A stretch of 64,000 bases of DNA from Octopus sinensis (Eukaryota): NCBI RefSeq assembly GCF_006345805.1, contig NC_042998.1, forward strand, positions 175,398,001-175,462,000. The letters are read 5' to 3'. Every line of letters begins with the position of its first letter. Positions within the stretch are counted from its first letter, which is position 1. The notes beneath the pieces are model-generated. The model was given only the letters and a program-made list of their open reading frames with translations, made no database searches and was not told where the DNA came from. Shown piece by piece: positions 1-64,000 of the stretch. A program made the position numbers and the translations under genes.

Positions 1-21
1 ACTTCCGGTATCTGCCATCTT
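1..21 (+). promoter_or_regulatory. ETS-type (ACTTCCGG) and YY1-type (GCCATCTT) motifs at the likely AP3B transcription start
   Basis: ACTTCCGG at 1-8 and GCCATCTT at 14-21, about 200 nt upstream of the ATG in a relatively CpG-rich zone. This pair is typical of metazoan housekeeping promoters. Motif match only. Confidence 0.5.
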
Positions 22-215
22 CTCGGTTAGGAAAATAATAGGAGAGTCGCTCGAAGCAAAATAGAAGTAGCAGCTTGGATATTTGAGCGTAAAAAAGAAG
101 CATTAGAAGATACGTTTGAGAAATGAGGTGAGACTTCATCTATCGAAGAAAGCTGCACAAGTGAACGTATTCTCTTTACACGGGGTGAAAGTATTTTCTT
201 AAAAGGAGACAGAAT

Positions 216-340
216 ATGGCTGGCAACGGACTACACATGTCATATGGAAATGATAAACCTCCATCCTCGACCGGCAGTGGCGAAGCTGACATAGCTAATG
301 ATCCTGCCAGTAGTGGATTCTTTACGAACGATTTTAAAAA
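216..340 (+). CDS. AP3B: AP3B exon 1 ([16 protein letters not shown]...GFFTNDFKK)
   Basis: ATG at 216 (aatATGg), donor AA|gtaagt, phase 2; the [11 protein letters not shown] motif is typical of the beta3 N-terminus. Confidence 0.9.
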
Positions 341-3300
341 GTAAGTTTTTTTCAAGTATTATATACCATAATTTGATATGATTGTTTTACATTTTACTCG
401 ATTATAAGGTGCCATGTTTTGTCGTGGTGACAAGGGAAAAAATGGGAGGGTCGACCAGAACTGATGTTTCTTATTCTTATGGCTGTAAGCTTAATTAAAT
501 CAGTTGGACCAAGGAAATAAATTTTGTTACGGGAATCGCATGAACGATGTTTGGGTTAGCTTTCAATGTAGTGCTACCCGAAGTAGATATGGAAGTTATG
601 AAGTTATTGTCCCCCTAAAGCCTGTTCTGTATCCTTTTTGCCACCTGATGGCTTTAGAAGTCTGCTAAACTGTAAACAATGATTTTCAATAGTACTTAGT
701 GTTTGTGTGTGTATATATATATAATAATAAATATTAATTTAATATTATATATATATATATATATATAGGATGGGTGTTTCTTTTTTATGTATAGTTATAT
801 ATAAAAAAATTAAAACATTAATTAAAGGATTACAGATTTATTTTCACAGGGAAAAGGTTCTCAGTGACTTTCAAGTTTCGACTTTTCGTCAGTCTAACGA
901 AGGTAACTGAGCTAAAGCCTTCGAAGTCACTGTCAACATTTTTCCGTGTGCATATCCATATTTCCCCCCTCGTAATTTAAAAACATTTTTTAGGGAGAAC
1001 CTTTTTCTTCTTATAATTCACAAGACATAATTCCACAGTATTTTTGTGTCATAAAATTAATTTTAGCTACCAAACCTATTAAACTGACATCTCCAGTTTC
1101 AAATGAACCGAAGAAAAAAAAAAAATAATGTTTAAATGTTCCAAGCTGTAACCGTATGTCTCTCTCCAAATCTAAACTATTGATGTCACTAAATATCATG
1201 AATTGTGACTTCATTGATTTCCTATACAGGAACATGATATCAGATTGGAAAGAAATGGGAATGTGACGCCTATACCTTTTTCAAAGTCATTAAGGATGGA
1301 AGTGAAATGGCTACAGTTGGGAATCGAAACCAAATTGTCCTCAGCTTAAAGGCTTTACATTCCACTAGTTTTCCTAATAGCCATATGTATTGAAATTGGT
1401 TCTTTGGAATGACTATAAAAAAAAAAAGAAAAAAAACTTTGTTGAATTAATATTAATCCGGTTTATTTCTTAAAGTGGGGAAACATATTGTGGCATTATA
1501 ACCAACAGTATTCGTTCAATCAATAGAAATCGATTTGATTGGCAATGCTTTTTCTCGACTAGGGTCGAATTAAATGGGTATCAGCTGTTATCAGTGTATT
1601 AACTGTATATATGTTATTAATTTCCTGGCAATACTTTGCGATCACTTAACACTGCCTCTATTCCTACATCTGCTTGAGTTATTATAAAAGAAATGAAATA
1701 TTTAATTGATGCGTAAACTACAACAACAATAATGCGATTTATGTGTGCATATGTTGTACACATACAGATCTAATTCTCAACATATACATCACATAAACAG
1801 TTATGACTGAATCACTCCTGTCTAAGTAGCTCTTACATCGTCCCATATCTCTTCCTTCTCAACTGTTTTACTCCGCCTTCTTTCTATTTCACGTTTTAAC
1901 TATCCCCTCCATTTGTTTGTAATCTGTAACCCCCCACCCCCCACCGAACAGATTCAGTTTCGATTCTGGGTTGAAACTAGTTATGCCTCCTAACGCCCTT
2001 CAAAGATTGCTCCCATTTCCTTCAAGCGATGAATCTGACACCGTGTTCTTGTATAAAAACTAATACCTAGCACCAGTGGAGTAGTGGTAATTTGCTGACA
2101 GTCCAAGTTTGTTGCCAGATTTTGATTTCTGGTTAATATCCCTTACATAGTTAATATTGGGGTAACCTTGACTGTCACACAAAATCTTGGCCCTTTTTTT
2201 TTTTATGTAAGAAACTATTAACCTCCTTCCCAATAAGTACAGACTGGATAATGTAGCTGTAGATATATATGAAAACAAAAGATGGTCACAGCTTGTATGC
2301 TTTTCATCACTTTCTCTATTAGGACTGGCGAATCCTAATAACGTTACAACTTAGGTTTGTTTATCATTTATTGAATAGATGTACTCTTACCCTGCAGACA
2401 TAATTTGTTCAAATAGGTTCAAATGTTTCTCTTATATTTATAATCCACTGTTCATAAAGGAAATAATAAACTGTGTGATATACTCCTTTTGATGAGGTAG
2501 TGGAGATCTAAATTTCAGCAATGGGAAAGAAAATTGTGTGTAAATGAAATGAAGATTGAACTGGGGATTGAAACTGCACTGTAGAGATGCTGCTTACAAA
2601 ATTGTTTTGGTTGAGATATGAGGCTGGGCTGAAAAGTTAACAGGCCGATTATGAAGGAGTGATGCTAGAGCTGTGAAATCTTGCATGCATTAATTTTAAC
2701 TCTTATGAAAAACTGCATTATTTCTCTCCAGATAAACTGACATTTGACTCTTCAAAGAAAACTTCTAAAGTAACTAGTAGCAACTTCTCTTGAAAATGGA
2801 CAAAATTTGGCATCGTGGTGTTATCAAGTACCTGCAGAAATAGGGTTTAGCCCACAAAGGCATTCATGCTAACATGGTTGCTACATTAGGGGATGATGCA
2901 CCAGATTTATCAACAGTACAAAAGTGGACAACTGAATTTAGGAAATGAAAGGAGAGTCTTGAAGATGACACAAGGTCTGGACTCCTGCAACTACCACTAC
3001 CGAGGAAAACATTGTGTTCACCACATGGTAATGGATGACAGGTGATTGACTATAAATCAAATAGCCAATGCTATTAGCATGTCCTGTGGGAGAGTTGAGA
3101 ATATTCTGCACGACAAACTTGGCATGATGAAGGTTTGTGTTTGGTGGGTGCCATGTCTTCTAACACCTGATCAAAAGCACACCAGGGTTATCACCTCATG
3201 GGAAAATCTGACATTATTTCATCTATATTCAGTTGGTTTCCTTAAACTTTTCCCTAACTCAGGTTGAGTGTTGGCTTCATTACTTTGAGTCAGAGACAAA

Positions 3301-6300
3301 GAGACAGTCCACACCTACTCCAAAGAAGGCCAAGGTTGTTTCATCTGCAGGGAAGGTGATGACCTCAGTTTTTGGGAAGCAAAAAGAATAGTATTTATTG
3401 ACCATCTTCAAAAGGGCCACGCCATCAATTGAGAGTACTGTACCAACTTGCTGAGGTAGTTACGACGGACTATCAGGACCAGATGCTTAGGAAAATTGAC
3501 AAAAAGGGCCTTGTTTTATCAGGACAGTGTACCAGCACACAAGTCCTTAGCTTCAATGGCTGCAGTGTGTGACTGTAGGTTTGAACTGGTTGATCACCCT
3601 TCCTAATCTTCTGATTTTGCCCCATCTAATTATTATCTATTCCCCAATATCAAAAAAAGAATACACCTGATTGTGAACCAGTATTGCAGTGATGATGACA
3701 TCATATCTGCTCTGGATAACTTTTTTGAACAAACGGGATGAAAGCTTCTTCATCAATGGAATCCAAGCACTGCAACACCATTGGAAGAAGTGTGTGGTCT
3801 GCAAGGGGGATTATGTTGAAAAATAAACCTCATTTGGTCACATTCCATGGGAGTATCTTGGTCAGCCTATGAACTTTTCAGCCAACTCTCATATGCTGGA
3901 AATGAGGATTCTGCAAAGTGGGTAGAGATTTGTGATGGATGAAAAGGGTTCACTGCACTATGGGAAGGGGTATGTTGTCTGCTGTGCTATGTGCAATGGC
4001 ATCCTTCATGGTTCAGTTGATGGGCTTGCACAGGCTGCAATGCTGAGTAAATGCCATTCAGTTGACAGTAGATTTTCTTCAAAGTGTTCTAGGTTGTGTT
4101 TTTGCCTGAAGTATTGCAATGCAGTTGTTAGTGGACAATATAAGGAACTTGGGATTGTGAATAATTCATGACTAAAAGGATGGTTTCAGTCATCTAGCTG
4201 GCTATTTCTAATGGGTCTTAGGTGCTGTCAGGGTAGTTAGCATAGAACTAGCAAAGTTCTAAACAGTCAACTGATTTGAAGTATTATAGTGTCTGAGATG
4301 TAGCAAGGTGCTTTATACATGTGTGTTGAGTAGTCTTGATTATAAGTTGGGTGACCTGATAAGTGCAAAGATAGTGATGGTTTGGTAGAGGTTGGGTTTG
4401 GAGGTGAGAAAGAGATCAAGGATGTTTGGAGTTTCTGTGTGTTGACTATAGATGCAAGTAGATGATGAAACTAGTTGATGTAGAGATTTGAAGATTATAA
4501 AAGATCCAGTTTCTGCACAGGTAGCATCAGTATGAGAAAAGTGTGAGAGCCACAAGGAATTGTGAGTATTAATGTCACCAAGAATGACCACTACAGAGAA
4601 TAGTGAAGTAAGACAGATATTTTTGATATAAAAAAATGTATGAGGAGGGTTAATCTTAGTTTTAGGCTACTTGAGAATTGTAGATGGTTTTGGTGTATCA
4701 TGAAGTTACAATAATACCCTTCCAGGAAACTGATCTGAGTAATTGCAGCAGAGTGAAGTCTGCTAAAGGCACACAATAATGTCTTGTAATCAATTTAACC
4801 TACAGTCTCTTTTTCTGTAATCAGTTCGTTTTTTTTTTTTTTTTTTGTTATTGTTAAATCAGTTGAAAAGAGCAGTGTCTGTGACCATTGCAGTTCCCCA
4901 GGAGCTGGTGAGATTGATATGTTCAGTACTCAGTTTGAACATCTGTAAAGTGACGTCTGTAGATAAAGCATATGCAAGGAGGGAAATGTGGAGGTACGTG
5001 GCCTAGTGGTTAGAGCAGCGGACTCGCAGTCGAGGGATCACGGGTTTGAATCTCAGACCAGGCAATGTGTGTGCTTATGAGCGAAACACGTAAGCCCCAT
5101 GCAGCTCTGGCAGAAGGTAATGGCAAACTTCTGCTGACTCTTTCGCCACAACTTTCTCTCACTCTTTCCTCCTGCATCTTGCAGCTCCCCTGCGACGGAC
5201 CAGTGTCCCATCCAGGTGGGGAACCTATACGCCAAGGAAACTGGAAACCGGCCCTTACGAGCCAGGCGTGGCTCAAGAAGGAAAAGGAGGGAAGTCCTGA
5301 GGATTGACATTTAGGAAGCAAAGATTTTGGGATAATGATCAGTGTGAAATGTAGATGGCAAAAAAGTATGTGATGAAATAGATGGACCTGGGTAGAAGTA
5401 GCAGGAAGCTAGGAGAGTTAAGTTTATAATCAAAGGAAATCATTATTTCTTGACTTTATATAATCTTCCAAAGAGGTGAAATTGTCACAAATAATAGTGG
5501 AAGAGCTGGATATTCTAGTGGCAGTTAGTTCTATGTTTTAGAATACACAATTCAGATTTAACCAGGTTTGACTATCCTATCTCTTATTCAACTAAAATTA
5601 ATAAAGCCAATACCAGTATATACTTAGATCAGTTCAATCAACTGAATAAAGTAATTTCTAACACACAATTTGCAATTCATGGTTATAAACCAATAAAGGA
5701 GCCTCAACCTGCTAGCCAACCCTTAACTCACACCTTTAGTGTCTTTTGGTAGCTACGTTTCTGACCCACACCATCTGTGTCATAGATACAACATTACTTT
5801 CATGTTACTACTTCAAAAAAAAAATACCTACAGAACAAAGGCCATACTTATCCACAGAACTTACATCTAAAACCACATTAGACAATATAGTCTTAGAAAT
5901 ATAAGAAAAACAAATGGTCACTTCTTGAATGCATTTGATCATAGGTCTGCTTTGTCAGGGCTGACCTGTGGCAAAACAACATTAACTCATAATAAATATA
6001 TACCAACTTGTGCAGATCAACCTTGTTTTATCACCTTGTCATTTTCTTTATGGAGCCTAATTTTCTAATCTGTAGTATCACTATTTCATTTTGAGAATTA
6101 TCTCTTATATATTTGTATGTGTGTGTATATGCAGCATGCATGCATGTTTATGTACACAGACAGACATGTACACAGCTACTCATTTATGAAAGAAATGCAT
6201 TCTTAATTCAACTCTCTTATTGCAGACATGAAGATCTCAAAGCTATGCTGGATGGCAACAAAGATAACCTGAAGTTGGAGGCAATGAAGCGTATTATAGG

Positions 6301-9300
6301 GGTATGATGAAAAAAGTTTTTTGCCTTTAAACTTATCAGATCTGTAATTTTAGCTGTCATATCTTTCTTTCTATATCATTCATTTAAAAAAAAAACTGAT
6401 TAGGATTGGTTGGCTAAGTAATACAAGTGCTCAGGTGACCAGGCTATTTTGTGTTTAACAGAATACACTACAGTGATTCAAAATTAATTGGCTTTCTGTC
6501 TCTTTGTTCACCATTATATTTAGTTTGAAATGCTTGCTGGGAATATACACAATATATTAGTATTGCCTTTGGTAAAAAAGAACCTTCATATCTCAGCTAG
6601 CCGTAGCTCTTGAAAAATCTGTTACCATCAAATAGTAAATATATATTTTAGTACAATATTTTCAAGACAATAAATTAACTGAATTTAGAATCAAAAGTCA
6701 AAAACTCATTCTACATGATAAATATGAGTTGCAGGGAAAAAAAGAACTGTATATATATTTCTTACTTTCTGTTGCTTTTCTTTCTTTTTTTTCAGTAAAT
6801 TTCACATTTTGATTACTTATTACAATATTACATGTTGTGGCCACATTTTTGTAGGATCTGTTATTATTGCCCTATTGTAACAGAAATTTATTGACATCTT
6901 TCACTACTTTAATGTGTTAATTAGATATATATGTGTGTGTGTTTGTGTTTACCCCCCCATTACCACTTGACAACCAGTGTTGGTGTGTTTACATTCCTGT
7001 AACTTAGTGTTTCAGCAAAAGAGACCAGTAGAATAAGTACCAGGCTTTATAAGTAAGTCCTGGGGTTGATTTGTTTGACTAAAACCCTTCAAGGTGGTGA
7101 TCCAGCTTGGCTGCAGTCTAATGAGTGAAACAAATAAAAGATAAAGTTTAGGAAAATAAAACTAAAAATCAATTAGGAGTGGCTGTGTGGTAAGTAGCTT
7201 GCTTCCCAATCACATAGTTCCAAGTTCAGTCCCACCATGAGGCACCTTGGTCAAGTATCTTCTATATCCTCGGGCTGACCAAAGCCTTGTGAGTGGATTT
7301 GGTAGATGGAAACTGTAAAAAGCCCATCGTGTATATATATGTGTGTGTGTATATGTATGTCTGTATTTGTGTATCTGTTTGTCCCCCTCCCCATCATCTC
7401 CTGACAACTGATGTTGGTATGTTTATGTCCCCGTAACTTAGCGGTTTGGCAAAAGAGACTGATAGAATAAGTACTGGGCTTACAAAGAATAAGTCCTGAG
7501 GTTGATTTGTTCAACTAAAGGTGGTGCTCCAGCATGGTTGCAGTCAAGTAACTGAAACAAGTAAAAGAGTAATATTTAGAAACCTTGGTTACCTATCAGT
7601 ATCAATAAACATGCAGGATTCCACTTCAGAATAAGTATTTCTTACAAAGGAACAAAGCCACAAATTTCTGCAAGAGTGTTGATTAAATTGACTGTATGTT
7701 AGTGATTGTACATATCTTATCATTAGGAGCAAAAGGCAAAGTTGGCTCCAATAAGATTTGAATGCAGAATATAAAGAATCTACTAAATACTGCAGTGTTC
7801 TGTGCTTCCTCCATAATTTACTGATTCTGCTTCAGAATAATGCTTACATATGATCTGCCTGAGATTAATTCAATCATAAAGTGAGAAGGTCATATCAAAC
7901 TCTCAAGACCATGTTAGTGAGGATATTATGGGATAACTAGTTTATTCTTATCATTAAATCTATGTACTTTCTTGTAAAATGAGAAGTCTTTATAGATAAG
8001 AATTGCAGTTATTTATTTTATCTATAGCTGTGTCATTGATTTAATCTTTACTTCATTTGTTTTTTAAAAAGAAAAATTACTTCCCCATACTGGCATTGTT
8101 TGACCTAGTTTATTTATTTAATGTAATGCAATGAAGGCTAAGAGAAGTTTGGAAATAATTATATTTGTGAAATCTTTGATTTGGTCAGTTTAGGCATTTG
8201 ATAATAACTCTCATTTGCATAACTTCTTTATTTTCTGGCATAAAAAGTAGGTTTTTTTCCCACCCTGCAAGACTTATCTATAATTAGAACTGAGGGTTGA
8301 AGTGGAATTAATGCATATCAGATATTAGAGATGTGGTACATTGGAATCCAAAGACCCAGTGGTCAGTTTTGCAATAGTGCTAAGAATAAATAGCAATCTT
8401 TGGTTGTAATTCTGTAGATATGAAAAATACTTCTACATTACATGTGCTATTGTTGTTGCTTTAATATTAGTTTCATTTTCTCTGCTTAAGGTTAATTTTT
8501 GTAGAAGTGAGTTACAGCCAATCAAGTGTAGCTTTTTTTTTTTGCTCTTAAAAGGTTAAACAATGGAATAAGTTAATTTGCCTCTTAGTTGGAGAAAGAA
8601 AACAAAAACCTAGTCATGACTGATGGAAGTTTTATGTTGACCCAGATGATCAGCTGTATTGTCAATACTTAGTATAAAATCAGTATTCTCACACTCTTAC
8701 TTTACCTGCTCATACCATATCTCAGGATATATATTACACTGTTGATTGTTGTATTGAGGTAAATCCATTTTATTTCAGATGGTTGCCAAAGGAAAAGATG
8801 CTTCAGATTTGTTCCCAGCTGTTGTCAAAAATGTGGTGTCAAAAAATCTTGAGGTGAGTTAAAAAGAACATATGTGTTTGTAAATGTGTGTATATAATAA
8901 TTAACATTAAATTGATGAATATTTATTTAAATTACCATTCAATACTTGCTTTATATCGACACCAGGAAATGGTAGACTGTATCACAAATTTTTGTAAAAT
9001 TTTCATGTTTAACATTTTAGAGAAAATTATTTCTCAAGAATTCTGGCAGTTTGCTATTAAAAGAAAAACATGTAATTCTTAAACATACTATTGACAAAAA
9101 TGGAACATGTAAGTGAAATGTGGACTCTGCATGGTGCAGAGTTCACATATCACTACTTGCTAAGGCATACAACTTTGAATAAGCCTCTTAAGTTCTCATG
9201 CATGGGAGAACCTTACTAGTGTTACTGGTACAGTGAAATACTGTTCATTCTGTAAGACAGATACATCAACAAAGTTGGACTGTTTTTTTTTCTGTTCTGT

Positions 9301-12300
9301 GTGCTAGATGATACAGCCCACAACCAGTGACAAATGATGATGAATTTGAAATATTTCATATTTTTCTTTCATCTTTTCTAGAATCTGTAAGCAGTATCCT
9401 TACATATAGTAGAATGTATATACTATACCAAATTCTTTACTTTTGATGTCTTGTATTCGAAAGATACCATACCAGGCATTATATGCTATCTTTTTATTGT
9501 TGTTTAGCTCCTGATCAGCTCTGATTGAGCTGATGTATGATCAAAGGCTTTTAGCCATGACCATCCTTCAAAAAAAAATTTTTTTTATTTCACCCTACAT
9601 TATTCAATATGCCCTTCCTTTTTTTTTTTTTAAAAGAGCAGTGTTATCTGATGGAGATTCAGCTACTATTTCTAGTGGGTCAATTAGCTATGTAGAGTAG
9701 TCATAAGTAAAGTGCAGCCAACAGGACTTTCTGAATGCCAGATCTAATGAAAAATTACCATGGATTTATTTAGTAGTGTGGTTTGCCTGGTGATAAGCCA
9801 TTTCTCATGCAGCCTGCTTCTTGAAAAAGGTTGCCCATGCCTAATGTAGAGGATTCCATATTGGTTTACAATATTTTATTATAAGGAACTCCTTTGGAAT
9901 ATTTTCCCCATGTGTTCTCATTCTAACTTTTAACTTTTCTAGTATCAATATTCTGGTACACCCACCCACCACCATCACTGCAAGTTGGGATTGAAAACCT
10001 TTCGCTTCACATTTTCTTTCAAATTTTAGCAATCTAGAACCTACGTGTTTTTCTAACTAACCACATCTTTTAAGATGAAGATAAAGAAAAGTCAAAAGAT
10101 TTAGCTCAAGTTATTTTAGTTCAACTATTAATTACAGTTCGGTGATTACTTTGGATCAATTGTCAATTATTGTATAATGGCTATACAGTTAAATTGCTCA
10201 ACAATTGACCGTATGTTGTACCCCCAGTCAAAATAATTTAGTCACTGACTTGCATTTCAATGTAAGTCAGCTTACTTCAGCTTACCTAAATGACTAGAGT
10301 TTCCACTTCTACTTTATAGGTGATTAGTTAACAACAGGCTTGCTCAAATTATTTCATTTATGCTTATAAATAAACATATACGAAATAGTAAAATTACATC
10401 TTCTGATGCTTCCAAGACAATTATAACTCTCAATAGTAGTAGGATTTTTGGAAAAGATTATTTGTGAAGAAGGAAAAAAAATTGATGGCAATTAATTTGG
10501 AAATTTATTTTTAGAATAAGAAATAAAACTTAAGAAGGAAATTACAAGGTGATCATCACTAGTGTTGGTGCCATGAAAAATGCACCTAGTACACTGTAAA
10601 ATGGTTGGCATTGGGAAAGGACACTCAGCTGTAGAAACCATGCAAAACTAGACATTGGAGCATGACCCAGTCTTCTGATTTATCAGGTCCTTTTAAACCA
10701 TATAGCCCATGCCAGCATGGAAGCTGGGTGTTAAATGATGATTTAGCTAAGACTGGCTGTGAGGGTTGCCTTTCACCTTCAGAACCAAATTGTGCTTCAG
10801 TCCTGTGCTAGGTCCCATGCTACTAGTCCCATGCCAAGCATAAATCCATCCTCAACTGTTAGTTATGTAATATCAGCCACCATTTATGTGCACACATATG
10901 CACTACACATGCACACACACCTATAATTACTTCAAATGATTTAAACTTTTACAGTTTTGACTGACTTCCAGTCATTCTCCAAGTTCTACTCTTGGTCCAG
11001 TAACTGTAATTTAAAAAGCTTTACGTTGCTTTTCCTCTGAAAAGTATATTGGAGATGATTTCTAAATACATTGTCTACAAAATATAATAAGAATTTGCAA
11101 ATTATTAGTATTATATATAATATTACTTTTATTTGTTTTTCATACAATAACACAAAAGTGCTCAGTATGTTTCTATGTTAGAAATATGTAGTGTCTGTTA
11201 TAATTTGACAGCTATGGCTAGTTGTGAAGTTGATTGTACAAAATCCTTAATTATGTTTAAACTAATCCTATTTATTCACAAACAGTTACACACACACACA
11301 CATTCACACCACCATCATCATGTTACATTTGTTTTTCTATGCTGGCTTGGGTTGGATGGGCTGTCGCAATTTATGTTAATGTGCATATATATAGCAACAG
11401 AGAAAAACCAGTCAACCTTGTGTATGTCTTACAGTACTAAAGAGAGAGAGAGTCCCTTCTATCATGTCATAGTTCATAGCTGAAGTTATTTCTTTTTAGA
11501 TGGATAACATCCAATGGAGCTTGCAGAGTCCATATCTTGCTCTCATGTTCTATTTGTGGATTGGATTTAGCTATCAAGAAGTTCACATTGTCTGAATAAG
11601 TCTGCTGGGTACAAAGGTTGCTTTGTTCTGTAGGTAAATGAGGCTAGAGAGATTTTTTTATAGTGGTATCCTAAAAATGACATTGTATCCATAGCAGGAG
11701 AAGCTTAGTTACCAAGTGGGCTCAACCAAACAATAGAAAATATTTGTGAGTTTGGTGGTGGTGGGGTGGTTGAGAGTATCCCATCAAAAATAAATAGCTT
11801 GTACATTAGAACAAGCTGAAACCTTTGTGTAATTTTCATACAATGAAAAACTTGCAGAAAACATCAGACTGTATTTATAATCATAGCACATGACAGCAAT
11901 TTATACTTTGCTAATTAATTACTAGCTTCATGTACTTATTCTTCTACATCTTCACATCTGGCATGATATGTTTAGGTGAGGAAGCAGTTGTCACATGGTA
12001 TCAGTGACAATTGAGTGACAATGAATTTCTATGGTATGCATGACATTTTTATCTTTTTCATCAGAAGAGTCAAATGAGTAAAAATGAATGAATGAATAAA
12101 TAAATAAATAAATAAATAAATAAAATTTTGTTCTAATGTTACAATAGTTAGCAGTGTGGAAAGACATACTCTTCAAGTTTTGAAGATATATATATATATC
12201 ATGGAGATGCCATGATAGATCATTAGCCACTACACACATTTTTTTCTCTCCCTTGTTTCTCTCCTTTCTGTGTCCCTTTCTGTAGAAGAGCGTAGGCTCG

Positions 12301-15300
12301 AAACATAAAAGACTTTTTCTATTCCTGAGCATTATACTAATACATCTGTTTGTTTTGTACACCACCTGTTTTCGTCTTTTTTTTTTTTTTATAAACTCTC
12401 CCTATATATATATATCTATATATAAAATATTTGTAACTGGTTTATACAACTAAGAGTATTTTTGCCAATATGGCAAACAGAGCTAATAAACATACTGTTT
12501 TTTCATTAGTTTATCTGAGAAGGGAGGGGGTTACTTTAGATATTAAACTTGATGTTTTAAAATTGCTTGATGCAGAAATAAAACTTCTATTGCTAAAACA
12601 TTAAACCTTACGATGTCTACAGTAGGAACAATACATGACAACAGAGAAAATTCTGCCAAGTGTTCAGGAAGCCACTTAACTGTCTGGACCATATTTTTCC
12701 ATAGTTCTTAAAGTAGTCACCATCATCATCATTTAACGTCCACTTTCCATGCTAGCATGGGTTGGACGATTTTGACTGAGGGCTGGCAAACCAGATGGCT
12801 GCACCAGGCTCCAATCTTGATCTGGCAGAGTTTCTACAGCTGGATGCTCTTCCTAACGCCAACCACTCCAAGAGTGTAGTGGGTGCTTTTATGTGCCACC
12901 GGTATGAGGGCCAGTCAGGCGGTACTGGCAACGACCATGCTCAAATGGTGCTTTATATGTGCCACCTGCACAGGTGCCAGTAAGGCGACGCTGGTAACGA
13001 TCACGCTCGAATGGTGCCTTTTATGTGCCACCTGCATGTAAGCCAGTTAGCTGCTCTGGCTGCCTTTTACGTGCCACCGGCATGTAAGCCAAAGTAGTAC
13101 TTTAAGTAATTAAGTAATGCTTAATATGGAACAATTCTTGAGTGTATAGATCAAGGGTCAGAATTGACATAATATACCAATAAATATGATGGTAATTAAA
13201 AAAAAAAAGAGCCAAAAGTTTATCTGATGATTTGCCAAAAAAATGAAGGTGAAACTTATAATGAAAAATCCTTTTTGGCTTGTAATGATGAGTTTGAAAG
13301 GTTTAAGAAGTGCATAAATTTGCATAATAAAAAAAATGACTGTTGAAACTGCAAGTGCTGATACAGAGACAGCTACTAATTATCTTGGGTAATGTTAATG
13401 AGACTGCACTTTTGTTGAAGAGTATGTTTGCTAAATCTTTTATTTCTTGAGAAGAGTAATCACCATCAAGATTTAAAGCTTCTAAAAACCATCTGACACA
13501 TTCTTTTGAAAGAAAATACCACAGGTGGTATTAACTCAAAGCCCTTACATGTGTATCATTCTGAAAATCTAAGGGCTTTTAAGGGTTACACAAAGTTTAA
13601 TCCACCTCTGATTTGGCATTCAAATAAAAAGGCATGGATGACTTAGAGCCTTTTCAAAGAGTGATTTGCAAACCGTCATTTTATTTTTTTGTCCTTCAAT
13701 AGAAAGGTACAGTGCTAGACATAATATTTCCAACAAAGCATTGTTTCTTTTAGACAATGCACCAAGCCACTCAGCAAGCAAGTTTTATTCAAGCAAAGAG
13801 TCTACATTAAAGTCTTGCAAAGAATGTAAGATTTGAAGAAGTTATAGATGATGATGTGATTGAGTTGCTAGAGCCTGAGAGAGAAAGTTGATCTAATGAG
13901 GAGCTGATGCTGTTAGAAAAAGAACAAGCTGAGAATACAAATGAGACAATGGAAGTTCTTCTTACACCACTTAAATTGACTACAAAAATTGACAAAGGGC
14001 TGGCACTTATAGAAGAAGTTCTGCAGGTTTTTGTTGATAATGATCCTAATCTTTATATATAAAACTGAAGTTGTGTGTGTGAGAGTCTGTCTCCTCCGAT
14101 TTAGATTCCTAACTACTCCCACATTTTGTGGTGCAGTTTAACCAAAAGCGGGTATCTTATAGTCGTGATTCATATCGAGCCCTTCTGGGTATTAGTGCGC
14201 GTCTACGATGATAAAAAAATTTACCATCATTTTTTCGCATGTTTAATGCATTTTTTGCTTGGTTTATATAAGGGAAGTAACTCTCTAAAAATACTTATAT
14301 AGTTATTTCCCTTACAAACCCGAGCAACGCTGGGCGATACTACTAGTCATGAATATAACATAAAAATTACAAGAATTTACAATGAGCTCGGTTCCTATGC
14401 TGAGCTGTGCAAAAGAGATGATGTGCCATAAGCAACAAACAACCTTGGGCAAGGTTTTCACCCCTCAAGCTGATGTTCATGATAATGAACAATAAGATAG
14501 TAAATATTTCCCTCATCCTCCTAGTAACACTCATTCCAGCACAACCCCTCACACAGTAGCCAACATCTTTTGTGGTAAGAACATACTCTTACGATATTAC
14601 AATTCTTATTAATTCCCTAATTTATTCCTCTTGAAATGTTTTTGTGTTTTTATGTATCTATATTGTATTGTGTATATTTAGAAATAATTATATTTATTTA
14701 TGTATGTTTGTGTTGCTTGTTCTTTGTTGTTTTCTTGTACTTTAAAAAAAATATCTATAGGAACACAATAACACTTGATAATATGAAAATCAATGGGAAA
14801 ATTAATTTCATGAATGCATTATTTCCATAAAGTAAGGGATTCTTGTTCTCAAGTATGCTTTGAAAAAGTTAAAAAACAGAAGTTACAAATGAAAATAGAT
14901 ATTTCTTCAAATAAATCATATTAAATTTTGTTCATATATGTATGTTATTTTTTCAAGGTGAAGAAACTTGTCTATGTGTATTTAACCCGTTATGCAGAAG
15001 AACAACAAGATCTGGCATTGTTGTCAATAAGTACGTTCCAAAGAGCCCTGAAGGTAAAAACTAAATTTTGCTGTCATTAGTATAGGGTCAATGCCCATAG
15101 CCTTTCAGGGATTTTCATACCGAGAAGGAAGTGTTACTGAGTGAAGTTAGTGTTGCAAATTTTCAGTTTAAATTATTAGTTGTTTGAAGGATCATTGATT
15201 GGGATTCCAGTATTCTAGAGGGATGAATTTCTAGAAAGAATGATTGGAGAAGGTTAAGTATAGCATCTGGTTGATGAGACAACAGAAATGAGTTATTTGG

Positions 15301-18300
15301 ATGGATGTAATTTATAAATTTAGCTTACCTGAAATATATTTTACAGTTTATAGTTTTTTGAATTACAGTAATCCCTCGCTATATTGTGGTTCACCTGTCA
15401 TGGTTTATTAAGCTTACGATGATTCCTCTGTGGTGGTGTTTTGCATTTATAATAACATAAATATATACAAATTATAAAAATAATGAAAACGAAATATACA
15501 GTACAGTACTGTTTCTACTTTGCGGATTTTCACCTATCGCGGGTGGCTTTTGGAACATAACACCCGCGATAGTCGATGGGATTTATCATTTTTAAAGTAA
15601 TTTCTAATTCAAAGATGAATTTCTGTAAGTTGATGACTGTAGAGTCAGTTTAATAGGGACGGGTTTCAGAGGGTGACATAGAGATGCAGGATTGAGTGAA
15701 ATGTTTGAAGAGTAAAACAGCGGGTACAATGGGAAGAACCGGAGTTGCACAAAGCTTTACTGGTCCAAAGGTGCAAGATCCATTGTAGTAATGAAGGAAT
15801 AGACAGAGAGGGCACATAGCATGTCAGATGGGTTGTAGTTGAGTGTATTTGTGAAAGTTTCTTCATGAATTTAAACAAGTTAGCAGTGTTGATAGACTCT
15901 TTTTCAGCTTGGGAGGGTTTGCAAGGTTATGGGTACTGTTCTTGTGCCTCTGACTATCTTATAAAATGTAAAATAGCTAATATGATGGTTAGCATATGAT
16001 TTAGTTGAGTAAATGTTTTCACACAAGTATGTATCTTATGTATCTTAACATGGTAGTGTGTAGGATATTTTGTACTGTTGACTTTGTGATTAGTAGTTCA
16101 CTCCTTTAGCCTTCATAGAAAGGAAGAAAAACAATAACATTAAAATAAACATTATACCAACCCTTACCTAAACATTTGATTTATAGTTGCTTAACGATGG
16201 CTTCTTTAATTTCAGGACCCTAACCAGCTAATCCGAGCCAGTGCTTTACGTGTCTTATCTAGTATCCGTGTTACAGTTATTGTTCCCATTATGATGTTAG
16301 CTATTAAAGAGGCTGTAATGGATATGTCACCTTATGTGCGCAAGACTGCAGCACATGCTATTCCTAAACTCTACAGGTGAGCAAGCAAGATTTTTCATTT
16401 TTATTTGAAATAAAAAATTTTAAGTACAAAAAGCCTGATTAATAATCAAAGGATTAACAAATGTTCTTGTTAGTGTTAATTAACTGAGTCACTGAAATTT
16501 CTTCTTAATTTTTAATATCTTTAAACTTTCTCTCTGTTATATATCACAACATCTGCTCTGTTAACAGTTTGGATCCAGAACAGAAAGACCAACTGATTGA
16601 AGTTATTGAGAAACTCTTGGCTGATAAGACCACAGTGAGTTATTGGCTTTTATCTGATTCAGTATAAGTTTTATTGTTTCTGGTTCATTTACCAGCAGAG
16701 TGCATCTGTATTTTATTTCACTGAATTTTGCATCTTCATTGACGAAGGACATCATGTATTGTTTTAAAAAATAGATATTATTTTAGACATCATACTGTTT
16801 ATTGATTAAATTTTTTTTCATGTTATTTTTTCAGCTTGTTGCTGGAAGTGCTATTCAAGCCTTTGAGGAAGTTTGCCCAGAAAGGATAGACTTGATACAC
16901 AAGAACTATCGAAAACTTTGTAATCTGCTGGTAGATGTTGAAGAATGGGGCCAGGTTGTCATCATCAACATGCTGACACGATATTGTCGGACACAGTTTA
17001 CTAATCCAAATCAAACTGTAAGTATGATTTTTTTTGTTTTTTTATCAATTTCATTTCAGTTTATTTTATTTTTGGCTATTACAAAGATTTCACATTTTTA
17101 TAATTAACTTCATTATTTGTGCTTGCTAATTAGATAAATAGAATTCTAAACACAGGTATCTGAGAGGAAAAGTTGATGTTACTGAAGTAGGTGCCTGTTT
17201 TATAGCGTATGAACATCTTGTTTGCTATAACAATTAATTACATACTGAGCAACTGCTATAGTATCTTAGCTCTGAACAAATGCTTCTAATCAAAATAACT
17301 TTGAAAATTCATCATTTTTATTAAGGTTGATATCAAGCTAGCTAAGTGGTTCAAATATTTTTAGTAAACTTCTGGAATGGAATATAAGAAGCAGAAACTT
17401 TCATGCAAATATTATAGATGATAAAAATAGCTGATAAATTGTTAATAAGGAAGACAATAAGCGTTCATAAATGCATTTCTAAATAATTAAAAAATAATTT
17501 GAAATATACAGAGACACTTTATTTCTTAATAACACTTAATAATTAATTTTGGACTAAAATCATCATCATCATCGTTTAATGTCTGCTTTCCATGCTGGCA
17601 TGGGTTGGACGGTTTGACTGAGGGCTGGCGAACCAGAAGGCTGCACCAGGCTCCAATCTGATCTGGCAATGTTTCTACAGCTGGATGCCCTTCCTAATGT
17701 CAACCACTCTGAGAGTGTAGTGGGTGTTTTTATGTGCTACTGGCACGAGGGCCAGTCAGGTGGTACTGGCATCGGTCATGTTCAAATGGTGCTTTTTATG
17801 TGCACAGGAGCCAGTCCTGTGGCACTGGCAATGACCATGATAGAACAGCTGAGATTTACTTCTGTTCAATCAATATTTATCTAAAGAAATGCACTACTTT
17901 GTAATAATGAATTATTAAACATTCCTTTGTTAGAAGATATCATGTTTAGGAACTACATTTTACTTGAATAAATATTTTCTTGTCTGACCAGGAAACAAAT
18001 GATGAATCTGAACAGCATTTTTATGATGATTCTGATAAAGAAGAGGAAAAAGAAGATAGTAAATCTGTGAAGAAAGTGTACAGCATGGATTCAGATCACC
18101 GCCTGTTGCTACGGCAAACTAAGCCCTTGCTCAATAGTAGGAATGCTGCGGTAGGTTACTCTTTTAATGAGTATTTTATCTTTTCTTTCACATCTTTATT
18201 GTATCACAAGCTAGCAACAGTAACTTTTTTCATCTCAGGAGGATCAGGATGACAACAAAATTATTGTAGTTGATATTTTTTTCATCTGAATTTTTGCAAA

Positions 18301-21300
18301 TTTAAACAAAATAACAAGATGAAAAAAAAAAACTGAAAAAGTTAAGATTACAGATAAAGTAAAAACAAAATGACATAAGCAAATGGTATAAAATAATTTT
18401 TTATGAAAATAATTAAACGGGGGACAAGAGATTGTGTTCAGCAACAATAAACTTCTACATGAAGTCAACAAGGTCACAAAAACGTGATGGAAAGCATTTG
18501 AACTTTCAAGAATTTTACTCATACATCAGACATCAGCCGCACCTCAATATACTTTCCAGCATATTAATCTGTGGTAAAAGAAATGCATATATACATACTG
18601 ATAAATATAAATGTGTGTGTGTATTTATATTAGTGTGTATATATTCTTCTATGTGTGTTCACACACACACACACACAATCATCATTGTTGTCATCATTTA
18701 ACATCCATCTCCCACATTGACATTGGTTGGATGGTTTAACAGGATCTGACAAGCTAGAGGACTGCATCAAACAACAATGTCTGTCTTGACATTGTTTAGA
18801 CTAATGGTATTATCAACTATGCAGCTATACCCGCACCAGAAAATTAAAGACCAGACTTGGTGAGATTTCGTGTTCTCATGAAACTTGGGTGGTGACAGCC
18901 ATTATTCTGTTTTCAGAAATCAATAGATTACATACCAGTAATTATACTGCTTCCTGTTGGATGTTGTTAACTATATTTCTTCCCTCTTGTTCCAAAGAAA
19001 GAAAGTATTATTTATGCAGTCTCTTCTGTTTATATATTTCAACAGGTTGTAATGTCAGTTGCTCAGCTTTATTTCCACTGTGCTCCAAAAGCTGAGGTTG
19101 GAATTGTTGGCAAGGCATTGATTCGACTTTTGCGGAGTCACAAGTAAGAATTTGGTTGTTTCTATCACTGAAATTTATATTGAAATACTGATAGGTCACT
19201 GGATGAAGACTCAGAAGTACTAAATAAATAAGGTATTATAATTAAAGAACTGTGAATACTTATTATTTTACCTGGGCAGTGTTGTTGCCTGGATTGATTT
19301 AGGTAAAATGAAAGCAGTCTTTTGATATAGAGCAGCTGAATCATTAATGCTTGTGTAACACTGAGAAATGTCTTTTACTCACTATCAGGAAGGCTTTTGA
19401 AAATTTCAGCATATGCATATAAAAATCTTAATTTAGGTGTTTGTAGAAGTGACACATATTTTCAACAAGGTAAATTTGGATGAGCAAAATAATGCTTCTT
19501 TGAGTTACACCACACCTTGTGGTTGAGCCAAAACGGCAGCCTTTAAATGGTTGCTTGACATGCTAGATCTCGAAGCCAAATTTTACTCAAAGCATTAGCA
19601 TTGTACAATAATGGAAGGATGCATATGTAAACATAGTCCAAGATAGACAACAACTGAATAAAAAGACAGATATAACATGTTCAGTTATAGATTTGTTCAG
19701 TCATAGCCAGCTTGGCACTAAATAACAACACTACTAATGGCAGAGTTTAAATTTGTATTTCATTTTGTAGTGTTTTAATCTCACATCATCTGTATCTTGT
19801 TTGTTGAAAATTGTTCTTTATTGACCAAGTAGAAGTCTCTGGAGAGGAAACACAGCAAAAATAAACACTTGTAAATTTAGTGATATCTTTCTGCCATTCT
19901 CTTTGATTACTAATCCCTTTGATTTATCATTTTTATGTTTCTACTTTCAGAGAGGTACAGTATGTGGTGCTAAGCAACATTGCCACAATGACCATATACA
20001 GAAAGGTAAAAAATTAACAGAATATTATTTCATTCTTCCATTCACATTGATAAAAATATCGCTAATTTTTCTCTTAAACATTAAATCAAATATTGAATAT
20101 TTTTACAGTTCATAAAGAAAATGGATTTCTTTGTTGTCTAAACCACTAGGTTATATTTGTAACATTATCACTTGCAACTGATGCTTAATAATATGAAGTA
20201 ATTGTTAGCAAATATCTCTTTGGGTACACTAATGGTATAGGACTAAAAATTGAATGAATGTGCAGTAACAAACCAAAGATCCATACCATTTCAGTTTGCT
20301 TCAATTTTGTCTGGGATTGCACTGAATACTTAATCTTGCAGTGTTTGTCTGTATTAGGTGCAGTCTTCATCCACTCTCCTGTTTCACATCATCATTAGTG
20401 CTGTATTCAATTAGTTGGTCTTGTCTGTGATGATAATCACAGATTTTGATGTAATTTTGAGTTATAACAAATACTTAATAAAAAAATGAAATAATGCATA
20501 CTTAAAAAGAAAAAACCTTAGCACTGGTCTCTAGATATTAAGTTCGTGTTTCTTAAATTTAACCTAATAAATAAAAAAATGTATTATTGGCATAAATGGG
20601 AAAGTGCCAGGTTAAAATATTAGAGTTATTTCACTTAACACTTTTCTCTTTAAACATTGAATTTAGAGTAAATAACAGTTTATGATAACAGACATTGTAA
20701 AATAAGGTGAACTATCTGTAATTTATATCTTGGAAATATTTCTTGTACTTAAAGGAAATCACTATTTATTATGAGTTTTGTAGATTATGTAAGTGGATTA
20801 AACTACAAATAGTTACTATTAGGGAATTTTTCTGTTTATTAGGGAATTATTTTCTGTTAAAGGGTCTGTGGGGTTTAACATGCAGGATTGCTAAATACAA
20901 GGTTCATTATTCAAATCTTACTTTAGCTAGCCAGTTTGTTTTGTCACTCAGCAAGGCACATAAGCTGACAAAAAGTTTCCCCATTTTTATTGCGCAGATG
21001 TTAAAAATGGCCTTGAACTTTCAGAGGAAACTTGTATTTTGTGGTTTTGAAGAATAAAGTAACTATATAAGAAAATAAATATAACAAATATTTCTAAAAC
21101 AAAGATAATTAAAAACCCAGAATTCAAAATGTTATTTATGATATTTAAAAAAATTTATTGTCTATATTTATCCAACAGGGAATGTTTGAGCCCTATCTAA
21201 AAAGTTTCTATGTGCGTTCAAATGACCCAACGCACGTTAAATTATTAAAGGTAAGACAAGAACTTAATATCTATTCACTTAAGTTTATTTTTGTTTTTAG

Positions 21301-22327
21301 AAATTATGATCAGTTTCTTATGGGTAACTGATAGCATATATGATATATAGCTATGAAATCACAGTTAAAGTTTGATTATATTGATTATATTGTTAGGAAT
21401 TCGAACTTTGTGTAGCCATTATATTAATGAAACATATAATTTTATTTGTTTGCCTGACAATCAGTCTTCTCACTTCATTGTTGACTGGTTAATAGAAAGA
21501 AAGGCTCTAAAAACTGCTACTTGAAGAAAGATTTCACTCTTGCTACCATGGAAAAAATGGATGTTGAACATTGGATACAAAGCTTGTGGTATTTGCTTTG
21601 GCTTAAGTTCAAATCTCAATCCCACATAAGTCAATTTTGTCTTTCATATTTTTAGGGTCAATAAAGTATCAATTCAGGGTATTGGATTGTTAAAATTGTT
21701 AGAGCATCGGACAAGATGCTTTGTGTTACCTGTTCTCACTCTTTGTGTTCTGAGTTGAAATTTTGCCTCCTATCATTCACAGTAGGAAATAGGTCCTTTG
21801 AACCTGTTAATTGTGATAGAACTTCCAGTGTCAGTTGGATCAACATGTTTATTGGAGAAATGTCCCTGTCAAAAACATGTTGACCCTGCACTGAAACTAG
21901 ACAAAAAAAAAAAAAAAAAATGGAGAAAAGTGAATTGTACAAAGTTACTTTCATATATCAGTAAATTATAAAGCTTAACTTTAGTGTTAAATCAAAGATA
22001 ATACTTTAGCTATTTTGATATGAAGAATTTTTTTTACATTTCAAGAGGTAGGAGTATAGAAAATTCCAGCAAGATATATTTTTGATTTCAACATGTCATT
22101 TTGTTTTTCTGACATTTTAAGATGAAAGAATCATATAGCATTCTGTGTGTTAATATTTTTTAATAATGAATGGCTCATAAATTTTGACAGTTTTGAGTTA
22201 GAAATGTTAACTTATAAAAACCATATTCCTCACATACACACTTTTTAAATATAAACTTTTTCAGACAATCAAAATTTGTTATTTTCTTATTTTAATGTTA
22301 TATTTCAGATTTCTGTTTGTAATTTTT

Positions 22328-22372
<45 letters not shown>

Positions 22373-25300
22373 TATGCATTTAAATATATATACATATGTA
22401 TTAGTATGTGTGTACATATGTATATGTGTGTGTACACATACATATATAATTTTGGTTGTAAATATTTTTGCAGCTAGAAATCTTGACTAGTCTTGCCACA
22501 GAGACAAACATATCCACTATTCTTCGAGAGTTTCAGGTAAAGTTACTGCTGTTTTTTTTTCTATTTCTTTGAAAATTATTTTGCATAACTGTAAAAACTT
22601 CTGTAAATTTCTTTTTAGTAAAACACTAAACATCTATGAATTTTTTAAATATAAAATGGTTTTAAAGTACTTAGTAAACTGAAAGCCTTTTTACATAGTT
22701 AAGAGCTTTATTCATATTTTAAACAATTATTAATCATAACTTCAGAAGGCATTTGCCAAATCAAATAAACTGATGGGCATAAAAATAATTTCCACAAGCA
22801 GATTATTTCCATTTCACAGATGGAAATAATTTTTATTACATTGGTATTGATAACATCTGATTATTTTATTTATATCATGTTGTAAATGAAGTGTAAATTA
22901 AAACATTAAATTCTAATTGAGGTTTTATGTAATAAATTTATAGATTGTGCCAACTGAGGAAAAAGTATGGTGTGTTTTTCTGTACCTTAGGAATATCTTC
23001 TGTTAGAAACAAAGAATGCAGATACTGTTTGGTCTCAAAACAGAGTATTCATCTTCTTATGTATTCAGATGGGTATATCACATGATATATATATCATTAT
23101 ATTATGTATCTGACCCAGGTGACTACCTCAAAGTAGATGATGGTGTTTTAATAAATTTTTTATCTCAATATACCTTACTGGTGACTCAGTGCCAATCTGT
23201 ATGTAGAAACTAATTGGTAGACTCTTATTTTACATGAAGCTTCACATGGAGACTGGAGTGAAGTGTGTGCCACATCTGGTAACATGGTATTGTGTAAAAT
23301 AATGATAATAATAGTAAGCTGTGATTATGTTCTGTAGAGTAATGATTTCATGTGTTTTTACATTATGCTCCCAAGGAAGTCATGTTATTTCGCAAGTCTC
23401 AGCTTGCTTAACAGTGGATACCATTCTCACTTTAACTGTTGAAAGTTCTAGTGTAAGAAGGACATCTTGGCATTAAAAAACCTCCCAGAAAATCTCTTAA
23501 TCCAATAATATACAGATATCCAAGAGAGTATTGTAGTTCACTAGAAGCATTGTGTTTTGTTTGTAAGCAATAATAATAATTAGCAATAATGTATTTTGAA
23601 TGGCACAACAATGCACTATAATAACTGGTGTAATTTAATCATCCATAGTCTGATATAATATTTCAGAATCTAAAAATTCCTTCTTCAGATAACCCTAGGA
23701 ATTGATTGATCAATCCCTAGGGATGTCTGAAGAAAGAATCCATAGTCTGATATATATTTCAGAATCCATAGTCTGATATAATATTTCGGAATTTAAAAAT
23801 TCCTTCTTCAGACATCCCTAGGGATTATTCAATCAATCCCTAGGGATATCTGAAGAAAGAATTTTTATATTCTGAAAAATTATATCAGACTATGGATGAT
23901 TAAATTACACCAATTATTATAGTCCATTATTGTTATTATAGTGCATTATTGTGCTATTCAAAACACATTATTACTGATATCCAAATTTTCAAAATGTCTC
24001 CCATTTGAGTTGACTATATTATTATAGTAAAAAGTTGAGGGAAAGAAATTGCAATGAGAAGTTGTCAAAATATGAAATCCTGTCACTGAAATCATAACTT
24101 TTTAGTGTTATAGTGAAAAATTTTTAATAGTTTTCTTGAGAATTTTTGGTATTTGAAGAATTGTCCATCCACGGACACTTCTCTCACAAACTCGGCCATC
24201 ATTTTGTTGGCTTTTTGCTCCCTGTTAATCTATTGTAAAGGTACTATAGTTGTAAGGTTCTAGATATAGAAAGAACAAAAATTCGAACTAAGCTATACCT
24301 GAAATATAGGTGTTAGTTGTATATCAAAGTTTAGCAGTCAATATTTGAAAGAAATCAAATTTTAATTTTCAACTTTTGATATAAAATTGATAATTGAAAG
24401 AATTTGAAGAAGATGGGCCATTCTCATATCTCTTTTCAGTTCTTTGTAGAATAAAGGATAGGAATAAATGGATCGGGTTAATGAAGCTAATATTTAGTTT
24501 GACCTCTTTTAGTTTAGCAGCTGAAAGATAACCAGGAAGAGAAAGTATGTTCTGCATACATCATACATGCAGTTCTGATTAAAGAAAGTAGTGAGATATG
24601 GTGCAGTGGTATAGCAGTAGAGGTAGGACAGAAGATACAGCTACAGCACCAAAGATTAAAAAATATCCAACTGAAAATCCAAATTGGTAGAACTTTTATA
24701 AAACTCCTGAATTTAAATGTTAAATTCTCTAATTTTATATTTGTAGACCTATGTAACCAGTGCAGACAAAGCATTTGCTGCAGCCACAATTCAGGCAATT
24801 GGTCGTTGTGCTAGCAATATTGCTGAGATCACAGATGCTTGTCTCAATGGATTGGTCCACCTTATGTCAAATAGAGATGGTAAATAGCCCTTTTCCAAGA
24901 TTTCTTTATTGTAAAATAAATGTTTTAACACCATATTTTATGTTGCAGTTGGTCAAGTTAGTTGTATGTGTTGGTATGCTGGTTGCTATTTCTAGGCCTT
25001 CATTTCATATTTTAACAAGAGAAATATATGGTGTTTCTAGAAAGGATACTAAATTCTTAATAAGCCAAACCACATAGTTGTAAATGAATTTCTAAGTGAG
25101 ATACAATTTGTTGTCCTTTCATGAGTGTTTTAATCTAGGCAAGGAAATATCACCTAATTATGAAAACTGCTCATTTACATTGCTTATCCAAAAGCCTCTT
25201 ATAGTTAGCACCTTCATGACTTTTTCTTTTTACTATCACAAGGGAAGAGATGTCTGTTATTTTAACACTTTTTCCCAATGATGTTTTGGTTGATGCAGTT

Positions 25301-28300
25301 TCTCTAGTTTAATTAAAACTTGTGGCTTATGTTGTGTTGCAGAAGCTGTTGTTGCTGAAAGTGTTGTTGTTATTAAGAAATTGCTTCAGATGCAGGTAAG
25401 CTTCTTTTTTAATTCATATCCATACTAAAAGAGTGTGTTTAATGTTGCTAACAAAGATTTCAATAGAAATTCTGCTGACATCTACCTAATCTCAGTAGGG
25501 AGGTATTATATATGTTACCTTAAGAAACAAAACTTGTAAAGTGACTGCATTCTTCTTATTTCGTTGCCTTAATGGGTTTAAATATCTCTAAATGCTACAT
25601 GTGTTAGATCTCTAAATTTCTTGCATCAGTGATATTTGGTTTCTGGATCTGGACTTAGTTTGATCTGAGAAGTTACTGCGCATGATACAAGATACAGATA
25701 ATCAACATTGTAGACTATAGCTTCATTGTCTTTTGTCTTGTTTAACCATTTCAAGACCATTCACTATAGCTGGCTTTAACTTTCCACTGTTGGTATTTTT
25801 TTCCTTTACATAAGCCTATAAAGGAGCCTCTCTGCAGACTGTAGCTTATTATAAACAAAGATTAAATCTTCAAATCACTCTTTACATGCTTAAAAAGCAC
25901 AGGTCACACTGGATACACTATATATGAACGAAGGCTGGCATTAATATAGTTGGAACATATTTGATTGTAGGTTTGTGTGATCAGAGTTAAATAACATCTG
26001 TATTATAAGAACCTGCAATAAACAACTTTCAAAATTATTTGTTTTAGAAACCGTATTTGGATCTGCATAAGAGCTAGTTTAGTTAGTGATGTTTGTAAAA
26101 CTGAACTGACAATCATGAAACAGCCATAGCATGTAAATACTGTTCTGTTTATCAGTTACTGATTTAAGGGGGAAAAAAAAACATTGCCTCAATTACTTGA
26201 AAGATCTTTGGTTTCTTTTTAAAGTTTGAGGAGATTTGAGATTTCCAAGTTGCTATCAACAGTCCACTCCATATTTTGTGACATCTTACTGTGCATTCTT
26301 TCCTCATAACTGTCACTAAATGGTTAAGATTGAGACTGTTTAGTAATTCCTGTTGTTAACTGGTATTAGTGAAAATTGAAACTAATTCATTAAGGCTTCA
26401 AATTATTGTTATTAAAATAGAAAGATACCTATTCTCACTCAGGTAATTCATATACATTATTCATATTGTGGTTTTGAAATAATTCATCTAAGAAACTGTT
26501 TTTTATAAATTAGTTATCAAAAAGCTGTATTATTAGAAACTAATCTTGTTGAATCCTCACTCTGATTTTTCTATGCTAAAGAAATCAATATTCTTAGGAA
26601 TAATACAGTATGTTAATTTTTTTTACAGCCATTGATGACATGGATTAAATTTTAGATAAACATTTGTACAATACCTGTTCATTTACTTCGTATTATTAGA
26701 CTGTATACTTGATGTTCTATCATAACGAGGTCTTGCACATTGTCATTTTCAGGTAACTTGTAAGCAAAAGGTACGAAACCTGAAGCACTTTCATTTATTT
26801 ACTTATTCATTTTTTCTAAATTTATTCTTTTTAAAGCTTTCACAATGTCTCTGCTTGCTTATATTTTCCATTATATAGATATACTATTTTTGATGTTAGT
26901 TCATACATGAAAATTGGAATTTCTTTAACTGTTATTTTTTTTCTTATTCATCATATCTATACATTTTATTGCTTTCTAAAAGCACCTTCACTTTTATCAG
27001 GTGTCACAAATGATATGCTGATTTATTTTGGGTTGAGCTGGGAAAAAACAGTTTTTAATTGTTGAACAAGATTTTGCAATGCAAATATTTCATATCTCAC
27101 ATTAAGGGGTCTCTTTGACTACCTTATTGTGTACTATCCTACCTATCTTTTCTCATGTGAAAATTATCTTGTGATTGCCTATAAATTACAGTTATTTTAA
27201 CTTTAAGTTGTCTCTTCCAACCTATCTTGGCATACATATGTACACATACATTTGTATTTGTGTGTTATACATGTGTGTATGTGTGTGTGTATAATTGTGC
27301 TTACACAACTACACGTTTATAATTTCACAGCCTTATGCCTGTATCCATTCATTCACAACTGTAATGCTTATGCATTGCTCCTCTCTTTTCTTGACAATTA
27401 ACCACTATCATTCCTTCTATTTTTCTGACCTGTGATAAATTAAACTGTTGAGAAGCAATCCACATCACCTAAGATATGGCATATTTCAGTTCAATGTGAG
27501 ACCTAACTGTAAAGTATGTCATATAATTGAGTACATGTGTCAATTAGGCAATTTGTTCATTTTCTTTTTTTGTCACTGTTAAATAAGTCAGTTTTGCTTA
27601 AGCAAGCATTTAATATAGGTGTATTAGATGGAACAAAATATTCACTGTGTGTTTTTTAGATATTCCCATTCTGTCTCTATTGTGTCTTGTCCCAAGATTT
27701 AGAACTTAAAGCATGAACTCTATTTTTAAAACAAGGAATTTGTTGAGAGATATTCAGTTGCTATATTGACCCAAGTCATAAAAACTACTACATAGTTCGT
27801 ATACAGAAGATTCTTGTGGTGGTTCAGTGTGTGATAGTTATGACTTCTTGGAGATGATTGTTAATGCAGTTCAGAATTTTGGTCTAATGTGACATTCTAT
27901 CTTGCATATAGTTTGGAAAGAGATTTTTGTTTGACGAGAATAGCTAATATAGTTGTTTCTTTCTAAGGTAGTGCTGCATTCATTGTTCTAGAATGTTGGT
28001 AATGTATTTAGATGTTTGTGTAGGTATCAAGATATAAGGAAGATGTGTAATGTAGTGTCATGAAAATTAAGGTAGAATTTTGTTTGGCTCAGTGTCAAAG
28101 GAATTTCATGTTGACATATCTACTACATCCATATTAAACATGTTCTCGGACAGCTGCCCTGATTACTTTGAAACAGTATATATTATAGTACGAACTTATA
28201 TTATTCTGTTTATTCCATTGATAACATTTTTAAAGGTGAATGTAAGATATTTTGTATCAACAGCTGTTCATTTATTTAGACTGGGAGAATCATTAGAAGA

Positions 28301-31300
28301 TCAGATGCCATGCCTTGTATCATTTAGTTACAGCTTTTTAGATTCTGAGTTCAAATCCTGTTGAGATCAACTTTTCCTTTCATCTTTTTGGGGGTCTGAT
28401 AAAGTACTAGTCAAATACTGGCGCTCAGTCTAATTGTTCCCACTGATGATTTCTAGCATGGACCTTCTGCTGATATTATTGTGATTGTTATTGTGACTAT
28501 TAAGGGGTCCATGTAATTATCTTCATCTTCTCAGAATTACTAACCTTGTGCCTGAGACCTTTGGAGATAGGCTGTAATTGAGAAGACCCAGCAAGTAAAG
28601 TAGAGATTGCAGCCATGGCCAATGCCAGTGTTACATGATCGGCCCATTTAAAAGTACCTTTGAAGCATCGGGTGATATATGCTTGAGAAGACCTGCTGAG
28701 TCAAATATTGGAGTTGATTTAATTAACTAAACCCTTTTATCTCTGGTGTGAGTGGGGATAGAGTCTGGCTTTTGCCAATGTAAGAAATTATTTTCTGGGG
28801 TAGTGGAATTGCAAAAATACTGGGATATCAGACCAAAATGGATTGGTGGGATTGGTAAAGAATTGTAGTATTTTGTAACAACCTTTTACATTTTGAGTTC
28901 AGATTATGTCAAATTTCATTAAAAATGTTTTTATTTATTTATTTTTAACTATATCATCCTTTGGGATTGATAGAATGAATACGAGTCATATATTAAGACA
29001 GTTTAATTGACTACACACACCCCTTGTAAATTTGTACCCTTATGCTTCAGTTAGAAATCATTGATCTTATTGAAGTTGTAGAAATGGTTGAGCATTGGAT
29101 AGAATGCTTGGAGGTATTTAGTTGTGTTCTGAGTTTAAATCTCACTAGAATCAACTTTACTCATCATCTTCTAAGAGGTTGATAGAATAAGTACCGTCAT
29201 GTACTGAGATAGATATTAATCAACTATACCCCTGTAGCACATTATTATTGTAAGGTGACAAGCTGGTAGGATCATTAGTACACCAATCAAAATGTTTAGC
29301 AGCATTTCTTCTGGCATTATGTTCTGAGTTCAAATGTTGCTGGAGTCGACTTCGTCTTTCATCCTTTCAAGGTGAATAAAAAAGTATTGGTTATCAACTG
29401 GGGCTGATATTATCAACTAGCCCTCTCCACCAAAATTGTGCCCTAATTTCTTGTTCCCTATACAATTTTGCAAGCCTCCTAACCATCCACTTCTACTCAC
29501 CTCAGACCTTGAGGCACCACCCAGCCTCCTCATCTCTGATATCTATCTCTTTGTAGTTCCTACTACTCATTCTCTTCCTTCCTATACGAAATGTGAGTAA
29601 CTGTATAGCTCTACTATAAGAACCTGCCCTCATCTCTCATAACTTAGCCTCTTATACCCTAGCATAAAGTCAGTCACCCTACTCCCTTAGAGTTTGGAGT
29701 CCTGTGCACTGCATGGCAACCTCAGTAGTGCTGGTAGCACGAAAAAAAAAGCACCCAGTACACACTGTAAAGTGGTTGGCATTAAGTAGGGAAACTACAT
29801 CAAAGCAGATATTGGAGCTTGATATGGTCCTTGGACCCATCAGATCCTCTCAACCCATCCAACTCATGACAGCGTGGAACATGGACATTAAATGATGATT
29901 ATTTCCCCATCCACACCTAGTTTACTCTTAAATTCTGCTAAATTATCATTACATTCTTCTATTGCATGATACAGACACGCTTCCATGTTTCTCAAACTAG
30001 TAGTCTTCACTGTTTTATATTTAACAAACATAAAACACTTTGTGTTCTGCATCATGTTTGTCTCTTTACCAATGTCAGTAAAAGTGAAGTCCAAAACCAG
30101 TCCTCATTGTATGTTTTGTATATTAGTAATTATGTTGTATTCATTTATGTACTTTCAGCCAAACTTTATACTTGGTTACTTTCTTCAGCTATACACTTAG
30201 TAGGTTTAATTGGAGAATTGTTTCCTGTGACTAGCACAGGCATACAAATACATATTCCACACTCATGCATCTCTACATTCATACACACCCACACAATTAC
30301 ACTTACAATCATATATACCCACAATCACATATGTAATCATTTATACCATCTCTTACATATGCATTCTCACTCACACACACATTTATCCATTGATAATTAG
30401 GCCATGAATATAGTCTTTGACGACTAGCTGTATTTGAATTTTACGTCTGTTGAGTAGTCTGAGTTCTGCCCTTTCTGAAATCAGTCATTATATGAATGCT
30501 TGAAAATGCTCATTATGAATAAACTATAAAGGAGTAAAACTGTTAAATAAAAGTAATAGGCTTAGGAGTGGCCGTGTGGTAAGTAGCTTGCTTACCAACC
30601 CCATGGTTGCGGGTTCAGTCCCATTGCATGGCACTTTGGGCAAGTGTCATCTATTATAGCTTTGGGCTGACCAAAGCCTTGTGAGTGGATTTGGTAGACG
30701 GAAACTGAAAGTAAAAATTTATTAAATCCTGGTCATTAGATGTAAAGGTGGGCCAATGAGTTAACAAATTTAATGCATGGAAGTAACTAGAACAATCAGC
30801 CTATGGATGCAAAATGAATATTAACCAGACTGATACTATTTTCCATTTTTCTAGTAAGTATGGGAAACAACTCAGGACATGTTTCACTCTAAAGTTCTAA
30901 TCAATGAAGATTGGGTGAGGAATCTAATGTATAAACTTGCACATATACTTAGTGGGTTCGTTCATCATTGTTTCAGCAAGTACAATGAAAGCCGTGTTTC
31001 ATTGACAGTCAGAACTGGATGAAAATACATCCATAGTTGTCTCCTTTACTTTCCAGCCCACTAAAGATTATATTTGTTATTGATTAATGTTTTATTTTCC
31101 TTGCTACACGATTATTTCTTGGCAGCCTTTTAATATTCAATGCATTAAGTATGTTAGTACTAACTTTTCTAGCAGAAGGTGTTTTATAATTCTGAGTTTG
31201 ACTTTTACCAAAGTCATACCAGCTCATCATGTCTTTATGGTAGTAAAATAGGTTAAGTGGCTGGAGAATTGACCACAAGAAGTCTGCTGAATACCTGTCA

Positions 31301-34300
31301 CCACTAAATGGTTGATTGGTTACTTCCATGTTGTGAATTAGTTCATGTACAGTTGACTACAAATAACAACTTTGTGCGTGTGCTTGCACATGTGTATGTA
31401 TGCCTGTATGCATGTGTGTGATTGATATTCATACTAATTAGCAGAAACTGTGTTAAGTAAGACAAAACACAAACTGTTCACTTATTTATTATCTAATTTC
31501 ACTCCAGTTAGCCTATTAAGTAAATATTAACATATATTTGTCATTTTTAGAATAAATATTGGCTTTATCACGCCTACTAGTACTATCACCTGGCAACGCC
31601 GGGTCATAGTGCTAGTGCATGCATATACAGCTGCATGCGTGCGCACATACATGCGAGTACCGTCCAAATCTCTGACCAATCACATACAGCTAGCTGGCAT
31701 TCAATTGTCGTATCAAGTTTCGAGCATTTTGATTGGGTTTTGGATAGAAAATTCACAAAAAAGTCACTTCTATTGATTTTTTAATGGCTTTGTGGGGTGA
31801 CTGGGGAAATGTGAAGATGTGCACGACCATCCTTGGACGGTTTTGAATGACCATAGAAAGTGCGAGCCCTCTAACTGAAAAATTGTGGATTTGTATAAAG
31901 GACACGCACACAGACAGACATTTTGCCGTTTATATATATAGAGATGTTCAAACTATTTTTTAGCATCCTCATAACAGTATGATAATACCTATTACTGTAT
32001 TTATCTTAGATTAGATGGAAGTGATATAAACTTAGTGTAAGCATTTCAGTTTAACCATATCTTATCTCTTGACATCTACAGCATTTAGATCCTGAAATAT
32101 TTTGCCTTCCTTGTTATTGGTGGATCAATTCCGTCTGTGGCTTGGTTTCATCTTACACCTAAACCTATTTACTTCACTTCATGGATTAGTCTTCTGACTT
32201 TGCTTCCATTCTTACTTGGAACCTATCTTACTTAGGGAGCTGAACTGCTGCAAACTCCTCTTTCTATTAAAAAAAAAAATTTTTTTTAATTATTCAACAA
32301 TTTTATTTGCTTTCTCTTTCTCCTGATATATATATATATATTTTCGTTTCTTTCTTTATAGTTCAACTATCATTTTAAAAATTCTTTTTGGTTTTGAACA
32401 GAAGTTATGTTTATGGTATGCTTTGCTGATTTGTTCTGTTCTTTAAATCAATTATTTTTTCCTTCATGGCCTTTTCCTAGATCTTATTTATATTACTATT
32501 ATTATTTATAATAATTATAAAATCATTTATCTTCAACAATTGCTGAATTTTATTTTAACACCAAATGACATTTTCTTTCTTCCCTTCCCTCTGCTGGTTT
32601 CTTTTGTTGTCCTATGTAATTTTGTTTTTTTCCATAGTTATTTTTTCTTCACAGAATTTTGGAATTTATTATGTGTATATACATATGTGTATGTGTTTGT
32701 TTTAACAATCCGCTTTATATCGATTGCTGCTATTTTATTATCATCTTTATACTATAAAACACGTTAGGTTTATATTCTCCATAAATGCACACCACAGAGA
32801 AATTCTAAAAGTTTAATCATTGGGTTAGGTTGATGCATAAATATCAAATTTACATGCATGAGTTCAATAGCATGCTTGAGACTTTTGTGCAGGTGCACGC
32901 ACTCGTACACATCACCACCACCACCACTACCACCACCATCACTACTTAATATTTTTGTCTGGGTTGTCAATATGTAATTAAATTATTTTCAGTCTAGTCT
33001 GAATTTTTAATACATATACTGTCTTGTAGAATGCTAGTGTTAAGTTAAAGATTTCTGTTTACGGATAATATTTTCTTGTCTGAATATATAAAGGTTGAGA
33101 TCTGTAGTAATGCACGTTAGTGTACATCTACATACATATATTTGTGTAATATACGATAATTTGCTTACTGGGCACATGTGCTATCATATACGCTACCCTG
33201 GCTTCACAACTTTCCTTCCCAAACTGAAGCACAATTGGTTTTCTATGACATTGAACACCTATATCAATAGCCTTTTTACATGTCTGATGTGGAGTTTGTC
33301 ACCAACTTCATATGCAGAGTTAGGTGTCTTCAATTAATGATTACCACAGCTGCAGTTCTTGTTTTGGTTGCATATATAAACAAGATTGAACCGACCCCAT
33401 CCCTATAAATATTTTAATCTCAGTTTGAAAATGGAAATAATTGAATTCAGCGTGATATAAATGATAGCACATCTGCTTACTATGCAAGAGATGTCTGGTT
33501 CAATTCCTGACAGTTCTTTATTTAATTATGTTTAACAATCTTAAAATATGGTTTACAATTATACACCATTAAATATGGTTTATATTAAAATCTTAGCTGT
33601 TAATTTCATATATATCTATATATATATATATATATATATTTAAAAGTAAGTAACTGGTAAAATTTGTATGTATTATCTGGCAGCTTATCATTTTTAAGAA
33701 GTGTAAAATTATTTTGAGAAAACCTTGGTATTAAATTCTTCTGTGCATCTAATTCCCCATAGATGAATGTTCCTTCTTTGGCATTTAGACTTTGTGTATA
33801 GTGAATAACAAGGATTAAAACACATGGCATGATAATTAGTTGCTAGGCACTTTCAGTATTATGCACAATGATAGGTAACAGAAGTACTTCTTGTAAGCCA
33901 ATGTTTCATTTCTGTTCTGAATCTTGTTAGATTGATTAGATGTTTTTGTCTATCTCATGTTAATAGTTATCCATATCTATTTAGTCACACACACGGGCCC
34001 ACAAGGAACTTCTATACTGTTGGATAATTTACTAGATATAGCAACCACATTTCTCTTAACCTACTGATTTAAGAAGACCCTACTATCTTAAAGAAAAGAA
34101 AGACACATTGGTCTTGTACTGTTTGGTAAAAAAACAAAAAAAAACGGGATGAGATGGTGGAGGCTGGAATACCTTTATCCATAGCTTTGCTGGATGCAGA
34201 GTAACTGGGAACTAAGCAACCATACACACTATTATTTACATAAATCCTAAAATATTAAACCAATTATAGCAGCGATTCCATCAATTCCTAGGGATATCTG

Positions 34301-37300
34301 AGGAAGGAATGTTATTCCAAAATATTATCACACTATGGATGGTTAAATTACAACAGATATATCGCCTATTGTTTGTATTATAGTGCATTGTTGTACCATT
34401 CAAAGTATTTTATTCTTTACTTATGATATGTATTTTATGATCTACTGAGTTCTGGATAGTTTTGAAGTGAAGAAAAGATTGCAAGAATGAGCTAGAGAAG
34501 CAAAAAATTGGACCCCATAAAACAATGTAATACTAATTTTGCGATTCTGGACATTTGCTTAAGTCTGGTATAGTTCTAATCAATGCTGATAAGTCTGAAG
34601 GGGTTCTTAACAGAAACGTAGAAACAAATGTCACAGTAGTTTGAATGGTGCCCCAGCATGGCTGCAGCCTTCAGGCTGAAACATTTTTACGGATTTAAGG
34701 ATTTATACATCATATGTTTGGGTGATACAAACTGGAGGTTTTTTTCCTTTTACAGTTTAATGAAGTTGAAGGGAGCTACACTCATGACCTTCAAATGACT
34801 TAAGATTGACTGCAGAAAAAAGCATGAACAGGACAGAAATTCCAGAGGGATTATGTTGTAAAGAAGAAGAATTGGGAACTTGGGTCAGTTTGATATTTTG
34901 GGAGGAGAAGTATGAGTAACAAGAAGCAGAGTGACAAATATGTTTGGTGGGAAGTGATTTCTAGCTAGCTCTGACACAAGTTATCACTACTGAGATGCAC
35001 AATACTCTGTGCTTCTCAGTAGTGATAGAATAAGTAATGAAAAGACAGCATGTATGTGAGCCAGAGATTGAAATATGTTGATGAGTAAGTCTAATCAACC
35101 AAATAGTCTTTCTTTGGTTGTGGTCTAAGATGTTTGTTTGTGTTGTAGTAGCAACAGCAGCAACAACAACAATATAGTGTTCCAATTGTGAGTGTAATAT
35201 TCTATTCTAAGTATCATTTGAACTTTGTAGAGAAACAGCAACTAATTACATCTGATGTTTTAGTTCTGATGAAACCAAGTCAGGTCTTTGTGATAAAGCA
35301 TTTTTTTCTTTGTTATGAATGTAGTGACTCCAGAAAATCTTAGAAATTGTGTGGCCTAGTATTTGTAGGACTTTGGGGAATTTAATTGCCTGTTGCCCAC
35401 AGTTAGGGGAGATGAGGTACATGATTGCTTTATTGATATGTGCAATGTATAATATTTGTGTTGTCATGAATACATTGGAGAATGTTTGCAAGGTTTCTGC
35501 TTATAGATGTTGTGTAGGTTTGATATGAAGTATCTAGGTTGCATATGGATGTCGTTTACGGTTAAAGAGGAATGAAGAGTTATAGGAATGAGCATTGTTT
35601 GAGGTGATAGCCAGCAGGTCATTTTTAAAGTATTTAAGGAAGAATGTGAGGGACATAGTGAAACTTTGCAGAGCAGCAGGATTGATAGTGTGGATCAGAG
35701 TGAGTTTCATCAACACATGCACTGTGATGACACAATCTGTTAAAAATTTTTCAACACAAGATGGAGCTTTTCAATGGAAAGTTTAGTCAGGAATGTTTCA
35801 TGCTAGATATCGTCAAATGCTTTGTTGATGTCATGGACAATGTTGATTTTGTCAGATTTCTTGAGTGTGAGACCAGTTGTGAGTGACATAAGACAGCAGT
35901 TCTCCAGTTCCCCATTAAACCATGAGGCCTTTGCAATGCTTCTACAATTATTTATAACAAGGTTTTAATCACAATATGAACAATATATGAAATTATGATG
36001 AAAGGATGGGCAACCTCAAGCTTTTTGGAAGAGCTACTTTATTGTCTTGTTTCTTCATTGAAACTAAATTAATGATTGTTGTGCATGTTCCTCCACTCCA
36101 TTTTCCCACCAAATTTAAGGTATAGAAAAGATTTTAAGCACCAGAATTTAAAAGCAAATAGTGGCAGTTCACATTCACAAATATCAGTCCAATAAATGTC
36201 TCTGTTTTCCTAGTTCCTAAACATTTTTTATTTTAAAATGTATTAGCACATTTTTATTTCAATTTTTCTAAATAGACCTCCTTATGTAACGTATTTAAAA
36301 TTTTATAATAATAATAGTAATGTAAAAAAAAAGTATATGTGGTATATAGGCTCCTTAAAAAACTTTTAGTATGTAGGGTAATGTCCAATTTATTGTCATA
36401 ATTTGCAATTCACATCTTGTTTTATGCTTAACTTTCAATATTATTTAAATAATTGTAATCAGAATCAATGCTCATTAGAACTTAAGGTACCATGATTTAA
36501 TTTCAACATTTTATTACAGAATACTGATCTCTAATTTTTCTAAATTAACATAACTATAAGAAATTGAATTAATCCATTCAGATGAATTTTTCTAAACCAT
36601 TATTATTTTGTTTATATTACTGGAATTTGGACTTGATTTATGTTCACTCAATATTAGTATTGTTAGTAATTACTTTAATCCAGTTTAGATTAGTCTTGCA
36701 TTTCAGTTCTGTTTGCAATGAGGTGACATTTCCAGGATTAATAAATTGATTTTCAAATTATTTCCAGGTTCTTTATTTAAATTGGTATTTATATTTGATT
36801 TTATGGTGTGACACATCTTAGTTTTTTTGTTTTTTTTTAAAATTTATCAACTAAAATATGAGCAAACCCATGCCTTAAGAAGTTTGCTTCCCAACCACTT
36901 GCTTTTGGGTGCAGTCCCAATGCTTGGCACCTTGAGCAAGTATCTTCTACAGCCGCAGCTGACCAAAGCTTTATATATGGATTTGGTAGACAAAAACTGA
37001 AAAAAGCCTGGATGTGTGTGTGTCTTTGTGTTTGCATCTCTCCTTCCACTGCTTAACAACTGGTGTTGGTTTTTTTACATCCCCCATTACTTAGGGTTTA
37101 GCAAAAGAGTCCAATAGAATAAGTACCAGACTTAAAAAATAAGTACTGGGGTTGATTTTTTTGACTAAACCTCTTCAGGGCTGTGCCCTAGCGGTCTGAA
37201 GTCCAATGACTTGAAACAAATGAAAAATAATTATTTAAGGAATCTGCTAAAATCTGTTTAAAAAAAATTTGAAATTAGTCTGACTTTATTTCAGCCAAAA

Positions 37301-39835
37301 TAGTTTGATTTATAGTTCATTTATAGGTACAGACATGGCTGTATGGTTAAGAAGCTCACTTGTCAACCATGTGGTTTTCAGATCAGTCTCACTGTGCAGT
37401 GGCTTAGGCATGTGTCTTCTGGTTTAGTCCCAGACCAGGGAATTTGGTAGCTGTAAAGAGAAGGAAGCTGGTCATGTGTATTTGTGTGTGTGTGTGTGTA
37501 TATATCATTGTCATCATCGCCATTTAATGTCTGTTTTCCATGCTGGCAGCTTGATGAGATACAAGCTGCAGGGCTATACCAAGCTCTGGTTTTAGCTTTG
37601 ACATGGTTTCTATGGTTAGATGCCCTTCCTAATGCCAACCATTTAACAGTGAGTACTGGGTACACTTTTTTGTGAGGTTGCTAAGTAATTTGCAAGACTG
37701 AAAAAGAGAACAGGGAAAAACGAAAAAGCTCTCGCTACTAGGTAAAGGGGTATATTCAAACATGTCTGGTTAGTTCACTGTCATCAGTTCACTGTAGGGT
37801 CTCCACTACTTTTGTATTTTTTCAATAAAAGACTTTTAACTATTAATGGTGAGATACTATATATTTTCTTTGTGAACGTTCTTCACGCCGAACACTCTTC
37901 ACGCCGAACACTCTTCATGCCGAACGCTCTTCACACTGAACTTCCTTCACAGTGAATTAATGGTGGTGAACTCTCCTGCGATGAACTGATGGTTGTGAAC
38001 TTACTTGTAATAATATTCAAGGTGGGAGGAGGTGACTTTATATCAAGGCTAAGTATGATGGAGGGGTAAGCATAGATGTCTTGCTACAGGGGTACCACAC
38101 ATTGTACAGAAGTAGATAGGAGTAGTTTGGAGTATATATATATACACACACACACACACACAAAGGCTAACAAGCCAAATCTTCAAAGTCACTGTCAACT
38201 TTTTCCTTATAAAAGTTTAATAAACATGTACTTTACTAAAAATATTCAGTTTAATGTTAAAATGTTTCTAATTTATATATTTATGTATGTATGTAAGTAT
38301 GTATATGCATGTTTACAGTTTACCCTAATTTTTGGCTATAAGCTGTGACATTATTGTTTGAAGCCAAACTACAAATGGTGATGTCAATGTTTGTGGTTGG
38401 GCTATGGCTGGCACCTTTATTGACATTTCCTATCAACAATCACCCTAGATCTGCACTTTCAAATTCCTCTGGAGCAAAAAAAAAATCTCTTACTTGAAAA
38501 ACAGGTAAGAGTTGATGATGGGTTGAGCATTCAGTTATGAAATCCTGTGTTAAATAATTATTGAAGCCATACTATCATGTGGAAGGCGCATGGATGTGGA
38601 AGGCGCATGGCTCAGTGGTTAGAGCGTCGAGCTTACGATCGTGAGGTTGTGAGCTCGAATCCCGGACCGGGCTGCGTGTTGTGTTCTTGAGCAAGACACT
38701 TTATTTCACGTTACTCCAGTTCACTCAGCTGTAGAAATGAGTTGCGACGTCACAGGTGCCAAGTTGTATCGACCTTTGTCTTTCCCTTGGATAACACTGG
38801 TGGCGTGGAGAGGGGAGGCCGGTATGCATGGGCGACTACTGGTCTTCCATAAAAACAACCTTGCCCAGACTTGTGCCTCAGAGGGTAACTCTCTAGGTGC
38901 AAACCCATGGTCACTCATGACCGAAGGGGGTCTTTACCCCTTTTACTATCATGAAAATTAGATATTAAACAAATGTACATATGAAGAATTACACAAGTGT
39001 GAAATAGGGCCAAGCACAAAAGAAAGTTTATATTTTTACTTCACTACTCAGAATATCTGTCAATGGATGATTTGTTCTCGTGTACTAAGGGAGAAGTAAA
39101 GAAATGCCTGCAAATGATTATTAAACATCTATAAGACAGCCAGCTTTTGAGGCAGTGGGTCCAAGGATAGTCTTGTTATAATTGTGCTACTCTAAATTTA
39201 TGAGAGATTTTTAATGGCTAAATGAACCCTCATATGACAGAACACTAATTTCCCTTCAATATAATGTTAAAACTAAAGAAATATCATTATTGTGTACTAT
39301 TAAAAGGAGTTGTATCCTGACAAATCTTGTGAAATTGTCACCTTGCTGACGTATTAGAATGTTTCTCTAAATCTGTGTTTGTGTTGAAGTAATTGGACAT
39401 TCTGTATTATAAGATCAATAAATTGAATTTCCCCTGTTGAAATTTAATTTTGGTATTTCTCTGTTTAATCAAAATATTTCATTTCAGGACTGAAAATTAA
39501 AAAAAAATATATAAAATAATCTTTTGATATTTCTAATTTCTTTTCAGTTTGTTACATAAATTTTTATATTGAAATTGTATTGCCCCTACACTAATCTCCA
39601 CACTATTTGCTATTTTCAGCCCTCTGAACATAAAGATATTATTATACACATGGCTAAAATGGTGGACAATATTACTATACCTATGGCTCGAGCAAGTATA
39701 CTTTGGTTAATTGGAGAATATAGTGAAAGAGTTCCAAAAATTGCTCCAGATGTTCTTCGTAAAATGGCGAAGGGATTTACTGGAGAGGTAATTAGCTTTC
39801 ATATCTTTTCTGTATCTATTTTCTCATCTAGTCAA

Positions 39836-39866
<31 letters not shown>

Positions 39867-42800
39867 TATATAAAAACATACACACATCATCATCATCATC
39901 ATTTAACGTCCGTTTTCCATGCTAGCATGGGTTGGACGGTTCGACCGGGGTCTGGGAAGCCAGGAGGCTGCACCAGGCTCCAGTCTGATCTGGCAGTGTT
40001 TCTACAGCTGGATGCCCTTCCTAACACCAACCACTCTGTGAGTGTAGTGGGTGCTTTTTACGTGCCACCGGCACAGGTGCCAGGGGAGTCTGGCAGCGGC
40101 CACACATATACATATTGTAAACAAAAGTCTAAAATAACAGCAAAAAGAAAAGTTTGTTTTCTATTTTCTATGACACCCCCAACTCTAAACAAAAGAAAAA
40201 CAATTCACTTCAGTTTGCAATGATATAGGACTCACAAAACACCCATTCATAAAATGCCTGCTCCTACAAAACAGCTTACTCCATCACTTAGAGAACAGTT
40301 CTGTATTCTCAAAATATATCTCAAATTTGAAGATAAAGGGAAAAAAAAACCTAAGCATTTTAGGGACTGCCCTGGACAATAGCCTCAGCATTATGAATAA
40401 GTGAAAGTGCTGTAACTTCTGTCCTGAAGAAAAGCTCCATATCATTCTGTCACATCATAACACCATCTTGTAGGATGATATGGGTGAGTGGCCAGTTGGT
40501 ACAACTGCATACTAAATACATATATAGTAGGCTTTCACTTATGTTTTTAAATTTTAAAACTCAAGAATTTGTTTTTGTCTATTGACTGTGTGGATATTCT
40601 CAAGTAATCAGATTTTCATGTCACTATAATTTTTAAGTGAGATTGTCCCATATGTGTATTTAGTATGCAGAACATTCTGTTGTGTTTTTCCATCAATCAT
40701 GCTATTATTTTTATATTCAGTTATATTCTAGATTGACTTCATACTTTTGGCTGTCAGTTTTTGATTCAGATTTCTGCTATTTAAGTTGATATCTACATGC
40801 TCATGTATATTTGTATATGCAAACATACTCATATAAATACAATAACATGTACACAGTTTTATTGGACTACATATTTAACCCTTTCTCTTTGCAGGAAGAT
40901 ATTGTGAAATTGCAAATACTTAACTTAGCAGCCAAGATGTGCATTACCAACCCTAAACAAACCAAATTGTTATGCCAATATGTCCTCAATTTAGCTAAAT
41001 ATGATCAGAATTATGACATTCGTGATCGATCTCGGTTTCTACGACAATTAGTCTTACCAACTGGGGAGAAGCCTGGTTTCCTTTCCAAATATATAAAGAA
41101 AATCTTTCTTTCCACAAAACCTGCTCCAGTATTAGAATCTAAATTCAAAGGTATATGATTTTTATTCCTTTTTTTTTAACCTTTTCTTTGGGTTGGAGAA
41201 TAAGAATTCATGATTGAGCCCCACTTTTACTGAAATTGTCGTTTAGCTCCAACTTGAGCCTGATTGAACAAAGCTCTAACTAAAGGCATTCCCTCTTTGG
41301 TAAGAGTTACTGTTAAGGATCATTGGGAAAATAGAATCTGTTTGAATCATTAAAATAAATATGTAGAACTGATGCTTATATTTTAAGAAATATATTTGAA
41401 TCATTATTGAAATATGTATAACTAATCCTACTACATTAAGAACTTGATCAGTATTTAGAACAAACTAGTTTAGGTGGATTTTCTCATAATACTGGACTGG
41501 ATTATTCCTGTGTCTGTTGTATGTGTTGGAAAACCTCAGGGCTACAACAAACCACAGGTTTGCTAATTGAATTTCTCTTTGCTAATCAAACCGCTGATGT
41601 GGTCATTTTTCACACTTATATTTAGTCTTCAATATCATATATTATTGTCATTATTATCATTCAGCATCTATTTTCCATGCCGGCATGGGTTGGATAGTTT
41701 GACAAGAGCTAGCAAACCAGAGAACAAAGGACTATTGCTAGGTGCTATTTTTGTGGCACCAGCATTGGTGGGGTCACCAAGTAACTTGCAAGACAAAGAT
41801 CCCCCAACTGGAATGGGGAGTAGTATTGAAGGAGGTGGCTTTGTGCCAGTTGATGAGAGGTTAAAAAGAATAATAGAAGGATAGTGGTTGGTATCTTGCT
41901 GTAGAAGAGATTCAAGGATACCTAGTTGGAAAAAAAAAGAAAGATAGAAAGGGAGGGATTGAGAGAGAGATGATGTGTATCAAAGTTTTCAATTAATATA
42001 TTATTTATTTTTTTGTATCAAGACAATTAGAATTTTTTTTGGTTGTGAGTAGAATTTATTTAAAAAATAGTCAAGTTAAATGTGATGTTAAAATGAGTAA
42101 GAAAATCTACTAATTTCATTAAGAGACAGCAATGTTTCAAAATTGTTAATTTCTTTTTTTTTTTTTTCATTCCTTATTTTCTTGGTTTGTCAAGATTTTT
42201 GGTGATAATAAAATATAATGGAAAAAAGTGGGAAGCTCTAAATAAACTCTTCTCTGTCTTTTGTTAAGTTTCTAATGTGTTTCAATTTCTAGATCGGGAC
42301 CAATATCAGTTAGGAACTTTATCTCATTTACTGAATACAAAAGCTCATGGCTACCAAGAACTTCCAGATTTCCCTGAATCAGCCCCAGATCCAACAGTAA
42401 GAAATGTTGAGGTTCCTTTACCCTGGTCAGATTTGACTCGTAAGAAAACTGGGAAAAATAAGACAATAACTTCAGAACACTTTTATTCTGATGAAGAAAG
42501 CAGTGAAGATGGTAAATTCATTTAAACTTTCAATCATTTATTTTTTGTTTACATATGAATGTTTCTTATAAACTTGTATTTTAGATCACTTTTAAGATGG
42601 TGGGGTATAATTTAAGTGAGATTTAGCAGTCATTTCTTACAGGTTGAAGAATGATATAGAGGCTTCTTTATTAGTTATTAGTGTAATCCAAAGGAAAAAA
42701 CTGTAATTAGATCTTGTTTAGCCTGCTTCTCCTTAATAACCACCAGCTTGTATGATGCCTCATAATTATAAAATTCATTAAGATGATCTAAATCTTCAAA

Positions 42801-45800
42801 TTAACCTTGCTTTGGAGATCAGTGGTAGCTTTTCACTTAATCACTGTGAACAATTAGGCTAGTAAAGAAATGTTGTTCCTTCTTCATAGCAGATTGTATA
42901 TCAATCAAGTCACTTGCTTAAAATAGAGAACTGATTGAATGGATTAGGCAGGTATTGGAGTGTTGGATCAGAAGTCATCAGTTCAACTCCAGTATGGGTG
43001 TTTTTGTATTTCTAAAGCAGTACACTCAATTCTGCATTGTCTCAGTTCATCAAATGCTTTATTTCTTGAAGTTGTTGTTTAGCTCCAAGTTGGTCCTAAT
43101 TGAAAAGACAAAAGGTACTCTCTCAGCATAAGGTACTCAGAAAGGTGATGGAAAAAGAAGAATATCTTTGAGTCAGTGAGTTGGCAGAATCAATAGAGCA
43201 GAATCAATAGAGCAGTGACGTTCATTCCACCTCTTGACATTTTAAGTTCAAATTCTGCTGATTTTAACTTAGCCTTTTATCCATCCAAGGTTAGTAAAAT
43301 AAAGTATCAATCAATAGTATCAACTAACCCTACTTCCTTTACTGACCTTGTGCCTAAATCAAAAGCCTATAATTAAAATGAATATGTAAATCCAATCTCA
43401 CAATTGCCTCTTAAATTTATTTTAAAAGTTACATAAAGAGAAACAGCCACATGTGAAAATTTGGTATTTGGTTGTTCTTTTTAAATCTATTGTCTGTTTT
43501 CTTGTTTTCAGAGGAATCAAGTAAATCTAGCAATGAGAGCAGTGATGACGAGGATGATGATGAGGAGGACGAGGATAGTGAAGAGGAGAGCTCTAGTGAT
43601 GAATACTCTGAAGTATCTGGTGATAGTCATGCAGTAAATAATGCTGTTGCCAGCAGTGCAAATGATGATGGTGATGGAGATGATGATGAAGAGGATGAGG
43701 ATAGTACATCAGATGAATCTGAGGAGGAGAGTTCAACAGAATCCTCTTCTGATGAAAGTGTTAAACATGTAAAAAAGACGAAGAAGGTAAGAAGTCTTTT
43801 TGTAGAGGTTTCATAACTTGTCTTTTCCTTTTAGTCCGTGGCAGTTCTTAGTTCCTGCTATCATTTAGTATTAATCTTTAATCTATGTCTATACTGTTAA
43901 TCAGTAATCTCTGTTATCTAAAACCACACACATCTAAAACACTCAGGGTTTTTACATGCTTCACAATTTGTCATGATCTTTCCTAGCAAATTCTTATCTA
44001 TAGCATTGCTAAACTGCATAACAAAGTCTTCTCTGATCATCTGGCACTTTACAAAGTACAAGTGTGAGTTACAGAATTCATATATCTAAAATGTCGGTGC
44101 ATTTATTGGCCATGCCTGCTACTCTGTTGCTTTTCCCAAACACAAGCAAAGCTTGTCTTTACATTCCAGTTGTTCAGATTCTTTTATTTAAGGATTACCT
44201 AAATGTACATACATGTATTCTTATAAGGACAGAACCAAGAGAAATTAGTCAAGACATTAGAGAGACTGACTGGATAATGAAGTTTAAAAAGCAAAAAAGA
44301 TGGTCATGAGATATCTGGTTACAGAGATCAAATTTAGTAAAGTCCTCCAAAAAGAACATCTTCCCAATGGTATTCTGGCAGATTCTGCAATTTTAGAATT
44401 CATACTACTGACTTCCATGTCTAATTTGTTCTCATATTACCCATTTCCAGTAGATTTGTAAGGGTTATTCTACCTTACAGAATTCTTTGGTGGGAGAGTT
44501 CTTTCCTTTGTGTAATCTAGCTGAGTTGTATTATACACTCAGTCTATAACCCCTTTATCTGTTCTTTAATTCTTTGTTGTCTATACAGCTGATCTATAAT
44601 TTCTATGACGTTAGTTTTTAATACTTGTTGTCAGAGGTTTAGTCTTCAATTTATGTTGTTTATGTAATTGGTCTGTAATCAATGTTGTATATGCTGTCAG
44701 TTTTTAATCTTTGTTTATGAAATCAGTTTGAAATTTTAATCATCCTTTGTCATACAAAGAATGTTGCTGACTTTCTGTTGTATTTTTACCCAGTCAAAAC
44801 CCACTACAAATAATAAATCAGCAACTCCTGCTTCCAAAGACAATACAAACCTTCTTTTGGACCTTGATGACTGTGAGTATTAAGATCAAACTTGTTAAAG
44901 CATTTATATATTTGTTGAGGTATAGCTGAAAGAAAACTAAATGTACTGTCAATTTACTAAGAATGAAAGGGAATTGGTTGTAGCACAGTTCTGCCCATTG
45001 TGATGAAGAGTGACTGTTAACACTGTAGATTGATTGGTATTTGTACTTTTTTGTGTATGTGTGCATCTGTATACATGTATATGTATGTTATAGTCTTTAA
45101 CAAAGATGAGATAGTTTTGGACCAATTGTTTTTGATCATCCCACCACTAACCACACAACTGAAATGGGATAAGAAACTGTTAACCAACCAGTGTGTTGCA
45201 TGCTCAACTCTATGGTTCAGATCTTGTTCATATCAACTTGGTCTCCTCTTTTTAGTCCTGTATAAATAAAATAATTAGAACTGTGTATTGCAAGAATTTT
45301 CATACAAAACATCAGTCAAAATTGAGGTATAATATTATAGAAGTGTAAGAAAAAATTTGAAAGAGGCTAAATGTCTTGTTGATTTTTAGGTAGAGTGGGA
45401 ATCACATGTTTGAGGTTGCACTGTACTTGTGTAAATACATTAGATTGGTTATGTTTTGATTTGAAACCTCTCAGATTTTGGGCAAGTGAATAAAATGGAA
45501 AGAGGAACTATTGAAGTCAACTATCAAGAATATTTCTCCATAAAACCATCACTGTATGCTTGTCGTAATAATTTCAGATAATAAAAGAACCTCTCTATGG
45601 TTGCTTGATCTGCTAGCAGTAACAGCCAGATCTCCTTCAAACACAGATTGGATAATGTAATCAGGAGTGCGCTATTCATAAAAAAAAGAATGGGTTGTTA
45701 TCAGTTGAATGCATTTGATCTAAAATTTGCTTGACTTGGGGCCATCTTGAGACTAAACAATAACTCCAAATATTGTGAATTTGTAAGTGTGTTGGGTGAT

Positions 45801-48800
45801 TGATGACTGGAAAACACAGTGGAAAAAACTTCTTGTAATTGTTGAATTCTGTTTTCTGATACACCTATATTTCTATGATATGTGCAAGGCCTTCAAAGCA
45901 GGTGAGATTGATGCAGCTAATGCCTAACCTGAACATCTGAAATCAATTTCTGCAGGAAAAAACGTAGATGGGGGAGAGAATTGGAGATTTTGGTCTGCAA
46001 ATTTGCAAAAGAATGAACTTCACTGAAGGCAACTAAGGACTCAGATAGTAGTATTAAATTAGGGTGCCTGTTAACTCTGCAACCTATTAGGGTGACTATG
46101 TATTCAAATATCTTATAATCTTGGAGAGAAAAATGTCTTTAAAGCCAACTTCATCTCTTTTCTCCAATAGAATTGCTACATATTTTCTCTCTAGGTTCAG
46201 TCAAGTGAGTTTGCCCAAAATATTTGGTATGTTTGTTTGTTTGGATAGTAAATGATAAGAGGTTGTATGTGCATTTATGCATTGCAGAAATGTTGCATTC
46301 CTAAAAATCTTGCCATTACATGGAATTTCATAACACAAAAGTCAAAAGGAAATAGGTTTCATGCTCCAGAATTCCTGATTTTCAGGAATGCAATGTTTCT
46401 GTAAAGTGTGGGATACCTGTATAAAATTATTTACATATCAGGTTTAATTTCATTTTTCATCATTTTGAATTGATAAAATATGTATTTATAATATACTGAG
46501 ATTGATTCAGTTAATTATTTATCTTCTTCATGTCTAAATGTCTAAGATAAGTTGCTCTTAAACTCTTAACAGTTAATTCATAATGATTTATACAGTTCTA
46601 TATTTAAGAGATGTGGAATTATGTACATTATTTACATTTGACGGATATTTGTCCTCATCTTGTTTGTTGTTAACACATATATAATATATTATATATATAT
46701 ACCCTCCAGCCTTCATCAGGTGTCTTGATATACCCTCCAGCCTTCATCAGGTGTCTTGGGGAACTTTCAAACCTGTGTTCTCATTCCTAAGGCATTTTTC
46801 AAAAAATACCTTAGGAATGAGAAACCAGGTTCGAAATTTCCCTAAGACATCTGATGAAGGCTGGAGGGTGTATCAGCCAAAATGTGTTAACAACAAACAA
46901 GATGAGGACAAATATCCATCAAATGTAAATAATGTTCATAATGATTTGCTTTTAAATTTATGATTTTCTTAATTGTTAATCTCTTCTCTAGGATATATGT
47001 TTATAATATATCTATGTTTTGATTGCTTTAATCTTTGATCATCATCAGATGTCTTATTCCTGGATATAGAGCAGCTCACTGGATAAGACTATGACTAGTC
47101 TTAGGTCAAAATCTAAGTGTCGCATTCAAATCCAGCCTGAGACCATATATATATCCAACAAAAAGTTACATTATAGCACTTAGAAATCCAAGCAATCAAA
47201 ATGTAGTGTTGATATAATTATTGTAAATAGTTGCATTAGAGATTAATAGTCAAAATATTGAATTTTTATATAATTTTTCTAAATAAATATCCTTTTATGT
47301 AATCAAGACAATTATTTTTGCTATTCATGTTAATGTTAATGCTAATAATGTTAATGTCCTAAATATTTCAGTGACCCCACAAAACACAAATGCTGTGATG
47401 ACACCAGCTGCCAGACCTGTGCAAGACATCCTCACACCTATGATTGCTTCTTTGGATCTATATAGCACACCTGTTTCAGAAAATTCTCCTGCCAATTATG
47501 TTAGTAGAATCTTTTACTGTTTTACTTTGTCTTTCATCCTTCTGCTATTGGTGGCAGTTAAACTTCTACAATTGCTTCCCATGCCTATCCCAATAAAACT
47601 GCAGCATTGCACTAAATTTAGAAATTGTTATTATGAGTAGGTAATGAGAGATGGAGAGAATGAGAAAGAAATGTTTGTGTTTGTATATAGGCATATATAT
47701 CTTATAAGTGATCTTTTGGCAGTGTATGTTGATGGAAGATGTAAAAGTCTGCAAGAAAACTGATGACCTGGTGCTTTTAGGTTCTTTGTGATACTTGTGC
47801 CAGAGATGCACATGCAATCTCTTGTCACGGTTACCATCCTAAATGCAATGATCCAGTGATTGGCACATTGGAAACATGTAACCAACAATGTTGCTGTTCA
47901 TTAAAAGTGATAAAAAAAAGATAGTGATCTTTTAATGTCTGTATATTTCACTTTGAAATCTACTTTTTTTAGTCAACGGACTGTAGCTATGCTGGGGTGC
48001 TACTTTGAGGGGTTTGGGAGAACAAATTGCCCCCACTACTTAATTTTAACTCTGGTACTTTTGCCAAACCTCTAAGTTATGGAGATGTAAACCAAGTTGT
48101 CATGCATTGATGGGGGACAAACACACACACACGCACACAAGTTTCTGCACAGTTTCCATCTACTAAATTCACTCCCTAGGCATTAATTGGGCTGGGACTA
48201 TAGTAGAAGATACTTGCCCAAGTTGCTCTGTATTGGGACTGAACTTGAAACCATTTGGTTGCAAAGCAAACTATGCTTGTGTGAGTACATATTCACAGAT
48301 CAATTTTATGTTTACAAAAAATAAATAAATAAAATAAGAGCATATGTGTCTTTGAGATAAAAGAAACCCAAAAATATTTATGCCATTATATTTATTCCAA
48401 CATCAATCTGGCAGAAGTTTAAGTAAAGAGAATTTTTCCATGCGTCTCAAAACCTGTGTTATGTTTTCCCTGCTAGAGCTATTTCAGTTTGTCCACAATA
48501 TTTCAAAGAAAGGCTCAAATGTTACAAACTCCTGACGACTATTTCACTTATATGTTAAATGAATTACTGTTTGTTTGTTTATTTTATCTATGGCTATATA
48601 TGTAGGAAGCATTATATCAACTTGCTTCCAAACAATGTTTTTTATCAGCCTGTTTATGGTTGTTCTCCATCTGTTTCTAATTTTCTGAAAAATCTTTTTC
48701 TTTTTTTTAGACACTAAATTTCCCAGTTGTCAATAACAAATCTTATGAACTATTAAATCGTATGACAGCAAAAGGTTTGTCAGTGAAGTACTGTTTCACC

Positions 48801-51800
48801 AGGACCATATCAATTTTCAACCCTAAGATGACCTCAATTGAGTTGACCTTTACAAACGAGTGTGATAAACCTATGAACAGTATAAAAATTGGGAATAAGG
48901 TATGTCTTTGACTTTCAAGTGGCTCTAGTGATGCTGCTATTACATGTATTACGTGTGTACTCTCACACATATAAATTATGAAATATACAAAGAACCACTA
49001 AAGTTTAAGACTAGCTATTGATACACACACACATATATAAACCAGGATTTGTGTAAATCTCCTGTGTTCAACACACTCTCATGAAGAGTTATTATTGTAT
49101 TATATAAAACTCCATTCAACTCATGCCAGCATGGAAAACGGAGGTTAAATGATGAGGATATAATTATATAATGTATTATATATGTTGAGTACCTGTTGTT
49201 ACTTCATTACTATGGTTTCATACCGGCATCGAGATTTTTGGCCACAGCACCTTGCACATTCACACTAGTTCTTCAACTTTTGTGAATCATTACTTAAGAT
49301 CACTAAATACCTGGATGTTAGTGTGAAACTATGGTATAGAAATAGCAACCAACACTAGATTCCTGTTTGTATGAGTGTAATGGGGTATCTAAAAAAAACA
49401 ATCTCAGTTTGTCTCTTTTGAAGATTTTGTCTTAGTGCACTAAGCCTGTGATGCTCATTTTTTACTATGAATTGCAGACTGCCAGAATGGAGGTCTGCAA
49501 AACTTCAGTTTTACAATGTCCTTTCAAACAGGAGGTATCATTCTGTATTACTTGTTTAAGTCTAGATTGTTAGATTTGGCCATTGGAGTTTACATTTTAT
49601 TTGGTCTCTTGATCACATACACAATAGAGTGTCAGTAACATCAACCTGGTGAAATGTGGTTAAATATATATTTCATCAATTGTGTTGTAGCTCTTTTCCT
49701 AACTTTCATGACCTTGTTGGTCCAGTTTAAGGAAAATAAAATTAATGAGAACAGAATTAACTCAGTTAAGATGCAGTTCAACTTTGTGCCACTGTATCAT
49801 GCAACTGTTTACTGATTTACAACCAATGATGTTGCTGCCATTTCTTTTGTCTTCAAATCATCCACTGGCTTTGTGCCTTTGAGGAACTGTGAAATAAAAG
49901 ATCTCTTGCTTGAAAAACAGGTAAGAGTAAGCAGTAAGAAGGGCATCTGGTTATAAAATCATGCCATAATAATATATTCATCTAACTCATGCTTGCATGA
50001 CAAAAATAGATGTAAAAAAAAAACTGATGACATTTATACATGTGTATATGTATTTGCATGAGTGATGCTACAAAAAAATCTACCTTGGGTGCATGATACA
50101 GTCCTCTTACCCATCAAACTCTATCAAAACTAATGACAGCATAGAAGCTGGGCATTAAATGATCATGACGATGTATTTGATTGAATATGTATATCACATT
50201 CTTTTCTTTAATTATGATTTAACAATGGCAAATCATTAATTGCTTCAAGACTGTCATTATTCTTTACGTTTACCTAGCTAAGTATAAATTTGTTTATTTT
50301 TACCTTTCTGACATTTTTCAGAAAACACCACCAGGCATGGAAATACACGATTTTCCAGAAATAAGTAAGTTGGCTACTTCCTTAAACTTTCTTCTTCTCA
50401 ACTCACATGAATTCATTACGCACTCACACATGTTTATGGTAGTTCTGTTACCTATTAGGATACAGTGGATAGCAGCCAAGCAAAGAGAAGCAACCCTTTA
50501 GGCCATTTTTAACTCTGCATTGGCCACTTTACCTTTATATAACTGTTATTGAACTATATTTTCCTAATGGTCCATTCACCTTCTCTGTTCTTCTGTTCTA
50601 TTTCTTCCTAATATTCACCTTCTTGTACCCTGAAGGTACACTCTGACACCTTATAATCACCATCTTTTTCTTTTTCAAGCCAGAGTAACCATGTATCTCC
50701 TCTACAGCAAGACACTTGTTCTTGTCTCTCTCTCATACTTTAACCTCTCATGTGAAGGGTCTTGTCTTGCAAGTTACTTGGTAATCTCACTAGTGCCAGT
50801 GCCATGAAAAGAAGCACCAAGTACACCCTGTGAAGTGTGGGCATTAGGAAGGGCATCTAACTATAGAATTATGCCAAAACAGACAGACAGCTTAGCCTTG
50901 TCCTTTGGTTTGTTGATTCCTGTCAAACCATTCAACCAATGCCAACATAGAAAATAAATGTTAAATGATGACAATGCTGATGAAATAGCTGTATTGTGCA
51001 CTTACATATTGTATTTGGTCACATAATTTAAAATAATGTAGTCAAATATAGTAACATATGCAGTAAACTGGTTGTTGTTGGTAACCCCTAGATCAGCCCT
51101 GATCAAGCAGATCTATGACTGAAAGACACACCACTCTTGACTGTCACATTTACTTTTGTTTTCCAGATGCAATGTATCTAGATATGTCCCACCCTTTTCC
51201 TACAACAAATCACATAATTTCTCCATTGGTTTGTTTTTTACCAGTTTCTGTTTTCGTTTATGCATTGAAATCCATGATTAAAACCTTTGCTTATATTTCT
51301 TCTCTTTTTCACAGCTACTCTTGCTCCAGGTGCCACCAGTTCAGTATTAATAGGAATTAACTTTAATGATACCACACAGCCGGCAGTGTTTGACATTATT
51401 GTTGATGATATGCAGAATTCTGTGAAAATAAGCGCTCCTGTTGGTGAGCTGCTGCAACCTTACACAATGAATGAGAAGGAATTTAAAGCACAGAAAAGTA
51501 AGCCATTCTTTCTCTTTTGCTTTATTATTACAAGGGTTTAAAGGTTACCTGCTGGATTACCATTGACAGATTAGGATATAGAAGGCGGCGAGCTGGCAGA
51601 AACTTTAGTACGCCGGGTGAAATGCTTAGTGGTATTTTGTCTGCCACTATGTTCTGAGTTCAAATTCCGCTGAGGTCGACTTTGCCTTTCATCCTTTTGG
51701 GGTCGATTAAATAAGTACCAGTTATGCACTGGGGTCGATATAATTGACTTAATCCATTTGTCTGTCCTTGTTTGTCCCCTCTGTGTTAGCCCTTTGTGGG

Positions 51801-52456
51801 CAATAAAAAAATAAGATTAGGATATAGAACTTGGGAGGTCATTTTTGAATTTAAAAAAATATTTTTCTTTTCAAATTATTGTTATATATGTTTCATAACT
51901 TTTCAATATTACTTTGATTTAATATTACTGTGATTATACCAGTTACTTTTTAATTATACAATTCCATAAGAATTTAGTGGATTATGAAGCAAACTCTGTA
52001 TTCACACAGCTGTGCCTGTGCCTATAATTATGTAAATAAATCATTGCATATTTAGATGTGTGAGAAGTTAAAGCAGTCATGCATCAATGATGTAAGTTTT
52101 AATGTTGTAATTTTGTTTTGCTTAAACTTATTTCTTTTCTCTCTCTCATTTTGTGGCTTGCAGGTAAATTAACTGGTATGACAGAAAACACTGGTCAGGT
52201 GGAGCTGGCCCATAACCATGGCACTGCTGAATCAATTTGTATGTGTATACATCAAACTGCCAATGTGCTACAGGTTCCATCCAGTGACAGCCAAATTTAT
52301 TATTTTGCGGGCAAAACACTTGCCACTCAGACTCTTCTGCTCATCACAGTCGAGAATCAGAATAGCGAGAATGCAAAAGTAACAGTAAACTGCGAGAAAA
52401 TGGTTATTGGTTCCATGATGACTAAAGACATACAACATTCATTAAAGAAATCATAA
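216..52456 (+). CDS. AP3B: AP-3 complex subunit beta (beta3-adaptin), 24 coding exons, 3249 nt, 1082 aa; span of spliced CDS
   Basis: The spliced translation gives recognisable beta3-adaptin segments: [137 protein letters not shown]. All 23 introns are GT-AG and exon phases join into one open frame. AP3B1 versus AP3B2 cannot be assigned because that split is vertebrate-specific. Confidence 0.97.
2619..3891 (+). mobile_element. Full-length inactive mariner (DD34D-type) transposon
   Basis: TA-flanked. TIRs TGAGGCTGGGCTGAAAAGTT / AACTTTTCAGCCAACTCTCA. 1273 bp. Disrupted transposase from ATG 2796 ([15 protein letters not shown]...), with a WVP motif, QDSVPAHKS and a degenerate YSPDLAPSDY motif ([13 protein letters not shown]). 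Confidence 0.92.
3894..4790 (-). mobile_element. Degenerate non-LTR retrotransposon, AP-endonuclease region (CR1/L2/Jockey-like)
   Basis: Minus-strand [14 protein letters not shown]...[11 protein letters not shown] matches the GDFN..H..W and LDL.LT motifs of LINE endonucleases. Confidence 0.75.
4986..5283 (+). mobile_element. tRNA-derived SINE with 10-bp TSD
   Basis: A box TGGCCTAGTGG and B box GGTTTGAATCT; TSD AAGGAGGGAA at 4976-4985 and 5284-5293. Confidence 0.85.
6226..6301 (+). CDS. AP3B: AP3B exon 2 ([25 protein letters not shown])
   Basis: ttgcag|A...GGG|gtatga, 76 nt. Confidence 0.95.
6930..7145 (+). mobile_element. SINE family A, 3' half
   Basis: Matches the 3' half of the copies at 7176 and 62094 (cttgacaacc..gtaacttag..gaataagtac..gaaacaa). 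Confidence 0.75.
7176..7572 (+). mobile_element. SINE family A, full length (GGAGTGGCTGTGTGGTAAG head, internal (TG)n)
   Basis: tRNA-like head, GGCACCTTGG.CAAGT central block and AAGAGTAA tail; near-identical copy at 62094. Confidence 0.88.
8779..8853 (+). CDS. AP3B: AP3B exon 3 ([25 protein letters not shown])
   Basis: tttcag|ATG...GAG|gtgagt, 75 nt. Confidence 0.96.
10560..10742 (+). mobile_element. SINE family B, degenerate 3' part
   Basis: ggttggcatt..cagctgtagaaacc..cccatgccagcatggaa..ttaaatgatgat tail. Confidence 0.65.
12199..12402 (+). mobile_element. Short repeat inserted in (TA)n, carrying a hammerhead-like motif at 12276-12311
   Basis: Flanked by (TA)n on both sides; contains cttt-CTGTAGA-A-GAGC-gtag-GCTC-GAAA-CA-TA-aaag. 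Confidence 0.6.
12718..13090 (-). mobile_element. SINE family B with internal tandem units and 8-bp TSD
   Basis: (CAT)n tail on the + strand; TSD AAAGTAGT at 12710-12717 and 13091-13098; repeated TTTTATGTGCCACC units. Confidence 0.88.
14050..14346 (+). mobile_element. Non-autonomous Helitron, 297 bp
   Basis: A|TCTTTATATATAAA 5' end; 3' hairpin CCCGAGCAACGCTGGG then CTAG|T; removing it rejoins Tigger-like codons GAT CCT AA|T CAT GAA. Confidence 0.85.
14958..15053 (+). CDS. AP3B: AP3B exon 4 ([32 protein letters not shown])
   Basis: ttcaag|GTG...AAG|gtaaaa, 96 nt. Confidence 0.96.
15366..15583. mobile_element. Tigger-like MITE
   Basis: TA|CAGTAATCCCTCG left end; right end CCCGCGATAGTCGATGGGATT is a partial inverted copy. 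Confidence 0.65.
15640..15950 (-). mobile_element. Degenerate LINE C-terminal remnant
   Basis: Minus-strand [17 protein letters not shown] resembles the LQPL.HRR..SL.LFY.YY.G motif downstream of RT. Confidence 0.5.
16216..16376 (+). CDS. AP3B: AP3B exon 5 ([19 protein letters not shown]...[14 protein letters not shown])
   Basis: tttcag|GAC...AG|gtgagc, 161 nt. Confidence 0.96.
16568..16634 (+). CDS. AP3B: AP3B exon 6 ([22 protein letters not shown])
   Basis: taacag|T...ACA|gtgagt, 67 nt. Confidence 0.95.
16835..17017 (+). CDS. AP3B: AP3B exon 7 ([29 protein letters not shown]...TQFTNPNQT)
   Basis: tttcag|CTT...ACT|gtaagt, 183 nt. Confidence 0.96.
17560..17840 (-). mobile_element. SINE family B
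   Basis: catcatcgtttaatgtctgctttccatgctggcatgggttggacgg; high similarity to the 12718 copy. Confidence 0.87.
17992..18150 (+). CDS. AP3B: AP3B exon 8 ([13 protein letters not shown]...[22 protein letters not shown])
   Basis: gaccag|GAA...GCG|gtaggt, 159 nt. Confidence 0.93.
19046..19143 (+). CDS. AP3B: AP3B exon 9 ([32 protein letters not shown])
   Basis: caacag|GTT...AA|gtaaga, 98 nt. Confidence 0.95.
19951..20005 (+). CDS. AP3B: AP3B exon 10 ([18 protein letters not shown])
   Basis: tttcag|A...AAG|gtaaaa, 55 nt. Confidence 0.95.
21179..21250 (+). CDS. AP3B: AP3B exon 11 ([24 protein letters not shown])
   Basis: caacag|GGA...AAG|gtaaga, 72 nt. Confidence 0.96.
22474..22536 (+). CDS. AP3B: AP3B exon 12 ([21 protein letters not shown])
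   Basis: ttgcag|CTA...CAG|gtaaag, 63 nt. Confidence 0.96.
23582..23974. repeat. Fold-back element with long inverted arms, an internally duplicated centre and hammerhead-like motifs
   Basis: Left arm ttttgaatggcacaacaatgcactataataa..ggtgtaatttaatcatccatagtctgatat is the reverse complement of the right arm; two ccctagg..ccctaggg symmetry centres (about 23706 and 23830); half-copy at 34280-34412. Confidence 0.88.
24747..24879 (+). CDS. AP3B: AP3B exon 13 ([22 protein letters not shown]...[13 protein letters not shown])
   Basis: ttgtag|ACC...G|gtaaat, 133 nt. Confidence 0.96.
25343..25395 (+). CDS. AP3B: AP3B exon 14 ([18 protein letters not shown])
   Basis: ttgcag|AA...CAG|gtaagc, 53 nt. Confidence 0.95.
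29253..29440 (+). mobile_element. SINE family C, degenerate (other decayed copies near 21.6, 28.3, 29.1, 43.2 and 61.4 kb)
   Basis: gttctgagttcaaat..gtcgacttcgtctttcatcctttc matches the 51584 copy. Confidence 0.7.
29700..29900 (+). mobile_element. SINE family B, degenerate 3' part
   Basis: aaagcacccagtacacactgtaaagtggttggcatt..ggacattaaatgatgat. Confidence 0.6.
30565..30710 (+). mobile_element. SINE family A, 5' half
   Basis: ggagtggccgtgtggtaagtagcttgcttacc..ggtagacggaaactgaaag. Confidence 0.82.
31577..31944 (-). mobile_element. Non-autonomous Helitron, 368 bp
   Basis: Minus strand reads A|TCTCTATATATATAAA at the 5' end and ACCCGGCGTTGCCAGGT hairpin then CTAG|T at the 3' end. Confidence 0.82.
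34280..34412 (+). repeat. Single arm of the 23.6-kb fold-back family
   Basis: cctagggatatctgaggaaggaat..ctatggatggttaaattaca..tatagtgcattgttgtaccattcaaa aligns to 23838-23965. Confidence 0.8.
35520..35930 (-). mobile_element. Degenerate LINE reverse-transcriptase remnant
   Basis: Minus-strand [17 protein letters not shown] (D.SKAFD.V.H..LL.KL) and [24 protein letters not shown] (decayed GVPQGS.LSP.LF...ND...YADD). Confidence 0.7.
36865..37228 (+). mobile_element. SINE family A, diverged
   Basis: tggcaccttgagcaagt..gaccaaagc..tggatttggtagac..gaataagtacc. Confidence 0.78.
37765..38010. repeat. Short element with 15-17-bp subterminal tandem repeats (GAACACTCTTCACGCC), partly inverted at the left end
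   Basis: About 5 copies at 37874-37956 followed by decayed 15-mers; agttcactg units at 37772-37794 in the opposite orientation. Confidence 0.65.
38580..38943 (+). mobile_element. tRNA-derived SINE, well preserved, with 10-bp TSD
   Basis: A box TGGCTCAGTGG, B box GCTCGAATCC, central gtgttcttgagcaagacact block; TSD TACTATCATG at 38570-38579 and 38944-38953; many intact CpGs. Confidence 0.9.
39620..39787 (+). CDS. AP3B: AP3B exon 15 ([13 protein letters not shown]...[12 protein letters not shown]...KGFTGE)
   Basis: tttcag|CCC...GAG|gtaatt, 168 nt. Confidence 0.96.
39888..40100 (-). mobile_element. SINE family B, 5'-truncated
   Basis: Same tail as the 12718 copy; possible TSD CACACAT at 39881-39887 and 40101-40107. 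Confidence 0.87.
40895..41150 (+). CDS. AP3B: AP3B exon 16 ([14 protein letters not shown]...[10 protein letters not shown]...[10 protein letters not shown])
   Basis: ttgcag|GAA...AAAG|gtatat, 256 nt. Confidence 0.96.
42293..42511 (+). CDS. AP3B: AP3B exon 17 ([15 protein letters not shown]...[10 protein letters not shown])
   Basis: ttctag|AT...G|gtaaat, 219 nt. Confidence 0.95.
43512..43786 (+). CDS. AP3B: AP3B exon 18, Ser/Asp/Glu-rich hinge
   Basis: tttcag|AG...AAG|gtaaga, 275 nt; acidic low-complexity linker characteristic of beta3 adaptins. Confidence 0.92.
44794..44872 (+). CDS. AP3B: AP3B exon 19 ([26 protein letters not shown]) with clathrin box LLDLD at 44854-44868
   Basis: acccag|TCA...T|gtgagt, 79 nt; absent from the ORF track; LLDLD is the established beta3 clathrin box. 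Confidence 0.93.
46590..46934. mobile_element. Asymmetric fold-back retroelement-like insertion with 13-bp TSD and hammerhead-like motifs
   Basis: Arms 46625-46799 and 46801-46935 are reverse complements; TSD TTCATAATGATTT at 46577-46589 and 46935-46947; CTGATGA-A-GGCTG..CAGCC in the right arm. Confidence 0.85.
47372..47499 (+). CDS. AP3B: AP3B exon 20 ([12 protein letters not shown]...SENSPANY)
   Basis: tttcag|TG...TAT|gttagt, 128 nt; phase 1 to 0 exactly bridges exons 19 and 21; poorly conserved linker. Confidence 0.82.
47972..48272 (-). mobile_element. SINE family A, diverged
   Basis: Reverse complement of family A (cagtttccatctac..tacttgcccaag..gggactgaac). Confidence 0.7.
48711..48899 (+). 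CDS. AP3B: AP3B exon 21 ([31 protein letters not shown]...IKIGNK)
   Basis: ttttag|ACA...AAG|gtatgt, 189 nt; start of the beta3 ear domain. Confidence 0.93.
50322..50364 (+). CDS. AP3B: AP3B exon 22 ([14 protein letters not shown])
   Basis: tttcag|AAA...ATAA|gtaagt, 43 nt. Confidence 0.92.
50640..50985 (+). mobile_element. SINE family B-related, diverged
   Basis: gcattaggaagggcatct..caaccaatgccaacatagaaa..gttaaatgatga. Confidence 0.6.
51315..51497 (+). CDS. AP3B: AP3B exon 23 ([23 protein letters not shown]...APVGELLQP...KAQK)
   Basis: tcacag|CT...AAAA|gtaagc, 183 nt. Confidence 0.95.
51584..51813 (+). mobile_element. SINE family C, full length, with perfect 16-bp TSD
   Basis: GGCGGCGAGCTGGCAGAA head, GAGTTCAAATTCC B box, A-rich tail; TSD AGATTAGGATATAGAA at 51568-51583 and 51814-51829. 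Confidence 0.92.
52164..52456 (+). CDS. AP3B: AP3B exon 24, coding part (KLTGMTEN...[23 protein letters not shown])
   Basis: ttgcag|GT..., stop TAA at 52454-52456. Confidence 0.95.
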
Positions 52457-53341
52457 TGATAGGCTTCGGAATGTAGTTACCCCACTATCCTTTGTTTGCC
52501 TTTTTTTTTTTAATTGTTGCTTTGTTTGTTTTATTTTTGTTCTTCCTGTCTCATATTATATGTTTATTATTGTTGTTGTTATTGTTTTTATAACTTCTCC
52601 TTCCCCACAAAGTAGAAACAAATTGATTTATTAAATAAGTTTAAACAAAGGGATATGTTAAATTTAACAAAAAAGAAAGTATGTTTTAGGTTGGTTGGTT
52701 GGTCGGTCGGTCGGTTGGTTTTTGTTATATTTTATAAAAATTAAATTTGGTAAAAAAAAAAACAAACACTTCCTATTCATTGTTTTATTTTATTAATTAA
52801 AAAAAAACTTGGTTTATTAATCCCTCTATTACTGTCAATTAGAGGATAAGATGAGAATGAGTTTTTGATATCATTAATCTACACAAAATCATCACAAATG
52901 CAAAGGATTAATTATTGAATTGTGCATGTAAGTGTGAATGTATGTCTCTGTATGCTTTTGCATTTGTGCGTGTATGTGTGTATACACACACACACATTCT
53001 CACATACATATATATATATATACACACACACATATACATTTATGTCTACATACATAAACACACACACACATACACGTACACAGTTTTCACTTTTCCATCC
53101 AATCATGTCTACATCTTTGTTATGTTTAACAGAACAGATTTTCTTTGTTTTGTTCTGTTCCTGCCAATTTCACTCATTTCTTCAGCTGATGTTTATTAAC
53201 TTGTTATAACTTATCATTATTAGGTTGAATATAAGTTGAATGGAACATTCCACATCTAAACAAAGTCTAACTTTTCCAAGATATTTGGAATGTTTTGGCA
53301 TAAAAAAAATACCTCTTCTCTCTGTTTTTATCAAAATACTT

Positions 53342-53343
<2 letters not shown>

Positions 53344-53408
<65 letters not shown>

Positions 53409-53470
53409 ATATATTTATTTATATACATACACACACACACACACACACATACATGCATATATATATATAT
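53344..53470. repeat. (TA)n/(CA)n compound microsatellite in the putative 3' UTR
   Basis: About 26 uninterrupted TA units, then interrupted TA and (CA)n. Confidence 0.95.
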
Positions 53471-54399
53471 AAAGTTTTTCTCTTAAATTTGGTAACTGAC
53501 AATGATTAATCTTTTATTTATTTATAAAGGAACTTACAAAGATTTTGTGATTGCACTGGCTATTTTTTTTCTGGAAGATTCCCTCTTTTTTTTTTTATTC
53601 ACTACGTGACCTTTTAGTTCTTCACATTGTCACTGTACGTAAAAATACCAAGGATATATATTGGCTTACATGATGGATGACAAACCCAGCTGTATAAACC
53701 TTGCTTCTAATCAAACATGATCAAAGTTTCTAAATCTCTGTCTCTCTTTCTCTCTCTCTGTCTATCTATCTCTCCATGAATAGCATTATTCTCCTTCACA
53801 CCACTACTGTGCACATTCTGGTTCTGTGATGACTAGCCGAAGGAACCTGTCTAAACTATGCCAAAAAAAAATAATAACTTTAAAAAATGGGCACTAAAAA
53901 TGATGATTCATTGCTACACAAATCTACTGTTGTATTTTTTTTTTTTCAAATCTAATTTTTATTTTATTCAACACATATCAAAGTACGTAAGCCAGTAAAA
54001 ACTTTAATGCTATTTCGTAAAGAATCTTTCTTCACTCCTCTTTGTTCTCTGATATTTCCTTCATATCCTCTTCAAGTGTTCAGTCATCAAACAGAAAATA
54101 TTTTTACAGAACAATATTTGGAAGGAAAAAGAAAAAAAAACTACAAAATAAAGTTTTCTTTCTCTTTGAGATATTTCGATTGTTTTTTTTTTTTCATTAT
54201 TGTTTTATAACATAACTGGTTGTCTGATATCTCTATCCATGTGAACAACCAAGCTAAGAGATTTGTGGTTTGTATCCTATCGCATCAGTACTACATCGTG
54301 TGCATGGTCAGAATGTTTCTCTCTGAAGTGGTGTGGTACACTTAGCTGTATATAGATAGCAACAAGGCAGAAATAACTTAGCTTTGTCCAAATACCTGC

Positions 54400-54425
54400 A
54401 ATAAAGGCCAACTGTTGGTATTAAA
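54400..54425 (+). terminator. Candidate AP3B polyadenylation signal(s)
   Basis: AATAAA at 54400-54405 and ATTAAA at 54420-54425, ending about 1.9 kb of largely TE-free UTR-like sequence; other AATAAA hexamers lie upstream (e.g. about 54147). Confidence 0.4.
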
Positions 54426-55349
54426 ACTAGTTGACAATTTAATTTTACTAGCCAAGAACAGATATTTTTTTAAGAATATACAAATAGCACCTAAGGAATT
54501 GTTTATTATGTTCCTTTATTATAAAATCAGAAGGAATAATCAAATGAATGCAATGGAAAGCCTCTGTCTATGAGAAAGAGACCCACAGACAAGTATAGAT
54601 CAAAATTCCTTATCCAAATCAAAGATCCTGAAAACTTTGAATCAAACTTCAACAAGCTGATAAAACAGCTGAGATTTCAACACAGCACCATCTCCTTCCA
54701 AAGCACATTGAATAGCTATATGAAACCTTTCAAACAATCCCACAATGCCCATATACTTGCAGGCAAAACAAAAAAAAATACATATGACTATCACCACATG
54801 ATGATAATAAGGACTTTAAATTCCTGACAAACAACTAAAACATCAAAAAAGTTTTTAAATCCTATTGCAGCCCACGGCATTACCACAGAAATGAAGGAAG
54901 TAACTTCCTGACCACAAAACTTATTTCCTCTTTTCTGGGAATAGAATGTAAGCATAAAGCATATTCTTGATGCTACTAACTTCAAAATTAGGAGTACTAT
55001 GAGACTAAGAACAAAGCTGCAGTATTATCCTCAAGTGGTTTCATGGCATTGAAAATGTACCATTCCAAAGATCTGATATTGTGGAATTTATGTATCTATT
55101 ATCTCTAAATCTTTCTCCTGAAAACATAGGATCTTAAGAGAGAATTCATTATAATTAGTAATGTTGGTACCAAAATAATAATGAATGCCAAGAAGTCACT
55201 TTGTACCAGTCTTATGAGAAAGTACAACATTCTCTGTTGCTTCAGACGACAGTGATGAAATCAATCTCATACAATATGACTGGCCCCACCATGGATGAAT
55301 TTAGAAAGATTTTAATAGTATTTAAGTTTAAATTAAAGATAACCATTTA

Positions 55350-56177
55350 ACTGAAACACATATGGCCTTCCATTGCATACACTGTCTATCAAGGGATTAA
55401 CAATTATTTCCAGGACCTCAATGTAGGTGGCGGAGCTCTAAGGCCTTGTGGAAAGAAGTATGGTGGCATCACATGTCCTTCATTGCTGACAACCCCTAAA
55501 ACCATGACAGTTGCAGGAAATTTTGTATGCATAACTCTTGGAACTTTAGAAGGGTCTGCACATAATCATCTGTCATTTCTTCTGTTAACTTTTTGATCTT
55601 GGTTAAAGTTTTTCTTGTTTGAGGTAAACCAAATCAAATCTTTTGCTGGATTTTTCAGTTTGTTTAGGAGCCTTTTAGATCTGATGCAGTGATTTTCTTT
55701 TGCTTTTTCTGACAAAGTGACATTTCTTCATCATATAAGACTTGTATCTGATGTCTTTGTGGACAACATTTCTGACTGTTCCTTCTGACACATGGAGATC
55801 TTTTGCAATTGACTTCATGAACTTTCTGAGATTGTAATCAATGGCCTGTTGAACTTGCTGGATAAATTCAGGTGTTCTGATGATTTCAGAGCATTTAGAA
55901 TGCTTTTTATGCTTTGATACTGGTGATACATTCCCATCTTCAGTCTCTAACTCCTTACAAACTTTGTAAATGAAGGATCTGGCAACTTTAAAAAATCAAG
56001 ATATTTCTAAATTGCGATGCTCAGGATTTATAACCACAATAACAACATGCCTCTTCATTTCTTGAGTAAGCTGAGCGTCTGCCATTATTATTTTCTGAAG
56101 CAAAGATTATACAGAGTTAGCAAAAAATGCAGCAATGACCCCAAAAAGGTATTTCCTCAAAAACCTTATGCACCTTG
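55350..56177 (-). mobile_element. Truncated Tc1/mariner transposon, DD37D (maT/Bmmar1)-like
   Basis: TA|CAAGGTG end. Minus-strand MADAQLTQEMKRH..SIAKDLHVSEGTVRNVVHKDIRYKSY..IWFTSNKKNF..RRNDR..TKFPATVMVLGVVSNEGHVMPP.FF..RPYVFQ, with stops and frameshifts, truncated before the second and third catalytic Asp. Subfamily is inferred from motifs. Confidence 0.85.
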
Positions 56178-56612
56178 TATATTGCATCTTGGATTACAAG
56201 TGGTTAATATTTGTCTAACATGTTTATTGGTAAAAATAGGCTAGTGATTTAAAATTAAAACTCATGCTGATCTAGTGATCAGGAAATCAATCCATGTGCT
56301 TCTAAGGAATTTAGCAAGTATTCCCTGTTTATTGGAGATCAAACAGAAAATCTTGGTTTGCAAAGTCTTTGTTTTGAAGACTGGTTCAAGCCTTGCCTGA
56401 TGTATATAAATTTTATTTAAAAACTGAATTTTTGACAGTGATCTGGATCATCCAACTTGTGTCAAAATGTTGTTGTATTTTTTCTCCTGAATAATACTAA
56501 CATATTGTTGCATCCAATGCAAATTAGAGGATGATAGCAACAGTTAAGGACAACTAATTGCTTACCCCCCCCCCCCCCCCCGAAGAAAATGCAATTAATG
56601 TTATAACTTCAA

Positions 56613-56829
56613 TACTTTTAGCATTTAAACCATCCACATCCAGCCCAAATATTCTACCTGTTTTATATTCAAATTTGCCAGATATGGCCTCCCACCTCAA
56701 TGACACTACATTGTCGTTTTAAAACTAAATAACCAAATCATCAAAGCTAGAAGATTATGCATGATTAATTTTTAAAAAATGTGAATAAATAAGCATTATA
56801 TGTGAGAGAGTAATCTGAATGCTAAAGGG
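56613..56829. mobile_element. piggyBac-like MITE
   Basis: Right end AATGCTAAAGGG|TTAA; degenerate left end actTTTAGCATT. Confidence 0.6.
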
Positions 56830-57010
56830 TTAATGTTACCAAAAAATATTCTTGAAACATTTGATGAGGTAATGGCCAGTATTATGAGAGCTGTATGTAA
56901 AATATAAAATACTTCACTGTACAAATAATTAAGGTGGATTTAAGGCTGAAGTTACAGAGGCAGGTGTGTAAACCACTCAATTTGATTAACACTGATAATG
57001 TCTACAGACT

Positions 57011-57264
57011 GAGCGGTGGTATGTAAAAAGAACCATCTGAAGGTGGTCGATGCCAGTATTGCCTGACTGGCTCCCATGCCGGTGGCATGTAAAAAGTACC
57101 CACTACACTCTTGGAGTGGTTGGCGTTAGGAAGGGCATCCAGCTGTAGAAACCTTGCCAGCTCAGATTGGAGCCTGGTGCAGGCTATTGGCTTGCCAGTC
57201 CTCAGTCAAACGGTCCAACCCATGCCAGCATGGAAAACAGACGTTAAACGATGATGATGATGAT
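57011..57264 (+). mobile_element. SINE family B
   Basis: ggcgttaggaagggcatccagctgtagaaac..gacgttaaacgatgatgat. Confidence 0.87.
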
Positions 57265-58199
57265 GGTGATAAATGTCTTGAATAAATAGTTGTTTAGAGA
57301 ATTGCTTGACTCACACAATGTTACCTTCAATGATGATGTTTTAAATATGGAACAACAATGAGTGGTGAAAGGGCTTTTATGACCTTCACAGGCCACATGT
57401 ACAGCCCTTTCTCTCAGATTAAATAAAGATTGTGAAGAGGATGCTGGCCAAGATGGAAGAGCTGAAATTCAGATGCAAATGAAAGCATTCTCAACTGAAG
57501 AGCTTAATAGAATTTTTTTTTTAGAATTTTTGAAAATAGAAAGCAAATGATGCTGGGTACAAACGCTGATGTTAAGAGAGAGAGATACCAATCAGAAAAC
57601 AAGTTGAAAATGTAATCAACTGCTATAGTATCATGTAAATTATGAAAGGGTTGTGTGAACCATTCACACAGTCCATGGACCCCAAGAAATGGAGGATTGA
57701 GTGAAATGAGGTAGCAGCTTCTTATTATCTAGCATACTAATAATAAATGCCCATTTTATAATATTTAAAAAGAGAACAATAGAAGCATTTTTATATAAGC
57801 TGATGCAAGTCAATAAATCTATAAAATTTGAAACTGCATGAAATTCATTTATTTTCTTCATTAATCATATAATTTTCTCACACATTTATTTATCTTTTTG
57901 TTTTTGCTTGTTTGATATAAAAAAAATTAGAAATTTGCTATTTTCCAAAGTCAAGATATATATCAGAGATTTTACATGTAAAGGATGGCTACTTATATTA
58001 TTTTGCTGGTTTAGATCATTGAAAAGTGGCTGTGCTGGGAGTATTGCTTTCACTGTTATAGTCTGGTGATGGCAAACCTATGACATACATGTCAGCAGTA
58101 ACACACCACAAGTTTTTCAGGGATACATGAACTCCTGAAATAATATGTTATGAAAAAAAAAAGCTTATCTATAAGCATTTATCTAAAATTATAATACAT

Positions 58200-58532
58200 C
58201 AAAATGAAAATCAAATGGAAATTGTAGTTAAGATACCCGTGCCGGAAACACGTTCAAAGCACCGTCCGAACGCGGCAGATGCCAGCGCCGCCTGACTGGC
58301 GTCTGTGTCAGTGACACATAAAAGCACCAACCGATCGTGGCCGTTTGCCAGCCTCGTCTGGACCCTGTGCTGGTGGCACATAAAAAGCACCCACTACACT
58401 CATGGAGTGGTTGGTGCTAGGTAGGGCAGTTGTAGAAACACTGCCAGATCAGACTGGAGACTGGTGCAGACCCCAGTCGAACCATCCAACCCATGCTAGC
58501 ATGGAAAACGGACGTTAAACGATGATGATGAT
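58200..58532 (+). mobile_element. SINE family B with three internal repeat units
   Basis: Same tail; repeated aaagcacc units. Confidence 0.85.
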
Positions 58533-58799
58533 TCATATATATGATATTGTAATAACAGGATTATTAAATAAATTACTTTTTTGATATACCAGGATAAAAA
58601 ACTTTGTTCTTGTATAGTCAATTATATTAATTCCCAACTAATTTTATCTACAAGGGGTGGATAAAAGGCAAAGTCAGTTTAGGCTGGATTTCAAAAGGGG
58701 ACACAGCCAAGTACCACTCAGTATTTTGTTCAATACTCTACTGATTTTTCTAGCTGATATCTCTCTCTTCTTAGTTAAGCAGAGGAGAGACATCAGGCA

Positions 58800-59090
58800 G
58801 GACCTCTCAATCTGGTGAATTTGAGATGTTGATATATTCTTTGAATAACTGTAAGGCCAACGTCTGCAACATAAAATGTAGTTGAGTGGGAAATTCTAGA
58901 GGGCTATGGCTGAAAGTAGAAAAAATTTGGACAAAGTCTTTAGTGTGGGATTGTTGATGAGACAGAGTCGGGATGTATTGGGTGTCGAGAATATCAGAAG
59001 AAACAATGTGTCTGTGAATCATTTGATGTAGCTTGATGGTAGTAATCACTTGAGTGACCTTTTGGATGCAAACTAGAATCAAGATACTTC
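58800..59090 (-). mobile_element. Degenerate LINE C-terminal remnant
   Basis: LVCIQK..HRHIVSS..LQLFKEYIN resembles a post-RT C-terminus; weak. Confidence 0.45.
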
Positions 59091-59299
59091 ATTATCTCTG
59101 AAATCACCCAGTCTACCTTAGTATAAAGAGGTACTACATTTTGTTAGCAGAAGCAGCAGTATTGAATTCAACACATTTTTATGGATATTTGAAGAAAGCA
59201 TTGAGAGAAAGAAGTGGTTCCTATATTCAGCTTTATACTACATAATGGACCAAACAAGTATCTAATCAATGGATACCTGCATTTACCTATTGTATAGAT

Positions 59300-59500
59300 C
59301 AGTGCTTTTCAAACTTTTTGCTGGAGCGGAACCCCAAGGAAACATTCCACTGGCTCGGGGAACCCCTGTGCAATAATTTAATAGTCTTATGCACACATAT
59401 CTGCACAGGAAAATTAAAAATTACTGCCGATTTTAGCAGTTTTGTAACTTCTTGCGGAACCCCAGGAGTGTACTGGCGGAACCCTGGTTGAAAACCACTA
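59300..59500. mobile_element. hAT (Charlie-like) MITE
   Basis: TIRs CAGTGCTTTTCAA / TTGAAAACCACTA; repeated GGAACCC motifs; degenerate 8-bp TSD gtatagat/gtatactc. Confidence 0.8.
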
Positions 59501-59994
59501 GTATACTCATTAACTTCCCACATACAAGTGTTATATATATATGCAAACTAGGCAACTCAGGCCATGCATACACTGCCTTTGTCAACAAAGAACTTGTAAA
59601 CAAACCAAGAGTGCCTTCTGTGTGGTGACTTAGCATGCTAGAAATAGCAATCAAATCTCCCTCATATTACAATCAACTGTCTTAATAAAGAAGGAAAAAA
59701 TATTTTGCATTAAGTAGTTTCAGATATGCTATTTCTGAAAAGATAGATTGATCACAAGTGATATACTTTTGATCAACAACATCTTTCTAATCTCTCAAAT
59801 AATATATTTATCTATGTATGTAATATATTGAAAGTCTCAGTGAGTCAATTTTTACATTAAATTTGATATTTTATAATCTGGTTCACTAATGTGTGTATGT
59901 GCGTGAGTGTGTAATATATGTATGTATGCATGTATATCCTAATTTTACGATATAAGTACATGTCTCTGTGTTGGAGGTGACTAAAAAAGTTGGC

Positions 59995-60123
59995 AACTGG
60001 GGTCTGGGAAGCCAGAAGGCTGCGCCAGGCTCAGTCTGATCTGGCAATGTTTCTATGGCTGGATGCCCTTCCTAACGCCAACCACTCCATGAGTGTAGTG
60101 GGTGCTTTTTACGTGCCACCGGC
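59995..60123 (-). mobile_element. SINE family B, internal fragment
   Basis: ctggatgcccttcctaacgccaaccactcc..gtgcttttacgtgccaccgg-like block. Confidence 0.8.
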
Positions 60124-60133
60124 TATGAAAGTA

Positions 60134-60277
60134 GATAATGACGGTGACAACAATGATGATGATGATGGTAGTGGTAGTGATGATGATGATAGTAGTGGTA
60201 GTTGTAGTGATGGTGATGATGATGGTAGTGGTAGTGGTAGTGATGATGATGATGATGATGACAATGACAACGATGAT
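60134..60277. repeat. (GAT)n/(GGTAGT)n compound microsatellite
   Basis: Direct observation; it generates the spurious Asp-rich and His-rich ORFs. Confidence 0.9.
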
Positions 60278-60894
60278 TATATAAGGCCAATAAAACCAAA
60301 CAGAATTTTAAGAGAGCTTGTGAAAGCATTGGGCTCTGCAAGTACAAAATAAGAAAAATAAAAAAAAAAGGAAAGGGAGAAAAAAATAATTACATTGAAA
60401 AAAACAAAAAAACAAAAAAAAAACAGCCAGTAATGTAATTAGCTAATTGGTGTTTGTCTATTTATTAACTATGGAACTTTATCATCAATTGAAAAACTAC
60501 CTTTAACCTATAAATATAATCAGACAGTATTATTTGGTGATGCTGGCATGTCTAGTCATGTTAAGTATGTACAAAAACAAAAGAAAAATTTATTTTGAAA
60601 GATGCACTGAGCTGAGTTTTATTCTAAATTTAATATTTTATTATTATCCATTTCACTAATGTGCATTGACTGCTAGAGAGCTGTATGGCTAATGAAGAGA
60701 TAATAATACATTACCTCAGATGGATATTGCAAGCATTGACTAACTTAGAGATATTTGTGATTATTGTAGTCTTACAGCAGTCAACTAGTTTTTAATGTTG
60801 TTGTTTTGAGTTGCCTCAAGCAGCTCTTATTTTATAACACAGAGATGGCTACTTTGTATGTTTAAGAGCAACTCACATTTTTTACATATGCCAC

Positions 60895-61303
60895 ATTTGG
60901 CAGACACCCATAAAATTATTAACCATCTTACAAACAATAACTCTGAGCACCTTTTCAAACTCCATCTGTCTAACACCCGTGGACATGTTTACAAAGTCAG
61001 AAAACAGCACAGCTCCCATGACTTTTGGAAACATTTTTTTACGCTAAGAGTTGCTGAAGTATGGAACAAACTGCCGGCATCAGTTGTTAGTTGTTGGAGC
61101 ACTGCATCCTTCAAAACTTCCATGCTTCCTGAGATTCGCCAACACTACACCTGATTTTCTCCCCTCCATACACACGCAAGCATGTATCTGCCTCATACAC
61201 TGTTCACTTTCCAGACATTTGTACATTACTGCATATGCTTTATATGCACTTTTGACAAGTTGTGGTGCACCTGAGCACTGCATACAATAATTTCATTATT
61301 ATT
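60895..61303 (+). mobile_element. CR1-clade LINE 3' end (ORF2 C-terminus plus 3' UTR)
   Basis: KIIN..LF..NTRGHVYKV..FFTLRVAEVWNKLPASVV..FK matches the CR1 TRGH..FF..RV..WN.LP signature; ends in (ATT)n. Confidence 0.88.
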
Positions 61304-62093
61304 AACATTTCAATCAAGTTTACAATCATGATGTATTTAACTTTGCTGTTGTGTAATCCCAAGTCAACCATGATTGAATAGACTTATGATCACAGTTAGT
61401 GAATTGCCAGAGTCAGTAGAGCATTGGGTGAAATGTACTGTGTATTTGGTACCTTGCAGTCTGAGTTCAAATCCCAGACCCAATCACCTTTTTGAAAGTA
61501 ACATATCATGAAGTACTGCTTTCTGCAGCAATAATACGTGATTTCTCTTCCCACTTGTTTCTACCAGTTTAGGTGGCCTGTGAATGGGTCAGTGACCTTA
61601 TCTTCTTTTCACTCATCTCCTCATCATTCATCCTCTCTCTGCTATTTATTGTGTTATTTAACTAGTGTAAGTAAAGGAAGCAGTACCTGATATGCAGTAC
61701 TTCTACATTTTCTGTACTGTCAGTCATCACTCCCTCTCCAATCAGTCCACTAATAAAAGATATTCTATCTCGGATTTGAGATTAGTAATCTTGAAGGGCC
61801 CTTTCTGAGCTAAAATAGATAACAGGTGTATTATATTAGGTGGTGGCTATAATAGTCGTAAGAAAAATACCCTGGAAAAAAGTCAAACCTTACTTCAAAA
61901 GACACTGAGTTGTCATATGCATGAGGAAGATCCTTTCCATGTGGTTTATTTATCAAAAGTGAAAGTAACTCTGAAATCAGTCTCAATGTTACTAAACTGA
62001 AATGTCACAATGTTGCTAAACTGAACGAGTTAGTGGGTCTTTAAAATATTCTTGGTCTATTGTCTAAAAGATTGTTTGTTTTTTTTATATGCC

Positions 62094-62517
62094 GCAGGAG
62101 TGGTTGTATGGTAAGTAGCTTGCTTACGAACCACATGGTTCAGGGTTCAGTCCCACTGCGTGGCACCTTGGGCAAGTGTCTTCTACTATAGCTTCAGGCT
62201 GACCAAAGCCTTGTGAGTGGATTTGGTAGACGGGAACTGAAAGAAGCCTGTTGTATATATGTATATGTATGTATATATATATATGTGTGTGTGTGTGTTT
62301 GTGTGTCTGTGTTTGTCCCCCCTAACATCGCTTGACGACTGATGCTGGTGTGTTTACGTCTCCGTAACTTAGCGGTTCGGCAAAAAGAGACCGATAGAAT
62401 AAGTACTTGGCTTCCAAAGAATAAGTCCTGGGGTTGATTTGCTCGACTAAAGGCGGTGCTCCAGCATGGCCACAGTCAAATAACTGAAACAAGTAAAAGA
62501 GTAAAAAAGATTAAGAG
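62094..62517 (+). mobile_element. SINE family A, full length, well preserved
   Basis: Near-identical to the 7176 copy but with more intact CpGs; possible TSD TATGCC. Confidence 0.9.
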
Positions 62518-62705
62518 TATGCCATTGTATATGTAATACAGCAAGTTAGAAATTTTTGAGTTGTCTCCCTCTTCTCTTTTGATAGTAATTAGTTCTTTAT
62601 ATAATATGTTTTCATCATTAAGTGAGTAATTTGATAAAAATTTCTTGGTTGACTGCATTGAGTATGCCAGCTCTTTCTAGAATACTATGCTACACAGTGT
62701 GTCTG

Positions 62706-63116
62706 ACATTATCCCAAAACAGCTCTTCTATGGTGAACTCGGCCAGGGCAGGCGCAAAGTTGGAGGGCAGAAGAAGCGCTACAAGGATAGTCTCAAGGTC
62801 TCTCTCAAAGACTTCTCCATCGGAACAGAGACCTGGGAGACACTTGCTGCCAACCGCTCATCCTAGCGCAGCGCAATCACCGTGGGAGCAAGGACAGCCG
62901 AGGAGGGACGGATTCGGTCAGCGGAGCAGAAACGTCAGATGCGTAAAGCCAGAGCCGCCTGCACCAGTAGCACGGCCCCTACCCACTTCTACCCCACCTG
63001 TGGGAGGGGCTTCCTTGCCCGGATTGGCCTCACCAGCCACCTCCGGTCTCATGGCGCCAGTTCCATCAGATGATGTCAGTTGGTCATCTTCGAACCGAAG
63101 GACGAACATTATTATA
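62706..63116 (+). mobile_element. RTE-clade LINE 3' end with C-terminal C2H2-like finger
   Basis: Frame reading IPKQLFYGELGQGRRKVGGQKKRYKDSLKVSLK..WETLAANRSS*RSAI..FYPTCGRGFLARIGLTSHLRSH, then a short 3' UTR and (ATT)n; one in-frame stop. Confidence 0.9.
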
Positions 63117-64000
63117 TAACCCTCAATAACTGTAAATATAAATACCATGTGAGAGGGATATGGCTCACCACTGTAATCTGGGATGGGTTTCCATGTAACC
63201 GTCAAGTGCTTCCTTAGTATGATATAAAGGGCTGTATTTACATCCTCCCATGGACAAAACATGCAGTAAAGACTATCAAGGAAAAATAGTCTTCATTTGA
63301 ATAAAAGTTCATTCACATTGTCGTACTATCCAGTAAGTGAAAGCCACTAAAAATTAAATTTAAAACCATTACCAAACTGTCAGATTGTCAGTGAAATGAA
63401 GAGTGAGTTCTTCATTGATGAAAGACATTTCTATCTAGTGCAAGCTGATAATATTAAAATAGACAAACTGGACATACATACATACAAAATAAGGTGTCCA
63501 AAGCGACAGATTTATATGACAAGCTGCCATCACCAACCATTTTTATTTTTGCATTTTTATTTTTACTCCGTTAAATGGACAAATCCTTTTGAAGGATAAA
63601 ATGAATTCAGATTGAGCCACGAAAGTAGATTGTAGTTAAGAGGCTTTGGGTTATTGCATGCACGAGAAATGAGATGACGGTATCAGTTCAGACATGGAAG
63701 AAATTAAGCAGACATAAAAGCTATTGAAAAATACAGAAATAGAGAAAAATGTAACAGCAATAGAAAAATAGAAAAAAAAATAGTAAAAAGAAAGAGAGAG
63801 GGAGAGAAAGAACAGAAAATTAAATAAAAAAAAACTGCAAAAAGTTTATGAAAAAAAGGAAAGAAAACCGAAGAAGTTGGGAAATGGTATTTGGTTGGTT
63901 TGTTGATTAGTGGTTGTTGGGTTAGGCATGAAGAAATGAAGATGTGTTGGTGGAGTTTTAGGTTTGATTTAAGAGAATTAAACCTTGAAGATGAAACGAT

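Follow-up and report, generated by a model that had tools for sequence, protein, structure and literature searches.

Metazoan Penelope-like elements (PLEs) carry a minimal type I hammerhead ribozyme with a helix I of 4–5 bp, an extra nucleotide separating position 9 from 10.1, a G10.1-C11.1 pair, and palindromic positions 15.2-16.2 (CG or UA); it occurs in thousands of solo copies, some of them head-to-head on opposite strands, with a few copies flanking a full ORF (Cervera and De la Peña, 2014; PMC4209133). In the available part of that paper the aligned cores have A6 and a U3-A8 swap is the only core change reported, and a text search of its supplement found no cephalopod named. Neptune/Nematis-type EN+ PLEs have a single ORF with an RT followed by a C-terminal GIY-YIG domain, a CX2-5CxxC linker, (TA)n targets, and partial tandem pLTR-ORF-pLTR arrangements, and the role of hammerheads in EN+ PLEs has been called unclear (PMC8557442). 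Penelope/Poseidon PLEs, including PAc of Anolis, combine RT and GIY-YIG domains and have a hammerhead near the 3′ end, with insertions that cross the uncut ribozyme; in the available part of the same source, the hammerhead was dispensable for insertion in vitro in the one PLE tested (PMC11167929). Hammerheads also lie within the short mobile units of schistosome Sm-alpha/Sj-alpha and animal non-LTR retrozymes, which are non-coding tandem repeats, and Sm-alpha has been described as Pol III-transcribed (PMC6765202; PMC7229834; bioRxiv 10.64898/2026.07.22.740005). The A6C hammerhead of phage Bcep176 is a natural case of a pyrimidine at this core position, and low activity has been reported for changes at this position, as far as the available parts of these papers go (PMC3088659; PMC7151607).

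The stretch analyzed here (the window) comprises 64,000 nucleotides of Octopus sinensis (NC_042998.1, positions 175,398,001 to 175,462,000), and the three hammerhead motifs in it are the broken-off 3′ ends of three abundant, protein-coding Penelope-type elements. Our overall reading, which we hold with considerable confidence, is that they are 5′-truncated, partly inverted pLTR ends of three PLE families with the published minimal hammerhead, and that family 1 has fixed a U in place of core A6, with purifying selection probably still maintaining the ribozyme fold. Two features go beyond the published picture: the A6U core of family 1 and the tRNA-like A-box/B-box segment of family 3.

Hammerhead motifs in the window

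The descriptor h1(≥4)-CUGNNGA-A-h2(≥4)-[G/A]AAA-NN-UH-h1′ had three matches on the two strands of the window and none in 60 block-wise dinucleotide shuffles (mean 0.0, maximum 0); without the extra A it had no match on either strand. An Rfam scan of the window returned no hammerhead family at E ≤ 5, only hairpin-type miRNA matches below the cut-off, and the window held no tandem array of hammerhead-bearing monomers. The features recovered were as follows.

12205–12403, + strand: family 1, pLTR unit from the 5′-truncated 3′ end of a Neptune-like PLE, which starts at the 5′-end hot spot of the family and terminates in (TA)n
12276–12311, + strand: family-1 minimal hammerhead, with the family-wide U at core position 6 (12283) and the palindrome decayed to ACAU
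23586–23971, strand not assigned: family 2, head-to-head inverted PLE 3′-end insertion with an internal 123-nt duplication
23652–23693, − strand: family-2 hammerhead with G10.1·U11.1, one helix-I mismatch (U·U), and an intact AUAU palindrome
23775–23816, − strand: family-2 hammerhead, overlooked earlier, the only window copy with all core features intact
23845–23886, + strand: family-2 hammerhead with A10.1-U11.1 and a broken palindrome (AAAU)
34257–34403, + strand: further decayed family-2 copy, overlooked earlier, with GAAA changed to AAAA, a short loop II, and a damaged helix I
46591–46800, − strand: family 3, inverted 5′ partner copy in which a 31-nt duplication together with a (TA)n stretch has destroyed the hammerhead
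46802–46942, + strand: family 3, 5′-truncated 3′ end of a Penelope/Poseidon-like PLE, a copy lacking the tRNA-like head because its truncation point lies downstream of it
46846–46888, + strand: family-3 hammerhead, decayed and predicted to be inactive, with GAAA changed to AAAA, CG changed to UG, and three nucleotides lost from the UH site

The first-pass annotation had given the coordinates and letters of four of these motifs correctly (12276–12311, 23652–23693, 23845–23886, and 46846–46888) and had assigned them one shared architecture. Two of the four quoted copies (23652–23693 and 46846–46888) fail the descriptor, and the annotated parse of the latter as AAAA-U-guguu is out of register, with the 3-nt deletion falling over the UH site. 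Those two failures and the shortness of the motif would be compatible with chance matches of a degenerate pattern in AT-rich DNA, but this explanation has practically no probability, given the absence of matches in shuffled sequence, a >1,000-fold excess over reversed-pattern controls genome-wide, and a fixed position behind PLE ORFs.

The majority of hammerhead copies in the window are decayed. The copy at 23775–23816 lies 123 nt from that at 23652–23693 on the same strand, which makes this pair the sole candidate for a cis dimer within the window. The window copies were probably dead-on-arrival insertions that have since decayed neutrally.

Three Penelope-like families

Repeat matches showed the three families to be dispersed in the genome. 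They had been described as unrelated, which is true of the DNA that surrounds the motif (best blastn E 0.48) but not of the ORFs, which are related (blastp E 1e-5 to 1e-7). In each family the letters of helices I and II differ yet remain paired; inside the U6 lineage of family 1 the helices are invariant. The extra nucleotide separating position 9 from 10.1 and the G10.1-C11.1 pair are present in the majorities of all three families, and the core CUGANGA-H ... GAAA ... UH is the majority in families 2 and 3. The palindrome that replaces helix III is ACGU in families 1 and 3 and AUAU in family 2, and has decayed in three window copies; the ACGU form that had been inferred was recovered both in family 1 (CG kept in 43 of 55 copies picked without using the core) and in the majority of family-3 copies. 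The extra A, put forward earlier as the mark of a variant core, is the published consensus, and together with G10.1-C11.1 and the palindromic helix III it constitutes the metazoan PLE minimal hammerhead (PMC4209133), with nothing new. RNAcofold, run on isolated motifs only, gave alternative intermolecular pairings and no clean hammerhead dimer, a result that counts neither way.

The PLE origin proposed from the minimal type I form and palindromic helix III was upheld, as was the suggestion that GIY-YIG/RT ORFs might lie beside longer copies: in all three families, longer copies have an upstream ORF with an RT followed by a GIY-YIG endonuclease, and at these loci the hammerhead sits in the PLE pLTR. 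Clade names are provisional, being given without a tree. Longer copies of family 1 reach a GIY-YIG ORF (5,187 candidates, open frames of up to 841 codons) about 1 kb upstream of the pLTR tail, which was ≤1.5 kb away in 26 of 30 protein-selected loci, and two loci (L271 and L281) are complete pLTR-ORF-pLTR elements in which the ORF is flanked by two copies of the same U6 hammerhead, at spacings of 4.27 and 4.36 kb. A Pfam scan of this ORF was blank and a PDB sequence search found nothing; its Atlas neighbors at 0.97 and 1,734 homologs carry RVT_1/HTH_animal/GIY-YIG, and the CX2-5CxxC linker shared with Nematis lies between RT and EN at residue 510 of L272. Family 1 thus resembles Neptune/Nematis-type elements in its single ORF, domain order, linker, (TA)n targets, and partial tandem structure, and differs from them in its U6 core and a CT/CA-rich 3′ UTR of about 1 kb. 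Family 2 is linked to an RT (YVDD) and GIY-YIG in L049, L055, and L059, with PF01541 at E 6e-4 and 8e-3, below the cut-off. Family 3 is linked to an RT-thumb and GIY-YIG in L115, L118, and L278 (4,722 first-look candidates), with the order stop codon, UTR, hammerhead in the 30 protein-selected loci; the Pfam scan was blank, and the identity of this ORF rests on motif reading and on blastp to the other two families. It resembles Penelope/Poseidon elements, so far as the source is available (PMC11167929), in its RT and GIY-YIG domains, with no linker motif in the 300 residues read, in the location of the hammerhead near the 3′ end, and in insertions that cross the uncut ribozyme.

Inverted 5′ partners, a common trait of PLE insertions, accompanied 13/30 copies of family 2 and 16/30 of family 3, but only 1/30 of family 1. 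The 5′ ends of 20 of 70 family-1 copies fall in one 11-nt window (six rows used the reference L175, whose anchor was misplaced, and one of these in the cluster is left out of the 20), and those of 30 of 40 family-3 copies fall within 14 nt. Such shared ends make the short copies resemble discrete units, as would be expected had non-autonomous, retrozyme-like mini-elements sharing a new core radiated, which was the first proposal. We consider that reading highly improbable, since all three families run 5′ into RT/GIY-YIG coding sequence at other loci, the matches are dispersed and none forms a tandem array of monomers in the window, and the extra nucleotide is the published one; unlike the non-coding tandem repeats of Sm-alpha/Sj-alpha and the retrozymes, these units are dispersed parts of coding PLEs.

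The A6U core of family 1

Family 1 departs from the minimal hammerhead at core A6 and is classed as a variant. The first-pass annotation had ascribed CUGANGA to all families; copy 1 reads CUGUAGA, and its U at position 6 is family-wide rather than decay. The U6 core (CUGUNGA), searched as CTGTNGAAG-N8-24-CGAAACGT, had 19,908 exact matches in the genome vs. 10 for the reversed control, and the canonical core, searched as CTGANGAAG-N8-24-CGAAACGT, had 12,465 vs. 11. With positions 6 and 7 left open, T occupied position 6 in 99 of the first 100 among the matches listed, and it did so in 55/55 family-1 copies picked without the core. An alternative register that would restore A6 was rejected, as it would put A at position 8. 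The same genome has sister families with A6 and an identical helix II. A literature search found no natural A6U core (including, by text search, the PMC4209133 supplement, PMC7229834, PMC12192606, and PMC11014351), though Lünse et al. (2017), outside this search, or Repbase/Dfam may already list such variants. Compared with the A6C hammerhead of Bcep176, a single phage example with tertiary contacts in the available text (PMC3088659; PMC7151607), family 1 has U6 in a minimal, dimer-type motif with about 20,000 counted copies and young subfamilies.

As had been anticipated, the motif is more conserved than its flanks: among family-1 subfamily majorities, 0–1 of 34 hammerhead positions vary vs. 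23–32 of 94 flank positions; for roughly 71 of 126 copies the search pattern itself dictated about 18 of those 34 positions. A test on 18 positions free of the pattern gave a modest p of about 0.02, and pairs with a flank divergence of 0.32 differed at 0.14 of the pattern-free hammerhead positions. N7 and H17 do vary among the subfamily majorities, and in contigs of four public runs under three organism labels, aligned to family 1 at 80% likeness, the only differences of at least 8% between the helix-I strands were at N7, where each of the three other letters occurred, and at H17 (U/A). That essentially N7 and H17 alone drift suggests, at the level of sequence, the pattern that a hammerhead tolerates, and purifying selection probably still maintains the U6 motif for its ribozyme fold.

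The helices of the U6 lineage are invariant rather than covarying, which leaves room for a role such as protein binding or a promoter element. The PLE origin would be the same if the U6 motif were catalytically dead and retained only because its sequence or hairpin serves protein binding, RNA dimerization, or promoter function, and several observations are in keeping with this: position-6 changes strongly lower activity in Mg2+ (available parts of PMC3088659 and PMC7151607), insertions run across the uncut cleavage site, hammerhead mutants left insertion in vitro unaffected (available part of PMC11167929), and covariation is absent from the lineage. We nevertheless regard a dead motif as rather unlikely, because drift among subfamilies and organisms is confined to N7 and H17, with H17 limited to A or U, a behavior closer to the rules of cleavage than to those of a generic binding site.

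A tRNA-like head in family 3

Unlike the described Penelope/Poseidon elements, family 3 has a tRNA-like segment and an (AAT)n linker between the stop codon and the hammerhead, and most of its short copies begin at that segment. It lies directly behind the stop codon and contains an exact A box, a B box with one mismatch, and a 33-nt spacer, compared against the Pol III consensus of PMC8969392. Of 40 copies, 30 start within −8 to +5 (14 nt) of the nominal tRNA start, and the cluster follows the head however long the (AAT)n linker is; between the head and the 3′ end there is no stretch of four T. All 29 tail-selected copies extend 5′ across the cleavage site and none starts there. ORF-bearing copies contain this segment too, with both boxes present in 17/30. 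ARAGORN called no tRNA in 19 loci; it made no call at its default setting or at -ps80, and did so only at -ps70, together with a second, spurious one; Rfam found no tRNA in six loci or in one 121-nt stretch, and a literature search found no tRNA-headed or Pol III PLE unit.

These negative scans are consistent with the segment being a passive SINE remnant in the UTR, with the 5′-end cluster arising from RT fold-back at a short upstream palindrome rather than from a Pol III start. Many family-3 copies fold back exactly at that palindrome, 17/40 have an inverted copy ≤200 nt away, and family 1 has a 5′-end cluster too, without a tRNA-like head. However, the two boxes and their spacing fit the Pol III consensus, there is no four-T run downstream, and the cluster is tied to the head regardless of linker length; we give the fold-back explanation a little under an even chance.

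Discussion

Under the truncated-PLE reading, transcription would start at a putative promoter inside the upstream pLTR, and the RT of the element would begin to copy the transcript at an internal position close to the end of the pLTR, a step drawn from the available part of PMC11167929. Many short copies likely extend from there to the beginning of the transcript and so pass over an uncut hammerhead: families 1 and 3 each show a single site at which 5′ ends concentrate, and no family-3 copy begins at the cleavage site. By analogy with the available parts of PMC4209133 and PMC11167929, the hammerhead may cleave slowly, either as a dimer of two pLTR copies held by the ACGU or AUAU palindrome or with the aid of a protein, and U6, judged by the A6C data, may further lower the rate or shift its metal or protein dependence with the fold kept.

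More tentatively, and with the balance somewhat against it, the most numerous and youngest PLE lineage counted here would run on a CUGUNGA hammerhead that would still cleave, acting as an attenuated switch gated by protein or metal and escaping every CUGANGA descriptor, and a second lineage would have taken a tRNA-derived Pol III promoter into its pLTR, yielding hammerhead-bearing, SINE-like units moved by a Penelope enzyme.

Of the hammerhead motifs counted here, over half would escape standard descriptors. A lineage that succeeded with a changed A6 while the rest of its motif stayed frozen across several rounds of subfamily radiation provides a natural experiment, and because A6 sister families with the same helix II reside in the same genome, a direct comparison of A6 and U6 is possible. 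If the tRNA-like promoter within the pLTR is real, it would give an autonomous PLE a simple way of becoming a SINE-like parasite that bears a ribozyme.

Hammerhead Motifs in the Window

The four hammerhead motifs quoted in a first-pass annotation of the window are all correctly positioned, although two of them (23652-23693 and 46846-46888) fail an extra-A hammerhead descriptor. That descriptor gave three matches in the window (12280+, 23811-, and 23850+), against an average of 0.0 over 60 block-wise dinucleotide shuffles; the descriptor without the extra A had no match in the window. The pattern is real and already known. Two further copies had been overlooked (23775-23816 and 34257-34403).

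12205-12403 (+), family-1 copy, with its motif at 12276-12311
23586-23971, family-2 copies
23652-23693 (-), family-2 hammerhead, failing the descriptor through a mismatch in helix I
23775-23816 (-), family-2 hammerhead, the sole fully intact copy in the window
34257-34403, additional decayed copy
46591-46800 (-) and 46802-46942 (+), family-3 copies; the motif of the latter, 46846-46888, fails the descriptor because G12 and the CG palindrome are lost and the UH site is hit by a three-base deletion

The two minus-strand family-2 hammerheads are 123 nt apart and each carries an AUAU palindrome; as read from the sequence, no site in the window other than 23652-23816 (-) would allow a cis dimer.

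Other features include the exons assigned to an AP-3 complex subunit beta gene at 39560-52456 (+), of which the one searched, 40892-41149, matches that protein (E 1e-34); the family-3 insertion has the sense orientation and falls between apparent exons. Two abundant SINE-like families are also present, one with a tRNA-like head and the other ending in (CAT)n/(GAT)n and containing an internal tandem unit of 66 nt, and a GC-richer stretch has open frames overlapping on both strands.

7173-7265, 30562-30711, 36858-36950, 48117-48273, 62094-62243, SINE-like repeats of the two families
12717-13037, 17559-17803, 39885-40130, 57015-57265, SINE-like repeats of the two families
62622-63292, GC-richer stretch

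Repeat Families and Their PLE ORFs

DNA searches of the 2.72-Gb genome returned at least 1,653, 1,465, and 3,950 first-look candidates for families 1, 2, and 3, respectively, all dispersed and with top identities of 88-96%. The helices are paired in every family with letters that differ between families, both in helix I (CUUU/AAAG, GUUU/AAAC, GAUAU/AUAUC, and GACAC/GUGUU) and in helix II (GAGC/GCUC, GGAAU/AUUCC, and GGCUG/CAGCC). The extra-A architecture common to the families had been taken for a shared variant core, but it is already published (PMC4209133). The canonical core pattern, a count that pools family 3 with two further families, had 12,465 exact matches in the genome versus 11 for its reversed control. 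At least two more hammerhead families (at L181, L183, L185, L187, L190, and similar loci elsewhere in the genome) have the canonical A6, C or A at N7, a 3-nt loop II, and a GUUU/AAAC helix I; the similarity of their tails makes them sisters of family 1, and their 5′ ends seem to be clustered too. In family 3, a 3-nt deletion over the UH site recurs (e.g., loci L071, L073, and L076 and the window copy), with frequencies of 4/23 tail-selected and 3/15 protein-selected scorable copies, and probably arose by slippage in a GUU repeat.

The families had also been called unrelated, which holds for the DNA around the motif, where no similarity was found, but not for their three proteins, which match one another at E of 1e-5 to 1e-7. 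PLE ORFs, sought beside longer copies, were found in all three families, each of which extends 5′ into one. In family 2, loci L049, L055, and L059 extend ∼1.1 kb upstream, first across a GIY-YIG domain (PF01541, with sub-threshold E of 6e-4 and 8e-3) and then across RT motifs. Family 3 has an RT thumb and a GIY-YIG-like end (L115, L118, and L278) and 4,722 protein candidates in the genome; the same UTR follows the stop codon in the 30 protein-selected loci, 15 of which have a scorable hammerhead. The family-1 GIY-YIG domain, ∼1 kb upstream, is reached by L164 and L177, and the protein has 5,187 candidates, with a longest open frame of 841 codons; the pLTR (pseudo-LTR) tail was found in 26/30 protein-selected loci, and the hammerhead flanks the ORF on both sides in two of the nine long loci examined (L271 and L281). 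For the ORFs of families 1 and 3, Pfam scans matched no domain; RVT_1, HTH_animal, and GIY-YIG occur in the Atlas neighbours (0.97) and 1,734 homologues of the family-1 ORF. Family 1 shares the CX2-5CxxC linker that characterizes Neptune and Nematis PLEs (PMC8557442); this linker seems to span a frameshift in family 2 and was absent from the 300 family-3 residues inspected. An inverted 5′ partner accompanies 1/30, 13/30, and 16/30 copies of families 1, 2, and 3, respectively. Two loci contain neighbouring PLE sequence: an inverted family-3-like RT fragment is nested upstream of the family-2 copy in L044 (∼250-800, oriented locus), and a PLE-like RT frame of another family adjoins the family-1 ORF at L273:4868-5590.

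Retrozymes are described as tandem, non-coding monomers by definition (bioRxiv 10.64898/2026.07.22.740005; PMC7229834), which families 1-3 are not; with each family extending into a PLE ORF, the non-autonomous, retrozyme-like radiation proposed earlier is unsupported.

A6U Core of Family 1

The family-1 core is CUGUNGA, with U for A at position 6 (A6U), a pattern with 19,908 genome matches versus 10 for the control. With positions 6 and 7 left open there were 13,792 matches, T occupying position 6 in 99 of the first 100 listed, as it did in 55/55 copies selected by upstream DNA or protein. U6 is the derived state, because A6 is retained in sister families that share helix II with family 1, have tails related to its own, and show one swapped helix-I pair.

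Constraint was assessed in 126 U6-lineage copies, using clusters of at least three that covered 84-105 copies depending on threshold. Of 34 hammerhead positions, 0-1 varied between cluster majorities, and of 94 flank positions, 14-32 (Fisher test, p from 2e-4 to 0.02), while N7 and H17 did vary. Since the search pattern itself had fixed part of the motif in ∼71 of the 126 copies, the test was redone on the 18 positions free of it (p ∼0.02). At these positions, copy pairs with a flank divergence of 0.32 differed by 0.14 and those with 0.055 by 0.058, as expected for constraint among master elements plus neutral decay after insertion. As an independent check, contigs of four public runs, which come from three studies and carry three organism labels, were aligned to L271 at 80% likeness; within the stretch of helix I, core, and helix II, N7 (with three letters) and H17 (U/A) alone had differences of 8% or more, and position 6 had none.

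Helix covariation was not found inside the U6 lineage, and low activity is described upon position-6 changes (PMC3088659), both of which count against a working U6 ribozyme; for a natural A6C hammerhead, cleavage is described as poor in Mg2+ and good in Mn2+ (PMC7151607). No natural A6U core was found in the literature searched, outside which lie Lunse et al. 2017 and the supplements of other papers.

5′ Ends of Short Copies and a tRNA-Like Segment in Family 3

The 5′ ends of short copies are non-random in families 1 and 3. Among 70 pattern-selected family-1 copies, 20 begin in one 11-nt window ∼75 nt upstream of the core, 5 begin within the 100 nt that follow, and 18 extend past the flank examined; the copy at 12205-12403 begins at this hot spot, which adjoins a TCAG motif that we take to be initiator-like. 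Family-1 copies are located in (TA)n. All 29 of 29 tail-selected family-3 copies cross the cleavage site. This is compatible with short copies that span the interval between the transcript start and an internal priming site and are made on RNA left uncut, in agreement with descriptions of PAc, in which reverse transcription begins internally on unprocessed RNA and hammerhead cleavage requires protein (PMC11167929), and of the internal pLTR promoter of Penelope (PMC2377424).

In coding family-3 PLEs (L122, L135, L149, and L343-L382), a tRNA-like segment lies in the 3′ UTR, ∼30-105 nt behind the stop codon, with an exact A box and, 33 nt away, a B box with one mismatch to the consensus (as given in PMC8969392); (AAT)n and the hammerhead follow, with no four-T run up to the end. 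tRNA finders at normal thresholds made no call on it. The tRNA-like head is reached by 36/73 copies, 24 of which start within -17 to +16 of the nominal tRNA start and 8 beyond -95, with none between -18 and -95; the window copy is truncated downstream of the head and so lacks it. A second set consisted of the first 40 copies in a list of 1,951 matches to the A-box region, a selection that excludes starts beyond +7; 30/40 start within -8 to +5 and 5/40 reach the ORF, with the pLTR anchor downstream in 30/40 and an inverted copy upstream in 17/40. A 10-nt near-palindrome lies just upstream of the segment, where many copies fold back, which may give rise to the 5′ inverted repeats; fold-back at this short palindrome could also produce the 5′-end cluster. 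Family-3 5′ ends are often joined to other retroelements at the (AAT)n tails of the latter (L073, L083, L086, L087, L116, L205, and L207), which suggests (AAT)n targeting or microhomology joining. The tRNA-like segment is possibly a captured Pol III promoter. Schistosome SINE-like repeats are described as combining Pol III and a hammerhead (PMC6765202); no report of the two inside a coding PLE was found in the literature searched.

Two features go beyond the published picture, an A6U core in one lineage and a possible Pol III promoter in a second. The former is a variant core that is fixed in the hammerhead-bearing lineage with the highest copy count and shows the pattern of constraint expected of a hammerhead.
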